Part shown: in pieces, positions 1 through 64,000 of the stretch
How positions within the stretch are numbered: position 1 is the stretch's first letter
How the letters are laid out: each line of letters begins with the position of its first letter
Assembly: GCA_973895155.1 (NCBI GenBank)
Contig: OZ316891.1
Span: forward strand, 24,427,899-24,491,898
DNA: 64,000 nucleotides
DNA from: Marsupella aquatica
Lineage: Eukaryota; Plantae; Marchantiophyta
Direction: 5' to 3'
The notes under the pieces: model-generated
What the model was told of the DNA's origin: nothing
The model's database searches: none
The model's input: only the letters and a program-made list of their open reading frames with translations
Program-made: the position numbers and the translations under genes

Positions 1-1126
1 AAGTCAGAGTATTAAGTGTGAGGTCATTCCACTCAGGTTTGTGCATACGGGGTGACAAACTATGCTCCTCTACAGCGTGTGATCCAAACATGTGTAGACA
101 CCAAAAGCACCAGTGGTGGGGTCTGGGAGGCCAGGCACACTGCAGGATGGCGAGTGGTTCCAGATGATACATTGTGCTCTATGCAAAAATTGACATCCAA
201 GAGAACGGTCATCCAACTCTGGGCTAGATGCCCGACAGGCAGGACAGTCATATTGGCAACTGTGTACACACCCTTGGGCCCTAATTTGTGGCGGGTCATG
301 TACGAGAGATAGAAATACCAAGGATGTTGGGAAGGGTGGAGAAGTAGGTACAGGCCGGCTGTAGTTATTCATGGCAACAATAGGGTACTCAAAGTACCAT
401 GCAGACTGGGCAGGAAGGATCCCAAGTCTGACATACTCAAGGCGCAACCTCTCTGCCTTGCGTGCAAGCCGCACATGTTTAGCATTGCGGGTGCTCACCA
501 TAACTGTTGCTTTTGTTCAGATGTCTTGTGTTCACGTCCTCCAACGTCCTTCAATCAGCAAGGTCAGTAGGAGCTGTAATTGCCTCTCCAACAACAACCA
601 GAAGAGAGACTAATCAGTTCCCACTCACTGTGTCATTCCCTTGGTTCCAACTAGAGGTCATAGTATAAACATAGCATGAAACACTCCTAATGAACAATGT
701 TGCAAACTACAATATCCAGAAAGACTGAAAGTCTCACCCTGCAGTGAGCAACAGAGAGGTAGTTCACTGCTTGCAAGAGTGAACTGAGCAGGAGTGTAGG
801 CAGACTGGCATTCAGTTGGCACAACTATATTGTGCATCAGCACAAAAGCTCTTATAAACATGATATGCATGAAACTTGTCGATAAAATAGAAGGAAACTA
901 AGAGTGGATGCAAAACAAAGTAAATTACATCACAGGTTGGCACAGGAAGTGGCTCGCAGCACTCAGTCAAACTTCATAACCAAAGTACAGACTGTGTTCA
1001 CAATAAGGAGCTTCCTAAAAAAGAGGCCACCAAAAGGGGGTGGCAGAAAGGTCACTTGACAAAATGAAGATGGGAATGAAAAAACTGCCTCCAAGCCCAA
1101 TACATGTGACCAAATATATATTCAAA

Positions 1127-1670
1127 GAGGATCCCCAACAGAGCAGAAGACAGTATGATCCCAATTACTATGTTCTATCCATAACTACACGATCTGAAAA
1201 TGTTATGAGCAGACATGAAGAAGCCAGCAAAACAAAGGAAATAGAGCAAAATAGAGCATGGATCGAGAAAATGAACAACATCTAGTTCTTACACAAGAAA
1301 CTCAGTGACAGCAAACAAATTCACTAGCCCCAGGAAGTGAAAAGCAAATGAGTACCAAGCCAACCAACTAAGACTGACTATGAAATGCAAGTGACATCAT
1401 TTCAACCAAAAAATACAATAAAGCACTTAGGCAACATTAATATAGAAGTGTAGTGGAATTATATCATGCGACAGATAGTACTTGGTTCTACCTGAGGTGT
1501 ACAGGCATACTTCCCTCAGGTAGAATGTGTATGCAGTTACATACACATGAGGATCCCCAACAAAGCACACAACAATATGATCTGAATTCCCAATTACTCT
1601 GTTCTGTCCATACCTATGTTCATAAAAAATGTTATGAGCAGACATTGAGAAGCTAGCAAAACAGAGGAGC
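1127..1670. repeat. Diverged ~115-bp direct duplication (about 1127-1240 and 1548-1670)
   Basis: Shared blocks GAGGATCCCCAACA, CCCAATTACT..GTTCT and AAAATGTTATGAGCAGACAT..GAAGC.AGCAAAACA in both copies. Confidence 0.7.
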
Positions 1671-3492
1671 CAATCGAAGCCAAAATACTACATTCAAATA
1701 CAAGCTCACAAATAGGACTGAATTAGAACTCTTGCCTTTTTGCACTCCACCTGCACCAAAATGAAGTCTTAATACCAGGGACACGAAGAACACAAAACAA
1801 ATGCCGGAGCACATTCAAAGACAAAATGATTCATGAATAGCACATTCAAAGACAGAGCGGAAATAATTGAAAAAACCTGAGTGAAACAATTGTTCACACA
1901 TAACGAGACATTGGAGGTTGAATACAGCAGTCACCGCCAAGAATGTATGCATGAAACAGACATGAAGATATCGAATATGTATATGCATTCCAGACTTCAT
2001 GCCAGACAGTGGCGAAAATTAAAATGAACTAGTTTTGACTTTATGACTCTCAGAATGAAAATATTTTATTTCAGAATTATATTCTATTTCAGAATTGGTT
2101 CAACTCTGTGGATTGTGAACTGTCCCACTTGGAATTCAACTATTTGGGCTATCTAAGAATGCAGTTCAAAGGACATACAGTGCAAGACAGTTAGAGATCA
2201 TGTCTTCATTCCGACGTCCAATTGGACATTTTATGTCACAAACTGCGCAAGCAATGAAGTCCATGGAATTCTCTCAAAAATGCAGCTTTTGTTGTTGGTA
2301 AAAGCAACTACGAGTTTCCTATTGAGTGCCCCCCGATGCACAATACTACCAGAGGCCCACTTTAGACTGCGATGGCTGTCATTACTTATTGGGAACTCGA
2401 ATGCATATATATTGAAATGCTTCGCAGAGTGTTTCGACCACAAAAAACCTAACATCAATCTCAACATTCAGTCCCGTCTCATAATTGATTTAGAGGAGGC
2501 TTAGCATTCAGTACAGTGTCAACAATCAGTCTTGTCTTCACATTCAACCTCCGATTGCAAGGGGCTTCGATGAAAGCACAAGACAGAGCTATAGAAGAAG
2601 AGATAGAGGAAGGCACCTGTGTGTTCGGGGAAAATGTGAAGCTCCAAAGACCACCCTAAACTGAAATCGCAGCGCGCAGTTGGCCGGTCGTAGGTTGATA
2701 AAAGCAAAGCATAGAGCCACTTGGACTTTTGCAATGTTGTGAACTTGCTCCTTTCCTCACACTGTGACCAATGTTGCAAGGCACAACAAAATGTTGCAGT
2801 TGAGGTCCTATGCCTGATGACATGATCAAGAATGAGTAGCTACAATGTCCAGTCTCTCTTGACAGGGTGACATAGCAGCAATACATACATTGGATCAAAG
2901 CACGAGTCGGAGAAAAACAATGAGAGATAAAAATGGACTTTTGCTCACCCATGTGCTGGATGGAAGAATGCAGCTACGAGGGCCGGTCTCCAACTATAGC
3001 TCCTTGATGGCAAACCGCAGGCTCTTCCCGGTTCTTCAACCAAAAACTGACCCGAAACACACTCTTGCAATGTCCTGAGTTAGTCGCAACAACTCCAATG
3101 TAGGTTGCAGCTGCCAATCCGTTCCCTCCGCCCTCCTTGCCAATGCCAACTCCCAATAGCAATGAGACTTGTTCAACTGACCTCCTTCGTAGGAGCTCCC
3201 AACTCCCAAAGGAAAACTGTCACTACTCACAGCTAAAAAATGGTCCCTGGACCTTGTCGCTGCCAATGTGCGTCGTGCGCTCAGTTCTCCTGCCCACCAA
3301 GAACTTCAACTATAACTTCAACTCCAATGCCCAAGAAGATTGATGAGCTCCTTAGTCAAAGACGCAGCTGGAAGGGTATGCACGCACTTACAGTTCACTA
3401 AGCTCCAATGCCCGGGACGATTGAGGAGTTGCTCTTGAGACTGGTTGTAGCTTGCACTCTTCACCTCAGGAATCCCGCGACGTTGTTTGAGC

Positions 3493-3860
3493 CACTAGTA
3501 GAAACCGGGGGGTATTTAGACCCCATTAAACGACTATTCAGTACCGTATAGGACTTGGAAACGACTGGGAAGGACTCCAGTCCTTTATAGGACTATGAGT
3601 CGTATGTTTTGTTACTAAAATCAACTGAGTCCTTTATAGAACTGGTTTACAAGTCGTTTTATAGACTGGATTTTCAGTCTATTGTAGTCTTTGTGTGGGT
3701 AGGTTTGGTGAGTCTTTTTCAGTCTTTTATGGGCTGCGATGGTGAGTCGTTGGGAACGACTCAAAAGGTTATGGTGGGTAGTCTTTAAGTATACTTTGTG
3801 GGTTTATAAAACGACTAAAGTAGACACTTTGTGGGGGTTTATAAAATGACTAAAGTAGAC
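3493..3860. mobile_element. CACTA/En-Spm terminus: TIR plus subterminal repeats
   Basis: Begins CACTAGTAGAAA at 3493, followed by many AAACGACT/AGTCGTT(T) subterminal motifs in both orientations. 3860-3920 is homologous (inverted) to 41276-41333, downstream of the CACTA TnpA-like gene. Confidence 0.85.
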
Positions 3861-3935
3861 ACTAATCTTCTATACCATGTACACTAATATGAATTCACAG
3901 ATTCAAACATCATAGACTACAAAGAAGGTCACAAA

Positions 3936-3990
3936 GAGGTACACAACTTCATCAGTTATCAGTGACTTTCATCAGTCACTGATATCAATC
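3936..3990 (+). repeat. MULE-1 left terminal inverted repeat (short, degenerate, ATCAGT-rich)
   Basis: Starts GAG directly after the 9-bp TSD; core TCATCAGTTATCAGTGA shared with the termini at 25160, 41350 and 44565. Confidence 0.85.
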
Positions 3991-4339
3991 TGTGCCCGAA
4001 ACTCAGCGACGCCGCCGACATAGACTTAATTCACACCCACAGTCAAACCCTATGTCGGAGTCCACTCCGACATTGTTTTGGTTCGGACAATTAGTAATGT
4101 CGGCTGCCTCTCTGACCATCGTGGTGCCCTTTCTAACCATCTTGGCGCCCTCTCTGAGATATCCTTGGAGTGTTGTTCCATCTCGGCTGAGCTCGCCAAG
4201 ATGAAAACATACCCAGCAACGTGTACAACATAGCATATCAAATAGGAGCCACATTAAGAACGTTTGGATGACACACTTTTTATTAAACTTTGTACTTTAC
4301 AACGATGTTGTCTATCTCAATTTTCTGAACTAAATTCCA

Positions 4340-5147
4340 CTAGGCTGCGTCTCCATCTTCCATCCTCTCTACAGGGTAATTGTCTGGCAGACAAGGTCCA
4401 CAACAATCTTTTGCCGCATTGATGTCTATAAGTGCAGGGTCAAAGTTCAGTACGCCGCCTCCAGAAATACGCTCCATGTAGATAATGATATATACACCAC
4501 AATTGTAATCATCCCCTTGACCTGGAATGTTATCTCGGTAAATGCGTGGCCATTCTAAAGGACATAACAAGGTACGACCCCGCAAGATGGAGAGGTCCGA
4601 AAGAAACTGAGCTACTTTGAACACTTCTGTGCCATCCTGTGCTTTGGGCACAAGCGGATCAAGTAAATGCAGTTGCCGCAAGGCAGTATCAACCACAACT
4701 AGTACCCAGTGTTTTGGCCGGTAGACGGGGATTAAAACGTACTCGTGCTCCCACATTTGAATGCCCCGCCAATATGCCAACGCTGCGTTGAAGTTATATT
4801 TCGGAGATGTCATCACTTGGTAAAAATGTGTTGGCAATAACATGGCCTTGGGTTTATGAAGGGTTTGTGCTCTTCGTTCCAGTAAAGCAATGTAAGCATT
4901 GATGACGTTGCAAGTGATCCATTTTTTGGCCTCAAGCATTTTAAATGTGCCCTCGTCAAGTGCACGTCCTCGATTGTCACTATGACCTCTTTTTGGTCCG
5001 CCTTGGGGTCCAATGCCTTCTATACTATCGCCAAAAATTTGGATGGTTGCTGTTGTGCGGGCACTCCTTTGTTTGCAAGCCCCACCTCTTTCACTCCTGC
5101 CCGGGGAGTCAGCCCCTCATTCACTGGTTGCTCAGGTCTCTCCTGAG
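4340..5147 (-). pseudogene. Ulp1/peptidase C48 SUMO protease domain (frameshifted), MULE-1 cargo
   Basis: WITCNVINAY, IPVYRPKHWVLVVVD, LLDP and QGDDYNCG (His-Asp-Gln-Cys set); split over ORFs 4813-5013 and 4340-4939; paralog at 25776-26576. Confidence 0.9.
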
Positions 5148-5175
5148 CTGCAATGAAGGTAAATTCATTCAAACA

Positions 5176-5558
5176 TTACTCTTCGGAACTGGAGCTTGAT
5201 AATCTTATACTTACATGGTGAGTTTGGAGACTGTCACTTCCTACCGAGCTACTCTCATCCGATTGAGCTTCTTTTGCCCTATCATCGACAAATTTGAGAG
5301 TTTTCCTTTTTCTCTCTTGTACACAGCGAGGCACTATTTCTTCATGATAGGTATCAGCAGCGTAGCACGGAAGGGTTAACTTCTGCGGCGAGAAATATGC
5401 CAAAGCTTCCTCCCACGCGAGCTTGACAAGCCGTCTGTCCTGGCTGTCCCATTCCGCTGTAGCTGACTCAATAGTCCTGTCGGGAACTGCTACTAAGTTA
5501 TACTTAAATTCAATCAAATAATGTATTGCGCCCAAAATAGACGTAAACAAGAAGGTAT
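5176..5558 (-). CDS. Conserved exon of unknown function between the MTase-like and Ulp1 regions
   Basis: Strong similarity to ORF 26604-26948 (FKYNLVA.PDRT.ESAT.EWD.QDRRLVKLAWEEALA). AG acceptor at 5560-5559 is phase-compatible with the GT donor at 6732. Confidence 0.65.
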
Positions 5559-5586
5559 CTGTCGGGGAAGGTAGTCGACATGGATC

Positions 5587-6511
5587 GACGGATCTCGGAG
5601 AGGCCAGCCGAGATCACTCTTCCTGAGACGGATCTCGTAGAGGCCAGCCGAGATGACTATTCCTGAGATGGATCTCAGAGAGGCCAACCGAGATTGACTA
5701 TTCCTGAGACAGATCTTGGAGACGCCAGCCGAGATGACTCTTCGGTACACGGATCTCGGAGAGGCTAGCCGAGATGACTCTTCGGTACACGGATCTTGGA
5801 GAGGCCAGCTGAGATCACTCTTCCTGAGACAGATCTTGTAGAGGCCAGCCGAGATGACTATTCCTGAGACGGATCTCAGAGAGGCCAACCGAGATTGACT
5901 ATTCCTGAGACAGATCTTGGAGACGCCAGCCGAGATGACTCTTCGGTACACGGATCTCGGAGAGGCTAGCCAAGATGACTGTTCCTGAGACGGATCTCAA
6001 AGAGGCCACCCGAGATTGACTCTTCCTAAGACGGATCTTGGAGAGGCCAGCCAAGATCACTCTTCCTGAGACGGATCTTGGAGAGGCCAACCGAGATGAC
6101 TATTCCTGAGACGGATCTCAGAGAGGCCAGCCGAGATGACTATTCCTGAGACGGATCTCAGAGAGGCCAGCCGAGATTGACTCTTCCTAAGACGGATCTT
6201 GGAGAGGCCAGCCGAGATCACTCTTCCTGAGATGGATCTCGGAGAGGCCAACCGAGATGACTATTCCAGAGACGGATCTCAGAGAGGCCAGCCGAGATTG
6301 ACTCTTCCTGCAACGGATCTTGGATAGGCCAGCCAAGATCACTCTTCCTGAGACGGATCTTGGAGAGGCCAGCCGAGATGACTATTCCTGAGATGGATCT
6401 CAGAGAGGCCAGCCGAGATTAACTCTTCCTGAGACGGATCTTGGAGAGGCCAGCCGAGATCACTCTTCCTCAGACGGATCTTGGAGAGGCCCGCCAAGAT
6501 GACTCTTCCTG
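5587..6511. repeat. 40-bp tandem satellite (~23 units) with higher-order structure, in a MULE-1 intron
   Basis: Unit GACGGATCTCGGAGAGGCCAGCCGAGATGACTATTCCTGA, period 40-41 bp. Confidence 0.95.
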
Positions 6512-6732
6512 AGTTGCATGTAGAGGAATGAATCTTGGCAAGGTCCGCCAACATGCATCTCAAGTTAGGACTTGCCCTCGCTTGTAGAGGAGGCCAGACA
6601 CTATGAATGTCAGCGAGGTCAGCCGACATGCATACATATCGGCGAGGCCGCTGACTTGTATCCCTCTATTGTCAACCATTGCGACGAGCAAGCAAATATG
6701 AAATGAACAACGTCAAACGCCAGAAAACTTAC

Positions 6733-9700
6733 ATGTCGTTGGGAGTACTGCCGGCTTTTTCTTCTTGCGCTTTTCTGGATTGGCTTTTGAACGGACCACC
6801 TCTTCCTCCTCCGGGGAGATCACTCCAACCAGTTGTGCTAGTTGGTCTTGCGCACAAGTTCCGAAGTGAGGATAGGATTCAGTCCCAAACACCATCCGCC
6901 CGCAATTTTCACCCGCCTTGAATATTGCCCCAAACTGTGCGTTGAAAGTGAGGATAGTTGCCCCAGGGTGTGTTGTATATTCGATGATACATTGGAGCGT
7001 TGCTGGCGACAATGTGCCCGCAAAAGGATCGTTAACCTGATTCTTCTTGGATGTATAGTTCATTAGCCCATTCCTACTCTTCATATCGAGCTTTGCACTA
7101 ATTGGTGCCACATCGTCCTTTGGGCATATCTCCACAGCAGATTGAAACCCCCACAGGTCTAGCTTGAGATATTCGCTCTGGATCGGCCAAACATATTCAG
7201 AGGTCAGACTTCCTCAGTTTAGGATAGTAAGTCATTGGAATAAAAAATAAATGAAGAAGTAGGTAATTGATGGGACTTACTCGCTTCCCAGTCCTACCAT
7301 CGTAGGTGGGTGTGTCGTTCCAGATAAAGAAGCTTTCTTTCAACCCCCAGTTGGTATTCTCGTAAACTAATGCATCATAAATGCAAGTTGAGTGCCAAAG
7401 CGAACCACTGTGCACGATGGCAAACAGTCCTTTGGAATCAAGGACATCTCGAGCAAACTCCTGAACCTGGTTCAAGTCGTCCTCCCGGAACGAATTCCAC
7501 AACGGGGTGGACTTACCCTCGACCATACGTGTGTCTGTTCCCATATGTATCATAATTAAATCTGCACCAGTCTTCACTCGCTTCCCCCCTTTTCTCCAGG
7601 CATTTTGACGCAAACCTTCCCGCAATAGCTTTCTGCACCATGAGATCAATTTACTAACTACAGGGGGTTCGGTACCTTCTTTAGCCGCATCAAAAAAAGT
7701 TGTAAATAGATTTGGAGACCACCTAAAATACATGTCTGCTCTGGGAAGACATGGTATTGGCATAAGGACGCCTTACTCCTTCCAACTCTATGTTATCCTC
7801 TTCTCCAAGGGCCTCTTCATCCTCCTCATTTTCCAATGTGGGGTCAGGTTGGATGGTTGTGGGCGGAACCTCTCCAGTGCCGGGCGGGGGAGGCGACTCA
7901 GTGGGGGAAGGAAGAGGAGGAAATTCCTCGTCACGTGCTTTGCTTGGGCTCCCTTTGGGAGCTCTGGGTCGCCTAGTTTGCTTTCTTTTTAAGGCCTTTT
8001 CCTTTTGCCGTGACAGTAATGGTGGCCGGTAAGGCACAAGAGAGATATCAGACAAGCGCCCTTTGTCTCCGGATTGTCCTTTGTCCTCATCCTCTCGCTC
8101 CTCTTCCTCTTGCTCACCCACATCATCCTCACCTTGCTGCTCGTCAGTCAATTCATCTTGTACTTCAGGAGCCTCATGCGGAGGCAAGTCAAATTCTTGC
8201 AGTGGAGCCTCGTCTGGACCCAACTCAACTATTGGTTGTTTATCCTTGTGCCCTGGACCCTGCAAAACCCCTGGACCGTCCTCAACTGCTGCCTTTGTAG
8301 CCGGCTCTACACCCTTGCTCTTGATAGAATCAGGTTCCGTTTGGATCTCTGCATGACTTGCATAGGATGCAAATTGATGAGCTTCATGATGGCAACTGTA
8401 TCTCGGCGAGCCTCGCCAAGATCGGGTTCATTATATGCAAGCAACTTATTACTCAACTAATACTTCATCTCGGCGAGCCTCACCGACATCTGGACTGGAC
8501 CAGACACTTAATCTCGGCGAGCCTCGCCAACCCAGCCAATGTTTTTTCCAATGCAAGCCACCACCTGATTCGAAAGGAATTGAGTAATACCTGATGGGAT
8601 CTTTGTTGGAGTGCTTATAGAATCTGACTGACTGGCGGATTGTTCCTTGTCGACCTTCTTCTCGCCTCCTTCCTTTCGGGCCTTTTTCCCATCATAGGCT
8701 GGGTCCATTGGGATTATGGCCTCCAACGCTATTGCCTGGGGCATAGAGTCCATCAATTGTCGCAGCTTGGATATATCGTAGTAATTTGTAGGCTCCTGTT
8801 GGTCCTTGAGCTTCATTGCACACTCCTTCTCAGCGTCATCGATAAAAGTATTCTAGTCACGGTATTCCATATACCATGGGCAGTTTTGACGTTCCCAATC
8901 GCAGACTACTCTGCCATTAGGAATTTGGCCATCACATGGATACATGCTAAGGCTCCCTTTCGGCTCCATCCAAGATGTGAGTGCCCATGGCAGCTCTTTC
9001 AATACGGATGCATTCATGTTCTCCTGATTGATTAGAAATCTTGTCACGCACCTCTTTGTTCGCTTTTTCCACAATTCTTTTAACAAGACCGTGGCCTTTC
9101 CGTCAATCCAAATTTCCCCGCCTAGTTTCAGTGATTTCTCTTGCACATAAGCTCGATAAAGCCTTCTGTATAGCTCTGCAAATTCCTCCTCTGTCCCAGA
9201 AAACTCATGGTACATCTGTCTTTGGTAGGCCTTTGCAGCAAAATCGGACAAAATCACACAACCAACGTGGTCAATGTAACACCACATTGACCAGACCGCT
9301 AACCAGGATCTAATTGCAGCATCACCATTGCTATGTGGATGGTGATACATACTCTTCTCCTCCTTCGTTCCAAAATGAGCTTTCAATAGCTTTACTCTGC
9401 ACTCTGCAGTTACCCAAGCCCCAGCAAACAAGCGGACCCTGTCCAAGCCAACCTGTACATTCATCACACCCTGCTTGGCATCCTTTGACAACTTGTGATA
9501 CAGCTGCCGACATACCGGCATGAACTGGTCTCCATTGGCCGGATTCACGCAGGCCGCAAGCTTGGGGAACTTGTTGTCCCAGGCCTTGCATGCAACAATA
9601 ATCATTGCCTCCGTCTCCTCCTCAGTTCTCTTCACACTCCACGGGTGCCCACGAGCTGCGTCTTGTGCCATCTCCTTGGAGATATTGATTCGTCCCGCTT

Positions 9701-10718
9701 CAATGTTTGACCAAGACATGATGTACACAACGGCTTCTTTTGTCATATTCTTCGAGTACCAAGTCTTCCCATGTCCTCGATTTCGGGCCTTCATGAAAGC
9801 CTCCATTGTCTCCTTTGACATGAGCGAACTGTACTCCTCCAATGGAGTGTTCAATAGCTTTGCAACCCGATCAGCGTCATTAAACCAGGACATCTTTACG
9901 ACAGTCGCACTTATCCTGAAAATGACAAACAGTACTCATAGCGGCAATTTCAGAGAGGCTCTCCAAGATGGCACACAAGGTTTACACAAACGGGTACTAA
10001 TCACATTTTGCAAAAAGATGCGCATTGCTTGCTCAACCTTCTTGAATCCGTCCTTCCCAACGTTCAAAAGAGAGAATCTGACGCACGGATGGTATTGCAA
10101 TTGATCCGGATACTCAGAAGCAACTGCGGACCAGGCTGTGTATCTGTGGTTTCCATCAAAAACCCAAAACATCTTGTCCTTAAGGACTTTGAACTCCTCT
10201 GATGCATCGCACTCTTGCTCAAACTGTTCATTGAGTTGAGTCCATAGAGGGTCCCAAAATGGCTTGAAGTCTGTCACTGTCTGCGTTTCTCCAATTTCAT
10301 TGAACTCAGTAATGTGGAACTCGTTGAGCTTCACAACATAGCCGCTCTCTTTGAATCCTTTTTTTAATTTTGCAACCGACTCATCCTGAAGATTCCTCAC
10401 TGCCTCCATTGGCATGAGCCGGCACAAGGGGATCTGGGGTGGATCCTTACTAAACTTTGTCTCATACTTGGAGACGATAGACTCCCAGGCTCCCTTCTCA
10501 GCAATATCAGCCAATTATGCCGCTCCAATAGGCTCAAATGATATCTGCTTTGGCTCAAACTTCCTCCTAGAGTCGACTGACTCCATAAGTGGACCACCCT
10601 GTGAGCGCGTCAGTTGAGACGTGACTGGCGAAGGAGACTTGGATCATGGTTTCTTACTCCGCTGAGAAATTTGGCTGTCGGCAGGTCCAGCTCCAGTCGA
10701 GTCTTTCCTCTTTGGCAT
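6733..10718 (-). pseudogene. Multi-exon MULE-1 cargo gene: ParB-like N-terminal domain, helical region, acidic/Pro linker, degenerate beta-class N4/N6 DNA methyltransferase-like domain
   Basis: FWVFDGNHRYTAW (ParB-type DGxHR). ADLIMIHMGT..FARDVLDSKGLFAIV..FFIWN and LQCIIEYTTHPGATILTFNAQFGAIFKAGENCGRMVFGTE match the layout of N6_N4_Mtase motifs. In-frame stops near 10645 and 10516; collinear paralog in MULE-2. Confidence 0.7.
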
Positions 10719-11309
10719 TTAGATTACATGAGAAATGAAAGAGTTATTACTCGGCAATAGCTCGACCTATAAACCTGACAAGATCTTAGCGAGCCCCGCC
10801 GAGAGAGCCAGTTTTCAAGGATACGCGGGGTCCAGCCTATCACACATTTGATTCATCTACAAATGGATTTTACATATCAAGAAAAAGGGGGAGCCAAGAG
10901 AAAAACCTGAGAGAATCACCAACGTTCACGGCAAATCACTGTCGCAAATGCTCACAAGAAAATGTTGCCTAAACGCTCACGAAGAAGCTACCACACGCTC
11001 ACTGCCTCAAAACACCAACGCAATCCAGTAGACACAATAACAGGGTTGCACAGGAGAGTTTACCGTGAGTGGGACGACTGAAGAAGAGCAGGAACAACGC
11101 GGATGTGAGCGCGGAGAAGTGAGAGATTGCACAAGACCAATATGCAAAGATTGAGGAAGAGCACAGATTAGAGCGCGAACGAGTAAGGGACGCAAAAGAG
11201 TGAGGTAGAGTGAGAAGGTCCGGGGATTAGTGATAAAGACGAGCGCCAAACCTAAGGTGTCACACCGTGGAAGAGTGACGAGGAAGGAACGACATCCACT
11301 TCAAGGAAT

Positions 11310-11420
11310 AACGTACCGCACATACTGCACAACACTAAAGTACGCAATAGATACGGGAGATCCTAACTATATTTCAATACGTACATGTTAACGGCCCAAA
11401 CAAGAAAGTACACAATGCTA
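11310..11420 (-). promoter_or_regulatory. GTAC-rich upstream module of the ParB/MTase-like gene
   Basis: ACGTACCGCAC..GATACGGGA.ATCC.AACTATA..GTTAACGG.CCAAACAAGAAAGTAC also found at 49600-49710 and, inverted, at 57450-57630. Confidence 0.55.
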
Positions 11421-11729
11421 ACGCGAGTACTGACCACCACTAGTACGAGAGAGTTTAGGGTACATTTAGGGTACAATTAGGGACTTTGGCCTACAACTCA
11501 AATGAGTCCGAATGTAGGAGACCCTTGTTGTCATTTCATTCCGAGGCCTACTAAGACGTGTCAACATCTCGGTGCGTCAGCTCAAAGAGGAAATGGTTGC
11601 CCACATGCATTATCATTTGGGTGGCTTAACTAAAAGAGGAAATTGGGGTTAAGAGAAGGGGGAAGAGCACAAGTCAACAAGATCAAGGAGGGTTTGTTGG
11701 AGGAGACTTAATAAAGGCGGCCAATTATG

Positions 11730-11750
11730 TTTAGGGTTTAGGGTTTAGGG
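11730..11750 (+). repeat. Short interstitial plant telomeric repeat / telo-box (TTTAGGG)x3
   Basis: TTTAGGGTTTAGGGTTTAGGG; similar runs near 24600, 24901, 25136, 44341, 49758 and 57129. Confidence 0.85.
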
Positions 11751-11835
11751 TAAAATATGAGAAGTAGAAAAAAGTCCAACACTCTAGCGAACTTCACGGT
11801 AGAAAAGTACGCTTCTTGGGTCAAAAAGGTCGCCA

Positions 11836-12430
11836 GCCTCTCGGAGACCCTCTCTGAGATGGAGTCGTGGGCCAGATGACACCACTTATGGACCCTGTTA
11901 ACAGTTTCAAAGGGTTAGCTACAACATACACTGTCTCTCAGAGACCCTCTCAGAGATGAAATTAAGGGTATTCTATTTCAAAGGAAGGACTCAAAATGGT
12001 TCTATCCAACATCCGATGTCAGAGACCCTCTCTGAGATGGAGTGGTGTGGCCCGAACGGCCAGACGACAAAAATTGTCAATCGCGTCTTGGGTGGAAAGG
12101 GAAGCGAGATTGCAACCCAATCGCTCGGAGACCCTCTCTGAGATGGAGCCGTGTGCCCCAAGTGGCCAGAGAGCAGTTCTCCCAGATCGCATATTGGGTC
12201 AGAAAGGTCGCCAAATGAGACCCAGCCTCTCGGAGACCCTCTCTAAGATGGAGTCGTGGGCGTAATTTGGCCAGATGACACCACTTGTGGACCCTGTTAA
12301 TAGTTTCAAAGGGTTAGCTACAACATACACTGTGTCTCTTAGAGACCCTCTCCGAGATGAAATTAAGGGTATTCCGTTTCAAATGAAGGACCCAAATTGG
12401 TTCTATCCCACATTCGATGTCAGACCCTCG
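11836..12430. repeat. Internal duplication (~190-bp copies at about 11836-12030 and 12225-12420) plus palindromic motif copies
   Basis: Near-identical GCCTCTCGGAGACCCTCTCT.AGATGGAGTCGTGGGC..GACCCTGTTAA.AGTTTCAAAGGGTTAGCTACAACATACAC blocks. Confidence 0.85.
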
Positions 12431-12639
12431 CCAAAATACAAGGATGAACCCAAAAGTGCATGCAAAAACTGACCGTACAGTACTTTTCAATGTTTTTACA
12501 ATGTAATTTTGTATGGATCGCGTGTCCGTACAAATCTACCATCTCAGAGAGGCTCGCCGAGTACAAATGCTGTTGCCCAAATGACCCGAGTCCATCTCAG
12601 AGACCCCCACCGAGAATAATTTAGGGTGGAAACTAAATG

Positions 12640-13447
12640 TCAAAGACCCTCGCCGAGTAGGATTCTAGGTAAAAGTAAATGACACTCAGCAACCGAGGAA
12701 GTCCCTAATCCACCACAGAGAGGCTCGCCAGATAGCGCGACCGCATGCCAGAGACCCTCGCCGAGTAGGATTCTAGATAAAAGTCTATGAGAATCCATCT
12801 CAGAATCTCGGAGACCCCCGCCGAGAATGACTTGGGATGAAAAGTAAATGACACTCAACGACCAAGGAAGTCCCTAATCCACCACAAAGAGGCTCGCCAG
12901 ATAGCGCCACCGCATGTCAGACACCCTCGCCGTGTAGGATTCTAGGTAAAAGTCTATGAGAATCCATCTTCGAATCTCGGAGACCCCCCCCCGAGAATGA
13001 CTTGGGATGAAAAGTAAATGACACTCAACGACCAAGGAAGTCCCTAATCCACCACAAAGAGGCTTGCCAGATAGCGCGACCGCATGTCAGACACCCTCGC
13101 CGAGTAGGATTCTAGATAAAAGTCTATGAGAATCCATCTCAGAATCTCGGAGACCCCCGCCAAGAATGACTTGGGATGAAAAGTAAATGACACTCAACGA
13201 CCAAGGAAGTCCCTAATCCACCACAAAGAGGCTCGCCAGATAGCGCGACCGCATGTCAGACACCCTCGCCGAGTAGGATTCTAGGTAAAAGTCTATGAGA
13301 ATCCATCTTAGAATCTCGGAGACCCCCGCCGAGAATGACTTGGGATGAAAAGTAAATGACACTCAACAACCAAGGAAGTCCCTAATCCACCACAAAGAGG
13401 CTCGCCAGATAGCGCGACCGCATGTCAGAGACCCTCGCCGAGTAGGA
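12640..13447. repeat. 169-bp tandem array (4 full units plus partials) upstream of the MULE-1 transposase
   Basis: GA(G/C)ACCCTCGCCG recurs at 12751, 12920, 13090, 13259 and 13428. Confidence 0.95.
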
Positions 13448-14379
13448 AGTCGAAAGGCTATTTATTCATCCTTCAAGTCAGGCATATTTGCAAAGGGGAT
13501 TATAAGCCACACGACGGAAGAAGAAGAAATGTTTTAGGCAAGGCCGGACGGAATCTTGGAGAATATACTACATCCCTAGAGTTTGCATGTACCTTCTTGG
13601 CGGCTGCTGGCAAATATGTACCTTGTACATGTGTAGAATCTGTACCTTCTTGGCGGCCGCTAGCAAATAGGTACCTTCTTTGTGGTACAATTGTTATATG
13701 TACGCTCCGGATTCTACAATCGTTATATGGTATGCACGTTGTCCAGAACGGTATTCTTGGCGTAAAGTATGGGTACTTTAACGTCTGATGTACCGCCCAA
13801 GTTCTAAGCCTGAAAGTGCGGTATTATTGGCATAAAGTGGTACGAAGATTTTAACGTCTGATGTATAAAGCCGAAGGCCTGGGGACTAACATTCCCAGTG
13901 TGGATTTGGGACACATGGCTTCTCTTGTGATAATCCGATCAGTAACCGGGGATGTTGTTGTTTTTCATCAGATTGAGGGAGACAGTGTTCGAGTCACTAA
14001 GGAGCATGAAGTAGCAAGCCAATTTGGTTTGAAGGTAGGGGATTTCATGATTTACGAGGAGAGAGAAGATGGGCTATCCACTTCTGCTGAATCCAAAGGC
14101 GATGAAGATGAGCGAGAGTGGTATCTGAAATGTGGCGTGTCCTATACTATCTGCAAAAAGAAAGCAAGTTCATGCAATGTTAGTGAGGGTCTTGGAGATT
14201 TTGTGCACTCCCCACAGATTGATGAACCGGGTGAATTATGGAACAATACACCGTGTCAGAAATCGTCCCAATTTTGGGAGGACATTCACCGAGTTGGTAG
14301 ACCCCACTCAAATTCGTCGCCAGTGTGGCAGGATGTTGGAGAGGCAGATGAGCTAGTGAAGGAGACACCTCGACCCAAC

Positions 14380-14960
14380 GCAATCAATCTCAGAGGGGGT
14401 CTTCGACATGGTGAACCTTCTCGATTGAGTACACCTCGGTCAAATTCATTCCATATGTGGGAAGATGTTGGAGATGTGGATACACCAGTGAAGGAGAAAC
14501 GTCGATCAAGTGCATTCAATCTCAGAGGGGGTCTTCGAGATGGTGAACCTCCTCGGACAAGTACACCTGGGTCCAATTCATTCCAAATGTGGGAGGATCT
14601 TGGAGATGGTGATACACCAGTGAAAGAGAAACCTCGATCAAGTGCATTTAATGTCAGAGGGGGTCTTCAAGATGGTGAACCTCCTCGGACAAGTACACCT
14701 GGGTCCAATTCATTCCAAATGTGGGAGGATCTTGGAGATGGTGATACACCAGTGAAAGAGAAACCTCGATCAAGTGCATTTAATGTCAAAGGGGGTCTTC
14801 GAGATGGTGAACCTCCTCGGACAAGTGCACCTGGGTCCAATTCATTCCAAATGTGGGAGGATCTTGGAGATGGTGATACACCAGTGAAAGAGAAACCTTG
14901 ATCAAGTGCATTTAATGTCAGAGGGGGTCTTCAAGATGGTGAACCTTCTCGGACGAATAC
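14380..14960 (+). repeat. 120-bp (40-aa) coding tandem repeat in the transposase N-terminus
   Basis: Repeated LRDGEPPRTSTPGSNSFQMWEDLGDGDTPVKEKPRSSAFNV in ORF 13861-14901. Confidence 0.9.
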
Positions 14961-17678
14961 ACCCGAGTCTACATCATCCCAATTTTGGGAGGATCGAGGA
15001 GCTGCTTATACTCCACCAAAGGAGACACCTCGATCAAAGGCATTCCTTCTCAGAGAGGGTCTTCGAGAAGGCAATTCAGTATGAAAGGATGAGTTCCTTG
15101 TCAGTGTTGTTCATGCCATGCTACACGGGAAAGGGACCTCTCGATGTGTACAAGCTGCTCGTAAGATTTTGAGCACAAAATTGCCGGAGAGAGTTCAACG
15201 ATTACCAGAAGTGTATGATGGAGACCATGTTTTTGAGTTGCCACCTTTTACAGGTCCATACTCGAAGGGGTGTTTCTTTTTGGGCATGGAGCGAAAGAAT
15301 GATTGTTACATGTGGAGCAGGTTGATTGAGACAGGAGCAAATATCGGCCCAAAGCTAAACAACAACAGTCACTCTTACAAGATCCAAACTGTGAAGTGTT
15401 TGGGTTCTCTACGTTGTATGCATAGGGATTGTGAGAATTTTGAAGAGCGTAAAGAGCACAATTCTGCAAAGTGGACCCGAGATTGAGCAGGCACAAATGA
15501 GCTGCCTTTCCCTGTTGGATGCGACGTTCCCCCATCAAGTGTAATTTGTAGCTTCTATAGGAGGCCTCCTAGGTGTATAGCTGGATGCCCAAGTGAGATG
15601 TACTACATCACTCCAACCAAGGACGACCTTAATTACTGTCACAAGTCTCGTGTTGCCATGCATGTTGGAAATCACACCCATCCCGCAATGTTCACGCACA
15701 ACAAAGATCAACGATCACTTGTGCGTAATCTCGTGGAGGAGGACTGAAGAGGAGTCCTACTGCACGGCCGTCTGTGATCAAGGTCAAAGCAGTACAAAAA
15801 CTTAAAGATATTTTTGAGGACTCAGTGGCTGAGATGGTCACCACTGAGGAGGCAAACAACCTTGATGAAATGTTGGCCATTCTGGGCGACGAATCTGTTT
15901 TCCGCTCGATGATCAGGAGCATCAAGAGATACTCTCATGTGTCGTCTGATGTAAGCATGATACTAGAGATGCGGAAGCAGATTGCATTTCCTTTTATCCA
16001 AAGTGTTTTGTTCCAAGCCCAGAACGTGGGAACAAATGAGCGGCCACACATTTTTAAAATGAGTACAGAAGGTCCCGGCTCAGGAGTGGACCTTGTTCGA
16101 AGAATGCAGCCAAGAGGGGATCTAGAGCATTCTTGGGTGATGTCTGATGTCATGCACCGCATACTTGACAATAGATGGTGCACTATGTCTGCACACGTAT
16201 ATGACCATTTCTATCGAGGCTTATGCACAATCTTTGTCTGTGAGCTAGTTTCAGAAGACAGCAAGTCATTGCAAACTGCATGGAAGGTCATGAGGAGGGT
16301 ATGTGAAGAACATGGGCTGAAGAATGTGCAATTTTGTGGATTTATGGCTGATAATGCTGCTGCTGGGTGGAATGCGATCCGCAATGAATTTTGGGATGGA
16401 AAGGTAAATTCCCATAGAGAGAGGTCTGATGCATTTCACTAGGCCCAATCAGTACAGAGAATGCAGAAGCACATTGTCCCAAGTAAGAGATTCGAGCATA
16501 AAGAATTGTTGGATTCACTTCGGCACGCCGGTAATATAGTTCTTGCCTATCGAGTTTTTGAGAAGCTGAAAACGTGGTGGAATGAGGGCAATGCGCTACC
16601 AGGAAAAGCAAAGGAGCTCACCACATGGATGTCTTGGTGGATTGTTCGGTTTTCTCAATGGGGAAACTTTTTGAGACTCGTAAGTGTCTTAACACTTTCC
16701 CTCCCTATGCATGATATCCGTCAACACATCGGATCTCGGCGAAGCTCTCCGAGATACGCTCGGATACACCTATTTTGTCTGTTGCCTAGACATAACAAAT
16801 GACCAAAATTGATATGTTTTCTGGAACAATATTGCAGGAGATGGACAGAGAAAAGGCAACACTCATGCCTAACCACAGCGGGGCAGAGTCGGTACACGCA
16901 TCTATGCGTAAATCCTCATCTAGTACAAAGGTTGGGTTAGTACAATCTTGTACCCTGGATGCATCTCGTGCGTTGAGCCAGAATGGAGCTTTGAAGAACT
17001 ACAAACTCAGTGGGAGGAAAGGACGGGGACCGAGCTTGTTTGAACTTTGACTTCGAGATGCTACTGCCGTTGGGAATGTAGAATCTTTCTTTCCAAAATT
17101 GAACACCGCTGTAACTCAACCACACTTGCGTGAGTTCTCATCCGCGGACCCACTTAGCAGAGATGTAGAAACGGTTCCGATGAAACGCGGGAAGGCCGCT
17201 GCTGGCCATCATGTTGTAGTAGAAGATTCCCACCGGCCTAACATTGTTTTGGTAACCAGACCAAAGAAGAGGAAGTTCAGGGGGATTGCAAATAGGGACG
17301 CAAACTTGAAAAGCCAGGATGCTGAAGTTGTGGATCTGTCGTCCGATGACTCTCGTGGCTCGGGCAAACCAGATGTTGTCATTGTGGAACCCCAAAGGAC
17401 AAGGTCAACCCCACGTCCAGAGCCCGTGAGAAGACGTGTTCAGGAAAGTGATTTGGTTCCAGGCATGTTCTTTTTGGCTCGCATCTCAACGATTAGTAAG
17501 AGTCCCGGTTGTCGAGGTGCATTCAAAGGCAAGGAACGGGGAGTATGTGCTCAATTTATCAGAGAGGCAGGACTAAAAGTAAGCGGATTAGGTGTTGTCG
17601 GTATCTGTTGGCTGGCTGGGAGTAAATTTAACGAACCAGGTGTTCCATATCCGTATTGGTTTTGCCCAAATAACCAAT

Positions 17679-17806
17679 CCCAACACATATCTGTTTTTGT
17701 TATCTCCTGCACAATTGTCAAGTTGTAGCTTCAAAACTCTTGGAAGAGGCTTGAAGGTAGTAGACGCATCCAATGAGTGTGACTTCGCTGCAAAAATTTA
17801 AGAACC
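17679..17806 (-). other. 128-bp foreign fragment, probably from an unrelated DDE transposase
   Basis: Absent from the MULE-2 transposase. Minus strand encodes KPLPRVLKLQLDNCAGDNKNRYVL, a DNCxGxNKN motif of the kind seen in Sola/DUF7869-like DDE proteins. Confidence 0.6.
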
Positions 17807-17976
17807 TGTTGGACCATGACAAGATGGAAAAAGATCTCGTGTATACTCCCAAGGAGAAGAATAAGTATATGCGGCTTGAAGGCCGTTGCCCTGAGGGAGT
17901 TATCCTAACTGAGTTAGGTAGAACTCTAGTTAGGCAAGTAGAACTATGGTAAGTAGGTTTAACCTGGGTTACAACA
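17807..17976 (-). repeat. Copia 3' LTR (170 bp); PPT at 17977-17988
   Basis: TGTTGGACC..GTTACAACA, differing from 23516-23686 by 2 substitutions and 1 indel; CCCAAGGGGGAG purine tract on the minus strand. Confidence 0.95.
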
Positions 17977-18521
17977 CTCCCCCTTGGGTATGACATTTTC
18001 CAGGGAAAAAGTTGTACCCATTCTAAACCTGCTTTGTTTCTACTGTATTCTTCTGCTTTCTCCTATTTTATTTTCTCATCATGATATAGTTAGGGAATAG
18101 GATGTGACCTCCCTAAAACCTCCCCATCAATGGGAGGAAAGAGTATCACCATCCATGTTCCAAAAACAGTTGTAGACTAATCAGAATCCTAAAAAGAATT
18201 ATGTCCTAAATAAACAGGGGTACTAAGGGTGTGTATGCCGTAACATGTGTGTATAGAGACGGTATCGTGAGTAAAGTCGTGTCATTTTAGTGGTGAGTAG
18301 TCGTATGGAAACCGCATCGTAAGCCCTAAAGTTAGTCGTGGTGGGCCGCATTCGCTCGAGGCTTGTGGAGATGGTGGGCCATACTTCGGATGGTCGTGAG
18401 ATGGTGGGTCGCACAGCGTTTGGTCAAGCCCGTGAGCGCGGCTTTTTCGGACGTTGCGTGCATGTTGCTACGTAGACTCTCCAGGTGATGTGCTCCCCCT
18501 GGAACGTGGGGTCGATGAATA

Positions 18522-21500
18522 TCAGGGCTGCAACAAAACTTTTAGGCTGCGCATTCCAATGGAGAAGGTTAATTTCTGATGCATAGCAGGTGGTAGGGCC
18601 TTGGTGAGTAGATCAGCTGAGTTCTCTGCACTCGAAATCCATCGCACATCGATTTGGTGTCCATTTTGTTCATGTGCAAAGAAAAATTTCGGTGCAATGT
18701 GCTTTGTTTTGTCGCCTTTGATGAAACCTGCTGCTATCTGTTCGACACAAGGCCGATTGTCTTCAAAGATGACAGTAGGCGCAGTTAGTGTATTCATTCC
18801 TGTGCATTCGGCAATATGGTTGATTACATTCCTTAACCAAATGCACTCACGACTCGCTTCATACAGTGCTATGATTTCAGAATGGTTGGATGATGTCGTC
18901 GTTAATGTCTGCTTTGTGCTCTTCCAAGAGATTGCAGTGTTTCCTGTGAGAAAGATGTATCCCGTTTGTGATTTTGCGTCTGCAGGGTCTGACAAATATC
19001 TTGCATCGGCAAACCCGGTTAGTGTGATGCGAGATTGTTGGGGGTAAAAGAGGCCCAGATCAGATGTACCGTGGAGGTATTTGAAGATCCATTTGATTCC
19101 ATTCCAATGCCGAATAGTCGGTTGTGAACTGTGCCTGGCAAGTAGATTGACTGCGAAGGCTATGTCTGGGCGGGTTTGGTTGGCAACAAACATGAGCGCC
19201 CCTATGGCTGACAGGTAAGGTTTCTCTGAACCAAGAAGTGGTTCTATTTCCTCTCTTTTGCGAAAGATATCCTTTTCTTTGTCCAACGACCGTAGGTCCA
19301 TTGGGGATCTTACTGCTTTGCTTGTCGACATGTGGAATTGTTGGAGCATTTTCTTGACGTACGTGGTCTGGTGGAGTAGTATTCCACTCGGGAGATGCTC
19401 AAACTGTAGGCCAAGGCAAAAAGTAGTTTGCCCCATGTCTCGCATTTCGAAAACACGTTTGAGTATGTGTATCGTTTCTAGCATAATCTTAGCGGTTCCA
19501 AACAGATTAAGATCGTCAACATATATAGCGACGATTATGAGTTCACTGCCCTCGCGTTTGATAAACACGCATGGAGCTATCTCGCTGTTCTTGAAACCCA
19601 TAGCTAGCATTTCATCCTTGAATTTGTAGTACCAGGTCCGGCCACTTTGCTTGAGGCCATACAGAGAACGTAAAACTTGTATAGCAAATTTTGTCTTAGC
19701 AGGAAGTGCGCCCGTGGCGGGGTGTGCAGATTGCTGAATGAATGCAATTGCTTTTGAAGTCTTCTGTAGTATGGCATGATCAGTATGCCTGAATGAGTAG
19801 TCGTTGTTCTGGCTGACGTTTTCTGTGTTATTCTCCCCCTGACTATGATAATGTACTCTAGATATCAATTCTGGTGGGGCTTCCATGTGTATCGTTTTAT
19901 CTAACGTGCCGTAGAGATAAGCTGTGACTATATCCATTTGATGCATGGATAATTGATGGTGGAGTGCGAACGCAGTTAAATACCGGTACGTAATGACGTC
20001 CATGACTGGAGAATAGGTGAGGTCATAGTCTTTGCCGGGAATTTGTGTAAATCCCCTGGCCACTAATTGGGCCTTGTATCTCACGATTGTCCCTTTGGAA
20101 TCTCGTTTCTTTACGAACACCCACTTATATCCCGTAAGGTGTGTCTGTGGAGGGGCCCGAGTGATTGGTCCGAAGACCTGTCGGGAGATCAGTGAGTCTA
20201 GCTCAGATTTGATGGCTCTCTCCCAATGTTCCCAATCTTCTTGTTTTTGGGCTTCTGCAATCGTTCTGGGATCGGGTAAGTCCGCTATGATGTCTTTTGA
20301 GATTTGGAAAGCGAATCTATCGTCCATCTTTAAAGTAAATCGATCCCAGATGTGTCCGGTTTTATTATAATGTATGGAGATTTCCTCTCCTTGTTCTAAT
20401 GATGGTGGCTGGAGTATGGCATTATTGACTGCAGGAATGGTGGGTTTTCTTTGGCGCGGGCGTTTGTCAGTGGAACCGAGTGGCCTGCCTCGTTTCTGCC
20501 TTGGGACTACCTCGGCTGATGGCTGTCCATCGGTCTCAATTCTCGAAGGGGTATTGGCGGCTGGTACGTGCGATCGGGTGACCTGGGCTACATCCGCGAA
20601 GGAATCCGGGAGGTCTCCAAGTACCTTGGTAAGGTGGAGGATCCTTTGTACCTCGCGATCCGCTAGTGGGGTCCGAGGGTCATTCCAAAATTTGGAGTCA
20701 ATCTGCCATTTTAATTGTTGGTTGTTCGTATTCTCGAGGTTTTGTGTGGTTCCCAGTTTAGGGAATACCGACTCATAGAAATGGCAATCTGCCATTTGTG
20801 CCTTATAAAGATCTGTCGTGGTCGGGTCGAGATATCGTATGATGGACGGTGAGTCCAAACCAACATAAACGCCTTTCTGGCGTTGTGGACCAAGTTTGGT
20901 TCGTTTGGGACCCATGATCGGAACGAGGACTTCGCAGCCAAAGGTGCGAAAGTGTGATAAGTTGGGATTGGATCCGAAGGCTAAACTATGAGGAGATGCA
21001 TCGTTAAATGCGGAGGGGCGATATTGTAGTAGAGTTGCTGCGTGAAGGACTGCGTGTCCCCAGGCTGTTTGTGGAAGGTTGGTCTGCATGAGGAGTGGCC
21101 TCGCTACGGTTTGTATACGCTTAATCAATGATTCGGCCATCCCGTTTTGAAAGTGAACGTAGGGGACTGGGTACTCTAAGTCAATTCCAGCAGTCATGCA
21201 AAAATCTTCGAATGTTTTTGACGTAAATTCACCAGCGTTATCTACTCGAAGAGTTCTAATGGGATGCTCCGGGAACTGTGTCTTAAGTTTAAGTATATGG
21301 GCAAGGAGTCTGGAGAATACTAAATTTCGGGTGGAAAGGAGTGAAATTTGAGACCATTTCGAGGAGGCATCTACTATGGCCAGAAAGAATCGGAAGGGGC
21401 CACTGGGGGGGTCCACCGGTCCACATACGTCTGCATGAATTCTTTCTAGGAACTTGGGTATCCTTTTGTCAGTCTTCGTTGGGGATGGGCGAAGGACTAG

Positions 21501-22241
21501 CTTCCCTTGCGAGCAAGGTAAGCATGGTTCTTTCAATGAGGCTGGGTGCACTGAGGCGGGGATGCCTCAAGAATCTTTGAGGATCCTCTGGAACATTCGT
21601 AGGCCTGGGTGGCCGAGACGTCGATGCCATAGTTCTGTGGTGCTAATCAGTTGGGATATTACGTGGTAATTGTCTATTTTTGTTATATAAAAGCCTAATG
21701 GGAACGCCTTTAATGTTTCTTTGATCGTAGTTCCCGATGCAGTGGTCTCTAGTATATTCAACACCTCTTGGCCACTAATAGTGTTTGTCTGGATGTGGAA
21801 TCCGTTCTCTCGGATATCCTTGAAACTTAGTAAGTTTCTTGTGGCTCGGGGGGCATAGATTGCAGAGTGTATGTGTATGGTTGTTTTCTGTGGTAAGATT
21901 ACCATCGCAGGGCCATTTCCCTCTTCTAATTGATGGTTGCCTAGGATAGTCGTGACACTTCTATCGGATGGATCAATGTATTTGAAATGTTTGCGCTCCC
22001 TGAGGATGGAGTGGGAAGTCCCACTGTCGACTATGCAACAAGTAGGATCATCTAATGGATTATGTGCATCTGAAATAGGAGCTAAGTGTATTTCTGGTCT
22101 TATCTCAGTGGAATCAAGAAATGCCCCATGTGATTCTCGTGCGCCTTCGCCGATACTGGCTTTATAGAGCGCGACCAGATGTGCAGGTGCTCTACATTGT
22201 TTCTGGACATGACCTTTCGTTCCACATCTGTAACAGGTCAT
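18522..22241 (-). pseudogene. Copia pol region: Zn knuckle, protease, integrase, RT, RNase H (one in-frame TGA at 21567-21569)
   Basis: CYRCGTKGHVQKQC, IVDSGTSH, LWHRRLGHP, IHADVCGP, RVDNAGEF, SLYGLKQSGR, IYVDDL, ENSADLLTKAL. Confidence 0.95.
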
Positions 22242-23092
22242 GGCTTCTTCTGGTTTCTGTGGGTGGCTGCGAGGATTTGATCTGACTTGCTGTGGCTATT
22301 TCCAGAGGTATTGCTATTGTAGGTGTTTCGTGAACGGCCGCGGCCCCTGCCTGATGCGCGAAATTGGCCTCGACCGTCACTCCTAAAATCGCCCCATCGG
22401 CCTCTAGAGGTATTTCTACCCCGTCCGTTGCCACGCCCTCTGTAGGAACTTCCGGGGTCAGTGCGTGGATTATTAAAATGGGTCTCCGTGTGGGGTTGGG
22501 GTGGTAAGGTACCCGGAGGCCTCTGCTTGGTGTTTTCCAGCAAAAGTATCTGGTGCTTTTCGGCAAGCAGCATATGGGCTATGAGCTCCGAGTATTTGGT
22601 AAAGTTCATGTTTCGGTATTGTGTTGAAATGACCATGTTCGTAGAATGGAATGTAGAAAGAGTTTTTTCGATCTGTTCCTGATCATTCACCGGTTTTTGA
22701 CAGACTGCGAGTTGGGAGGTAATGCGGAACAGCTCACTATTGTAATCTGCGATGGTTTTGTGATCTTGCACCCTCAGATTGATCCAATCGTGTAGGGCCG
22801 CCGGGAGGAAGATTGTTCGGGTATGGTCAAATCTAGAAAGGAGTGCTTCCCACAATCGGCGTGGGTTGAGCTCGTTTAGATATTGAAGCTTTAGTGGTTC
22901 AGTCAAATGTCGCCTGATTAAGATCAGCGCTTGAGCTCACTCCTGTAAAGTAGATCCTGTGTCGGAGGTGATCGTGTCTGCAATGTCTTTGGATGTCAAG
23001 TGTGCCTCTATGTCCAATTGCCAAGAAAGATAGTTGGCGCCATCAATACTTAATGGCTGGAAATATAACTTTTCCATGGCTGCCGGAGGCAT
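22238..23092 (-). pseudogene. Copia gag (premature stop near 22938; out of frame with the Zn knuckle)
   Basis: FQPLSIDGANYLSWQLDIEAHL and LWEALLSRFDH..W.NLRVQDHKTIADYNSELFRI..LLAEKH, typical of Bianca-type gag. Confidence 0.85.
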
Positions 23093-23500
23093 GATTACTA
23101 TGATTATATGTAGTATGCGTTTCAGTGGCGGAAATACAATTTGTCTAGATTGATGAATTCACAAATTGATGACATGAATAAATGGAATGTGAAGAGCTTT
23201 CGTAATTGGAGGTGTTAGCTGGAGTGGTCGATTGTAATTTGCGTTGGTTGCTGCACTCCAGCCTCTCGCTTTGTCTGATTGTCCGATCACGTTGTGCACG
23301 GCTGCTTGCACGCTCGCCTTGCCTCTGTTCGTAGTCTTGAAAACTTCACGCGGCGAGTGTATTGCGTGCGCGTTGGACGTTCATGAGACGCAACGCTTCG
23401 TGCAAAACCTTCACGCGGTGACTAAAGATCGGACAAGTGTGAGCGTGGTTCGTAGAAGGGCGGAGGAAAAAAAATTAAAGGAAAAAAAACCAGAGCACTA

Positions 23501-23515
23501 CTCGTGCTGATAACG
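23501..23515 (-). promoter_or_regulatory. Primer binding site (half-tRNA-Met type)
   Basis: CGTTATCAGCACGAG immediately inside the 5' LTR. Confidence 0.75.
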
Positions 23516-23686
23516 TGTTGGACCATGACAAGATGGAAAAAAGATCTCGTGTATACTCCCAAGGAGAAGAATAAGTACATGCGGCTTGAAGGCCGTTGCC
23601 CTGAGGCAGTTATCCTAACTGAGTTAGGTAGAACTCTAGTTAGGCAAGTAGAACTATGGTAAGTAGGTTTAACCTGGGTTACAACA
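23516..23686 (-). repeat. Copia 5' LTR (171 bp)
   Basis: Direct repeat of 17807-17976. Confidence 0.95.
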
Positions 23687-24299
23687 TTTGCCATTTATTA
23701 CCGGTGTTTTACCACCACTGCCTTCAAAGTTTCCTGTCTCTCGTGGAACTAATCTTACAGAAGAAGAGGTCCTGTTCTTGCACAACAATGGAGTGGACGT
23801 CATTTTTGGTGAAGATGTTATGAATGAATTGGTGAGTGCTGGCGACATCATAATGGATTTGAACACATACCCAGAGCGGATAGATCCTACAATCCCTAAT
23901 GAGCGTGGTACTCGACGCAATGGCCAGGCAAGGCGAAGGAGGTCAGACACCTCCAAGTACGCTGCCACACGTATCCATAATTCTAAGACCGAGGCAATTG
24001 TGTGCACATCAATGAGGAGAATCAAAACAGGGAATGCTACAGGCGTGAGGCTCATGGTGAACAACACTTGCAGGGGCCAAACTTCAATACATTGCGTACA
24101 AATCTGTGTCTTCCCAAGTTGCTCCTGCAAGGATTTCATGTACAGGGAGTCTATGGGTAGAGCCTACTTCCCGTGCAAGCACTTGTACTGGTGCTTTGCA
24201 AACATCTCAAAAGGAATATCGACACGGATCAATGTGTTAACCAACCAATCTTGACTCTAATTGAGGTCATCAACCTTGTATCAAATGCGGGTATTGTCT

Positions 24300-25159
24300 G
24301 ATCTCGGCGACCTCCGCCGACATTGTATTTTGGAGACCATCGCTGACATTGTATCTCGGAGACCCTCACCGACATTTACCAAATAGCCGAATAGGGTTTC
24401 CTTCCTCATTGTATCCTTCCTCATTGTATCTCGGAGACCATCGCCGACATTGTATTTTGGAGACCCTCGCCGACATTTACCAAATAGCCGAATAGGGTTT
24501 CCTTCCTCATTGTATCTCGGAAACCATCGCCGACATTGTATTTTGGGGACCCTCGCCGACATTTACCAAATAGCCGAATAGGGTTACCTATTTTGGGACT
24601 AGGGTTTAGGGTTTAGGAAAAAAGACGCGGTTATATGTGACCGATATTATGTATGAACGGTTCCTATGAATGGATGAATGTGTTAACCAACCAATCTTGA
24701 CTCTGAGGTCGGTAACCTTGTATCAAATGCCGGTATTGTCTGATCTCGGGGACCTCCGCCAACATGAACAGGTTTCCTTCCTCATTGTATCTCGGAGACC
24801 CTCGCCAACATTGTATTACTGAGACCCTCGTTAACAGGGTATTTTGGAGACCCTCGCCGACATTTACCAAACAGCTGAATAGGGTCACCTGTGTTGGGCC
24901 TAGGGTTTAGGGTTTAGGAAAAATGACCAACCAATCTTGACTTTGAGGTCGACAAACTTGTATCAAATGCCGGTATTGTCTGATCTCGGCGACCTCCGCC
25001 AACATGAACAGGTTTCCTTCCTCATTGTATCTCGGAGACCCTCGCAGACATTGTATTACTGAGACCCTCGCTGATATTTCGGAGACCCTCGCCAACATTT
25101 ACCAAACAGCTGAATAGGGTCAACTGTGTTGGGCCTAGGGTTTAGGGTTTAGGAAAAAT
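24300..25159. repeat. Complex tandem repeats built from the transposase 3' end, palindromic motifs and TTTAGGG runs; continues inverted at 44340-44555
   Basis: ACCAACCAATCTTGACT..TATCAAATGC.GGTATTGTCTGATCT recurs near 24240, 24686 and 24926, and as reverse complement at 44495-44555. Confidence 0.85.
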
Positions 25160-25775
25160 GGGGTCGTGTACTTCATCAGTTATCAGTGAGTTTCATCAGT
25201 GACTGATATCAGTCCAACACCGGAACTCAGCGAATCAGCTGAGATGAATTCTTCTGGGGCACAACCCAATCCACAAACCAATCGCAGTCCGCGCCATTGT
25301 CGGCGCCTCTTTGAGGTTGGATCGGGTACTTTACTTCGACCATTTCTTATGTCGGCTGCCTCTCTGACATTAAAGGAGAATATAAAGTTTCAATCTTGGC
25401 GGTCTCTCTGAGATTTCCTCGAAGTTCAGTTGAATCTCAGCGAGCCCCGCCGAGATTCAACTGAAATTTGAGGAAAAAAAACTTCTCACACAGGGTCTTC
25501 GATATATCATGGGGTGTCGCTACTAAATCTCAAAAAGGATCCATACAACACATCGTACAACAGAGTCCATACAACACGTCCCTTTCAAAGACTCATCTCA
25601 AAGACCCTCGCCGACTTATCCAGGAGAGCTCGGCATGACATTGAAGAACAACACGGGGTCCAGCGTAGAAAGTAACCTTTGGAGGAAATTTTTATTTTAC
25701 TTCGTATACAACATGTTGCTCTGTTGTGAAATATTCACAAATTGAATTCACAAAGGCAATCCATCGATCCTCTAT

Positions 25776-26576
25776 CTACAAACTGATCGTCTGGCAGATT
25801 AGGTCTACAATAATCTGCTGTCGTATAAGCAGTACATGTTTAGGGTCAATCGCCAATACAAAGCCTCTAGAAAGACGCTCCATGTACATTATGACATATA
25901 CTCCACAATTGTAACTATCGGGTTGGGCTGGAATATTGTCGCGGACGATGCATTGCCATTGTAATGGCGATAAGTGGGGACAACTGCGCAAGCGGGACAG
26001 GTCATGGAGAAACCGACCGACATTCACCAAATCGTCGCATTCCGATGCTTCGCCTCCAATGGGATCGAGCAAATGTAGTTGCTGCAAAGTAAAATCGACC
26101 ACAGCTAGTACCCAATGTTTTGGCCTGTGGATGGGGATTAGAATGAGGTCGAATAAAAAGACGTCAATGCCCTTCACAAATGCCAACACTGCGTTGAAGC
26201 TGTACGCAGGATGCGTCAAGACATCGTAAAAATGTGTGGGCAAAAGCATGCATTTGGGTTTTGCAATGACCTCTGCTCTACGCTCCAATAGAGGAATGTA
26301 AGCATTGATGATGTCACAAGTGAGCCATTTTTTTGCCCTCAAGCATTTGAAATCTTTTCTCTTCAATTTTAAGTCGTCGAGGCTGACTAGGACTTCATCT
26401 TGGTCCCTGTTGGAGTCCAATGCTTCTTTGACTATGGTTGCAAGTATGGCGGGTTGATGTCGTTGCGCAGGCACCCCCTGATTCGGTCGTTGGTGCACAG
26501 GCACCCCCTAATTGACTCCTTGCTGGGCAGTCACTACCTCGTCGACTGGTTGTTGTGGCTCAATTTGCTTCTGAGC
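25776..26576 (-). CDS. Ulp1/peptidase C48 SUMO protease domain, MULE-2 cargo, catalytic residues intact
   Basis: WLTCDIINAYI, IPIHRPKHWVLAVVD, LLDP, QPDSYNCGVYV in an open frame. Confidence 0.9.
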
Positions 26577-26603
26577 TGCAATGAAGGTAAATTCACCCAA
26601 AAA

Positions 26604-26948
26604 TTACTCTTCGGAATTGGAGCTTGACAAACTTATGCTTGCATGGTGAGTTTGGAGACTATCACTATCACTTCCTACCGAGCTACTCTCATCCGATTCA
26701 GCCTCTTCTGCCCTATCATCGACAAATTTGAGAGTCTTCCTTGTTCTCTCTTTCACAAAATGAGCAACTCTTTCTTCATGATACGTATCAGCGTAGCACG
26801 GTAGGCTTGACTTCTCCGGAGAGAATAATGCCAAAGCTTCCTCCCAAGCGAGCTTCACAAGTCGTCTGTCCTGTGTGTCCCATTCCTCGGTTGCCGACTC
26901 GGTGGTCCTGTCGGGAATTGCTACTAAGTTATACTTAAATCGAATCAT
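26604..26948 (-). CDS. Conserved exon of unknown function (paralog of 5176-5558)
   Basis: High amino-acid similarity to ORF 5176-5550. Confidence 0.65.
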   Translation of the reverse strand: MIRFKYNLVAIPDRTTESATEEWDTQDRRLVKLAWEEALALFSPEKSSLPCYADTYHEERVAHFVKERTRKTLKFVDDRAEEAESDESSSVGSDSDSLQTHHASISLSSSNSEE

Positions 26949-27149
26949 GTATTGCGCCGGAATAGATGGATCACAAGAACGAATTTGTGAGGCAAGTGAG
27001 CCGATGTGGACACCCTAGATAATCCATTGAGTCGCCTTTCGAGATAGATCTCAGAGAGGCTAGCCAAGATGTATTTTTGTCCCTCCAGACGCATCTAAGG
27101 CCCTACGTGGACTTGCCAGTAGAAGTTGACGTGGCCAGGCCACCCGGGA

Positions 27150-27605
27150 TTCATCTGGGCGAGGCCCGCCGACATGCATCTCAGAGAGGCCCGCTGAGAT
27201 GGACTTGCCTGGAAATCTGAATATGCCCGGGCCAGATGCGATTCCTCTCGGCGAGGCCCGCCGACATGCATCTCGGAGAGGCCAGCCGAGATGGACTTGC
27301 CTGGAAATCTGAATATGCCCGGGCCAGATGCGATTCCTCTCGGCGAGGCCCGCCGACATGCATCTCGGAGAGGCCAGCCGAGATGGACTTGCCTGGAAAT
27401 CTGAATATGCCCGGGCCAGATGCGATTCCTCTCGGCGAGGGCCCGCCGACATGCATCTCGGAGAGGCCAGCTGAGAGGGACTTTCCAGCAAATCTCAAAG
27501 TGCTCGGGCCAGATGCGATCCTCTCGGCTAGGCCGGCCGACATGCATCTGGGAGAGGTCAGCCGAGATGGATTTGCCCAGATGGAGAGCCATCTCGGAGA
27601 GTCCG
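27150..27605. repeat. 92-bp tandem array (~4-5 units) in a MULE-2 intron
   Basis: GAGGCCCGCCGACATGCATCTCGGAGAGGCCAGCCGAGATGG.. recurs at 27161, 27253, 27345 and 27437. Confidence 0.92.
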
Positions 27606-30600
27606 CTGAAATACTATGGGACAATATTAAAATCATTGAAGGGAAACGGTAGGAAACCCACATGAAGGCTTTTTATTCTTGCACTTTTCTGGATTGGATT
27701 TTTGACGATCCACTGCCTCCTCTTGCTCCGTTAGAGGCACTCCAACGAACTCTGTCATCATGTCTTCCGCATAAGATTTGAAGTACGGATAGGATTCGGT
27801 CCCAAAGACCATCCGCCCACAGTTCTCACCAGCCTTAAAGATAGCCCCGAAGTGTGCATTGAACATGACAACAGTTCCCCCTGGCTTAGTTGTATATTCT
27901 ATTATACATTGGAGTGTAGCTGGAGACAAGGTGCCACCAAAATCATCAATGGTCCCATTCTGACCCGTTGTATAGTTAGTTAGCCCGTTCCTCAACTTCA
28001 TATCAAGCTTGACTCTGATTGGCTTCAAGGATTCCTTTGGGCATACCTCGGCAGACGATTTAAATCCCCAAAGGTCCAGCTTGAGATATTCACTCTGGAC
28101 GTACAGAACAAAGTCAGTGATGAGTCTTTCTGAGTACAAGTCACCGAAAGAACATAAGACAAGAATGGAGTTAAATCTATTAGACTTACCCGCTTTTGAG
28201 TCGTGAAGTCGAAGGTGGGTGTGGCGTTCCAGATGAAAAAGGTGTCTTTCAGCACCCAATTGGTCTCTTCGTAATTGAGACTGTCACAAAGTACTGCAGA
28301 GTGGGCAACCGAAGCACTGTGCACTATGCCAAACAATCCCTCATCATCGAGGAAAACTCGCGCAAAATCCTCAACCCGACTGAGGTCATCTGGCCGGAAC
28401 AAATTCCACAATGGGATGTTCCCATCTGCGTGCATGCGGGTGTCTGATCCCATTTGAATCAGAATCAGATTTGCACCAGACCTTGCAGGCTTCCCGTTCT
28501 TTAGCCAGCCTTCTGCAGCCAAACCACCCCGCCTAAGATTTTTGCACCAGTCTCTAAAACGGAGTACCACAGCCGGTTCTTTACTGTCATTGGCAGCGTC
28601 AAAGTAAGTTTTGAAAAGATACGGAGACCATTTAAAATAACAATGCCTGAGCGGGGAAGAAAAGTTATCGGCGCTTGAACACCGAACTCCAACCACCTCT
28701 GTGCCATCCGACTCCGGTTCGCCTTCAACGTCCTCTTTGTAATTTGGGCCATCCGTTGGGGCCTCATGTTGGATTGTCGTGGGCAGAACCTCTATTGGGC
28801 TGGGCGGGGGTTGTGGTATGGTGCTAGGCGGGGGTTGCTCTATGGGGCTGGGCGGAATGTCTTCAAGCTCAGTGTCACGTGCTTTTGCGCGGCGAGGTTT
28901 GGGCCTCGTTGTTTTGGTCTTTTTTGCAGCCTTTGTCTTTGGCCTTGAGGATAATGGCATCCGTTTTGGCGCCGGAGTATCAGACTCACGCCCCTCTTGT
29001 TTGTCTTCTCCTTCGTCCTCTACCCGTTTGTCTTCTCCTTCGTCCTCTACCCGTTCATCTTCTCCTTCGTTATCTACCCGTACGTCGTCTGAATGATCCC
29101 CTCCTTGGGTTGCGTTCTCTCCCTGGGATGCGTCATGCTCTTGTTCCTGCTCGCTTTGTTGGTCCAAAGGCTGGTCTACCATTGGCTCTGTCGAAGGCTG
29201 CACGCTTTGTTGCTCCACTTGCTGGTTGCCTTGTTGTAGTGTAGCCGGCTCTATCGTTGGTTCTGCAGTTGGTTCTGTAGCCGACTCTATTGTTGGCTGT
29301 GGAGCCTTCTCTATAATTGGCTTTGAAGCCACTTCTACAGCCTTGCTTTTTACAGAACCTGGTTCCTCCGGTATCTCCTTCATACCTGGATAGATTGCAA
29401 AGCAATGGGGTTATTGATCCTAAGCTTCTCCGCGAGCCTCGCCGACATGACATCTAGACACTTGACATTATACTTCATCTGCAAAGATCCGGACGACATT
29501 TGGCTGTTCTTCTCAGCGAGCCTTGCCGAGATGAGATCCAAGGGTTCGGACGAGATGCAACTGAAACTTGTTTGTTCTCAGCGAGCCTCGCCGAGATGAG
29601 ATGCAGTCTATCTCAACGACCCCAAAATTGGTTCAGTACTATGTTAGCAAACCCAGCCAAGATGTAGTTCCAAATGAAACCACTATGCAGTGCGAAAGGA
29701 ATCGAGTAATACCTGATGTTTTTCTTGGACTGGTTAGCGAGTCAGACTGACTGATGTTGCTCGATGGTTCCTTCTCAACCTTCCGTTCACCTTCTTTTCT
29801 GGCCTTCTTCCCGTCATAGGCAGGGTCAGTTGGGATAAGGGTCTCCACCTCTGTTGCCTCCGTTACTGAATCTGACAGTTGTCGCAACTTTGTTATATCG
29901 TAGTAATTACTAGGTTCCTGTGCTTCTTTGAGCAGGTCTGCACTATCCTTCTCGACAACCTCGAGAAAAGTGTTCCAATTGTCATACTCCATGTACCATG
30001 GGCAGTTCCTCCGTTCCCAATCCGAGAATACTCTGCCATGAGGCATGCGACCATCACATGGATACATGCTAAGGCTACCTGTAGCCTCCATCCAAGATCT
30101 AATCGCCAATCGTAGTTGTTTCAACATCGTTGCATTCATGTTCTCCTGATGTATGAGAAATCTTGTCACGCACCGCTTTGTTCGCTTAATCCACGCTTCC
30201 CGAAATGCCAATTTGGTATTCCCTTCATTCCAAATGTCACCGCCTACTTTTAAGGATTTCTCTTGCACATAAGATCGGTAAAGCTTTCTATAAAGCTCAG
30301 CAAATTCCTCTCGCGTTCCGCTAAAATTGCCAGGCTGGTAGGCCTTCTCAGCAAAATTGGTCAACAAGATACAACCAACGTAGTTGATGTAACACCACAT
30401 TGACCACACTGCTAGCCATGATCTAACCGCTGAATCACTATTGCTACGTGGATGGTGATACCTACTCCTATCTTCCTCCGTTCCAAAATGAGCCTTCAAG
30501 AGTTTTAATCTGCACTCTACAGTTAACCAAGCCCCAGAAAACAAGCGGATCCGATCCAATCCAACCTGCACATTCATGACACCCTGCTTGGCCTCCTTTG

Positions 30601-31796
30601 CCAACTTGTGATAGAGCTGTCGACATGCCGGGATGAATTCCAAACCATTGGCTGGATTCACGCAGGCCGCGAGCTTGGGGAACGTAGTGTCCCAGCTCTT
30701 GCACGCAGCAGTAATCATTGCCTCAGTCTCATGCTCAAGTCTCTTGGCATTCCACGGGTGCCCACGACCTGCGTCTTGTGCCATTTCCTTCAAAATATTG
30801 ATTCGCCCCGCTTCAATGTTTGACCAGCTCATGATGTACACAGCTGCCTCTTTTGTCATGTTCTTGGAGTACCAAGTCTTCCCGTGGCCACAATTTTGAG
30901 CCTTGAGGAAACCCTCCAGCGTCTCCTTGGACATAAGCGAACTGTACTCCTCCAATGGAGTGTTCAACAGCTTCGCCACCCGATCGGCGTCATTGAACCA
31001 TGACGTCCTCACGACAGTTGCGCTAATCCTGGACACGGCAAAGAATGTTCTTAGGTCTAACATTCAAACAGGGCAATCTTTGACAGATTGCCAATAGGGT
31101 ATTCACACAAGGGAAACGATATTGTATACCTGTTGTTGCAAAATGTGAGTTACTTACAAGTTCAGAGCGTGCATTGCTTGCTCAACCTTCTTGAATCCAT
31201 CCTTTCTAGCGTTCAAAAGAGAGAATCTGACACACGGATGGTACTGCGGTTGATCTGGAAACTCCTCCGCAACTGCAGACCAAGCTGTGTACCTACGGTT
31301 TCCGTCAAAAACCCAAAACATCTTGTCCTTGAGCATTTTGAAGTCCTCTGACGCATCGCACTCTTGCTCAAACTGCTCATCGATTTCAGTCCACAACGAG
31401 TCCCAATAGGGCTTGAACTCTGCCACTGTCCTCGTCTCCCCTGCTTCATTGAACTCAGTGATGTGGAACTTGCTGAGCTTTACAACATAGCCGCTCTCTC
31501 TGAATCCTTTTTTTAGTTTGACCACTGACTCATCATGAAGATTCCTGACGGCCTCCATTGGCATGAGCCGGCATAAGGGGATCCGGGGAGGATCCTTTTC
31601 AAATTTCATCTCATACTTGGAGACGATCGACTCCCAAGCTCCCTTCTCTGCAATATCTGCTAATTCCGCTGCTCCTATTGGCTCGAACGATATTTGCTTT
31701 GGCTCAAACTTCCTCCTTGAGTCCACTGACTCCACAAGGGGACCACCTTGTGAGCGTGTTAGTCGAGATGTCACTGGCGAAGGGGACAAAGACCAT

Positions 31797-34700
31797 TGTT
31801 TCTGTGATGCCTAGACAGGAATCACTCGGCCGGTTAAGTGGGTAAAGCAGGAAGGCACCCTAGGAACACCTTAGTATAGTGACAAAACAAGGAAAATATA
31901 AACAATTAGGGGCAACCATGGAACCCGGGCAGAGGCCGGAGGTAAGGCTGAGGGTGAAAACCCGATTAGGGTTAGGGCGCGTTAAGCGTCGGCGGCTAGG
32001 AAGGATCAACGGGAAGAAGGACCGGCAGAGGAGAGGGGTAAGGAGCGCTTGCAGGAGATGGTGGCTCATTTGCGAGCACGAACTAGGCAGACGACTACGG
32101 GAGGCCAACTACTGTCAGCTGCTTAGGCAAGCACTCGGGGAGAGAGTAGATACCGACGATCAACCTAAGGAGGGTATGAGCAACGTCAATCAAGCGGCAC
32201 ATTTCTGGGGATGCCTGTTTGAACGGGCAACTGAGTACATCAAGACTTACGAGGACGAGGAATCAGAAAGGGCAGCTCGAGAACGGCAGGAGCTCGCTCG
32301 ATTGTGGGAGCTGCAGAAGACGGCTTTCTTAGGAGGCGAACTCATCAAGGACGAGTTCCTGTGGACGCCTACTTCCAATCAACTCGACGATCTTCTGTTT
32401 TGCAAAGACAGCGTCGTCGGCATCTGAGAGGCCATCAAGAACTGCAACGACATACACTGGGAATTAAAGGGTAGCACGGAAAGGTGGACCCGGGCAACGG
32501 TGCTAGGAGAAACCTCCACGGCAGCAGAGATGAAGAGGAAGGGAGCCGTCAACGATGAAGCCACCCCGGCAAAAAGAACGAGGTCGGCGGCACCAAAGAA
32601 GCCAGCCGAGCAGCAGAGCAGGAGGCAGGGAGAAGCCGAAGAGGAGGAGGTCGATCCCATCAAGGCCATTCCAACCAGGGATGACACCTGGAAGGGCTGG
32701 GCGGCAACCCTACCGGTGGAGGTGCAACTACATTTTGCACGGGAGGAGGATGCATGCTTTACGGCCATGCAGACCAAGAAGTACCAAGGCTTCATGGCCA
32801 GATCCGGCTTGGAGGCCTTTGTAAGATTACCATGGCTGAAGCCGGAGGTACCGGAGTCAGACCTATTAGAATTCGTGGGGTCATGGGAACCCGAGACCAA
32901 TTGCACGAGGATATATGGGAAGGATTTCTATCTTACTCCCAAGGTAATTGCCGAAGTGTTTGGCCTGCCGATAGGCAATAAGACCAAAGTTGATACCAGG
33001 AAGACCTTGCCTGACAAGGAGTTCCGGTCGTTCCCCGGGCCATCAACGAAGAATGGCTTCTTCCGGAACACCTGCACCAACCCGCACATAGGAGAGATGA
33101 TCGACTTCTTGCGGGTGACCATGCATTGTAACTTGCCGAGGGCAGAGATCGGCAAGGCACAGGTCTATCTGGCAGAAAGGCCAGACCCAAGCCGGGACTA
33201 CAACGGGTACCTCCTCAACCAATTGAAGAAGATCTTAAAGGAGGAGCAGCAGGTAATCGGCATGGGGAGCGTGTCGCGGCTTGGCTATCACATGCCGCTG
33301 TTGTGCCGGTATGCCAGAAGTCAGACTTTTGCCCCGGTACTTCCCCTGCAGGTAAGGGCACCCGAGGAAGCTCCAACGCCGAGGCCGTTGGCTGAGAAGC
33401 CTCAACCACCTGTTAGTCCTACGATCGAGCAGGTGTTTAGGCCCAGGAAGGAAGACTTGCCGATGCAGCAACCAGGCATGCAGAGTCTGCTGAAACTACT
33501 GGAGAAAGAAAAGAAATCGGCATCGGCAACAACAACGGCAACGGCAACAATGCAGGACACTACTACAGAGGTAGGCCTACACCGGCTCACAAGAGAAAAC
33601 CCCTTTGCTGAAGACAAGGAGAGAATCAGGCCGGAATCCAAGCCAGGTGTTCGAATGTACGTGGGAACCTCAAGCTCCGAATCTGAGGCAGAATTGCCTG
33701 AAGCTCCTACCGACGAAGAGGAGAGGGAGAAGCCGGACGTCCAAGAGGTAGAGGAGGCAGTGGAGGACTGCAGCCATGATAATTCCGGATATGGGTCGGA
33801 CCATCACGTTCCAGGAGTAAGGACCTGTGGCCGGTTTGTCCCCACACTTCCAAGGGTAGTGCGAGGGGACCCCAACCAGCAGAGTAGCCCTAAGTCTCCC
33901 CCACCAGATGTTGCTCCCCCGAGCTTTGACGGCATAAAACAGACGGTGCAGGAATTTCAGGAGCGAATCAAGCAGGAGGAAGAGGCCGCCCTGGCTAAGG
34001 AAAAGGATTTACCAGGAGGAGATTGGCCGGAGGACATCAGGCGGCTAGCCGAAAAAGGAAGCAAACCTCTAGCCACGATTGAAGAGATCCGCAGGACGGC
34101 TTGGGAGCAGAGGCCACGATGGGCGATGCCGATCACTTCTACTTACTCCACCTACGCTAAGAATAGAGCCATGGAGTATGGTGAGATGTGTGGGGAACTT
34201 GCGCTCGGCATCTTTGGAGAGGAGTTGGAGGTAGGACCCTTTTTCCATAGGGAGCAGTTGGAGAAGCACCAATTAGAAGAAGCGGTGGCTTTAGAGAGAA
34301 GCAAGAAGGACGAGGTCATTCGGCGGCTTAGGAGGATGGAAGCCGAGATTGAAGATCTAAGGGCGGCCAAGAAAGCCCAAGATGAACTGCGGATTAAACG
34401 ACATGAGCTGAACATCATGCAGGGGCAGTTGGACACCGCGCAGGCTGATAATCAGAATATCAAGGATAAACTGACTCAGACGCAGGAAGAGTTGGCCGAC
34501 ACGATCAAAGAGAGGGAGAAGTGGAAGCAAGAGCTGAAGAATACAGAGGAGGCCCACATAACAGCCAACAGCCGGGCCATGGCGGAGACCCAAAGAAAGG
34601 AATGGGCGTTGAAAGGGGAGCTCGAGAAAATCCGCGGAGCCCTTGAGCAGAAGGAGGTCGAGTTAGGGAAATCCTATCAAGGGATTATGGCGCTGCAGCA

Positions 34701-36448
34701 GGAGCTTGCGTCCCTGACGGCCAGCTTCAAGGCCGACCTAAGGGAGAAGGACGAGATGCTCGAACAGACTTACGCCAAGATGAACCAGATGAAGTCTGTC
34801 ATCATTGCAGAGCTCGACAAGGAGCTAAGAGCAACCCAGGAGGAGAGGGCTACCTTGAAGAAGGAATTGGAGGAAGCCCACAGGGAGCAGGAGGAGGCCA
34901 AAAATGAGCTGGAGGGGGCACGTAAGGACCTGGATGAAACCCAAGAGGAGTTGGAGGAAATCACGAGGAAGATGGAGAACCTACAGCGGCGGGCCGACAA
35001 CCAAACAGAGCGGCTGAAGAAACAAGCCGCAGTATTTAAATGCTTAGCTGCAGCAGGTCCATCTCCCGTTGGGACAAACCAGTTACCAGGGGTGGTAATT
35101 GCCGAAGGACAAGCCGCGCCAACTGCACCAGTGCCGGAAGTAAGTGGGAAGGGGAAGGGACCAGCTGCCGAGCCACCAACGAAGAAGAAGCGGAAACCTT
35201 CAGGGTCAAGGAGTAATACGACTTCACAGGCCGTGGTGATCAAGGAGGTAGACCCAGCACCGACCCCAGACAGGGTCACGGCTAAGGATCCAACTACCCT
35301 AGGGGAAGGGGAGGCCGAAGCCGAGGGAGTGGCTGAAGCCGAAGCCGTGGGAGTGGCTGAGGCCGAAGCCGTGGGTATTGCCGAGGCCGGTGTCGAGGCT
35401 GAAGCCGAAGGTGGACCCAGTCAGGCCGATGGAGAGTTGACTCGGTCAAGGGCAGGTAATCTGTCAGTAGGCGGGCCAACGGCAGTGGCTGAGGAGGAAG
35501 TGTTGGGGGCGTCCATTGAGGATCCACCACCGGTGTCGTGACGGTGCAAGGGCGCCGTTCCTTTTAGGGAGGGCGGACGTGGAGGGAGGAGGCGTGAGTG
35601 GGCAGGGCGGGCGCGGATCTCCACGTTTAGGATTAGGATCAGAACCAGGAGCGGCCCTGACACTTAGCTTAGTGGGATTGCGGTCCCACTGGTAGGAGCA
35701 ACACTTGTGCTCCTGCCTTGCTGTACATAGGTAGATTCGGGCAAGTAGATTACTGTTAAGTAGATTAGGCTTACGATGCAAAGAATGGCGGATCCACTAC
35801 CAGGATAAGTACCTGGGCAGCGGGGAGCTCAGGGCCTCTTCTTTAGCAAGTTTTTAGTTTGCACCAGCCGGGCTGGGATCAAGTAGTACGAGAAGCTCTC
35901 GGTTAGTCATACAGTGACCCTTGTGTATATTCATGTTTCCTCATGCCTAAGAGCTGAATAGAGTTGGCCTCACGGCTTAGTTCGCAGAACTTGTGTATGA
36001 GATGTACTGTTTGTATGGCAAGTGCATGGTATGACTCAGTCAGAATGAGTCATTTTGCTATTTGTGTGTCGCATTAACTTGTGTGAAGAGTGCCCACATC
36101 AACAGAAGGAAGGAAAGTAAGCAGGGGAGTGAGAGTTAGATGTGTCGAGCTGAGAGAGGTCTTAGCGGCTTAACCAAGCCTATTGGGGATCATTCCGGTG
36201 GCGGAATCCAAACATACCTAACAAGAAGACAGGGGAAGACAGGGGAAGGCCTATATTAGGCCGGCTACGTATCTCATGACCCGATGAAGGATCTGTCCAG
36301 TATATGTGTGTAAAATGTTAATAGTAGTAGTAGAAGGTTAGCAGCGTCCCATGCCGCTAAGCCGCGGAAACGGCCTCGCCAAGCATGAAACCTGCGGGAA
36401 TCGGCTTGAGCTGGGGGGTTTCTTGGGTTTAGGGAGCCATGGGACGCA
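31797..36448. mobile_element. 4.65-kb insertion with TG..CA ends (solo-LTR-like or non-autonomous element)
   Basis: Comparison with the uninterrupted MULE-1 site (10630-10665) places the insert between CCAT (31793-31796) and CCAC (36449-36452); ends TGTTTC..GACGCA; no RT or transposase motif seen. Confidence 0.7.
31918..35541 (+). CDS. Long protein with Pro/acidic region and SMC-like coiled coil (retroelement accessory-ORF-like); one in-frame TGA at 32425-32427
   Basis: ORFs 31879-32427 and 32500-35541 share a frame with no other stop between them; long heptad-rich E/K/L segment. Confidence 0.65.
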
Positions 36449-36596
36449 CCACAGTTTCTTACTCCGCTGAGAAGTTCCGCTATCAACAGGTCCAGCGACA
36501 GAACCAGCCGAGTCTTTCCTCTTCACCATTGTGATCTAAGATTACATGAGAAAACATTCAAGAATTACTTCACAATAACCATACATCTCGGCGAGC

Positions 36597-37749
36597 GATA
36601 CATGAAGTTGTTGAAAGGTCATGTGAGAACATACTACAGGCCAGAGGCTTCCATGGCATTGGGGTACATTAAGGATGAGACGTTGGGGTTCCTAACAGAG
36701 TACATGGCTGGGTCTGGTGAAGCTATGACAAGAGTTTGGAAATCTGGTGAAGATGATGGAGTGAGTGGCGAGGTTGTTGAAGGTGTGGGACGTGCTGTTC
36801 AGCTGCCTGTTGCGATTCGAGACAAGGCTCATTCATATGTGTTGGCAAACACAGAGCCTATGCAACCATGGTGGAGGTGAGTGATTGAATTGACTTGCCT
36901 TTGTTGTGATGCTTCTTGTCTGTTCCAAGGGTGATCTTAGGTTGTCATGTGTTGTTTAGACCTAACTATGCCTGCACCTCATATTGCAGGGAATATGATA
37001 TGCAAAAAGCTACACACTCTGGGCAGCAGGATCCCTTTCCACAGTTCGAGCAGTGGATTCGGGTGACAATTTGAGAGCATAGTAGACATCACCCAGATAT
37101 GGAGAAGGATTTGTATCTTCTATCTGTGCCACCACAATTGTCTATTCTGACCTACAAACGGATGAGAGCTTATGGAAATCATTATCGAGTGAGGGATGAG
37201 CAGGGTGACCATTGTGTATCATATGATTGTGGTTTGATTTCTGTGTTTGAGCAGAGAACCTCTGAAGAACAGAGGGGATGGATGAAGATGGGTTACGTGG
37301 GGGAGTTGACCGACATTTGGGTGTTGAATTATGGTAACACAAGTGTCCCAGTGATATTGATGAAGGGATCATGGGTGAAATCAGAGTGGCAGAGACCAAG
37401 GGCCACCATGAAGCGTGATCATGATGGGTTCTTGTTGGCCAATTTTAGGTCCAGAGTACCAAAATGGTCTGAGCCTTTTGTTTTCCCTAGCCAAGTTGAA
37501 CAGGCTTTCTTTGCAGATGTGGAGGAGTCACATGGCTGGAGGGTGGTATGCCATAGCCAAGCACGGAACAGGCGAATGGATGGAAGTAAAGTAGAGTTCA
37601 GTTTGGATGACCATGCTGCATTCGAGCATCCTAGTCATGAGACTGTACTTCCAACTCGGGCAGGGACTGACTACATCCCCTTAACATTGAGAGAGACATA
37701 TGATGAACCTGGGCAAATGGAATATGATGAGGTTGATGATTTGCAATAG
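36597..37749 (+). pseudogene. CACTA Tnp2/TnpD transposase C-terminal part (end of DUF4218-like region, DUF4216-like domain)
   Basis: RYMKLLKGHVR..RPEASMALGY directly continues WMYPME at 58251; YVGELTDIWVLNYG, EPFVFPSQVEQAFF, GWRVV. Confidence 0.88.
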
Positions 37750-37929
37750 GCAACAGCTGGCGATCGGCAAGTATGAGGTTGAGGATGACTACCTGCACAG
37801 AGTCACAGAACGGGAATTGCTGCCCAGAATGATGTTTAGGATAGTTGGATATGCATGAAATTGATTGATACTTTGAATTTAGTGTGCTGATTCTCCTTGT
37901 TTGGTTGTGGGTGCTGTGCAAAAGCTATG

Positions 37930-40900
37930 GGGGAAGAGGGTGATGACATGGAGACAAACATGGGGCTTGGAGAGTGGGGTGAAGAGGAAAGATTGGATAT
38001 GGATGGAGACCCAGATGCAGGGGGCTCATAGAAAAATGCACCTGTGCAGGATGCACAGGACCCTCATCAAGTCCTAGGTAGGTGGGCAGCTAGAGAGAAA
38101 TCACATAATCCATACCCTAGAAGGAGCCAGAGTTATTGGCAAGGGACGCCTGATAATTATGATGATGACTATGATGGAGCAGAAGATGGATGGGATGAAT
38201 ATGAACACCCAGAGCGTGGTAGAGACGGGTACAGAGGGCAATGGAAAGGTGAGGAGGATGATTGGACAAGTAAGTGCCTTGTGCTAGTGATTTTGTGATG
38301 GTAGTAGAGATTTAGCTCAATATGGACTTATCTGATGTGTAGCTAGGGCAAAGAGTTTATCTTACAGGTCCATGAGTGTGGCATGTACCTGTTGGTATGC
38401 AGACTCTGATTGGGACAATCACGAAAACAACAAAGGCCATCCACGTTCAGATAGGAGGCAATCATTCACAGGCGGGAGAAACGGCCCTAATTCATCAAGA
38501 CAAAGCAATAGGACAAGTGGTCCAGAACCATCTATGCGCCAAGGGAGAGGTAACTTGGTCATTGCAGAATTGCTCTGAAGTCCAGTGTATATTTGGCAGC
38601 AGGATTTATGATTCATACTTACCTAATGGATCCTGTAAATGTGCAGGGACTCCAGGGAGGTTTGGACAATGCAATCCAGGCCATGGGGGGAGATCAAGCC
38701 GTGGAGGGACCCCAGGCCGTGGGGGGACACCAGGCCGTGGAGGGACACCTAGTAGCGCTTCAGGGAGTACCAAGGCAGGAGACAGTAACAAATTTGGTAA
38801 AGTAGAAGTGAATTCCGATGGTTGGATAACTCCCACATGTGATGGTAAGAACCGTTGGCATTCTGACCTAAGAGGAGAAGTATTGCGTTGGTTAGATTTG
38901 AGCATTACAGAGTTTAGGAGTCAGAACAAAGCTGATTGGGCTGCTATCTGCAAGGACATTCTTGAACGGTGGGACTATGTTGGTAATGATGGTAAGGGCC
39001 CAGTTGAAGATTGCATATCAGATTATGCAATGAGGATTTTGAAACAAGAGAGGCATAGGTTGAAAAGGATGTGGATAGACAATGGTTCTAACAGGAGAAT
39101 GCCACCACCCCCATCATTGGAATTGGATCAATGGACACGGTTAATCAAAGGGTTCATGTCGGAGGCTGGGCAGAGCAAGAGTGAACTGATGTCAAATGCT
39201 CGAGGCAAAGTGAAACACCTGTCACAGGCTGGGAGAGGAAGTTACGCTCCAGTGAAAGAACAATTGGTAAGGCAGTGACATGCCTGATAGTAAGTCTCAA
39301 ACTTATCATCTTGCTACCATTATTACATTTTCATTGACAATCAACACTTGGTTTCATTCATATGTATGTTGATGTGGACTGCAGAAGAAATTGACAAGTG
39401 AAGAACCATCAGCACAAGAAGTGAGAGAGGAGTTCATGAAACAAAGGAGTGAGGTGACAAGTGTGACTTCCAAACAGGTGATTATGTTGTAATTCTGTAT
39501 GTTCTATGACTATTTGGCCTTGAGCATCAGAAATAATTGTAGTAGGAAGTAAGCAACCAGTTCTTGGGGACAATTATCTGAGATATGTAAACTGTGTTAT
39601 GACAAGGAACTGTTACAACTCTCACAGAGATGTCTGAAGGGTTGAAGTCATTAGAGTGTGGACTCCCTCAAGTGGAAAGTAAATTGGCTGATCGTTTGGA
39701 TATTGTGGAGGCATCTGTAGCGAACCTTCTTGCATCAGTGGAATCTAATTTCAAGCTTGTGATTGAAAAATTGGGTGGTTCCCAACCAAACAATGAGGGC
39801 AACATTGTACAAAGTGTGCCCTTGTTAACAAAAAAGGGAATTGGCAAATCTGACACAGGTATGGAAATGACACCGGCCCATTGTTCATTGTGTCCTATGT
39901 TCAAATGTTAGAAGTAAGTTTTCATGAATTGAGTGAATGATTTGAATGCAGGAAGAGTGGAGGCAGAGAAGGACCCTGTAATCAGTAAGCAGAATGGCAA
40001 AAAGGTTGCTGAGACAGGTAACCTGCTATGCTCCAGTACATTACATTTGAAAAGTGCATGGAGTTTTGTGAAGCTTAAGCCGGTTGGAGGTAATCTTTTC
40101 TGTAAGAACTGGTTGGATCAACTGGGATCTAAAGTGACATCATGATTGATGTATCAGGTGATTCAAAGAGCAATGAAAAAGATGTGCCCAGTGCCTCAGT
40201 GACCATAGCCAAGGAGGTATCAAGTAAGATGATGCTTTAAATTCCTCTCCTACCATTGTTGAGAAACAATTCAGTGGTTAATAGATTGAACCTGAATATT
40301 GTGGTGTGTTTATTGATCAGCAGAAGCAGACATGGAGGATATGGCAATGGCAAAGAAGGGGAAGAAGGCTGTTCATAATGGTAAGGAGATAGTGACAACT
40401 TTGTGGTTGGTGACATGTACATGGCGCACATGTGATGAGTGATTCACTTATGTTGGACAATGCACTGAATTGTAGTTGATGCAGAGTTGACAGACTCTCA
40501 ACCAAGTGGGAGCAGGGTGAAGCGACGTCAAAACTTGGGAGCAACATTGGATGCAAGTAAGATTGTAGATGCTTCAATTGAAGCAAGTACAATGTTGGCA
40601 GATACTGAGATGATGTCATAGGGAAATCCTGCTACACAATCAGAAGTGTCAAATATGGATGCAGATTCTTTGAAGAAGAGTGTAGCCAATTCTCAATCAC
40701 CAGCACAAAACACTCGTGCCAAAGTCATGACTTGCAACCAAGGTATGAATAATGTCATGTATAAGCCACCCAGGAAAGCCAAGAAAAACAGCCAGGGTAA
40801 GGTGGAGGTGATAGTCACAGCAGAGCCAGTCCATAATCTTCTATCATGGGAGGATGACTCGTAGGTATGTGTGGGTACAGGCATTTTGCAACTGGATCAT

Positions 40901-41080
40901 GCTAAATTCCATGGCAAAGTGGTCCCGGATGACCATGTAGTAGTGTTGTTGACTACATTGATTGTATCTAATTGTAATTTGCCATTTCCAAATAGAGACG
41001 ATGATCCACCTCAAGAAATAATTGCAGATGCAGTAGGATCTTTTGTGCTCTGGCCATCAGAGTGTGTTAGTCTGCAGTGA
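37930..41080 (+). CDS. CACTA TnpA-like multi-exon gene (Ptta/En/Spm-type region plus C-terminal Tnp1-like domain)
   Basis: WTRLIKGFMSEAGQSKSELMSNARGKVKHLSQAGRGSY; C-terminal FHGKVVPDDHVVV..LPFP..IADAVGSFVLWP; many GT-AG introns; exon limits approximate. Confidence 0.7.
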
Positions 41081-42198
41081 CTGAATACAAGTGTAGATAG
41101 AATCATGTGAATTGTGTTACATTTTGACATTGCCTTGGAAAGATCCAAGAAATATCTGTACCAATTTTTCCATTTGGTAAAGAGGATGAAGGAGCCGTTG
41201 TGTGTGACATTGATATTTCTGAATTCTGTATGTATGAAACAAGTGATTGATGTCAAACTATGGCTCTATGGTGATTGTCTATGATACTTGAATCTGTTTT
41301 GTATCATTTCAGTATTAGTGTGTATGGTATAGACGAATGCTTTGTGACCGAGATAGGTAACATCATCAGTTATCAGTGACTGATAACTTATATCAGTCAC
41401 TTATATCAGTGAAGGGTCCATAGTGAGGGGATGTGGGCGAGGTCTCTGACATTGGCAAGGATATGTTGGCGTAATCGCCAACATCATAAAATCATTCAAG
41501 CGGACCCAATATGTCCTTTCTGTACTCATTAATGCGACCAAATTAGAATGTCAGCGAGACCGCCGACTTGATCTTTACTATAATTGTTTTGGAAACTTCA
41601 TACATTGTCTCTCCTTGGTGGGTTAGGCGCTACGCTTGGCTGTTTCGTGTTGGGAAAAGATCTCGGCGAGGGTCGCCAACTTCACAAAGCTGCGTGCTCA
41701 AAACAAAGCTGTCTACTCAAAACCGCAAAATGTGTCAGAGACCCTCGTCGAGTGTTGCATGGCATTGGCAATCTGACGTACGTCCAGCAATCTGCCGTAC
41801 ACCAGCATATCTTGGAGAAGGCCACCGAGATCTGGCCGAGTATCATCTCAGAGACCCTCGCCGAGTTTTGCATGTCGGCGAGGTGGTCGACATTGGCGAT
41901 CTGACGTACATCCAGCGATTTGACGTACCCCAGTATATCTCGGAGAAGGCCGCCGAGATCTGACCAAGATTCATCTCAGAGACCCAAGCTGAGTTCTGCA
42001 TGTCGGCGAGGTAGCCGACATTGAAAAAACACCGTGCCAAACATGTTTGTCGTGCAAATGTCAAGTAATTTATTAATCACAAACTCGTACAAAATTTTTC
42101 CATGTTACAAAATCTGAACCAAAACTACCAGGGGTGAGGATAAATTCTTCTAAACTAAACCTAAACCAACAATGGCGATCGACCTAAACCCTAAATGA

Positions 42199-42927
42199 TC
42201 AAATGTCATCACTATGAAGCCCGTACCCACTATCGGGATTGTTGCTCTCCCAACTCGCTACATCGTCACACCACAACAATGTGTGTAGCCTGTTCTCCAC
42301 CCATAGCTTGACCCTTCCAAGCTCATCCTCGTCAAAGAAACTGTCATACAGATCCCTCTCATATCTCTCTATCCTCCAAACATAATATGCCACCCAAGAC
42401 TTCAATGATATAGGTGACATCATCGCGAGGGCATCAATAGGAGGAATTTGACGCAAGAGGACTCGAAACGTGGACGCGGTTGAGTGTCGAGTCCAATGTC
42501 GATTTTCAGATATGTTTTCAACAATGTCCAGCAGCACTTTTATGGCTGCCCATCCCTTTGAGTGAGTCATTAGGAATCTCCATTTCCTACTAACTCTTGA
42601 TAATACACGCATGTTGTTGATTGCGTTGAATGTAGCATTATCATCTCTGCCATGAGCATTTGCACATTCAAATCTGTTTCGAAGTAGAGGCCAAATGTGT
42701 CCCTCCGTCTGATCATCCGAGAGGCCGAGGATGAGACTCTGCTTTCGGGCTTCCTGACTGCGCAATGGATAAGGCATAGGCTCCCCCTCAGAACTCCCGG
42801 GAGAACTCCATATTGACAACTTATCGGAAAGAGCTATCAATTTCAGCTCAGTAACGGTCGTCCTGAACGTCTCAAGCTGTGCAGCACACTTCTCATGATA
42901 ACACCTCTGCGCATTGGATCCTTCCAT
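42199..42927 (-). CDS. F-box-like small protein type A (MULE-1 cargo)
   Basis: SLILGLSDDQTEGHIWPLL..LSRVSRKWRFLM, an F-box-like pattern; paralog 48498-49184. Confidence 0.65.
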   Translation of the reverse strand: MEGSNAQRCYHEKCAAQLETFRTTVTELKLIALSDKLSIWSSPGSSEGEPMPYPLRSQEARKQSLILGLSDDQTEGHIWPLLRNRFECANAHGRDDNATFNAINNMRVLSRVSRKWRFLMTHSKGWAAIKVLLDIVENISENRHWTRHSTASTFRVLLRQIPPIDALAMMSPISLKSWVAYYVWRIERYERDLYDSFFDEDELGRVKLWVENRLHTLLWCDDVASWESNNPDSGYGLHSDDI

Positions 42928-43530
42928 GTTGAACAAGAGAATAGTGTCAAGTGGAGACCTCCATGATAAGGCAACCAAAGAGTGAATAGTGATATGGATG
43001 ATTGACCTCACAAATTTTGCCCAAAACTTATGGTTTTATTGCTAGGAGCAGATTAACTACAAAAACATTGTCTAAATATTATGGGACTGTTCGATATATT
43101 ACGGAGTCTCCTATCTGTTATCCATCTTAGAGAGGGTCTCTGAGATTTTGCGGATTGTGCCCGCCAATTTGTCAACACAATATAGTAGACTTATCTCAGA
43201 GACTCTGACCGACTTCACGAGGACAAAAGTGATGGTAAACGACCTCTCCAAGACACATCTTAGAGACTCTCGCCAACATGAGAAGGACAATTGTGTACTG
43301 CCATGTATGTTGAAGAGGTCACTAACATAACGAGAACACCGCACTGAGATTCCGCTCAAAAAATTAGAACTTTTACTATTCAAATTTTTTTGTACAAAAT
43401 TGTCTAATTGGTCTATTACACAAAATTGGTCTAATTGTTCTAATTGGTCTATTACACTAATGCAGGCTGATATTTGACATGGCATTCAATGTGGGCAAAC
43501 AACTTTCACATTGGTGCTCAGTCAATGCCG

Positions 43531-44208
43531 CTAAAAATTATCACGATTAACAGGAACACCATTATCAAGTCTTTCTTGAACCTGTTCAATGTACCAGTTA
43601 TCAACACGAGTCCTTTTCCAAGACTCTACTTGCGCTTGCTCAAGACCATATACGGAGAGGTAGCAATCCACTTCCTCTGAAGCACATAACAACCAAGAAT
43701 CAATCCTTTCATTTAAGATACTATCAGACAACCGACTCCAAACATCGATCGGTGGGAACGCTCTCATTGAATCTCGAAAGAACAAAGGGGTCACTGTAGG
43801 CCATCTTACGCGACAAAATGCTATAGCTGTAGTCATTGCAGCCCATAGTATGGAGTTTGTTATCAAATGTCTCCATTTCCTGTTGATATGAGCAACTGAT
43901 CGCACCGTCAGGAAGAGAGTCTTCACTGGATGATGACCATCCCGAACTGGATCCAAAACTGCAACACCTTCGAGCATTGACCGAATCCGGGGCCAGATGT
44001 GCAACTCCACAACCTCATCAGACAACCCTGGAATCAAGTTACTCACTAGAGGGTGACATTGTAGGGGATAACGAGGATTCCAAATGCGAGCACGGTCTTG
44101 TTCCTTACTAGCCAGAAGCGTCCGCAATTCCAATCTAAGCTTTTGTTGTGTCCTATCAATCAAAAGCTCACGTTTGCCTGCGCCGCGACCATAGTAAGTT
44201 TGTAACAA
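43531..44208 (-). CDS. F-box-like small protein type B (MULE-1 cargo)
   Basis: NLIPGLSDEVVELHIWPRI..VAHINRKWRHLI; paralog 49973-50701. Confidence 0.68.
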   Translation of the reverse strand: MLQTYYGRGAGKRELLIDRTQQKLRLELRTLLASKEQDRARIWNPRYPLQCHPLVSNLIPGLSDEVVELHIWPRIRSMLEGVAVLDPVRDGHHPVKTLFLTVRSVAHINRKWRHLITNSILWAAMTTAIAFCRVRWPTVTPLFFRDSMRAFPPIDVWSRLSDSILNERIDSWLLCASEEVDCYLSVYGLEQAQVESWKRTRVDNWYIEQVQERLDNGVPVNRDNF

Positions 44209-45376
44209 AAAAACATGCCTAATCTGAGAGCGGGCGGATGGTCTACCCTCCTATTGTGACCCTGTCCATAGCAAACCCTAAACACTAAACTGACAAGAAC
44301 AACGGATACATAATATCGGTCACATAAAACGGTCATTTATCCTAAACCCTAAACCCTAAACCCTAGGCCCAAAACAAGTGACCCTATTTGGCTGTTTGGT
44401 AAATGTCGACGAGGGTCTCTGAAATACAATGTCAGCGAGGGTCTCCAAGATACAATGAGGAAGGAAACCTATTCATGTCGGCAGAGGTCGTCCAGATCAG
44501 ACAATACCGGCATTTGATACAAGTTTGCCGACCTCAAAGTCAAGATTGGTTGGTCATTTTTCCTGAGTAAAGGTACATCATCAGTTATCAGTGACTGATA
44601 ACTGATATCAGTCATTGCTCGTCGCGCTTAACACTTACCTGCATGTCGGCGATTGTGCTCAGATTGGCCCGGGGATCTCGGCGAACTCGCAAACATCTCT
44701 GATTCAGGGTTTACGGTCTTGAAACGCAAAGCAATAAGCATAAAGGCGGTGTCCGTACAGTTTTAGGCGACCATAGCCAGAATGTCAAAGAGGTCGCCGA
44801 CATAAGGTCGACATGATGTTTACTAGAAAAACATTTTACAACCCATATATTGTAATTCGTCGGCGATGCTCGCCGAGAAGACATCATCGAGATACTACTA
44901 CTAGGCTGCTGGTGGTGCCAGCCTTGAAAGAAGTAATCAACGAGAATTGTGATGCAGTGTAGAATCCTTGGGATCAGTTGCGACCACCAGAAGATCAAGA
45001 TGTTTGCCCAATAAGAGAGCTTATAAGAAAAGGTAGCATGAATTCATTGTCATTCCTTGGCGATGCTCGCCGAGAAGACATCGTCAAGAGACTGCTACTC
45101 CTACTTGTCAAGCCAAGGAAAATGCTCTCGGCGAGGGTCGCCGACTTTACCATGACAGATTCAGTAATGTATAACTAAGCTGCCTAATCTGCACAAAATA
45201 TTTCATAAGATCTGGATTACACAGCCGATTAGACGGATTTCTACTATTATCGTCCAGTTTAATTTGACACTCCATAAAATCATTACCGACGAACGATTCA
45301 ATAACTACCAAAATGTATCAAAACTTTGAGGCTACAACGTTCCTCTATTTCCTACAAGTAAATGTGTACACGAAAT

Positions 45377-46166
45377 TCATGTTTTTTGTACATTCACTCC
45401 AGTGAATGCCCCCAATTCAGCTCTTGCCGAGAGGAGGTCATTCATTTTTACCCATAGATTCTGGACGTTGTCACACATGTCAGATAGCCTAGCCTGCATA
45501 TCTACATGAAGGCTCATAAGCTTCTCGAAGTCTGACTTGCTATTCGCGATCTCTGCATCCAAACTCTTCAGCAACTCTTTAGCAAACACGAAGTCAACAT
45601 CAGCATATTTCGAACACTCGGCACTAGGCGAGTCCTTGTGGCTGGTTGTGTTGTCGCGACCGTGGAACTTAGCTGCACCGTCTACGGGCATCTTCAACGT
45701 CTTGTTCATTCTGTTTGCATCACCAACAGCCTTGCGATTATCTGGAGATCTCAACAGACGAGGAGCTTCACCATCACCGTCTGGCAGTGTGGTAGCCATT
45801 GCAATAGGATGCTTCCTGGGGCGACCTCATTTCCTCTTCTCTGCCAAGAGCCGAGGAGCTTCATTATCAGGTAACGCGATCGACATTACGATGGGATGCT
45901 TCCTCGGCCAACCTCGTTTCTTCTTCTCTGTCAAGAGCCGAGGAGAAATGATCAGGTAACGCTATCGACATTACGATGGGATGCTTCCTCGGCCGACCTC
46001 GTTTCCTCTTCTGCGGGACGACGTCCAAAACGGCGAAGATAGTGGGTGTGTGCCTGTCTTGGACACCGATCACAGACTCCACTCTGGCCATGGTGCTCTG
46101 CCCTGATGAGAAAGAAGGTGAAAAATTGTAGGGCGCACCGCGCTGCCACATTGCCTTCACCTCCAT
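45377..46166 (-). pseudogene. AT-hook repeat protein with C-terminal coiled coil (MULE-2 cargo; frameshift and stop)
   Basis: KRKRGRPRKHP repeated three times in tandem units at about 45790-46015; C-terminal LKSLDAEIANSKSDFEKL..LWVKMNDL heptads. Confidence 0.65.
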
Positions 46167-46699
46167 CTATCTAGTCCGTGTTGTGGTGACCTGCAACGTA
46201 CAAGACAATCATCATCATTGCCACTAAAAATCCAGCAATTATTGGTATCCTATCCCTAGACGGTTGAAGGGACAACAACGTCCGCTCGTAATAACGGGTA
46301 CATGTCTTTTCACACACACTCCAGGTTTGGCCAACAAATGAGTTAATGTTGATTTGACCTGCAACGGTCAAGACTGTCAGGATTAGTTTTTGGCACTGTA
46401 TGAGCGTATGATTCCATAGTTACTACGTAATCCCATTTCGGCGAGGATCTTTGAGATCAGAGGCTAGCGACTTCTTTGTTAGTTTGACAACAAAGAGTTT
46501 AGGGTGTAAGTAGATCTCGGAGAGGGTCTCCGAGATCTGGTGGTTCTCTCACTCGGCAACGGTCAAAATTATGATCCTAAGTTCCATTTCGGCGAGGGTC
46601 TCTGAGATCCGGTTTCTTACTTTTCCTTGGTAAGTGCGATTTCGGCAAGGATCGCAGACATCCGGTTGGGAAGTTCCATTCCGACAAAGTTCCATTCCT

Positions 46700-48170
46700 G
46701 CGAAGTTCCATTCCGGCGAGGGTCACTACATCCGGTTTCAGTGCCATTTCGGTGAGGGTCGTTGACATCCAGTTTCAGTGCCATTTCGGCGAGGGTCGTT
46801 GACATCCGGTTTTAGTGCCATTCCGGTGAGGGTCGCTGACATCCGGTTTCAGTGCCATTTTGGCGAGGGTCGCTGACATCTAGTTTCAGTGCCATTTCGG
46901 CGAGGGTCGCTGACATCCGGTTTCAGTGCCATTTTGGTGAGGGTCGTTGACATCCGGTTTTAGTGCCATTCCGGCGAGAGTTGCTGACATCTGGTTTTAG
47001 TGCCATTCCGGCGAGGGTCGCTGACATCCGGTTTTAGTGCCATTCCGGCAAGGGTCGCTGACATCTGGTTTCAGTCCCATTTTGGCGAGGGTCGCTGACA
47101 TCCGGTTTCAGTGCCATTTCGGCGAGGGTCGCTGACATCCGGTTTCAGTGCCATTTTGGTGAGGGTCGTTGACATCCGGTTTTAGTGCCATTCCGGCGAG
47201 AGTTGCTGACATCCGGTTTTAGTGCCATTCCGGCGAGGGTCGCTGACATCCGGTTTCAGTGCCATTTCGGCGAGGGTCGCTGACATCTGGTTTCAGTCCC
47301 ATTCCAGTGAGGGTCGCTGACATCCGGTTTCAGTGCCATTTTGGCGAGGGTCGCTGACATTCGGTTTTAGTGCCATTTCGGCGAGAGTTGCTGACATCCA
47401 GTTTTAGTGCCATTCCGGCGAGGGTCGCTAACATCCGGTTTCAGTGCCATTTCGGCGAGGGTCGCTGACATCCGGTTTCAGTGCCATTTTGGTGAGGGTC
47501 GTTGACATCCGGTTTCAGTGCCATTTTGGTGAGGGTCGTTGACATCCGGTTTTAGTGCCATTCCGGCGAGAGTTGCTGACATCCGGTTTTAGTGCCATTC
47601 CGGCAAGGGTCGCTGACATCCGGTTTCAGTGCCATTTTGGCGAGGGTCGCTGACATCCAGTTTCAGTGCCATTTCGGTGAGGGTCGCTGACATCCGGTTT
47701 CAGTGCCATTTTGGTGAGGGTCGTTGACATCCGGTTTTAGTGCCATTCCGGCGAGAGTTGCTGACATCCGGTTTTAGTGCCATTCCGGCGAGGGTCGCTG
47801 ACATCCGGTTTCAGTGCCATTTCGGCGAGGGTCGCTGACATCTGGTTTCAGTCCCATTCCAGCGAGGGTCGCTGACATCCGGTTTCAGTGCCATTTTGGC
47901 GAGGGTCGCTGACATTCGGTTTTAGTGCCATTTCGGTGAGGGTCGCTGACATCCAGTTTCAGTGCCATTTCGGCGAGGGTCGCTGACATCCGGTTTTAGT
48001 GCCATTCCGGCGAGGGTCGTTGACATCCGGTTTCAGTGCCATTTTGGCGAGGGTCGCTGACATCTGGTTTCAGTCCCATTCCGGCGAGGGTCGCTGACAT
48101 CCGGTTTCAGTGCCATTTTGGCGAGGGTCGCTGACATCCGGTTTCAGTGCCATTTTGGCGAGGGTCGCTC
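46700..48170. repeat. 37-bp tandem satellite (~39-40 units)
   Basis: Unit GACATCCGGTTTCAGTGCCATTTCGGCGAGGGTCGCT, contiguous, no spacers. Confidence 0.97.
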
Positions 48171-48497
48171 AGATCCGACAAATGGCGAATGTCTCCAAGG
48201 TGAGTAGCGTTCACGAACACTACATCTTGGAGACCCTCGCTGAATTCCAACGGTGCCGTTTGGATGTCGGCGAGGCCGCTGGGAGGGAAAAAAGACCACA
48301 CCAATAGTACGATAACGTAAGCTTTTTTATTATTGAAAAATGTCGTACAAAATTAGTCCATGATACTACCCCTGACCTCATTACTACGTGATGAGTTCAA
48401 GTCATGACATGACCTAGTGGCCAGTGGACCCTATCGACAATGCTATCCGCGATGACCTCCTATGCCTTCACAGTCAAATATCACTAGAATAAAGCCC

Positions 48498-49184
48498 TTA
48501 GCCACTGTCCGGATTGTTGCTCGGCAATTTTTCTACATTGTCACACCATAAGATTGGGGTTAACCTGTTCTCCACCCAGTCCTGGACTCTTCCTAGCACA
48601 TCTCCATCGAAGAACTTATCATACAGATCCCTCTCAATTATCTCCGTCCTCCAGACGTAGTTTGCCACCCAAGACTTGAGTGATGTAACTGACATCATAG
48701 AGAGGGCATCAATAGGCGGAATTTGTCGTAAGAGAACACGGAACGTACACGCGGTTGAGTGACGATTCCAATGTCGGTTATCGTCCATGTTTTCAATGAC
48801 GTCCTTCACCACTTTTAACGCTGCCCATCCCTTGGAGTGAGTCACGAGGAATCTCCATTTCCTGCTAACTCTGGACAATATGCGCATGTTGTCGATCGTC
48901 TTGAAGGTAGCATCATCATCAGTGCCATGTGCATTTGCAGACTCAAATGCATTTCTAAGTAGAGGCCAAACATGTCCCTCTGTCAGCATATCCGGGAGGC
49001 CAGGGATGAGACTCTGCCTTTTTGCTTCTTCTGCTTCCTCCGGAATAGGCTCCCCAATACTCCCCCATATTGAGAGCCGATCAAAATCAGCTTTCAATTT
49101 CAGCTCAGTAATTGTCGCCGTAAACTTATCAAGGTGTGTAGCGCACTTTTCATGATAATGCCTCTTCGTGTATGATCCTTCCAT
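48498..49184 (-). CDS. F-box-like small protein type A (MULE-2 cargo)
   Basis: SLIPGLPDMLTEGHVWPLL..LSRVSRKWRFLV; collinear with 42199-42927. Confidence 0.68.
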   Translation of the reverse strand: MEGSYTKRHYHEKCATHLDKFTATITELKLKADFDRLSIWGSIGEPIPEEAEEAKRQSLIPGLPDMLTEGHVWPLLRNAFESANAHGTDDDATFKTIDNMRILSRVSRKWRFLVTHSKGWAALKVVKDVIENMDDNRHWNRHSTACTFRVLLRQIPPIDALSMMSVTSLKSWVANYVWRTEIIERDLYDKFFDGDVLGRVQDWVENRLTPILWCDNVEKLPSNNPDSG

Positions 49185-49519
49185 GTTGGAGAGCCGCTTG
49201 AAGCAAGTTTAGCCGCTTGAAGCACCCGTGAGATGAAGATGACACCCAACAGATTGAACACAACAACCAACCAACCAAACAAGCGAATGAAGAATAGAGA
49301 AAGTGCCCTCCTCTTTATAACGACAGTGACATTGACATATTGGTTTCGACGGTCTCCACCTGCGAAGTCTGCGGGTTGATCTTGACCCTGTAGGGGCTGC
49401 GCGCCGGTCGCGCAACGGGCGTAGAACGTCTGCCTTCGTGGGGAGGTTCTCCCTAAGAAATGAACAGCGATGTCATTTCTGCCCAGTGCGATGAATGTCA
49501 AAGTGTAGAAATTCAACCA

Positions 49520-49790
49520 AGCGCAGGGATAAGTGAGAAGGACGTTGAAAACCCTAACGAAGAGTGAAGAGGAAGAGGAAGAGTAAGGAAGAAGGGAGCA
49601 CGTACCGCACGTACCGCACCGCACAAAACTATGTCATGGATACGGGACATCCCAACTATACTTGACAACGTACATCTTGTTAACGGACCAAACAAGAAAG
49701 TACGCAAGGGAAGTACGCAAGGGTCTAGGATTTACGGCCCAGTATAGGGGGTACGTGTTTAGGGTTTAGGGTTTAGGGTAAACCCTAAAC
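49520..49790 (-). promoter_or_regulatory. GTAC-rich upstream module with telo-box repeats (copy of 57420-57770, inverted)
   Basis: About 270 bp of clear inverted similarity with 57420-57770; upstream of the F-box type A gene. Confidence 0.6.
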
Positions 49791-49972
49791 GGTCCAAATG
49801 TCAAAGACCCTCGCCGAGAATTGATAGTGAAAGATAGGAAGGATCTCATGTCGCCAAGTATTTATTACTCAAAAAAGTCGTACAAAATTAGTCCATGATC
49901 TCTAAATCTGAACCAGGTGTGGCGTACTCCTGCATATTCTATACACTAAACCGATAATGACATGAAGTGCAC

Positions 49973-50701
49973 CTAAAAGTTGTCACGATTGACACTTACA
50001 CCTTGATCAAGTCTTTCCTGAACCTGCTCAATGTACCAATTATCAAGACGAGTCCTTTTCCAAGCATCTACTCGTTCTTGCTGAACACCATATATCGACA
50101 GATAACAGTCCGCTTCCTCCGAATCACATAATAACCAGGAATCAATCCTCTCATTTAAGATATCATCAGCCAACCGAGCCCAAACATCAATCGATGGGAA
50201 CGCTCTCATTGACTCACGAAAGAAGTGAGGTGTCAATTCAGGCCATCTTGTGGCACAAAATATCACAGCAGTAGTCATTGCAGCCCATGCTATGGAGTGT
50301 GTTATCAAATATCTCCATTTCTTGTTGATATGCGCAACAGACCGCACCATCAGGCACATATTCCTCACTGGAGCATCCACAAGCACAACATCTTCCAACA
50401 TTGATCGGATCCGGGGCCATATGTGCAACTCCACAAGATCATCAGGCAATCCCGGAATCAAGTTACCGGCTGGAGGGCGACATCGTAGGGGATAACGAGA
50501 GGAGGGGAGATTCCAGATGCGAGCACGGTCTTGTTCTTTACTAGCAAGAAGCGTCTGCAATTCCGATGTAAGCCTTTCTTGTGTCCTATCAATCACCATC
50601 TCACGTCCGCCTGCACTAGGATCCATAGTTTCGAACAAAGCAACAACCCTCATCCCAAGGACCCAAGCGGATTTAGGGTCGAATCTGAGCCTCGCCAACA
50701 T
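49973..50701 (-). CDS. F-box-like small protein type B (MULE-2 cargo)
   Basis: NLIPGLPDDLVELHIWPRI..VAHINKKWRYLI. Confidence 0.7.
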   Translation of the reverse strand: MLARLRFDPKSAWVLGMRVVALFETMDPSAGGREMVIDRTQERLTSELQTLLASKEQDRARIWNLPSSRYPLRCRPPAGNLIPGLPDDLVELHIWPRIRSMLEDVVLVDAPVRNMCLMVRSVAHINKKWRYLITHSIAWAAMTTAVIFCATRWPELTPHFFRESMRAFPSIDVWARLADDILNERIDSWLLCDSEEADCYLSIYGVQQERVDAWKRTRLDNWYIEQVQERLDQGVSVNRDNF

Positions 50702-50943
50702 AAATCCGTAACCCTATACTTATAACGGTCATATTATAAACCCTAACCCCCTAACCCTAGGCCCGCAACCCTGAAGTCCATGTCGGCGAGGGTCGCCAAG
50801 ATGACTCAGGAGTTACGTCGGCGAGGGTCGCCAAGATTAGATGACTCGGCGAGGGTCGCCAAGATTAGATGACACGGCGAGGGTCGCCAAGATGATCTCC
50901 TGAAGAAGGAGACAATGTTAGCGAGGGTCGCCGACATACAATG

Positions 50944-53900
50944 TCAGACGATATTGGCATTTGCTACAAGGCCGCGGACCTCAGTTAGAGTCAAGATAGG
51001 TTGGTTTACACATTGATCCGTGTCAATGTCCCTTTTACAGATGTTTGCAAAGCACCAGTACAAGTGCTTGCACGGGAAGTAGGCTCTTCCCATCGACTCC
51101 CTATACATGAAATCCTTGCAGGAGCAACTTGGGAAGACACAGATCTGGACGCAATGTACTGAAGTTTGCCCCCTGCTAGTGTTGTTCACCATGAGCCTTA
51201 TGCCGGTAGCATTCCCTGTTTCAATTCTCCTCATTGACGTGCACACAATGGCCTTGGTCTTAGCATTTTGGATACGTGCTAATGCATCCTTGGGGGGGTC
51301 TGACCTCCTTCGCCTTGCCTGGCCATTGCGGCGAGTACCATGATCGTCAGGCCTTGTAGGATCTGGCCGCTCTGGGTATGTGTTCAAATCCATGATGATG
51401 TCGCCAACACTCACTACCTCATTCATAACATCACCACCAGAAATGACATCCACTCCATTGTTGTGCAGGAAAATAACCTTTGCTTCTGTAAGATTAGTAC
51501 CACGAGAGACCGAAAACTTTGAAGGCAGTGGTGGTAGCACGCCGGTAATGAAAGGCAAAGAGGATTTTGTGCAACACTGGTTGTTCGGACAAAACCAATA
51601 CGGATATGGAACACCTGGTTCATTAAATTTACTCCCCGCCAGCCAACAAATACCAACAACACCCAATCCGCTCACTTTCAATCCTGCCTCTCTAATAAAT
51701 CGAGCACATACTCCCCGTTCCTTGCCTTTGAACGCACCTCTACAACCGGGACTCTTACCACATGTTGAGATGCGGGCCAGAAATAACGTCCCTGGCACCA
51801 AATCAGTTTCTTGAACATGTCTTCTGATGGGCTCCAGACGTGGGGTTGACCTTGTCGTCCGTTGGAGAGGTTCCACAATGACAACTTCAGGCTCGCCCGA
51901 GCCACTACCGCCATCAGAAGACAGATCCACAACTTCAGGATCTGTGCTTTTTAAGGTTGTGTCCCTGTTTGCAACCCCCTTGAACTTCCTCTTCTTTGGT
52001 CTCGTTACCAGAACAATGTCAGGCCTGTGTGAATCTTCTACTACCACATGAGCGCCAGATACGGCCTTCCCGCACTTCATAGAAACCGTTTCTACATCTC
52101 CGCTAAGTGGGTCCGCCGACGAGAACTTACGCAATTCTGGTTGAGTTATAACTGTGTTCAATTTTGAACAGAAAGATTCCACATTCCCAACAGCAGTAGC
52201 GTCTCGAAGTCGGAGTTCAAATAGGCTCGGTCCCCGCCCTTTCCTCCCACTGTGTTGGTAGTGCTCCAAAGATGCAACCTGGCTCAATGCTCGAGTTGCA
52301 TCTAAGTTACAGGACTGTACTAACCCAACCTTTCTATTAGAGGACCATTTCCGCATGACCGCATGCACCGACTCTGCCCCGCTGTGGTTAGGCATCAGCG
52401 CAGCCTTTTCTCTGTCCATCTCCTACAATTTCCAAGAAGAATGTCAATACAATTGGAAACATATCTCGGCGACCGCCGCCGATATTTGACAGAAAGCGTT
52501 ACAGACAGAGGTCGTCCAATTGAACATCCCTTCAACTGACCCCATGTCAGCGAGCTTCGCCGAGATTTGACAGATTTCATGCATATAGAGGAAAAGCGTT
52601 AGACACTTACGAGTCTCAAAAAATTTCCCCATTGAGAAAACCGAACAATCCACCAAGACATCCACATTGTGAGCTCCTTCGCTTTTCCGGGTAGCGCGTT
52701 GCCCTCGCTCCACCACGTCTTAAGCTTCTCAAAAACTCGAAATGCAAGAACTATGTTGCCGGCATGTCGAAGCGAATCTAGAATTTCCTTATGCTCAAAT
52801 CTCTTATGTGGGACAATGTGCTTCTGCACCCTCTCCACTGATTGGGCCCAGTGAAACGCATCAGAACTCTCTCTATGGGTATTTACCTTTCCATCCCAAA
52901 ATTCATTGTGGATTGCATTCCACCCAGCAGCAGCATTATCAGCCATAAAGCCACAAAATTCAACATTGATAAGCCCATGTTCTCCACACACCCTCCTCAT
53001 GACCTTCCATGCAGTTTGTAATGCCGCACTATCTTCTGAAACCAGCTCACAAACAAAGATTGTGCACAGGCCCCGATAGAAATGGTCATACACGTGTGCT
53101 GACATGGTGCACCATTTGTTGTCAAGTATATGATGCATCACATCAGACATCACCCATGAATGCTCGAGATCCCCGCTGCATTCTTCGAACAAGGTCCACC
53201 CCGGAACCAGGACCTTCTGTACTCATTTTAAAAATGTGCGGTCGCTCGTCTGTTCCCACGTTCTGGGATGGGAACAAAACACTTTGGATAAACGGAAAGG
53301 CAGTCACCTTCCGCATCTCCAGTATCATGTTAAGATCAGATGACACATGACTGTACTTCTTGATGCTCCTGATCATAGAGCGAAAAACGGATTCATCACC
53401 GAGGATGGACAACATTTCATTAAGGTCTCTTGCCTCCTCAGATGTCACCATTTCAGCCACTGGGTCTTCAAGGATATCTTTAAGTTTCTGTATTGCCTCG
53501 CCCTTGATAACAGACGGCATAGCAGTTGGACTCCTCTTCAGCTCCACCTCCACAAGATTGCGCACAACTGATCGTTGATCCTTGTTATGCGTGAACATTG
53601 CAGGATGGGTGTGATTTCCTATATGCATCGCAACACGAGACTTGTGACAATAATTCACGTCATCCTTGGTTGGAGTGATATAGTACATCTCACTTGGGCA
53701 TCGAGCTATACACCTGGGAGGCCTCTTGCAGTACGTACAAATTACACTCGACGGGGTAACATCGCGTCCAACAGGGAAAGGTAGCTCATTTGTGCCTGCT
53801 CGATCTCGGGTCCACTTTGCAGAATTGTGCTCTTGTCGCTGTTGAAAATTTTCACAATCCTCATGCAGACATCGCAGAGAACCCAAACACTTGACACTTT

Positions 53901-55121
53901 GGATCTTGTACGAGTGACTATTGTTGTTCAGCTTTGGGCCAATGTTTGCTCCTGTCTCAATTAACCGGCTCCACATGTAACAATCGTTCTTGCGCTCCAT
54001 CCCAAAGAAGAAACAACCCTTAGAGTATGGACCAGTAAAGGGTGGCAACTCAAAAATATGGTCTCCATCATAGAATTCTGGCAATCGCAGAACTCTCTCG
54101 GGCAATTTCATGCTCAAAATCTTACAAGCAACTTGTACACAACGAGAGGTCCCTTTTCCGTGCAACATGGCATGAACAACACTGACAAGGAACTCATCCT
54201 TCCATACCGAATCACCATCTTGGAGACCCTCGCGGAGGATGGATGCCTTTGAACGAGGTGTCTCCTTTGGTTGACGATAACAAGCTCCACGATCCTCCCA
54301 GAATTGGGATGTGTTTGACTGAGGTGTATTCATTGGTGAAGGTTCACCATCTCGAAGACCCCCTCTGACATGAATCCCACTGGATCGAGGTGTCTCCTTT
54401 GGTGGAGTATCACCATCTCCGCGATCCTCCCACATTCGAAATGAATTCGACCGAGGGGTACTCGTCCGAGAAGGTTCTTCATGTCGGAGACCCTCTTTGA
54501 CATGGTGTGCACTTGGTATGCACCCCGTCTTTCTGCAGAGAATATAAGACGCGCCATACTTCAGGTACCACTCTCGCTCATCTCCATCTCCTTTGGATTC
54601 AGCAGACGTGGACAACCCGTCCTCGCTCTCCTCATAAATCATGAAATATCACCCTATTCATTAAAAGTGTATTTTATTTTGTTCACTTTTAGGCCTCAAA
54701 ATGTACACTTTTTGGTCTCTAAATGTACACTTTTTAACCCCAAAAGGTATACTATAGTACAATAGTCTACACCTAAATAGTCAATTGTAAACTTGAGGGA
54801 GAAAAAATGAGCTTTACTAGAAGGAGTCTCATCCTAGTTCATTTATAAAAGATGAACATGGTGGTATGTCTGATGGCCATCACTTTTATTTCTTGCCCAA
54901 ATGTACACTTTTTGAAAGCCAAATGTACACTTTCTATTGCCCAAATGTTCACAAATTGAATAATAATTCACTTTTAATGAATAGATTGATAAATCCCCTA
55001 CCTTCAAACCAAAACGGCTCGCTACTTCATGTTCCTTAGTCACTCGGACAATGTCAACGTTAGAATTATGAAAAACAACTACATCCCCCGTTAAAGATGT
55101 GATAATCACAAGAGAGGCCAT
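50944..55121 (-). pseudogene. MULE-2 Mutator-like transposase (GCM-like, DDE, SWIM)
   Basis: Same motifs as MULE-1 (FMADNAAAGWNAI, DAFHW, GAESVHA, CSCKDF..PCKHL). Intron 52610-52423; 5-bp deletion frameshift near 53175; MITE in the first exon. Confidence 0.9.
54648..54990. mobile_element. 343-bp MITE with ~22-bp TIRs and 4-bp TSD AAAT
   Basis: ATCACCCTATTCATTAAAAGTG .. CACTTTTAATGAATAGATTGAT; AAAT at 54644-54647 and 54991-54994; empty site seen in MULE-1 near 14035-14052. Confidence 0.88.
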
Positions 55122-55489
55122 GTTTCCCGAATCCACATAGGGAATGATCTGACATCCCTTAAAACGACAAACTTTGAGGCTCAGCGTTAACGCACCTGTA
55201 CGTACCAGTTACGGCCAAGAATACCGTTCCGGACAACGTGCGTAGAGAAATCGTATGACCCAGAACGATACTTATAACGATACAACGTGCGTAGAATGAG
55301 CGTATGACCCGCAACGTACTTATAACGAGAATTGTACCGCAAAGAAGGTACCTAATTGCCAGCAGCCGCCAAGAAGGTACATTTCTGCAATGTGTGGATG
55401 TGGTACATTCTGCACGTCGTGGTCTTGAAAGTCCCATCGTGCGGGCCCACAATCCCTCGTGCGGGCCCGATCCCCTCTTTGCCCTACAT

Positions 55490-56320
55490 CAACTTTTTAT
55501 CCATACTACTCGGTGAGGGTCTCTGAGATCTATTCGGGACTCCTGGGGCCCACACTCCTGTGCAAGCTCGAGTTTCACAGTAGGAAATTTGTTGACTTTT
55601 CAACATTGACTGTTCAACATCGACTCTCCGAGTCGGAGCATCATCGACTTTTTATCCCTACTCCTACTCGGCGAGGGTCTCTGAGATCTATTCGGGACTC
55701 CTGGGGCCCACACTCCTGTGCAAGCTTGAGTTTCACAATAGGAAATTTGTTGACTTTTCAACATTGACTGTTCAACATTGACTCTCCGAGTCGGAGCATC
55801 ATCGACTTTTTATCCCTACTCCTACTCGGCGAGGGTCTCTGAGATCTATTCGGGACACCTGGGGCCCACACTCCTGTGCAAGCGAGAGTTTCTCAGTAGG
55901 AGATTTGTTGTTTTTGCAACATTGACTGTTCAACATCGACTCTCCAAGTCGGAGCATCATCGACTTTTTATCCCTACTCCTACTCGGCGAGGGTCTCTGA
56001 GATCTATTCGGGACACCTGGGGCCCACACTCCTGTGCAAGCAAGAGTTTCTCAGTAGGAGATTTGTTGTTTTTGCAACATTGACTGTTCAACATCGACTC
56101 TCCGAGTCGGAGCATCATCGACTTTTTATCCCTACTCCTACTCGGCGAGGGTCTCTGAGATCTATTTGGGACTCCTGGGGCCCACACTCCTGTGCAAGCG
56201 AGAGTTTCTCAGTAGGAGATTTGTTGTTTTTGCAACATTGACTGTTCAACATTGACTCTCCGAGTCGGAGCATCATCGACTTTTGATTTCGTCTCTTACT
56301 TGGCGAGGGTCTCTGAGATG
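55490..56320. repeat. 158-bp tandem array (5 units plus partial) upstream of the MULE-2 transposase
   Basis: GAGGGTCTCTGAGAT at 55515, 55673, 55831, 55989, 56147 and 56305. Confidence 0.95.
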
Positions 56321-57419
56321 GATTTCGATGTAGGATTCCCAGATTGCCTCCTTGGTGCAGGTCTACTTCAGAGTTTGGTGTCGGTTGTTTGGAGTGCATA
56401 TCATACTCGGCGAGCCTCTCTGAGATATATTCGAGCATTGTAAAAGAGAGAAAACGCCGGTCTGTACGGATATTTGCAAAAAAAATTGGATTCATGGTAC
56501 GGAGAAGCGTTTCTAGTTCCATAATCCCATTTGGGCGAGGGTCTCCGAGATATATTCGAGCATTGTAGAGGAAAAAACGCCCAATTTGGAGTTGTCGAGT
56601 CATTTTGTACGGATAATTGTAAAAAGTTTATGGATTTATGGTACGGAGAAGTGTTTATAGTTCCATAGTCCCATTTTGACGAGGGTCTCCGACATCTTGG
56701 GTCCCATGGCGGGGGACTAGTGCCTCTCAATTCCATCTCGGAGAGGGTCTCCGAGAGACACGATGCTTGATCTGCCTTACCTTTCCTCCCGTGATATGGT
56801 CCAAGAGTTTAGAGGCATTGCCATTTCATGCACACTACTCCTTCTCGAAGAGGGTCTCTGAGAGTACAAGGTGTCTGAAGTTCTTCATCTCCTAGATAAA
56901 GTGAAGACATTTGGGGCACGCCTTTCTATGTTGGTGAGGGTCTCTAACATGGAGCAGGGGTCTTTTGGATTTAGATTGTCAACTTCCTTGTCCACAATCC
57001 TCTTTTGCGAGTGTCTCAAAACAGGATGACTGCCAGATGTGGCACACCACGCCATCTCGGAGAGGGTCTCCGAGATCTATCGGTGCTGTCTCATTGCAGC
57101 TTTGTATACCCCACCCAAGGGTATATAGGTTTAGGGTTTAGAGGTCTTTGTGAATCCCGCTATCCATTCTCGGCGAGGGTCTTTGAGATTTGGACTCGTA
57201 TTGTGGGCCCCCATTCCCTCTTTGGGACGAGGCTCCGAGATGTTGACACGTCTCAGTATTGGCCCGCTATCCATTCTCGGCGAGGGTCTTTGAGATTTGG
57301 ACTCGTATTGTGGGCCCCCATTCCCTCTTTGGGATGAGGCTCTGAGATGTTGACACGTCTCAGTATGGGCCGCAATTAATTGTTGGCGAGGGTCTTTGAG
57401 ATTTGGACCCTAAATCTCA

Positions 57420-57770
57420 TACCCCCGTACTGGGCCGTAAACCCTAGAACCTTACGTACTTTCTTGTTTGGTCGCGTACTTTCTTGTTTGGCCCGTTAAT
57501 TAACAAGATGTACGTTCTCTAGTATAGTTCGGATCTCCCGTATCCATGTACTTGTGTGCGGTGCGGTACCGGGGATCTCTTGTATCCATGGAGTACTTCC
57601 GTGCGGTGCGGTACGTGCGGTACGAGGGTCCTTCCTTACTCTTCCTCGTCACCGGTGCGGTACGTGCGGTACGAGGGTCCTTCTTCCTTACTCTTCCTCA
57701 TCACTCTTGCTCTTCACGCTTTGTTAGGGCTTTCAACGTCGTTCTCACTTATCCCTGCGCTTCCTCACTC
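57420..57770 (+). promoter_or_regulatory. GTAC-rich upstream module of the MULE-2 ParB/MTase-like gene (separated from it by the inversion)
   Basis: Homologous to 11310-11420 and 49520-49790; followed by a CT-rich 5'UTR-like stretch. Confidence 0.55.
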
Positions 57771-58250
57771 TTCATCATTCACTCCCCGTCTCATTCACTC
57801 CCCGTTATTCCTCACGCATCCTCGCTCTTCCTAGGTCCCCTCCGCTCTTCATCCCAGTCTTCCAATCACGTTGGCTTTCCTCTCTTCCACTTATTCTCGG
57901 CAAGTGTGGCCGTGTGCCCTGGTTTGCGAAGGTGTTTTGAAGGCTTCACCTTGGCGGCGGTCGAGTCTCATAGTTTCAAGCTCTGTGCTGGTTGGCAAAG
58001 GTGATTTGAAGGTCTCAGTTTGGTTTGAGCTCGGCAGCGGTCGACTCTCAAAGTTTCAAGCTTTGTGCTGCAAAGGGTGATTTGAAGGTCTCAGTCGGCG
58101 GTGGTCGAATCACTCTCAGCGGGTTGTAGTTTCAAGCGCGGCGCTTCACCCATCTCCGAGGTTGGATCTTTTGTTCACTGCATGACTGTCTACACGATTT
58201 GAAGGTATGTTGCAAGCTCGACATGTCAAAACTTTTGCTCGGTGGGGCTC

Positions 58251-60778
58251 CATAGGGTACATCCATCTGGTACTGACTGGCCCATACTGCCCTAGCTCTT
58301 CTACCACATGGATTAGGAGATGAGTCATAACATCAAAGAAAGCAGGGGGGAAGTATATCTCCAAGTCACAGAGGACATAAGCAGCATCCTGCTTCAACTG
58401 CTCCAATCCTTGGGGATCCCACACTTTCACACATATACGGCGAAATACATTGCACAGTCGAAGAATGACATTACGGACTGGTTTCTACATGAGACCTCTG
58501 AGGCATAGGGGCAGAATGTGCTGCATCAACACATGGTATCATGTGTTTTCATACTGCCAAGTTTATTCTTTGTAATATGCTTCTTGAAGGCACCAACATA
58601 GCCAGAGGGCACTTTCAGACAGCTCAATCTATACAAGAATGTCTTCCATTCTTCCTGTGTGCACACATAGGGAGCTTGGAACTTGAGAAGTACATTGGGA
58701 TTGCTTGCATGGGGCTTCAACCAAAGGTGAGGGCGAATCCCCTTCTGTTGCATATCAGCTCGAACTGCTCTTGTATCTTTCTCACCCGACAAGAACTTCA
58801 GCAAGCTCTCACAAATATTTTTCTCAATGTGCATGACGTCCACATTGTGTTTGCTGGGCTCGAATTCCTGCACTCCACAAAGCAAAGAATTCAGCAACAA
58901 AAACACTAATTAACCACATAGGAGGATTATAACCAACATCAATCCACCATTGCTCCAATCTAAAATTGCAATCATACAGGGGCTGGAGGCTAAGTACATT
59001 ACCCTCCAGTACTCCAACTCCAAGTCCATCAAGGTCTGTCTTTTCACACCGTGTTTCACCACTGGATCCTCAGGTTCTCGATCAGTGGCACTTCTCTTGT
59101 CCCAATCAGCCTTCCTGGCTGCCCACCTCAGGACTTGCTCTCTGGTGACCCTCTGTGGTGGGCCACAAAGCTCTGTTTTGTTGTTGAAGTGTGCAATTTG
59201 AGACCGTGTGTGCGTGTAAGGATGATCAGCAGGCAGATACCTTCTATGCCCCTGAAATTTCATACTGTGCAGGGCATGCGACCACTCACTTGTCACATTT
59301 TTCCCACATGGTGTGCACCCCACATAGCCCTTTGTCACTCATCTAGAGATGATGCCATGGCCTGGGTAATCTGCTATATCCAGCAAACAAATTGCATGCA
59401 GTCTAAAGGGGCTGGGTCAAAGAAGCCCCTTAAGAACATCATGGGTTAACACCCCTTCTATCCACAAAGTCTTCCACTCTTCCACTGCTGGAGCCAACAT
59501 GATATCTATGAATTGCTTGGTCACAGAAGCTGGTCCAAGGATTAACAGCACCATCATGACAAAAAACCTCTTTGTAGTCATCCATGGGGGAAGGTTGTAA
59601 TTGAGCAGCGTAACCGGCCAACATGAATAACGGTTGTTTTTGTCTCCAAATGGGTTTACTCCATCCAGTGATAGGCCAAATCGAAAGTTCCGCTTCTCTG
59701 CAGCAAACTGTGGCCACCTCTCATCAACAAATTTCCAATGGTTGGAATCTCCAATGTGACCCTGCAGGCCATCACTGCTCTTGTTATCAGGAGTGCATGT
59801 CATCAGCTTGGAAATGGCAGGGCATCTAAACAAACATTGTAGTCTAGGAATGAGAGGAAAATGACGAAGAACCTTGGCAGGGTGTGTACATTTCCCTACA
59901 TTCTTGTACCTGTGCTTACCACAATGAGGGCATGTCAATTTATCTGCATGCTCTTTGCGAAAGAGAACACACCCATCAGGGCATGCGTCAATAGACACAT
60001 AGTTCAGCCCAAGGTTAGACATCAATTTCCTAGCCTCGTACATATTTTTTGGAATTGAATTACCATCTGGTAACACATTTTGGCGCAGGAAGGTCAACAA
60101 CTCTGTCACAAATATATTGGGAACATTGTGATTGCCACAGATGTTCAACAACAACACAACAAAGCCCAGCTTGGAGTAGTTCGACCCCTCGTAGATAGGA
60201 ATGCAAGCTTCTTTGATGTGTTTTGGGCCCCCAAACACCCACTCCCTCTCTGCTACACCTTCCCCAATGTCAAAGTCAGGTTCAGCTTGGCCGTCTCCAA
60301 TGTGTGGCTGCGGTTCATTGTCCTCTTCTGATTCCATTGTGTCGTAAAAAGCATCAAGGTCTTCAAAAATCTCTTGAACCATTCTTGGGACATCCATCCC
60401 ACCGTCTTGGTCATCCACGTTCTCATGTTGGACCCCAGGACCATCCTCTGCACAGTCTATGTCCTACTCTACGTAGTCTCTATGCCTAGCTGTATTAGAA
60501 TCCACAAAGTCAGCTCTCCACTCTTCATCAAAGGAGTCTTCTTCTGCTGGTACATTCCAAACCCTCCACCGAGGGTGCCTTTCATGCCGCAGCAGGTGAA
60601 GGTGCACAGTGTTCAAACTCAACGACTTGAATCCTTGGCACTGTGTGCATGGGCATCTCATCCTCCTACTCCTACCTTGGGCGGCCCGGGCTTGTTCACG
60701 CATCCACAATTTAGAATCATGATGCCTAATCCTAAATGGGTTGTGAAGAGGCAACCTTGGAGCCATCACTATACACAC
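58251..60778 (-). pseudogene. CACTA Tnp2/TnpD transposase N-terminal part (transposase-associated domain, Transposase_21, DUF4218-like)
   Basis: RCPCTQC..VHLHLL; IDACPDGCVLF, VLRHFPLIPRLQ, GLSLDGVNPF, YNLPPW; DVMHIEKNICE; FPPAFFDVMTHLLIH..GPVSTRWMYPME; several frameshifts. Confidence 0.93.
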
Positions 60779-61097
60779 GCACTCAGCACCCTGTCATTTT
60801 ATTATGCAAGTGAAAAATACACTTCCTGTTAAGGATTTCACCCCCGACTGTACTTGCAAAAATACGCAGCATAACGTTCCAAAAAAACAAAAAAACAAAA
60901 AATATAGATGCCTGAGTCATGTACCTATTCTCAAGTGAATGAGACAAAATTCCTAAATGTTTGAGGGTGTCAACTCCTCTGTTGTCCTCACATGTACTGC
61001 CTCTGCACGTACATCCATGACCATATCAGAGTCCAATCATGTATAGTCATAGACACAGGTGCCAGGTGCGAGACCGGTGTGAGATGTCCTCATCTTA

Positions 61098-61667
61098 CTA
61101 CCACATCAAATACGGATACCAATCCTGTTGTCGATGCCACTCAGCCCTGAGGTACTCAGGCATGTACATTAAGTCATCAAGGTCTAAACCCTGCTCATGC
61201 CATGGTGGTCTTCGATCCGTGCCTACAAGCAGTGGCAGCAGTGCCCTCCATGGTGCACATGTTGCTACCAAGTCCCTCCACTGGGTACTAATTAGTCTAT
61301 ATTTGCAGATATCTTGTGCGCCAGACACCACAAGAACCCTCGGCCAGACATGTGTAAGAAGTATATCATCTGCCAAATCAGGCAACAAGGAACCACCTAC
61401 AGCATCGTGCTTGTCTAACTCATCTGCTGAAAAGTAAATGTCCTCTTCGGACTGTGCATCCTCATTCACCACAGCATTCACAACATATCCAAGGTCTGCA
61501 GGCATTATCTCGGATGGAGCTACACTCTGTCTGGTTACCAATCCACACAAGTAAGCCCAAGCAATAGCCATGCACGATGCAACCCGTAGGAGGACCCTAC
61601 ATAGGGCTTGTCGGTCTGGAAGAGGCAGCATACCCACCAAAGTCTTCAGCCAAACAGAGCCTAGCAA
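61098..61667 (-). CDS. F-box-like small protein upstream of the CACTA transposase
   Basis: SLLPDLADDILLTHVWPRV..YRLISTQWRDLV; start uncertain. Confidence 0.55.
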   Translation of the reverse strand: MLGSVWLKTLVGMLPLPDRQALCRVLLRVASCMAIAWAYLCGLVTRQSVAPSEIMPADLGYVVNAVVNEDAQSEEDIYFSADELDKHDAVGGSLLPDLADDILLTHVWPRVLVVSGAQDICKYRLISTQWRDLVATCAPWRALLPLLVGTDRRPPWHEQGLDLDDLMYMPEYLRAEWHRQQDWYPYLMW

Positions 61668-61807
61668 GTAGATTCACAGTCACACCCCACGCAGCAAGAA
61701 ACAACAATCACTTCAACTGCGACCAACCATGACAAGATGAGTTAGTTCAAGGATCACATTTATTACAAAATTGTGATTTATACAAAAATATGAGGGACTC
61801 CTACTCC

Positions 61808-62740
61808 TCACTTTCTCCCACCATTGGTAAGCATACATCTTCGCTGAAGCTTGGAGGGCCAGGCCTCAAAAATATCAAAGTCCCAAGCATTCTGTCGTTT
61901 CCCTCTCGCTGCTGATTCCAAAAGCCAATCAGGGGAAAGCACCCAAAGATTGTTGTTCATGACAAAATGACGCACTGTTGTCTTAAAGAATTTTCTGCAT
62001 ATTTTCATGTATGACAAACCTACAACATGAGTGGAGGTTTCTGTTAGACTCTCCTCCACTGTCCCACCTAGCTCAACAACTATGGACTTGTACAGTTTGC
62101 ACTTAGTCTCCCCAATTCCCTCTTCTGCAAATACCACACTGAACCCCTTCATAATGGTATTTCTCTCCTTGCCATGCTCATTCAATATAGCATCTGCACG
62201 CATAGGATGGTGTCCTATGTTGACAACAGGTCCATATTGGACAGAAGCAAAGTTGGGTTTCTCTGCCGCTGCTTCATAGGCTTCCTTTTCAGCCAAAGCC
62301 TCTACAGTGGCCTCCTCACTCTCCCACAACTCATATTGCTCAGTAATCTGTACACACCTATGTTTAACAGAATCAGTCAGCCAAGAGACTTCAACCACTT
62401 TTAGACCTTGGTTGGTAATGGCAGAATCAATGAAGGACCATGACCACTTGTTCATCACATTCAGCCATGTCCCCGCAACAACATGTGTAGTCTGTGGAGT
62501 GATGTCCTTGACTTCAGTCCCATTGAACTCTGAGAATCATTTTTGTACAATTGGCCAACTCACTTGGGTGAACCCATAGTGGCTAGGAATCAAAATGGCT
62601 TTGATTCCAGCCAACAGATGCGGGTGGTCAACCTTTGTACATTTCCTAGAGGCCATGTACACACACCCCACCTAATCATTGCAGACCGGAAGATAATGCG
62701 TTCACCTGATAATCGAAGGGCCCCTAAAATGCTGCATTTA
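61808..62740 (-). pseudogene. Tandem BRCT-domain protein (in-frame stop near 62537)
   Basis: TTHVV..KVVEVSWLTDSV and IVVELGGTVEESLTETSTHVV..VLSPDWLLESAARGK, two BRCT signatures; 5' limit approximate. Confidence 0.72.
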
Positions 62741-63252
62741 TAACTTGGTCCAGTCCAGTCGTTTGGTGAGTCTCTGCTCCGATTCCAAGCAGGGGAAATA
62801 TTGGGACAAACGTACTAGACACCTGCAAGGATGCACCTCATAGTTTGAATATGTGCCTTCACAATATTGAAGGTGACAAGTGCAATTTTTTTGTGATGCC
62901 ACATACAGATGTTGTAAATGGGCAGACATTCAATGAGAATACAAAATGTTGGTACACAAACAGAATTCTCGCAATTTAAATAGCCTTGTAACTTATATGC
63001 TCATAATCAGAAGTCCTGATTTAATTTAAGCAGTGTCATGTAAGTCGTGATCAAAATGATTGCAGAGTTAAAAAAGTTCCTACAAGGCTTAAGGAGAGTT
63101 TTTGAAGGCATGTACCCAGGAACAAGTAATGAACTTAGGGTACTTGTTGCCTAAGCATCCTCTCCTACAGAGGTCCTTCTTCTCAAAATTGGAATGTTTG
63201 CAATCTCCAAGGTATCCACATCAAGTGCACTATGCAAGTACATTATTCAGAT

Positions 63253-63933
63253 TCAAAGCCAAGAAATGTGATCTCTCATAGGAGTGTGCAAAGTAGGATC
63301 TATGGCATGGCGATGACAATAGAAGATCCATCGATCAACACCATGTGCAGAGTGATGATAGATGTGTCTGTCACAAGCATAGCCTTCTGCTTGACGATCC
63401 TTCAAACAATGAAAGTGCCACATGGTGGGACACCTAACACAGTGGACTATGTCCACCCAAAAATCTTCATCGTGCTGACCACATGCCTTGCACTTATGAA
63501 GTGGGCAAGCTGTGGCAAGATCGGGCAAACATGAAAAACAAAAGAACCTCACACAATATCTGTCAGGGCATTTCCTAACAAGTGGTGGAGCATCAACAGA
63601 GCCCTCATAAGACCCCAACTTCCCACACTGTGCACACTTAGCCTGCTTCTCCAAACAATCAGTGCACATCCAGCCTCCCTGGTGTGCTGACGGGAGGCCC
63701 ACCCCTGGACAGTTGTTTTCTGCAGCAAGGTCAGACTCGGGGTTGAGGTGGAAATGCCTCATGCAAGGGCCCTCACATATGGCTAAGCCCCCACCATCGT
63801 CACAAATGGCACAACAATGAGCTGCCTTCTGGAAAATCTGACGTGCGGAGAAGTTTCTACCATCAGGCCCAACTACACCTGTGTTGCTCACCTCTGTCCC
63901 CCGCTTCTTGGCTCGGATTTTAGGGCGTGCCAT
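63253..63933 (-). CDS. Stand-alone EDM2/NSD-type tandem PHD finger protein
   Basis: CAICDDGG..CEGPCMRHFH, C..CGKLGS, CPLHKCKAC, CVRCPTMWHFHCL and IFYCHRHAIDPTLHTPMRDHI, matching the EDM2 PHD block including its YC..H.ID..L.TP.RDH tail. Confidence 0.85.
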   Translation of the reverse strand: MARPKIRAKKRGTEVSNTGVVGPDGRNFSARQIFQKAAHCCAICDDGGGLAICEGPCMRHFHLNPESDLAAENNCPGVGLPSAHQGGWMCTDCLEKQAKCAQCGKLGSYEGSVDAPPLVRKCPDRYCVRFFCFSCLPDLATACPLHKCKACGQHDEDFWVDIVHCVRCPTMWHFHCLKDRQAEGYACDRHIYHHSAHGVDRWIFYCHRHAIDPTLHTPMRDHISWL

Positions 63934-64000
63934 GCCTACCCATGAGACAGATAGTACAATTTAGCAGAGTGCACAGACAATACAATTTAGCAGTGTACAA

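Follow-up and report, generated by a model that had tools for sequence, protein, structure and literature searches.

Two giant Mutator-like elements of the liverwort Marsupella aquatica with an element-wide palindrome and a predicted ParB/pseudo-methyltransferase protein as its candidate reader

Introduction

Does a giant plant transposon that is filled with copies of one palindrome also encode the protein that reads it? The question is raised by a stretch of 64,000 nucleotides of Marsupella aquatica (contig OZ316891.1), referred to as the window. An initial annotation proposed a new anti-silencing system, comparable to that of the Arabidopsis VANDAL elements. VANC of VANDALs carries DUF1985/DUF287 (PMC5735166), and its targets are 8-9-bp, non-palindromic, family-specific motifs in fast-turning non-coding tandem repeats, introns included (PMC5735166, PMC10398659). 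Furthermore, the VANC+Ulp1 fusion KIU is described in VANDALs (PMC13317346). These statements and the comparisons with published systems below follow the available extracts of the cited sources.

Element structure and coding sequences

Two collinear Mutator-like elements, elements 1 and 2, were found in the window, with lengths of 18,422 and about 20,480 bp without nested inserts. The four element ends (at 3936, 25160, 41350 and 44565) each begin with G..CATCAGTTATCAGTGA. The TIRs are imperfect, with identity at 26/31 and 23/31 bases in the cognate pairs. After allowing for an inversion, the TSDs of element 1 (ends 3936/41350) and element 2 (ends 25160/44565) are exact at 9/9 positions (Table 1). 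For the Mutator/MULE superfamily TSDs of 8-11 bp are reported (PMC6446971). Two exact 9-bp TSDs agree with this length, and ~31-bp imperfect TIRs with G as first base fall within the long, short or degenerate TIRs of the superfamily. Ends, exact TSDs and blastn collinearity thus confirm two elements with short TIRs and a 9-bp TSD, as annotated initially. They are not arranged side by side, but nested and split: element 2 lies within element 1, both lie in a CACTA element, and an inversion scrambles both, disrupting one motif copy and the CACTA DUF4218 ORF. Both element copies are pseudogenes. The annotated gene order, Ulp1, MTase-like and ParB-like on the minus strand, divergent transposase and two F-box-like genes, is present in both elements, but its first three members on the minus strand most likely represent exons of a single gene.

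Table 1 Features of the two elements in the window
Feature	Position	Strand	Remarks
Element 1 TSD	3927..3935	+	GGTCACAAA; inverted partner 41341-41349
Element 1 left TIR	3936..3966	+	~31 bp, ATCAGT sub-repeats; closest palindrome 244 bp inward
Element 1 predicted six-exon gene	4340..10718	-	ParB-helical-pseudoMTase-Ulp1
Exons of element 1 gene	~10035-10718, 8591-9915, 7281-8356, 6733-7177, 5245-5489, 4340-5142	-	
40-bp satellite	5587..6513	.	Element 1, predicted intron 4; 1 palindrome/unit
Divergent intergenic region, motif-dense	10760..13450	.	Element 1; contains 169-bp array 12636-13447
Element 1 transposase	13855..24254	+	132-bp motif-bearing coding repeat, Zn domain, DDE, SWIM; interrupted 17670-23686
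Nested copia retrotransposon	17807..23686	-	LTRs with 3 differences/170 bp; motif-free; foreign to the Mutator-like family
Element 2 TSD	25151..25159	+	AGGAAAAAT; within element 1; inverted partner 44556-44564
Element 2 left TIR	25160..25190	+	
Element 2 predicted six-exon gene	25776..36530	-	
Predicted exon 6, Ulp1	25776-26570	-	Element 2; Pfam E 2.3e-22
Predicted exon 5	26679-26920	-	Element 2
92-bp satellite	27108..27577	.	Element 2, predicted intron 4; 2 palindromes/unit
Predicted exon 4, MTase C-half	27662-28094	-	Element 2
Predicted exon 3, acidic linker and MTase N-half	28190-29385	-	Element 2
Predicted exon 2, helical	29713-31028	-	Element 2
Predicted exon 1, ParB	36448-36530 plus 31158-31802	-	Element 2; split by insert
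Nested LTR-like fragment	31803..36447	+	1037-aa ORF; motif-free; foreign to the Mutator-like family
Inverted segment, ~21.7 kb	36593..58250	-	GAGC microhomology at 36593-36596 and 58247-58250
Element 1 right TIR (inverted)	41350..41380	+	
Element 1 F-box-like gene 2	42199..42940	-	
Element 1 F-box-like gene 1	43531..44150	-	
Element 2 right TIR (inverted)	44565..44595	+	
Extra ORF, element 2 only	45377..46090	-	RGRPRK-type repeats, coiled coil
37-bp satellite, ~40 units	46704..48177	.	Element 2; 1 palindrome each
Element 2 F-box-like gene 2	48498..49181	-	Pfam F-box E 0.015, below cutoff
Element 2 F-box-like gene 1	49973..50584	-	
Element 2 transposase	50944..55100	-	5-bp frameshift near 53174; 347-bp insert 54644-54990
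158-bp and 107-bp motif arrays, dispersed motifs	55487..57408	.	Element 2, divergent intergenic region

The DDE residues of the transposase were assigned by eye as D (MSDV), D (MADN), DAFH and E (AESV). The SWIM match is weak (Pfam E 3), and no MULE Pfam domain was matched among the window ORFs. The dN/dS ratios were 0.10-0.32 for the transposase, with 0.15 for its conserved N-terminal Zn-rich domain, and 0.12-0.61 for the cargo. Since the cargo intervals lie below 1 in 9/9 segments, Pack-MULE debris is excluded, as had been argued at the outset. Pack-MULEs are non-autonomous and made of neutrally decaying host fragments; here, a transposase is present and the cargo is under purifying selection. 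The cargo is almost certainly functional transposon coding sequence.

ParB-like, MTase-like and probably Ulp1 sequences are most likely exons of one predicted gene for ~1,600 aa. The six-exon GT-AG model comprises 1,541 codons with one stop, and the codon of this stop is a sense codon in the sequencing runs X1-X3. The model is phase-compatible, with homologous sites in both copies. The gene of element 1 is a pseudogene with deleted first splice donor, stops and a frameshift. Its Ulp1 was still matched with Pfam E 1.6e-13, and His-Asp-Cys of Ulp1 is intact in both copies. Predicted intron 5 has 89% identity between the copies and could alternatively be a coding end with stop. Neither exon 5 nor Ulp1 was detected in any homologue among 115 proteins. 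Word-index searches revealed no longer fusions, which is weak evidence, because a full HMMER search did find relatives of 800-1200 aa. Two liverwort homologues are annotated as hypothetical, Riccia sorocarpa KAL3677308.1 (P0111) and Calypogeia fissa CAM6126174.1 (P0028). They share the order ParB-helical-linker-MTase with the window gene at 25-43% identity. P0111 is a single ParB-helical-MTase protein in which some of the MTase motifs are still present and no Ulp1 follows the MTase, where the protein ends; in the window gene both catalytic MTase motifs are lost. On the gene model, the window ParB protein probably carries Ulp1 as a fused domain.

ParB and methyltransferase folds

The initial assignment as ParB/pseudo-methyltransferase is borne out, as both folds hold on models of homologues and the MTase is degenerate. 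A ParB fold is supported for the ParB domain (Z 8.9, rmsd 2.4, 99 residues aligned with VIA-align), modelled on a homologue to which the window exon has 36% identity. In a wide structure search the ParB family was again the top match (KorB, Z 7.8), and the R, DGNHR and N motifs are kept across 18 sequences. Alignments extended through the ParB/Noc DNA-binding domain gave rmsd 6.7-15 and yielded no firm helix-turn-helix of the kind that follows the nucleotide-binding domain in ParB clamps. For the helical region (about 310-720), searched as part of the full model, no clear structural match was found. Foldseek with the 1191-aa model gave no match at E<=0.001, PDB sequence searches gave weak matches only, e.g. 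RsrI (E 0.31), and the ESM Atlas search gave no usable match or scores under 0.9 only. In nucleotide-binding fold and motifs the protein resembles bacterial ParB/Noc/KorB-parS and DndB (DGQHR). It differs from bacterial ParB/Noc/KorB by the large helical region and the eukaryotic transposon context.

A beta-class amino-MTase fold is likewise supported for the MTase domain by models and profiles. Both halves of the window MTase align to P0111, whose MTase was matched by Pfam N6_N4 (E 5e-5). In both window copies motif IV reads I(Q/H)MG(S/T)D instead of the active (D/N/S)PP(Y/F/W), and motif I reads FNA(H/Q)FG instead of FxGxG. With both catalytic motifs lost, the window MTase is likely inactive. 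As judged from the sequences, this loss, shared by two subfamilies with purifying selection, characterises the family and is not decay. It stands against the idea that intact members mark the palindrome with 6mA or 4mC as an epigenetic self tag, a role proposed for an Ectocarpus gene (PMC12477816). The beta-class fold itself, matched by Foldseek to CcrM (E 2.6e-7) on a low-confidence homologue model (pLDDT 47), would suit such a self-marking methylase, as would the Riccia homologues, in which motif I is FxGxG-like and motif IV (DLPTG/DMPSG) still has its D. Even these, however, are without the aromatic residue of DPPY/SPPY, and self-marking appears highly improbable. A link to Marchantia DN4MT1, which has TSPPY and for which no ParB is described in the available extracts, was not supported.

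The palindromic motif

The motif described before as a 21-bp palindrome is real, but this 21-mer is the core of a full palindrome of 23 bp, ATCTCGGMGA-N3-TCKCCGAGAT. Allowing for up to 5 mismatches to the 23-bp consensus, 161 copies were counted in 38,754 bp of element DNA versus none in about 25 kb belonging to the CACTA and the retroelements, so that the claimed saturation of both elements stands. The enrichment is partly built in, because the consensus was drawn from elements 1 and 2 themselves; absence from the neighbouring DNA is not an artefact of this source. Dinucleotide shuffles (n=5) contained 0-3 matches each. Non-coding location was observed for 152/161 copies, with 8-9 per kb in non-coding DNA, introns included, versus 0.3-0.6 per kb in exons. 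No copy was found in the first 240 bp inside all four element ends, and the TIRs bear a word other than the palindrome.

The arms of 40 non-array sites do not covary (282 paired cells versus 283 expected). A hairpin or cruciform role was therefore rejected, and the result fits a dimer reading duplex DNA. From parS it is known that dyad-symmetric sites suit ParB-type dimers. It is rather unlikely that the transposase itself, like AtMu1, binds the palindrome and the ParB-MTase protein does otherwise. Binding of the AtMu1c transposase to its own motif leads to hypomethylation and activation (bioRxiv 2026.08.24.746577), and the transposase described here has both the conserved Zn-rich N-terminal domain and motif copies in its 132-bp coding repeat. 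However, AtMu1 binding peaks at TIRs according to the extracts, whereas the present motif is absent from TIRs and the adjoining DNA, fills introns and intergenic DNA, and has a perfect dyad symmetry suited to a ParB-type dimer.

Most satellite arrays are built on the motif. The arrays in predicted intron 4 occupy the same position in both elements with different units (40 bp versus 92 bp). Full satellite turnover had been claimed; this holds for the non-coding satellites, which have only 23-47 bp around the motif in common, but not for the 132-bp coding repeat of the transposase, which bears the motif and is homologous in both copies (76-81%). The arrays built on the palindrome and the inversion breakpoint within one copy would also be expected if it were an unbound by-product, a slippage or recombination seed that spawns satellites. 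Against this, the 40 dispersed, non-array copies keep one consensus across both subfamilies at dS 0.3-0.8, while the flanking non-coding DNA has diverged, and a by-product is thus very unlikely. T at position 4 and its partner A are invariant in 40/40 of these copies, partly an effect of the mismatch filter.

In the 37-bp array C-to-T/G-to-A changes were found at CG in 42/304, at CHG in 25/266 and at CHH in 5/266 cases, and 19/20 examined T>C/A>G differences to other sequencing runs lie at CG/CHG. This CG/CHG decay in arrays indicates that the element copies in the window were methylated, a finding that weighs against anti-silencing. CpG o/e was 0.68-0.85 for the elements and 0.68-0.82 for the nested retroelements. 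Since high values are common to both, CpG retention was rejected as proof of anti-silencing and is no sign of protection.

Discussion

We consider it fairly probable that the predicted ParB-helical-MTase(-Ulp1) protein binds the palindrome as a dimer. That this binding serves the anti-silencing of tagged copies is a plausible but tentative reading by analogy. Like VANDALs, the elements are Mutators with short or degenerate TIRs and a motif that is dense in element-specific non-coding repeats. Like in KIU, Ulp1 occurs with a candidate effector. The VANDAL analogy thus turned out stronger than first claimed, because VANC-Ulp1 fusions exist and Ulp1 is here probably joined to the ParB protein. 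However, DUF1985/DUF287 of VANC was matched by Pfam neither in 55 ORFs at E<=0.1 nor in 16 ORFs at E<=10. VANC targets change fast between families, whereas the consensus described here is unchanged between the two subfamilies seen; VANDAL/VANC function is demonstrated, whereas it is predicted from sequence here.

Describing the system as new was overstated, because ParB+N4/N6-MTase genes with a proposal of self-binding are in print for giant transposons of brown and red algae. In Ectocarpus the 21.5-kb DNA transposon Sola1-1_Ec32 encodes one 1104-aa protein with ParB-like and amino-MTase domains, whose suggested task is to bind the element's own sequence and modify it (PMC12477816); Iyer 2011 is cited there for green-algal cases. 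Both systems have a giant transposon with ParB and amino-MTase in one protein on the strand opposite to the transposase. This likeness is by domain description, and Sola1-1_Ec32 belongs to the Sola superfamily of a brown alga, not to a land-plant Mutator. Ulp1, F-box genes, inactive MTase and element-wide motif are not included in the available description of Sola1-1_Ec32. In Bostrychia the PAG2/PAG3 cassette of the 17-19 kb Plavaka elements comprises a ParB-domain accessory gene adjoining tandem inverted-repeat arrays, for which self-binding is proposed, and homologues of cassette genes were also reported on Chondrus Mutators (bioRxiv 10.1101/2025.02.11.637652). According to the same preprint, no transposon other than VANDAL is known to bind its own sequence and modify it. 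Giant size, ParB accessory gene and tandem arrays with inverted repeats are shared with the present family. In Plavaka, by contrast, ParB is fused to a 2OG oxygenase, the MTase, with SET, is encoded by another gene, the hosts are red algae and the superfamily is EnSpm. No land-plant Mutator with degenerate MTase, probable Ulp1 fusion and element-wide palindrome was found in our literature search.

The recurrence of ParB cargo in these giant short-ended elements may also point to transposition. The ParB protein would then bind the palindrome, spread as clamps, compact the 19-kb element and help to pair short TIRs that lie far apart, while Ulp1 would regulate SUMO in the transpososome. Conserved nucleotide-pocket motifs agree with this, and a motif that stays stable is more in keeping with a structural role than with an arms race. 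Such a role, however, leaves the retained MTase fold and the F-box-like pair unexplained, and the turnover of satellites outside coding DNA is like that of VANDAL. We regard it as unlikely.

For anti-silencing, the following course is conceivable. The ParB dimer would load at the palindrome and may spread as a clamp, because its nucleotide-pocket motifs are kept. The inactive MTase might add DNA contact or shield CG/CHG sites of the motif instead of methylating them. Tethered Ulp1 could desumoylate silencing factors, a function also suggested for KIU, and the two F-box-like proteins might direct host silencing factors to degradation or act as SCF decoys. Satellites would multiply the binding sites, as in VANDAL. 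That all parts act together, as a KIU-like machine which arose independently in a land-plant Mutator lineage from bacterial ParB-parS parts, is a doubtful proposal drawn by analogy. In it, a nucleotide-gated ParB clamp would load at the palindrome and extend across the 19-kb element, the inactive methylase would shield the DNA, a SUMO protease would be brought in, and the two F-box-like proteins would remove host silencing factors. Such a machine would give the first example of a ParB-parS-like clamp at work on eukaryotic chromatin; as a sequence-specific anti-silencing system it would be the second, unrelated to the earlier one, with its candidate site already known.

The family offers a defined 23-bp candidate site, cargo under purifying selection, near-identical open-frame relatives and homologues in liverworts, which are amenable to genetics. 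Together, these make the hypothesis of ParB self-binding directly testable. If it proves true, prokaryotic parts would have converged on the VANC-Ulp1 design, and a new sequence-specific chromatin tool would be at hand.

Results

The initial annotation described two collinear Mutator-like elements with short terminal inverted repeats and 9-bp target site duplications, both saturated with one palindromic motif. A shared terminal core was found at four positions, always pointing rightwards. Reverse-complemented, the 9 bp flanking 3936 (GGTCACAAA) equal those flanking 41350, and the 9 bp flanking 25160 (AGGAAAAAT) equal those flanking 44565. Thus, each element consists of a left part and an inverted right part, as listed in the table. 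Element 2 was inserted into element 1, behind the transposase of the latter. After subtraction of the copia and LTR-like inserts the elements are collinear, with lengths of 18.4 kb (element 1) and 20.5 kb (element 2), the end of element 2 being set for this comparison at 58253, 3-7 bp past the actual end. Termini, paired flanks and collinearity confirm the described structure. The inversion of about 21.7 kb has a 4-bp microhomology (GAGC) at both breakpoints, which interrupt one palindrome copy and, in the host CACTA, the DUF4218 ORF. It is either a natural rearrangement or an assembly error; CACTA contigs of other runs are continuous across the junction that it cuts (loose ends 36593 and 58247). 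The host CACTA may be another giant transposon that carries chromatin cargo.

Features of the two elements and their host transposon (window positions)
Feature	Position	Remarks
Terminal cores	3936, 25160, 41350, 44565	
Element 1	3936-25159 and 41350-44564	second part inverted
Element 2	25160-36596 and 44565-58246/50	second part inverted
Inversion breakpoints	36593-36596 and 58247-58250	
copia insert	17807-23686	
LTR-like insert	31803-36447	very abundant, contig depth about 100x that of the element; 1037-aa ORF without Pfam family
Insert in element 2 transposase	54644-54990	347 bp, abundant, possibly a MITE; skipped by contigs of runs X3 and X4
Motif-bearing 132-bp repeat, turned coding at transposase N-terminus	14297-15071 and 54212-54515	
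TTTAGGG doublets, telomere-like	11732, 24600, 24901, 25136, 44347, 49760	near likely gene starts in both elements
Extra ORF	45377-46090	element 2 alone; repeated RGRPRK words (AT-hook-like), coiled coil
Host CACTA	58251-64000 and 36597-41349	tnp2, DUF4218, DUF4216
CACTA upstream ORF, tandem BRCT	61808-62536	E 3e-12
CACTA upstream ORF, NSD-type PHD fingers	63253-63960	
CACTA upstream ORF, F-box-like	61098-61673	same type as in the Mutator elements

With up to five mismatches, the motif (ATCTCGGMGA-N3-TCKCCGAGAT) was matched 161 times in 38,754 bp of element and not once in the CACTA, copia and LTR-like DNA (about 25 kb), in agreement with the annotated saturation; five shuffled sequences gave 0-3 matches each. 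By the predicted exon limits 152 of the 161 matches are non-coding, introns also bearing the motif, and the remaining nine all fall in the transposase's 132-bp coding repeat. Introns and intergenic regions at corresponding places in the two elements carry satellites that differ (40 against 92 bp; 169 against 158 bp) and have little in common except the motif. Outside the arrays, 40 copies occur in both orientations, with an identical consensus in both elements. No copy was detected within 240 bp of any element terminus. The arms of the copies outside arrays do not covary (282 vs 283 expected), which makes a dimer bound to duplex DNA likelier than a hairpin.

Ulp1, MTase-like and ParB-like sequences had been annotated as separate genes. 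Their presence and order could be verified, but they are most likely parts of one gene. For element 2, five predicted GT-AG introns link ParB, helical, linker/MTase-N, MTase-C, a 77-codon exon and Ulp1. The predicted gene has 1,541 codons, counted without the 5' piece beyond the insert, and one stop, which is a sense codon at full depth in runs X1, X2 and X3. Element 1 has homologous sites for introns 2-5, with splice sites picked by eye. The 13 ParB-exon homologues all have their ends no more than a few residues away from the intron-1 position. The helical exon has 84 relatives (HMMER); the named ones are liverwort proteins of Riccia sorocarpa and Calypogeia fissa, which makes a liverwort or a related plant the probable host. 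Riccia P0111 (KAL3677308.1) is a single chain of 1207 aa with ParB, helical, linker and MTase parts, and ends after the MTase. Both MTase exons of the window align with it end to end. Exon 5 and Ulp1 matched none of 115 proteins compared. On this comparison a predicted ParB-MTase fusion in one gene is well supported, and membership of Ulp1 in the same gene is only moderately probable.

The model of a second Riccia homologue, P0041 (pLDDT mostly >90 across residues 190-700), matched the nucleotide-binding domains of ParB, Noc and KorB (Z 8.0-8.9, rmsd 2.4-3.4, about 100 residues). In a search of 48,161 chains, ranks 1-3 were ParB-family chains (Z 6.8-7.8). An HTH was not established in this model. 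The R, DGNHR and N motifs of the ParB domain are conserved; the element 2 copy reads DGNRR where other runs read DGNHR. The Riccia MTase falls slightly short of the Pfam N6_N4_Mtase cutoff (E 1e-5 to 5e-5), and its low-confidence model (pLDDT 47) resembles the beta-class enzymes CcrM, M1.HpyAVI and MboIIa. Its motifs are DLPTG/DMPSG and DFAGGWG. Since both window copies carry I(Q/H)MG(S/T)D and FNA(H/Q)FG, the MTase of this family is very likely inactive, as the term pseudo-methyltransferase had anticipated. The Ulp1 domain retains His, Asp and Cys. The two F-box-like genes are paralogues (about 28% identical) with a weak Pfam match only (E 0.015).

Selection was estimated between the two elements (Nei-Gojobori, bootstrap intervals, out-of-frame controls). 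For the cargo, where values near 1 had been named as contrary evidence, dN/dS was 0.12 (ParB), 0.27 (helical), 0.61 (linker), 0.42 and 0.27 (MTase halves), 0.23 (exon 5), 0.54 (Ulp1), and 0.44 and 0.36 (F-box-like genes). Transposase parts gave 0.10-0.32. The intervals were below 1 in all 13 segments; the controls were mostly about 1 or above, except the antisense frame mirroring codons. Values of dS ranged from 0.27 to 0.81, with 0.6-0.8 over most of the ParB gene and 0.27-0.5 in the transposase. This unevenness suggests recombination between subfamilies.

In run X1, the ParB-MTase-Ulp1 gene, the F-box-like pair and the transposase all occur on contigs 98-99% identical to element 2, and one X1 contig lacks the transposase frameshift. 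Runs X2-X5 (two organism labels) cover all or nearly all element 2 bins. Hence the family is multi-copy with open relatives; the two window copies themselves are dead.

Discussion

The copies in the window have been methylated: transitions are biased to CG and CHG both in the 37-bp array (CG 42/304, CHG 25/266, CHH 5/266) and in the differences from other runs. Among 40 listed of 1,364 such differences, 30 lie in element 2; 20 of these are T>C or A>G, 19 of them in CG or CHG context, the other 10 rows being left out of the count. CpG o/e did not separate the elements from the nested retroelements. Past methylation does not refute a model of protection from silencing, as VANDAL21 is described as likewise silenced by RdDM in wild type (Sasaki 2023, PMC10398659); neither does it support the model.

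The initial annotation proposed an anti-silencing design analogous to the Arabidopsis VANDAL elements, with a ParB/pseudo-methyltransferase effector recognising the palindrome. The underlying observation holds; the interpretation is supported in part. The layout is like that of VANDAL and KIU, the latter described as VANC+Ulp1 in a 2026 review (PMC13317346), but the elements are not members, since DUF1985 and DUF287 are absent. The ParB+MTase accessory class is already published for algae. Sola1-1_Ec32 of Ectocarpus (21.5 kb) is described with a ParB+N4/N6-MTase gene of 1104 aa that runs opposite to the transposase; the suggested role of its product is binding and modification of the element's own sequence (PMC12477816). 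In Bostrychia, the ParB-domain gene PAG3 of Plavaka reportedly adjoins inverted-repeat arrays (bioRxiv 10.1101/2025.02.11.637652). In the literature searched, mostly open-access papers, no such element is reported for land plants, though plant cases may be listed elsewhere. By architecture, the window elements belong to the ParB+MTase accessory class. Within it, the land-plant Mutator setting, the dead MTase, the probable Ulp1 fusion, the F-box-like pair and the element-wide palindrome would be new.

Follow-up and report, generated by a model that had tools for sequence, protein, structure and literature searches.

A 23-bp near-palindrome of a Mutator-like family in Marsupella aquatica is a candidate self-recognition site

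In a 64,000-nucleotide stretch of Marsupella aquatica DNA (the window), we found that two nested Mutator-like elements, A and B, carry a near-palindromic motif that comes in two geometries, is restricted to this family within the window and is conserved between the two elements. We regard it as an evenly balanced question whether a ParB-fold protein binds this site as a dimer and marks and shields its own element.

Results

The motif is carried by two nested, collinear Mutator-like elements of 18-20 kb with 9-bp TSDs, which an inversion probably split later (Table 1). Two pairs of TSDs are present, the four ends are related and start with G, and the end motif has six matches at four places as compared to 0.05 expected. 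The loose end at 41349 runs on into the left flank of element A. Position 58250, the last position of the range given in the original prediction, is an approximate breakpoint with no end motif; the true ends lie at 3936, 25160, 41350 and 44565.

Table 1. Positions of the elements, genes and motif sites in the window.
Feature	Position	Strand	Details
Element A left and middle	3936..25159	+	End, Ulp1 gene, ParB-MTase-like gene, transposase; copia inside; TSD GGTCACAAA at 3927-3935; blastn collinearity with B
Element A right, inverted	41350..44564	-	Two F-box-like ORFs, right end; TSD copy 41341-41349, minus strand
Element B left, inserted in A	25160..31810	+	End, Ulp1 gene, ParB-MTase-like gene; TSD AGGAAAAAT at 25151-25159, also 44556-44564 minus
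Element B right	44565..58250	-	Promoter region, transposase, two F-box-like ORFs, AT-hook-like ORF, right end; blastn collinearity with A
End repeat with own motif	3936..3990	+	CATCAGTTATCAGTGA..; unlike 23-bp site; also at 25160, 41350, 44565
Ulp1 (Peptidase_C48) gene, likely upstream exon	4343..5500	-	Copy B 25776-26950; PF02902 E 1.6e-13 and 2.3e-22; splice sites by sequence reading
ParB-MTase-like gene A	6716..10720	-	ParB/Srx domain 9990-10514; helical domain 8601-9915; MTase-like exons 6716-7772
ParB-MTase-like gene B	27636..31810	-	Truncated near 5' end by breakpoint; 55-85% aa identity to A by exon
Mutator-like transposase A	13901..24260	+	Copia insertion 17803-23686
Transposase copy B	50944-55150	-	83-91% identity to A
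Reference perfect 23-bp site	46514..46536	+	12-bp arms at 46512-46538
Further perfect 23-bp sites	56735 and 57054
Three intronic sites, ParB-MTase-like gene A	8400..8533	-	Aligned orthologues in B: 29426-29597
Intronic site, transposase A	16733..16755	+	Aligned orthologue in B: 52544-52566
Sub-terminal 22-bp sites	4000..4160		Sites at 4000, 4052, 4139
Similar 22-bp clusters	25224-25414, 41431-42021, 44643-44803
40-bp satellite	5587..6513	+	23 sites
Element A divergent promoter region	10721..13900		169-bp satellite, 18 sites
Transposase A low-complexity N-terminal repeat	14151..15080	+	In-frame 132-bp units, 7 sites in ORF
Three more coding sites	54211-54520
Transposase A 3' non-coding region	24261..25159		26/86/101/240-bp repeats, 14 sites
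92-bp satellite	27148..27577	+	9 sites
37-bp satellite	46704..48177	+	39 sites
Element B promoter region	55151..58250		158-bp and 107-bp satellites, 16 sites

The original prediction had described an interrupted palindrome with a fixed 9+3+9 geometry. With up to three mismatches, this pattern matches the 64-kb window 98 times as compared to 0.06 expected, and the largest shuffle count is 1; thus, the palindrome exists. The perfect copies placed at 46515, 56736 and 57055 were all confirmed, the first with its longer arms, and the near-perfect copies at 8401, 16734, 29427/29511/29576 and 52464/52545 are present inside GT-AG introns. A profile search of the window found 172 sites in approximately 61 flank contexts. 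The refined consensus is a 23-bp near-palindrome, ATSTCGGMGA-GGS-TCKCCGASAT, in which an A...T pair flanking the arms extends the motif and beyond whose borders the information content is approximately zero. The motif is GC-rich and CG-rich, and both orientations of the dyad are used.

When half-sites with at most one mismatch each were paired, the spacer was 3 in 30 pairs and any other value from –6 to 15 in none. The fixed geometry therefore held for the spacer, but the site is 23 bp long with its flanking A...T, and a second geometry exists besides the main class (142 sites in 59 contexts): a form of 22 bp whose centre varies, found as 18 sites in 17 contexts. The spacer sequence had been called variable, which is wrong for the main class, where GGS is present as GGG/GGC or their complements in 82 of the 98 matches. 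Thirteen of the 17 listed sites of the 22-bp class are no more than 650 bp from an element end, a position that suits a transposase and counts against a ParB reading.

With segment borders drawn by hand after the motif was known, the 38.9 kb of family DNA contain all 172 sites and the other 25.1 kb of the window contain none. A profile scan of the copia, the 4.6-kb insert, both CACTA parts and the left flank (25,108 bp) found no site, in agreement with the predicted absence from the copia, the 4.65-kb insert and the CACTA sequence. Within the family, 162 sites lie in 17.7 kb of non-coding element DNA and 10 in the low-complexity repeat of the transposase, where they sit in in-frame 132-bp repeats of the ORFs; the remaining (folded-domain) exons, 20.0 kb in all, have none. 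The motif had been said to mark all non-coding DNA of the elements. We found it in 19 of 23 hand-drawn non-coding segments, but four short introns do not have it and the ten copies in the transposase ORFs are coding. It had also been placed in every satellite unit, which applies to the large arrays (13 of 13) and not to the small arrays checked (0 of 11). The majority of copies are in tandem arrays, and for most sites the nearest end is kilobases away. We also considered whether satellites were born through motif-to-motif duplication; this is unsupported, as array borders fall at the motif in 9 of 20 cases as compared to 10.4 expected, with no enrichment.

Elements A and B agree at 74 of 92 bases in the orthologous intron sites (80%, from four pairs only), as compared to 65% at 704 fourfold sites. 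The three intervening stretches align no better than shuffles (0.26-0.79 of shuffles score as high). The two arms do not covary at either of the two-state positions (Fisher p = 1.0 and 0.55 in 61 contexts). C>T/G>A changes account for 267 of 511 departures from the consensus, which indicates that the copies in the window were methylated and decayed; lasting protection is not evident.

The elements appear to have a gene for a protein that combines a ParB fold with an N6/N4-methyltransferase-like domain, and the catalytic motif of the latter is degenerate. A Riccia homologue (P0166, 1207 aa) carries both a ParB-like and an N4/N6 methyltransferase-like domain, and the exons in the window align with it. 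Its model has a ParB fold at residues ~135-310, with pLDDT of 83-98 over most of this range. Using Foldseek with the N-terminal model, we found that the top matches are ParB/Noc (probability 0.96, E 0.036), and KorB matches the model with Z 7.4 and rmsd 2.7 over 95 aligned residues; these fold matches all lie above E 0.001 and have as their query the Riccia homologue, not the spliced protein of the window. The region where a central helix-turn-helix would lie is all-helical, with low model confidence there. The conserved motif of the ParB domain is [DE]GNHR (95 of 101 pattern matches). PDB sequence searches with the ParB profile gave nothing useful, and a Pfam scan of 40 ORFs found neither a ParA family match nor VANC domains (DUF1985/DUF287).

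P0166 matches PF01555 with E 5e-5, which is below the curated cut-off, and profile matches include RsrI (E 0.002) and CcrM (E 0.03). A search with the methyltransferase exon did not find a longer homologue, which is weak evidence, and Atlas matches were 0.80 or less. An intact methyltransferase catalytic motif is (D/N/S)PP(Y/F), for example TSPPY. This motif is degenerate in the window (HMGT and QMGS), and the Riccia and Adiantum homologues have DLPT, DMPS, DMPT, DFPI and DVPF at the catalytic position.

Homologues of the transposase include one in Calypogeia fissa. Searches of Pfam and PDB sequences with the transposase gave no match; SWIM-type CxC..CxH and DDE-like motifs are seen by eye, and its model (pLDDT 44) places the GCM-DNA structure 1odh at rank 8 with probability 0.47. 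In the part of PMC1702500 covered, WRKY/GCM1, a MULE DDE core and SWIM make up the architecture of a MULE transposase. The exon upstream of Ulp1 and the F-box-like ORFs are kept in both elements (59-81% identity), and an AT-hook-like ORF is found in element B only. An AT-hook protein, one of the binders proposed in the original prediction, is an unlikely reader, because this ORF is in one of two motif-bearing elements and the motif is GC-rich.

We found six motif-shaped peptides as compared to 0.24 in shuffles, five of them at the expected places in the relatives P0005, P0007 and P0008; the relatives with such peptides have 47-62% protein identity, and this count is post hoc and was made from protein sequence. 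Twenty-eight distant transposase loci have no site at 10 bits and no detectable cargo, a joint absence that may reflect decay together with low sensitivity. A de novo dyad search in 13 of these 28 loci found no comparable repeated dyad, at low power, as a segment of the window itself reached only p 2e-4 in this search. An alignment of the ParB-MTase middle domain found no relative in metagenome and viral contigs, and neither did a transposase search of viral contigs. Exact motif scans elsewhere gave 20 single bacterial matches and one viral match, all under open frames of at least 213 aa in DNA of 59-74% GC with at most two profile matches per locus. We rejected a bacterial donor site, as single matches under long open frames in GC-rich DNA are attributable to chance.

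Discussion

The fixed geometry, the conservation in orthologous introns, the independently varying arms and the exclusion from folded-domain exons and other transposable elements indirectly support a site for a dimeric protein, a conclusion that the original prediction had drawn in part from a variable spacer, an argument that fails for the main class. The ParB protein suggested there is a reasonable lead because the N-terminal domain of the Riccia homologue models as ParB/Noc/KorB, although the region where a helix-turn-helix would lie is seen only as helices of low confidence. Selection would maintain the site, a protein would read both half-sites in double-stranded DNA, and this reader would be the element-encoded ParB-domain protein. 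Sites would be present wherever coding allows and would be multiplied by local tandem duplication, like VANC targets. If densely occupied, possibly through the loading and spreading of a ParB-like clamp, the element would be shielded or activated against host silencing; the fused methyltransferase-like domain probably no longer methylates and may be a binding module or decoy.

The main rival, which we consider possible at a low probability, is that the GCM-like domain of the transposase binds the site, which would enhance end synapsis or self-activation from internal and sub-terminal positions. The 22-bp sites close to the four ends, the 1odh match from the low-confidence transposase model and the motif peptides in the transposase relatives P0007 and P0008 are consistent with this. 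In the published sections covered, AtMu1 transposase by itself binds and hypomethylates (activates) its own family; however, its binding peaks at TIRs, not introns. Here a separate repeated motif is present at the ends, which leaves another site for the transposase, most 22/23-bp sites are far from the ends, and the 28 distant transposase loci have no site at 10 bits.

We doubt that the reader is a host factor or a different cargo protein, from the exon upstream of Ulp1 or from the F-box-like ORFs. Although both elements retain these ORFs and a CG-rich motif could mimic a host regulatory site, Pfam finds no DNA-binding domain in them, the AT-hook-like ORF is not shared by A, and 23 bp exceeds the usual site length of a host transcription factor. 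It is improbable that the motif is a neutral relic, in which case slippage and gene conversion would have spread one ancestral repeat through the element and nothing would read it. Such a relic would fit the many copies in tandem arrays and the free CpG-deamination decay of sites in the window copies, but not the sharp edges of the 23-bp motif across roughly 61 distinct flank contexts, the retention of sites at orthologous positions while neighbouring DNA diverged, the lack of enrichment at array ends or the motif-shaped peptides in relatives. A DNA or RNA hairpin (a cruciform, splicing or small-RNA signal) is very improbable despite the palindromic sequence and several intronic copies, because the arms do not covary, and the median single-strand DNA folding energy is only -2.6 kcal/mol in 61 contexts.

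Returning to the ParB protein as reader, a fuller version of this proposal is in our view unlikely. Non-seed land plants would have a parS-like system in which a ParB clamp loads at the 23-bp dyad and spreads in a CTP-dependent manner over its own 20-kb element, a dead methyltransferase effector marks self, blocking silencing or joining ends, and the 22-bp sub-terminal sites make the protein bind in another mode near the ends. Bacterial ParB-parS, Noc-NBS, the KorB operator and F-plasmid sopC have clustered palindromic sites, with sopC sites inside tandem units. The elements resemble these bacterial systems in the ParB-type N-terminal fold and the clustered palindromic sites; unlike them, they have no ParA match, have [DE]GNHR instead of GERR and a longer site, and are eukaryotic transposons.

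In the parts of PMC5735166 and PMC10398659 covered, the VANDAL elements of Arabidopsis, with their VANC anti-silencing system, are likewise Mutator-like, have accessory genes and carry a family-specific, tandem-multiplied motif that lies within introns, between genes and in terminal DNA, and binding of VANC to its own element was shown. The VANC motif is 9 bp, has one orientation in arrays and turns over between close families. In contrast, our motif, a dyad of 23 bp, occurs in both orientations and is common to elements whose identity at fourfold sites is just 65%, and the 40 ORFs scanned against Pfam have no VANC domain. If the ParB reading is true, plant transposons would have evolved self-recognition a second time and independently, from a prokaryote-type fold, and the target here would be conserved whereas the VANC target changes fast.

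As published in the sections covered, Sola1-1_Ec32 of Ectocarpus (PMC12477816) is a DNA transposon of ~20 kb with a ParB-like and N4/N6 methyltransferase fusion on the strand opposite the transposase, and the accessory protein is proposed to bind and modify its own element; it differs by published description in superfamily and host, and the catalytic motif is degenerate here. Plavaka PAG2/PAG3 elements of Bostrychia (bioRxiv 10.1101/2025.02.11.637652) are 17-19 kb long and have a ParB-domain accessory protein with tandem inverted-repeat arrays as proposed target. According to the description there, ParB has a 2OG oxygenase as its fusion partner, a gene of its own encodes the methylase and the arrays lie beside PAG3 only, whereas the sites in our elements span the whole element including introns. 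Two papers on algal genomes put forward that giant transposons are bound and modified by the ParB-domain accessory proteins they encode; in the sections covered, one names VANDAL as the only known case and neither gives a site or test. New here are a base-resolved candidate site, a conservation footprint and three candidate readers in a land-plant Mutator-like family, and with a base-resolved site and candidate readers the algal self-binding proposal becomes testable.

Two nested elements carry the dyad

We found that the region carrying the 23-bp near-palindrome (the dyad, or site) is more than one element. Four element ends share a separate motif, and two nested Mutator-like transposons, element A and element B (together, the family), have the same order: end, Ulp1, ParB-methyltransferase-like gene, divergent promoter, transposase, two F-box-like ORFs (F-box match E 0.015 at best) and end. 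By subtraction, element A is about 18.5 kb long and element B about 20.3 kb. Because the right parts of A and B now run in opposite direction, we infer that a large segment (31810-58250 of the window) was inverted, its breakpoints lying near 31.8-36.4 kb and 58.25 kb. The same event would have split A, B and a CACTA element, whose parts now lie at 36.4-41.35 kb (plus strand) and 58.25-64 kb (minus strand), and a 4.6-kb insert lies at the left breakpoint. In four runs from three organisms, contigs with many variants span 28-30 of the 30 bins of 41.3-58.3 kb, consistent with a multi-copy family; their depth is not a copy number. Among named homologues of the element proteins, that of the transposase is from a leafy liverwort (61%) and others are from Riccia and Adiantum, which makes a non-seed land plant the probable host.

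Positions of features in the window
Feature	Position	Remarks
Element A	3936-25159 plus 44564-41350	9-bp target-site duplication GGTCACAAA
Element B, inserted into A	25160-31810 plus 58250-44565	9-bp target-site duplication AGGAAAAAT
ORF upstream of Ulp1, probably its first exon	5121-5500, 26511-26950	81% identical between A and B; GC donor in B
Telomere-like AAACCCT runs, short	11454-11760, 24600-25150, 44341-44365, 49760-49790	promoter and 3' regions of elements
Site as in-frame repeats	14151-15080, 54211-54520	inside transposase reading frame
Copia element, near-intact	17803-23686	inside transposase A; 175-bp LTRs 97.7% identical
Exact matches to 21-bp pattern (4)	16734, 46515, 56736, 57055	
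ORF of 1037 aa	31864-35541	in insert; long coiled coil
CACTA DNA	36401-41355, 58251-64000	strong CpG depletion, observed/expected 0.27-0.30
CACTA-side ORFs	61811-63960	tandem BRCT domains (E 3e-12), NSD-like PHD fingers

The dyad has a fixed length and lies in non-coding family DNA

The original prediction described a 21-bp pattern, TCTCGG(A/C)GA-NNN-TC(T/G)CCGAGA, which has 98 matches in the window at up to three mismatches, as compared to 0.06 in shuffles; the feature is real, and its description was partly wrong. Using an iterated, oriented profile, we found 172 sites of at least 14 bits (0.05 in Markov controls) in approximately 61 flank clusters, a rough grouping that merges a few unrelated contexts. 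The consensus is ATSTCGGMGA-GGS-TCKCCGASAT, and information is approximately zero beyond these 23 bases. The spacer is GGG, GGC or their complements in 82 of the 98 matches; thus its length is fixed, as predicted, and its sequence, which had been supposed variable, is not free. When total lengths of 16-40 were scored on the outer 8-base half-sites alone, length 23 gave 142 sites in 59 contexts, length 22 gave 18 sites in 17 contexts and all others at most 7 sites each, with no sites of length 22 or 23 outside the family. The centre of the 22-bp class is truly variable, and of its 17 listed copies, 13 are no more than 650 bp away from an element end.

Non-coding family DNA (17,653 bp) holds 162 profile sites, spread over 19 of 23 segments, which we delimited manually using ORFs and splice sites. 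The other 10 are in 1,240 bp of low-complexity repeat that runs in frame at the N-terminal end of the transposase. The claim that the motif marks all non-coding DNA of these elements holds for most segments and misses sites in frame. The profile found none in the remaining family exons (19,999 bp) and none in the copia, insert, CACTA and flanking DNA (25,108 bp); by eye, the original prediction had also seen no motif in the first three. A site is present in all 13 large tandem arrays examined (units of 28-240 bp, several unrelated) and absent from 11 small arrays, which narrows the claim that every satellite unit contains it.

Sites are retained between A and B, with possible traces in relatives

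There are signs of selection on the site. Two orthologous introns of A and B have sites at corresponding positions, and four orthologous site pairs are identical at 74 of 92 positions; by comparison, identity at fourfold sites is 65% (n = 704) across 13 exon pairs, and three stretches that separate or adjoin the intron sites align no better than shuffles. Two-state arm positions show no covariation (p = 1.0, 0.55), and any hairpins of the site are weak; both results point to half-sites that would be read in double-stranded DNA.

We translated the consensus in three frames and scanned 168 fetched proteins, finding 6 matches as compared to 0.24 in 200 shuffles (maximum 3), in a post hoc test, as the peptides were known before the patterns were written. 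Five are in P0005 (47% identical; intron read-through after the helical domain), P0007 (62%; transposase N-terminus) and P0008 (62%; read-through after the DDE exon); the sixth, in P0081, is probably chance. The P0005 peptide agrees with the outer half-sites and the length, not with the centre. Similar peptides occur at the transposase N-terminal region of P0007, P0009 and P0010. At 28 distant transposase loci, mostly of about 30% transposase identity and many redundant, there were no sites at 10 bits and no tblastn matches to the cargo genes. Three of these distant loci (L017, L018, L019) have a dyad, AGTGA-N2-TCACT, in 2-3 contexts near the transposases, similar to the end motif of A and B.

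Candidate readers of the dyad

Some protein very probably reads the site. The candidate is the ParB-domain protein, which would attach to the dyad as a dimer and cover the introns, promoters and ends of the element, thereby shielding or activating it, with the methyltransferase-like domain being non-catalytic; this is the reading we prefer, at about even odds. In bacterial ParB, a central helix-turn-helix reads the site; the P0029 model described below is all-helical and of low confidence in that region. For the N-terminal domain of the candidate protein, we found 211 relatives at E ≤0.001, among which a [DE]GNHR motif is conserved, and its Atlas neighbours include clusters bearing ParB_N (11% of members). 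In the model of the Riccia homologue P0029 (mean pLDDT 53), this domain has high confidence; Foldseek matches it best to ParB, Noc and sulfiredoxin (top probability 0.96, E 0.036), and VIA-align matches the model to KorB (Z 7.4, rmsd 2.7, 95 residues) besides many generic helical structures. The C-terminal domain is similar to the RsrI and CcrM methyltransferases; however, at its catalytic motif the window has HMGT or QMGS and the homologues have DLPT-like sequences, unlike the TSPPY reported for Marchantia DN4MT1. P0097, an Adiantum homologue of the ParB domain, has a C-terminal NIF-type phosphatase domain, which suggests that the effector domain may be swappable, unless the gene model is an artefact of fusion. 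Of the 511 departures from the site consensus, 267 are C>T or G>A, which speaks against lasting protection of the elements.

The main rival, which we consider unlikely, is that the transposase reads the site: 22-bp sites lie sub-terminally, and the AtMu1 transposase is reported to be able to activate its family by itself. The transposase model is poor (pLDDT 44) and its GCM match weak. Both proteins could be readers, one site class each.

Relation to known systems

A dyad system with a ParB-domain reader would work like that of VANC, the Arabidopsis anti-silencing protein reported to bind a 9-bp motif that occurs in tandem repeats within the non-coding DNA of VANDAL elements (PMC5735166, PMC10398659), yet it is not a VANC system, nor is it a ParABS system. 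It would also resemble the proposed algal ParB system: in Bostrychia, the ParB-domain protein PAG3 is proposed to bind adjoining inverted-repeat arrays (bioRxiv 10.1101/2025.02.11.637652), and in Ectocarpus, a 21.5-kb Sola element is reported to encode, opposite its transposase, a 1104-aa ParB-like plus N4/N6 methyltransferase protein, with similar algal cases cited (PMC12477816; further prior work in PMC4738411, PMC13547354). The wider kind of system is known and still mostly hypothetical. Our literature search, mainly of openly accessible papers and largely at the level of listings, turned up neither the dyad motif nor a land-plant ParB-methyltransferase Mutator element.

Other DNA in the window

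The 1037-aa insert ORF has no curated Pfam match and is unrelated to the CACTA ORF at 38376, and no self-repeat was found in the insert. Judged from their domains, the BRCT and PHD ORFs are possible chromatin-reading cargo. CpG observed/expected is 0.55-0.9 in the exons of the Mutator-like elements, whose non-coding DNA often has 0.8-1.1; the contrast with the CACTA DNA may reflect age or protection.

Follow-up and report, generated by a model that had tools for sequence, protein, structure and literature searches.

A giant Mutator-like transposon family of the liverwort Marsupella aquatica carries an accessory gene for a degenerate beta-class methyltransferase fold with a plausibly ParB-like N-terminus

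In the liverwort Marsupella aquatica (Marchantiophyta), we identified an accessory gene of a multi-copy family of giant Mutator-like transposons, whose predicted product combines a plausibly ParB-like N-terminus with a degenerate beta-class N4C/N6A DNA methyltransferase (MTase) fold. We propose, with a probability of roughly 0.4, that this cargo product has no catalytic role and acts as a self-targeting regulator, which would bind the palindromes of its own element and shield the element from host silencing. The analysed stretch of DNA (hereafter the window) comprises 64,000 nt of assembly GCA_973895155.1, contig OZ316891.1, positions 24,427,899-24,491,898 of the forward strand, and all coordinates below are those of the window.

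Two nested Mutator-like elements (MULEs), E1 and E2, of 18.5-20.5 kb each, were delimited by terminal inverted repeats (TIRs) of ~50 bp and target site duplications (TSDs). The left TIR of E1 (3936-3990, plus strand) is preceded by a 9-bp TSD, which in the original orientation also follows the inverted right TIR (41350-41405, plus strand), and a 10-bp TSD is placed in the same way around the left (25161-25215, plus strand) and inverted right (44565-44620, plus strand) TIRs of E2. TIRs with 9-11 bp TSDs mark the two elements as MULEs, and they enclose the cargo gene and a transposase in two independent elements, in line with the sequence-only reading, which had placed the gene in a plant transposon. 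The MULE-type transposase gene of E1 (13855-24254, plus strand), split by a Copia element at 17803-23686, displays D..AA..NA, C/D-x-x-H and SWIM-like motifs spotted by eye, and that of E2 (50944-55381, minus strand) shares 84-88% identity with it across long matches; a Pfam search with the transposase exons taken separately gave no MULE match. When the inverted block at 36596-58247, whose left breakpoint lies at the centre of a family palindrome, is reversed, E2 regains the E1 layout and a CACTA transposase is rejoined.

Copy 1 of the cargo gene (6716-10718, minus strand) encodes, in order, the ParB-like region, a middle domain, an acidic linker and the degenerate beta-MTase, in exons at about 10718-10020, 9915-8591, 8348-7281 and 7177-6733/6716. 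This copy is broken, with stops at 10646, 10517 and 8855, a 2-nt deletion at 7731 that breaks the frame, and a 17-nt deletion that removed the intron 1 donor; these stops, the frameshift and the lost donor were absent from the sequence-only reading. Copy 2 (27633-31802, minus strand; exons 31802-31158, 31028-29713, 29385-28190 and 28094-27633) contains no internal stops, and its first codons (36454-36526, minus strand) are cut off from the remainder by a TG..CA insertion of 4,651 bp (31803-36453, 5-bp TSD). Both copies share GT..AG sites at introns 2 and 3, plus the intron 1 acceptor, in line with the intron-containing gene that had been claimed. From these splice sites and from liverwort gene models we infer a single spliced ParB-like/MTase product, in which ~700 aa and three introns lie between the two domains.

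The cargo gene is under purifying selection. Between the copies, at a dS of 0.65-0.9, dN/dS was 0.12 for the ParB exon, 0.21 for the middle domain, 0.64 for the linker, and 0.36 and 0.24 for the N- and C-terminal MTase exons, the latter two bearing out the claim of a conserved scaffold (Ulp1 and MULE rows were dropped because their frames were off). It is hardly credible that the gene is a captured fragment, passively carried, decaying and functionless. Such a fate would suit the five breaks of copy 1 and the lack of any RNA run among the sequencing runs listed as carrying the gene, but dN/dS lies well below 1, the lesions at 10646, 10517 and 7731 are missing from most of the contig depth in four sequencing runs, most genomic contigs of the gene are open as copy 2 is, and the family is present in two liverwort genera; this explanation was already disfavoured.

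The MTase domain (6878-7730, minus strand) is split by intron 3 (7280-7178). Using hhalign, the family profile matched phage beta-MTases with 97.1% probability (E 7e-11, 212 columns) and set GADLIxI(QMG) against D-IitDPPY; significance was reached only with the family alignment, since a profile of 40 phage MTases scored no better than shuffles against the two window sequences by themselves. Note that the structure was assessed on an AlphaFold model of a homologue, P0020 (pLDDT 74.9), which stands in for the window's own spliced domain. Its top structural matches are beta-class MTases, with CcrM at a Foldseek E of 2.2e-9, M.MboIIA at Z 17.0 (rmsd 3.3 over 196) and the bdelloid N4CMT at Z 15.1. 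In addition, every named match of an atlas search with the homologue P0015 belonged to PF01555, and the same search with P0004 was uninformative. By profile and model, the domain is thus predicted to adopt the circularly permuted beta-class Rossmann fold, with the catalytic strand before the SAM-binding strand, as the sequence-only reading had proposed.

The peptides on which that reading relied were all found on the minus strand, the MTase motifs in two copies. At the motif IV position, copy 1 reads DLIMIHMGT (7536-7562, minus strand) and copy 2 NLILIQMGS (28445-28471); FARDVLDSKG (7428-7457) and the motif X-I tail IIEYTT...GRMVFGTE (6878-6988) follow on the minus strand of copy 1. Its claim that both DPPY and FxGxG are lost in the two copies holds as well: motif IV ends in HMGT and QMGS, and the aspartate and first glycine of the SAM motif D-x-F-x-G-x-G are gone from both window copies and from P0020. 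Relatives retaining D/SPPY were looked for among the family and did not appear, as [DSN]PP[YFW] occurs in 0/41 rows and an aromatic fourth residue in none of the 41, with D kept first in 19/41 and P third in 24/41. The nearest approach to DPPY is DPPT in P0015, and Riccia proteins retain D-x-P.

Since D-x-x-x-G-x-G is retained in 7 of the 12 rows spanning the SAM motif, catalysis is possible in part of the family, and the SAM-motif loss appears specific to the window's subfamily. The domain might then have kept enzymatic activity through an unusual active site, at least for the liverwort clade retaining the SAM motif, and modify the DNA or RNA of its element. We consider this improbable: the Riccia D-x-P and the DPPT of P0015 are compatible with it, as are the existence of a working 4mC enzyme in liverworts and the description of red-algal PAG2 as a putative active methylase (10.1101/2025.02.11.637652), but the aromatic residue of motif IV, which stacks on the target base (PMC4738411), is missing throughout the family, and in the window's subfamily neither the acidic first residue, nor either of the motif IV prolines, nor the first SAM glycine survives. 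The rows suggest a stepwise decay of the active site under purifying selection, from DPPY through DPPT and DxPx to xMGT, with the SAM motif last to go. The cargo family would thereby provide a clean natural example of a pseudo-methyltransferase.

The ParB_N-like region (10060-10433, minus strand) contains an insert of ~41 aa and was recognised by weak profile matches in register. The motif G-x-x-R-x-x-A marks the ParB/Srx superfamily, and it is present as DGNHRYTA in copy 1 (within WVFDGNHRYTAW, 10131-10166, minus strand) and as DGNRRYTA in copy 2, so that the DGNHR claimed earlier stands for copy 1 and not for copy 2. It aligns with the AGHGR/AGHTR of phage ParB, with the N-terminal strand and helix in register too. 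Both copies matched phrog_1033 weakly (E 0.056 and 0.075), and TIGR03187, from a separate library, matched the same segment (E 0.071); a local ParB profile gave P 0.006-0.05, with scores of 19.3/19.8 against maxima of 18.4/19.2 among 40 shuffles. The segment is a conservation peak and the sole region common to the diverged subfamilies, with H-R-L after it. Of the ParB domain proposed from sequence, the motif in register is thus upheld, with fold matches that remain close to shuffles, and we regard a ParB-like assignment as plausible. Alternatively, DGNHR could be convergent in an unrelated fold, leaving the pseudo-MTase cargo as it stands. Pfam detected no ParB in exon 1, a PDB sequence search with the N-terminal exon found no match, and the profile scores barely exceed the shuffled maxima, all of which would fit convergence; however, independent libraries place ParB-superfamily families among their few matches in one and the same segment, the secondary structure and motif agree in register, and diverged subfamilies share just this segment, which makes convergence a doubtful explanation. 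A fold search with a model of exon 1 built from two sequences only (pLDDT 45) was uninformative, so the absence of ParB there is no counter-evidence.

The middle domain (8620-9915, minus strand; ~430 aa) belongs to no Pfam family, and neither an HTH nor another known DNA-recognition family was found in it with Pfam and further profile libraries; its C-terminal WE..NCPW/FY motif is common to the liverwort homologues. Downstream of the MTase, each copy is accompanied by a helical exon and an Ulp1/Peptidase_C48 exon, at 4340-5505 (minus strand; helical exon 5505-5214; Pfam E 1.6e-13) for copy 1 and 25776-26940 (minus strand; E 2.3e-22) for copy 2. In copy 1, splicing of a candidate intron 4 (6732-5493) might bring the helical and Ulp1 exons into frame with the MTase exon.

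A 23-bp palindrome, derived from the window itself, matched at 143 places with ≤5 mismatches and at none in each of three shuffles, the counts being inflated by tandem duplication. All 143 lie within the elements (39.0 kb), with none in the 25.0 kb outside and none in the cargo exons (12.4 kb). The palindrome is kept within unrelated repeat units of 37, 40, 92 and 158 bp, for example in arrays of 40-bp units, each with a palindrome, inside candidate intron 4 (5574-6630), of 92-bp units downstream of copy 2 (27033-27610) and of 37-bp units (46586-48250); it also occurs in intron 2 of both cargo gene copies and 13 times in the divergent intergenic region (10783-13445). Within the elements CpG o/e was 0.56-1.01, and in the flanks it was 0.25-0.42, a contrast confounded by age (nested Copia 0.83, TG..CA insert 0.68).

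These palindromes may be sites of the MULE transposase because transposases themselves can act as sequence-specific activators, in which case the cargo protein would be a transposase partner or chromatin cofactor that does not recognise them. We hold this to be a serious possibility, though on the unlikely side. Further palindrome clusters are found upstream of the transposase genes, within them and close to the element ends, Pfam found no DNA-recognition domain in the cargo protein, and the AtMu1 transposase is reported to switch on cognate copies sequence-specifically (10.64898/2026.08.24.746577). Nevertheless, it is immediately downstream of the cargo gene that E1 and E2 have their densest gene-adjacent arrays, with 23 and 10 sites, and in red algae inverted-repeat arrays are reported to flank the ParB-like gene PAG3 in different transposon superfamilies (10.1101/2025.02.11.637652).

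For a self-targeting regulator, we suggest that the cargo protein would bind its own element's 23-bp palindromes and thereby let the element escape host silencing in a VANC-like manner. The ParB-like N-terminus could mediate dimerisation or act as a nucleotide switch, the dead MTase fold could grip DNA or flip bases, and a C-terminal SUMO protease (Ulp1) may be spliced onto the protein. This explanation rests on the MULE cargo status, the fold, the family-wide loss of the catalytic motif, purifying selection and non-coding palindromes confined to the elements; we also counted for it the CpG contrast and the precedents of VANC, PAG3 and Ulp1-carrying VANC, and against it the weak ParB fold scores and the lack of a DNA-recognition domain found in the middle region. 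A bolder version, which we think quite improbable, is a bacterial ParB/parS system rebuilt by a plant transposon for epigenetic self-defence, whose nucleotide-gated clamp would load at the palindromes and spread along the 20-kb element, dragging with it the dead MTase (as base reader or shield) and the SUMO protease.

A full HMMER search returned 33 database matches, the named ones from liverworts, of which P0018 and P0027 were excluded as repeat-driven; an earlier, weak word-based search among longer proteins had found none for the middle, MTase-C and ParB exons. No relatives appeared among metagenome or viral contigs, a genome scan reported 1 relative and returned 0 loci, and tblastn against phages and plasmids gave chance matches only. 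An Apilactobacillus match lacked the motif and was rejected as a relative. Regarding the ultimately prokaryotic origin suggested earlier, profile and model do reveal prokaryotic kin, but descent from a phage ParB-MTase fusion was not borne out by the tree (a quick version of 54 rows, with midpoint root for drawing only). In the literature searched, which was short on subscription papers, the land-plant family is undescribed; related sequences may be present among the curated PAG elements of Bostrychia (supplementary Table 6).

To our knowledge, VANC and a small number of other angiosperm systems are the only cases in which sequence-specific self-regulation by a transposon has been demonstrated. 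The present family would add a second candidate, one that can be interpreted structurally, from land plants that diverged early and with prokaryotic parts, and its 23-bp palindrome offers a ready candidate target that makes the idea directly testable.

Compared with known systems, the cargo domain has its fold and its IV-before-I motif order in common with the beta-class MTases of PF01555 (M.MboIIA, CcrM, M.RsrI, M.PvuII). Phage ParB-MTase fusions (cd16402-type), which make up 12 of the 32 phage ParB proteins sampled, align with the cargo family over 199 columns (probability 92.6%). Unlike these enzymes and fusions, the cargo family is devoid of DPPY (41/41 rows) and carries its domains ~700 aa and three introns apart. 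Marchantia MpDN4MT1a/b and bdelloid N4CMT are likewise eukaryotic beta-class amino-MTases of bacterial origin; compared by description, MpDN4MT1 is an active host enzyme with SPPY, whereas the window's family lacks that motif and is carried by transposons. The bdelloid N4CMT is reportedly also an active host enzyme with SPPY. DIRS1 retrotransposons and METTL14 offer parallels, in that an amino-MTase fold without catalytic activity has been retained by a transposon in one case and as a scaffold in the other (PMC4738411). The DIRS1 domains, however, are Group-2, PCIF1-derived and part of retrotransposon polyproteins, whereas the domain described here is permuted, of the beta class and borne by a DNA transposon.

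The eudicot MULEs VANDAL/VANC and KAONASHI (KIU) similarly combine an accessory gene, an Ulp1 domain and short motifs amassed in non-coding DNA and tandem repeats (PMC5735166, PMC13317346). VANC binds to motifs located in introns, in intergenic DNA and within tandem repeats (PMC5735166), and some VANC genes carry Ulp1 (PMC13317346); the window's putative target motif likewise sits in non-coding stretches and tandem arrays of the elements to which it belongs. The differences are that VANC motifs are described as 8-9 bp long versus 23 bp here, that the window's elements have short TIRs, that no cargo exon of either copy matched DUF1985/DUF287 in Pfam at E up to 1, and that anti-silencing, reported as demonstrated for VANC, is what we infer for the cargo protein.

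The closest parallel in domain content is given by the red-algal Plavaka accessory genes PAG2/PAG3 (Bostrychia), which also occur on Mutator, Zisupton and Fanzor elements (10.1101/2025.02.11.637652). There, a PF01555 MTase and a ParB-like domain are cargo of 17-19 kb DNA transposons, inverted-repeat tandem arrays adjoin the ParB-like gene, and self-binding was proposed. As described, however, these are separate genes (MTase+SET and ParB-like+2OG oxygenase) whose methylase is putative and not degenerate, whereas the window holds one gene model with a middle domain, probably an Ulp1, a lost motif IV and, in Pfam, no SET or 2OG match on the cargo exons (a comparison by description only). Red algae already offer an example of PF01555 and ParB-like domains carried as cargo on the DNA transposons of a eukaryote, and through the present family the PAG cassette is connected, by analogy, with land plants.

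Our findings indicate that the C-terminal part of the cargo gene, present in the window as two intron-split, minus-strand copies of 69–79% identity (blastn), has the beta-class DNA methyltransferase (MTase) fold proposed in the sequence-only reading. Single-exon searches gave weak but consistent matches to PF01555 (E 0.092), PRK13699 (E 0.0049), PADLOC MTase_II (E 2.8e-4) and M.RsrI, the top PDB sequence match (E 0.038), whereas, on the two window sequences alone, a profile built from 40 phage enzymes failed to rise above shuffles. With the N-terminal MTase exon as query, a full HMMER search returned 33 proteins (E ≤0.001), two of them (P0018 and P0027) discarded as repeat-driven; the named homologues (10 of 20 looked up) were all from liverworts, Riccia sorocarpa or Calypogeia fissa, pointing to a land-plant host, probably a liverwort. 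PF01555 is matched by six of the 33, covers positions 2–212 of 221 in homologue P0015 and exceeds its curated cut-off in homologue P0019. The 41-row family alignment matched phage beta-class MTases over 212 columns with 97.1% probability (E 7e-11) and phage ParB-MTase fusions with 92.6%, placing GADLIxI(QMG) on D-xxTDPPY exactly as had been suggested, while the family profile scored real MTases up to 32.5 bits and none of 1,040 shuffles higher than 4.0. The model of P0020 (pLDDT 74.9), the closest database protein covering both MTase halves and our stand-in for the intron-split window domain, matched CcrM (E 2.2e-9) and M.MboIIA (Z 17.0, rmsd 3.3 over 196 residues); its top 11 structure matches were all beta-class, with METTL3/14-type enzymes next (Z 8–11). 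A scan of prokaryotic genomes confirmed one stretch, without a locus, as related to the MTase-C exon; it may be a genuine prokaryotic relative or stem from contaminating plant DNA.

The search for relatives with an intact catalytic motif (motif IV, DPPY) found an aromatic fourth residue in 0 of 41 rows, D first in 19 and P third in 24; one set reads DPPT, DLPS, DIPT or YLPT, and the window's set HMGT, QMGS or QLGT. The aromatic side chain at this position grips the target base in such enzymes (PMC4738411). Loss of the SAM motif (D-x-x-x-G-x-G), also claimed earlier, applies to both window copies but is not family-wide: among 12 rows covering it, seven keep the motif, two keep only its D, and the two window copies and P0020 lack this D as well as the first glycine. 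Atypical catalysis by the MTase domain, for a family with the SAM motif kept in these seven rows and the aromatic residue in none, appears unlikely. In a quick tree of 54 rows, the plant proteins formed a single long-branched group (support 100) that attaches between phage MTases fused to ParB and the remaining phage MTases, so the proposed phylogeny yielded one plant group but a position that identifies no donor.

The N-terminal domain is probably of the ParB/Srx kind, judging from its motif and profile matches. The ParB-like domain proposed earlier is suggested by its motif, with the first strand, helix and G-x-x-R-x-x-A in register with phage ParB profiles around a 41-residue insert, by matches of both copies to phrog_1033 (ParB-like; E 0.056 and 0.075) and by a match to TIGR03187 DGQHR (E 0.071), but the phage-profile scores of 19.3 and 19.8 lie just above the highest among 40 shuffles (18.4 and 19.2). 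A two-sequence ParB-exon model was unusable, and no database homologue of the MTase exon reached this domain. An N-terminus other than ParB is considered unlikely. FWVFDGNH is the conservation peak, since diverged subfamilies in public runs share only the 40 bases over it, their loose ends then reading H-R-L. The end of the middle domain and the MTase lie in the same protein in all seven homologues examined, and homologue P0004 shows 40% identity across 297 middle-domain residues.

All peptides quoted in the sequence-only reading were found in the window, and predicted splice sites align between copies 1 and 2 on the minus strand for the intron 1 acceptor, intron 2 (donors 8590 and 29712) and intron 3 (7280–7178 and 28189–28095). 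Copy 2, with exons joined by coordinates, has an open frame of ~1,230 codons with no internal stops; a TG..CA insertion of 4,651 bp, bounded by a 5-bp target duplication, separates its first codons (36526–36454, minus) from the rest. This insertion (31803–36453) lacks a long internal direct repeat, holds one plus-strand ORF (1,037 codons, coiled coil, no clear family) and may represent either a solo LTR of unusual length or an element that is non-autonomous. Copy 1, the one flagged in the sequence-only reading, is broken by stops at 10646, 10517 and 8855, a 2-nt deletion (7731) and the loss of 17 nt across the intron 1 donor. Contigs from four public runs (two studies, one possibly the source sample) carry many variants along the whole stretch, and the copy 1 lesions are largely copy-specific, because the 7731 deletion is missing from most depth in three of the four runs and stops 10646 and 10517 from ~80–100% of depth in all four. 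Between the copies, pairwise dN/dS comes to 0.12 for the ParB exon, 0.21 for the middle, 0.64 for the linker, and 0.36 and 0.24 for the two MTase exons, with dS of 0.65–0.92; beside these ratios, neutral decay of the gene, as the broken copy 1 might suggest, is highly improbable. The product may be a single ParB-like, middle, pseudo-MTase and Ulp1 protein, since a predicted phase-1 donor ending the MTase exon (6732, copy 1; 27661, copy 2) fits the phase-1 acceptors of the next conserved exon, which runs into Ulp1 and in copy 1 lacks its own methionine. A promoter-like module is shared before the cargo gene of both elements and one F-box-like ORF (11303–11605, 49519–49765, 57309–57772).

The location in a plant transposon was confirmed, as terminal repeats and target duplications enclose both copies. 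A ~50-bp terminal repeat occurs four times (3936, 25161, 41350, 44565), and a 21.7-kb inversion (36596–58247) has cut a CACTA transposase in two, with MYPME on one side and RYMK on the other; its left breakpoint lies within the three central base pairs of a family palindrome, with a 4-bp microhomology joint to that transposase. With the inversion undone, two nested elements appear, E1 (copy 1; 18.6 kb, 9-bp target duplication) and E2 (copy 2; 20.5 kb, 10-bp), insertions left out of both sizes, sharing, in this order, Ulp1, a palindrome array, the cargo gene, a divergent region, a MULE-type transposase and two F-box-like ORFs. Pfam gave no match on the transposase exons, which are probably MULE-type, judging from their motifs and the TIR/TSD structure. 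A Copia element (17803–23686; 174-bp LTRs, 97.7% identical) is a young insertion inside the E1 transposase gene. The F-box-like ORFs form an intronless pair per element (42199–44250 and 48498–50713; Pfam F-box E 0.015 for one), cargo beside Ulp1, and a similar ORF lies at 61098–61673. BRCT-domain and NSD-type PHD-finger ORFs (61808–63960) adjoin the CACTA transposase (59417–60463) and are likely chromatin-reader cargo of that host element. Telomere-type TTTAGGG runs lie at about 11730, 25140 and 44350.

The family palindrome (10-3-10, arm ATCTCGGCGA) has 143 copies at ≤5 mismatches, a count inflated by tandem duplication, versus none in each of three shuffles. All 143 lie within E1 and E2, and the 25.0 kb outside the two elements hold none; the palindrome is kept in unrelated repeat units and in intron 2 of both cargo copies, and is absent from 12.4 kb of cargo exons. 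In public contigs, deletions join the palindrome at 9947–9971 to that at 12541, and the palindromes may act as hotspots of breakage or recombination. CpG is less depleted in E1/E2 (0.56–1.01) than in the surrounding sequence, CACTA included (0.25–0.42), a contrast giving weak support because the nested Copia is likewise high (0.83). The main rival, that the palindromes serve the transposase, draws on 10.64898/2026.08.24.746577 and is considered less probable; five palindromes fall within transposase gene spans. Our preferred reading, at a probability of roughly 0.4, is that the cargo product acts as a non-catalytic self-targeting regulator, which would recognise the element's own palindromes and then protect or activate the element in a VANC-like manner.

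VANC itself is described as acting on motifs that lie within introns, between genes and in tandem repeats (PMC5735166), and KIU as VANC genes bearing Ulp1 (PMC13317346). According to 10.1101/2025.02.11.637652, red-algal elements of the Plavaka, Mutator, Zisupton and Fanzor kinds bear PAG2 (PF01555 plus SET) and PAG3 (ParB-like plus 2OG oxygenase, beside inverted-repeat arrays). Dead MTase domains are already reported in DIRS1 elements and METTL14 (PMC4738411), and MpDN4MT1 (10.1101/2021.02.12.428880) and bdelloid N4CMT (PMC8885841) as active eukaryotic beta-class enzymes. Our literature search, within the text available, found no description of this cargo family in land plants, of the fused arrangement of its domains or of the loss of its active site. 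By fold the family belongs with the beta-class MTases, but not among the active enzymes; its proposed working mode resembles that of PAG3/VANC-type cargo, although the protein is not a VANC. Altogether, the observation is real, and the family is a variant of an already known kind of transposon cargo.

Follow-up and report, generated by a model that had tools for sequence, protein, structure and literature searches.

Close to one end of the analysed window, i.e. the whole stretch of 64,000 nt, lies a minus-strand open reading frame for a stand-alone EDM2-type PHD protein (Table 1). Its 226 codons are uninterrupted, and a basic start is followed only by a Cys/His block; position, strand and the absence of stops agree exactly with the initial annotation. 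The gene had also been called intronless, which holds across the coding stretch and is less certain upstream of it, where an AG dinucleotide resembling a splice acceptor precedes the ATG by 2 nt and would allow for an intron and a further coding exon. A BRCT gene, an F-box-like ORF (F-box clusters at 0.90-0.92) and the Tnp2 transposase gene of a CACTA element lie downstream of the PHD gene in the same orientation.

Table 1. Features of the CACTA element, its cargo genes and the rearrangements that interrupt it, with positions in the window.
Feature	Position	Strand	Remarks
Stand-alone EDM2-type PHD ORF	63253..63933	-	226 aa, intact, read 63933 to 63253
H3(1-9)-like leader, residues 2-10 ARPKIRAKK, directly after Met	63904..63930	-	5/9 identical; pLDDT about 52
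Family-specific motif [FWY][ST]xxExxQK[AS][AP]H before PHD1	63814..63852	-	host EDM2 has an acidic stretch here instead
Zinc-finger block PHD1 - PHD2 (His-to-Cys ligand swap, short linker) - PHD3/variant - tail YCxxH...TP..DHISW	63256..63813	-	
BRCT gene	61808..62850	-	E 5e-10; 5' limit and introns uncertain
F-box-like ORF	61098..61631	-	similar to another F-box-like ORF of the window; no Pfam match
Tnp2/TnpD transposase, 5' part	58247..60766	-	E 4e-35 (PF02992); cut at inversion breakpoint
Inverted CACTA remainder: Tnp2 3' part, DUF4216, Ptta/TnpA-like ORFs, start of 3' end	36593..41340	+	
CACTA terminus CACTAGTAGAAAC with dense subterminal ACGACT/AGTCGT repeats	3493..3935	.	severed by Mutator-like element A
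Mutator-like element A, inserted in CACTA 3' end	3936..41350	.	9-bp TSD 3927-3935 and 41341-41349
21.7-kb inversion	36593..58250	.	4-bp microhomology GAGC at both ends; splits CACTA transposase and Mutator-like element B

The CACTA element can be traced from the PHD side to a TIR at 3493 via two nested Mutator-like insertions and the inversion. This is the sole CACTA TIR in the window, and AGTC/GACT reaches 44.8 per kb at this terminus compared to 6.8. The inverted CACTAGTAGAAA end expected for the second TIR had no match in the 64,000-nt window, which places the far TIR past position 64000. The proposal to locate the TIR was therefore answered for one terminus, and the second one lies outside the window. 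In total, the element measures at least 10.9 kb with the order PHD, BRCT, F-box-like ORF, TnpD, TnpA-like ORF and TIR; further matches to PF13963, PF13952 and PF03004 within it stayed below the cut-off. A repeat end at 41.36-41.41 kb was also considered as CACTA TIR and rejected, since the same motif occurs at 3945, 25170 and 44571, flanked by 9-10-bp TSDs; it belongs to a Mutator-like element.

The surroundings are shaped by two giant nested Mutator-like elements, A (3936-41350) and B (25161-44565), with TSDs of 9 and 10 bp and palindromic ends. The interior of element A is rearranged by element B and by the inversion, which could be real or an assembly join; if it is undone in thought, element B becomes collinear with element A. 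They carry an Ulp1 protease and paired F-box-like genes, and related F-box-like cargo occurs in the CACTA element and in the Mutator-like elements (48498-50701 and 42199-43977; pairwise E 3e-7). Telomere-like repeats were seen at 25130-25150, 44341-44365 and about 50740, and the transposase-like ORFs at 50944-54642 and 13861-17728 gave no clear Pfam match in the part scanned. Element A furthermore harbors a Copia-type retrotransposon (17803-23686) whose 175-bp LTRs are 97.7% identical, and element B contains a 40-copy array of a 37-bp unit (46704-48177), which is based on a CTCGGCGAG-type motif that is found again throughout A and B. An intact ORF of 1003 aa (32530-35541), with a coiled-coil-like part and no clear Pfam family, sits in a GC-rich segment at about 31.8-36.4 kb that is missing from element A.

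That the PHD gene belongs to the CACTA element had initially been assumed; it gains support from an even sequencing depth, from a matching base composition and from the trace to the terminus at 3493. In run X1, the main contigs reached depths of 1912 and 1817 (Tnp2), 1772 (F-box), 1768 and 1648 (BRCT), 1880 (spacer) and 1978 and 2740 (PHD), compared to 117-127 in the adjoining Mutator-like element; depth is not to be equated with copy number here, and none of the contigs reaches all the way from PHD to Tnp2. The step at 58.0-58.3 kb appeared in 4/4 runs compared. Depth was uneven in run X5, with 19 in the spacer and 41-75 in Tnp2, and run X10 provided only six contigs of 31-53 nt. The CpG observed/expected ratio amounts to 0.31 in the PHD gene and to 0.27, 0.38, 0.28 and 0.24 in the other CACTA parts, compared to 0.85 and 0.69 in the neighbours; the Mutator-like elements (0.85) are thus far less depleted than the CACTA element. 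Such CpG depletion indicates long-term methylation of the CACTA element and says nothing on the effect of the PHD protein. Both the X1 depth and the shared CpG depletion show that the BRCT, F-box and PHD genes are co-amplified with Tnp2, and we are highly confident that the PHD gene is cargo of the CACTA element. Of the counter-silencing cassette that the three cargo genes were initially proposed to form, it is this co-amplification that is supported, and a joint role against silencing stays hypothetical.

According to a loose end at 63280 in runs X1 and X9, there are diverged PHD copies whose 3' flank differs, and the gene is hence carried by more than one family of elements. Diverged copies of this kind account for the doubled depth over the PHD ORF better than a duplication within each element would, because the spacer depth stays at 1880.

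The two halves of Tnp2 are joined in other copies, i.e. the X1 contig continues from 58247 at 36597 on the plus strand. Compared to the run contigs, Tnp2 has acquired three stops, a frameshift and a 27-bp deletion, and on this sequence comparison the transposase of the present copy is to be regarded as dead. The BRCT gene has a premature TGA at 62539, where the run contigs read CGA. At the lesion rate of the transposase, the PHD ORF would be intact by chance with P of about 0.31; intactness as proof of selection was rejected on this ground. Among the listed read differences within the PHD ORF, 6/10 are silent (P 0.02, weak), compared to 2/15 in the BRCT gene, a contrast that is weak because 3/4 upstream stops of the BRCT gene fall within 70 bp, possibly inside an intron.

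Sequence searches revealed a whole family of such proteins. Cluster representatives yielded 239 matches at E up to 0.001, and the best of the 150 listed among them have a length of ~220 aa. Long plant proteins come next, and a part of these bear the name EDM2, such as those of Cryptomeria and Selaginella. The first search gave 5 full-length relatives with 38-81% identity, and short family members made up 11 of 13 matches in a profile search. The family as analysed here comprises 28 sequences assigned by length and motif, with two near-duplicates left out. Every member checked carries either no name or the label 'hypothetical' and originates from Logan, JGI or ENA contigs, i.e. the ORFs were called on short genomic contigs, on which upstream exons would go undetected. 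Zn ligands, start region and end are shared by members down to 32-47% identity. Only 2 distant NSD-like proteins were found when longer forms of the family were searched among 3403 candidates, a result that is weak by the tool's own caveat, and two metagenome scans for the flanks of relatives gave 247 and 47 pattern matches with 0 confirmed. For the distant relatives, no linkage to a transposon was seen.

Phylogenetic analyses separated the family from the host proteins. FastTree, using 75 of 132 extracted PHD blocks with the long hosts thinned to every fourth, united 15/15 family members in one clade (support 0.997), and IQ-TREE with 34 sequences did so for 14/14 members (UFBoot 99, stem 0.61). 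The EDM2-type tail motif lies 1-9 residues before the stop in 11/28 family members; it was found in 75/92 long hosts, where a median of 630 residues still follows. The description as a stand-alone EDM2-type gene is hence confirmed by an own clade of ~220-aa proteins ending after the zinc-finger block. The suggested phylogeny against host EDM2 placed the family as a separate, long-stemmed clade, and such a diverged family speaks against an exon of a full-length host EDM2 gene, which the initial annotation had named as the alternative. From these comparisons, the transposon-associated PHD family appears to be old and related to EDM2.

The closest hosts by profile are liverwort paralogues in which the PHD block ends the protein; one higher score belongs to a protein with a doubled block. 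This EDM2-like clade consists of Marchantia Mp1g03210 and Mp4g03050 and of Calypogeia proteins. Like the transposon family, these paralogues have the PHD block near the C-terminus and obtain the top single-block profile scores, and the motif [VI]xCxRCPxxW is shared by 13/14 family members and 6/6 liverwort paralogues, compared to 1/12 other hosts. Unlike the family, they are host-annotated genes that retain the His ligand and the acidic residues. In the AU test, a sister position of the liverwort paralogues (p-AU 0.33) was neither rejected nor preferred, and canonical EDM2 as sister (p-AU 0.13) was not rejected. The short host-annotated Mp4g03050 (P0058, 280 aa) contains an internal RPKMKASK that resembles the family leader, and it might connect the transposon family to the paralogues of the hosts.

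In Pfam, the PHD ORF matches PHD-1st_NSD and PHDvar_NSD, each under its curated cut-off; DNMT1-RFD, present in 4/9 long host proteins scanned, gave no match in the ORF, and neither did the SET and PWWP domains that are traits of NSD methyltransferases. A sequence search of solved structures returned NSD2, with a match confined to the PHD region (E 0.009), and no structure of EDM2. AlphaFold predicted a fold with a mean pLDDT of 88.6 that is confident from residue 28 on, whereas residues 1-20 stay near 52, and the N-terminal leader segment is likely disordered in this model. Foldseek matched PZP and NSD/PHD domains with whole-chain TM-scores of 0.2-0.28 and found no full-length structural match.

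The protein shares with EDM2 the zinc-finger order and ligands (block of PF23011, PF22908 and PF23004) and the YCxxH...TP..H tail. Apart from these common features, EDM2 comprises 750-1600 aa compared to about 220 aa in the family, and its N-terminal RFD and long C-terminal region are missing from the PHD protein, while the family differs in being transposon-borne and in having an H3-like leader. Moreover, the block itself is remodelled. The acidic stretch before PHD1 is replaced; D/E at -2 to -4 of PHD1 occurs in 0/26 matched family members (of 28) and in 79/82 matched hosts (of 92). The PHD2 ligand is Cys in 14/14 family members and His in 16/18 hosts (2 gapped), and the PHD2-PHD3 linker has 7 residues in 14/18 members and a median of 27 in the hosts (97/109 matched), i.e. 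about 20 residues are deleted between the fingers with the Zn ligands otherwise kept. In AIRE-PHD1, Asp297 sits just before the first Cys. Its exchange to Ala is described to weaken H3K4me0 binding (PMC3471955). Because the acidic residue before PHD1 is lost, the binding of H3K9me2 reported for the PHDs of EDM2 (PMC7472560) should not be assumed for the family. The initially proposed simple truncated H3K9me2 reader is not supported in that form, given this loss, the His-to-Cys exchange in PHD2 and the deletion of ~20 residues.

The second peculiarity is the leader. Histone H3 starts with ARTKQTARKS (PMC5499861), and the present protein with M-ARPKIRAKK matches it at 5/9 positions, while one relative reads M-ARTKQKAYK (7/9). 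Leaders were compared with H3 in n=24 members (4/28 are without leader), of which 10/24 have >=5 of 9 identities, 19/24 have >=4 and 5/24 have 3 or less. The summed H3 score of the 24 leaders is 100, compared to 63.9+-3.1 (maximum 76) for shuffled leaders, 68.0+-5.5 for permuted H3 (0/2000 reach 100), 58+-3 for length- and charge-matched basic windows from host proteins and 54-76 for 11 other H3 registers, around H3K27; all these tests overstate the significance because the 24 leaders are related and the likeness was noticed post hoc. A matched basic window reaches 5/9 in 0.14% of cases for the present leader, and this single-window rate of about 0.1-0.3% is the fair significance. None of 100 long proteins starts with M[AT]RxK. 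However, the motif is internal rather than at the free N-terminus in about 8 members. Position 3 of H3 corresponds to a Pro in the present copy, which also lacks Ser10, as do most members of the family. Ordinary nuclear proteins, too, can begin with a MARPK-type sequence. The start had at first been described as basic and NLS-like; it is indeed basic but, according to the four controls, closer to the H3 tail than to a generic NLS. As far as sequences so related can tell, the leader matches the H3 tail motif beyond its composition.

Taken together, we infer that the CACTA accessory protein may act as a histone-tail decoy on a PHD scaffold that weakens host silencing, the most likely of the readings considered, to which we assign a probability of roughly 0.4. 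Removal of Met would free an A-R-x-K-x-x-A-x-K leader. Enzymes or readers of the host that act on H3K4/H3K9 would take hold of this leader, with the folded PHD block anchoring the protein to chromatin or to a partner from the host. H3K4/H3K9 factors would then be occupied or misdirected and the element would stay transcribed. Such a decoy would act in trans, and it could come from intact copies, given that the transposase of the present copy is dead. The wider claim of a dedicated H3 tail mimic that a lineage of plant DNA transposons has retained over a long time, with the H3(1-9)-like leader on a rewired PHD scaffold of EDM2 type and with titration or redirection of the H3K4/H3K9 machinery as its effect, is doubtful at present.

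Other explanations have to be considered. A captured EDM2 reader could still bind H3K9me2 tails and compete with or recruit the ASI1-AIPP1-EDM2 complex to obtain full transcript processing. The whole EDM2-type block and the C-terminal tail motif are kept and the predicted fold is confident, and besides the H3K9me2 binding of the EDM2 PHDs, the EDM2-containing complex is described to promote distal polyadenylation (PMC7472560; PMC7529245). Nevertheless, we regard this explanation as unlikely, given that the acidic residue before PHD1 is lost in 26/26 members, PHD2 is changed, and the RFD and all C-terminal regions are missing; moreover, the best single-block host relatives are the short liverwort paralogues and not canonical EDM2. 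The recruitment of processing factors, as originally suggested, finds nothing in the sequence that points to ASI1/AIPP1. A role as targeting factor, in which the PHD protein would bind the transposase complex to a certain chromatin state and thereby direct excision or insertion, with BRCT as the link to break repair, is quite unlikely. Chromodomain integrases and RAG2 are precedents for chromatin targeting, and the PHD gene lies on the same strand and at the same copy level as Tnp2 and BRCT, but the protein has no evident part for transposase binding, and the retention of an H3-like leader would stay unexplained.

The leader could also be a mere basic patch for nuclear import or DNA binding, and the PHD block an interaction module with another role in the life cycle of the element. 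Its basic composition, the 5/24 leaders with little likeness to H3 and the about 8 members with an internal motif are in line with this assumption. We consider it improbable, since charge-matched windows, permuted H3 and other H3 registers score far lower, and Ala at position 7 and the place right after Met would not be necessary for import. Finally, the gene might be Pack-type cargo, i.e. a captured fragment of neutral effect, or else belong to host EDM2 as an exon, as an intact ORF is expected by chance (P 0.31) and a splice-acceptor-like AG precedes the ATG. This is highly improbable and largely refuted by the Zn ligands, start region and end that are shared down to 32-47% identity, by the own long-stemmed clade and by a depth equal to that of the transposon, to which the search for longer forms (only 2 distant NSD-like proteins among 3403 candidates) adds weakly.

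To our knowledge, only few transposon-encoded anti-silencing proteins are known from plants. If the decoy reading is true, a transposon would have turned a host heterochromatin reader into a counter-measure. This would be the equivalent, in a transposon, of the histone mimicry of viruses, and it would counter silencing in another way than VANC. The family would then also offer naturally occurring variants from which the reading of histones by EDM2-type fingers could be worked out. In the literature searched, outside of which most subscription papers lie, neither a transposon-borne EDM2-type gene nor a plant transposon histone mimic was found. VANC of the VANDAL/Hiun Mutator elements is likewise an accessory ORF of a plant DNA transposon with an anti-silencing role; it is set apart by being described as inducing hypomethylation of its elements (PMC6446971), whereas the present case concerns a CACTA element and a putative effect. 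Viral histone mimics such as influenza NS1 and SARS-CoV-2 ORF8 similarly have a short H3-like motif in the protein of a selfish element (PMC13165374). They have 4-residue motifs, animal viruses as bearers and tested effects, whereas here a 9-residue N-terminal match and a PHD block are seen in the sequence alone. Rehavkus resembles our case as a DNA transposon bearing a PHD finger, which is, however, fused to the transposase of a Mutator-like element in animal hosts. Anti-silencing accessory ORFs (VANC), PHD-bearing transposons (Rehavkus) and viral histone mimics are known already, and it is the putative combination of such traits in one element that is new here.
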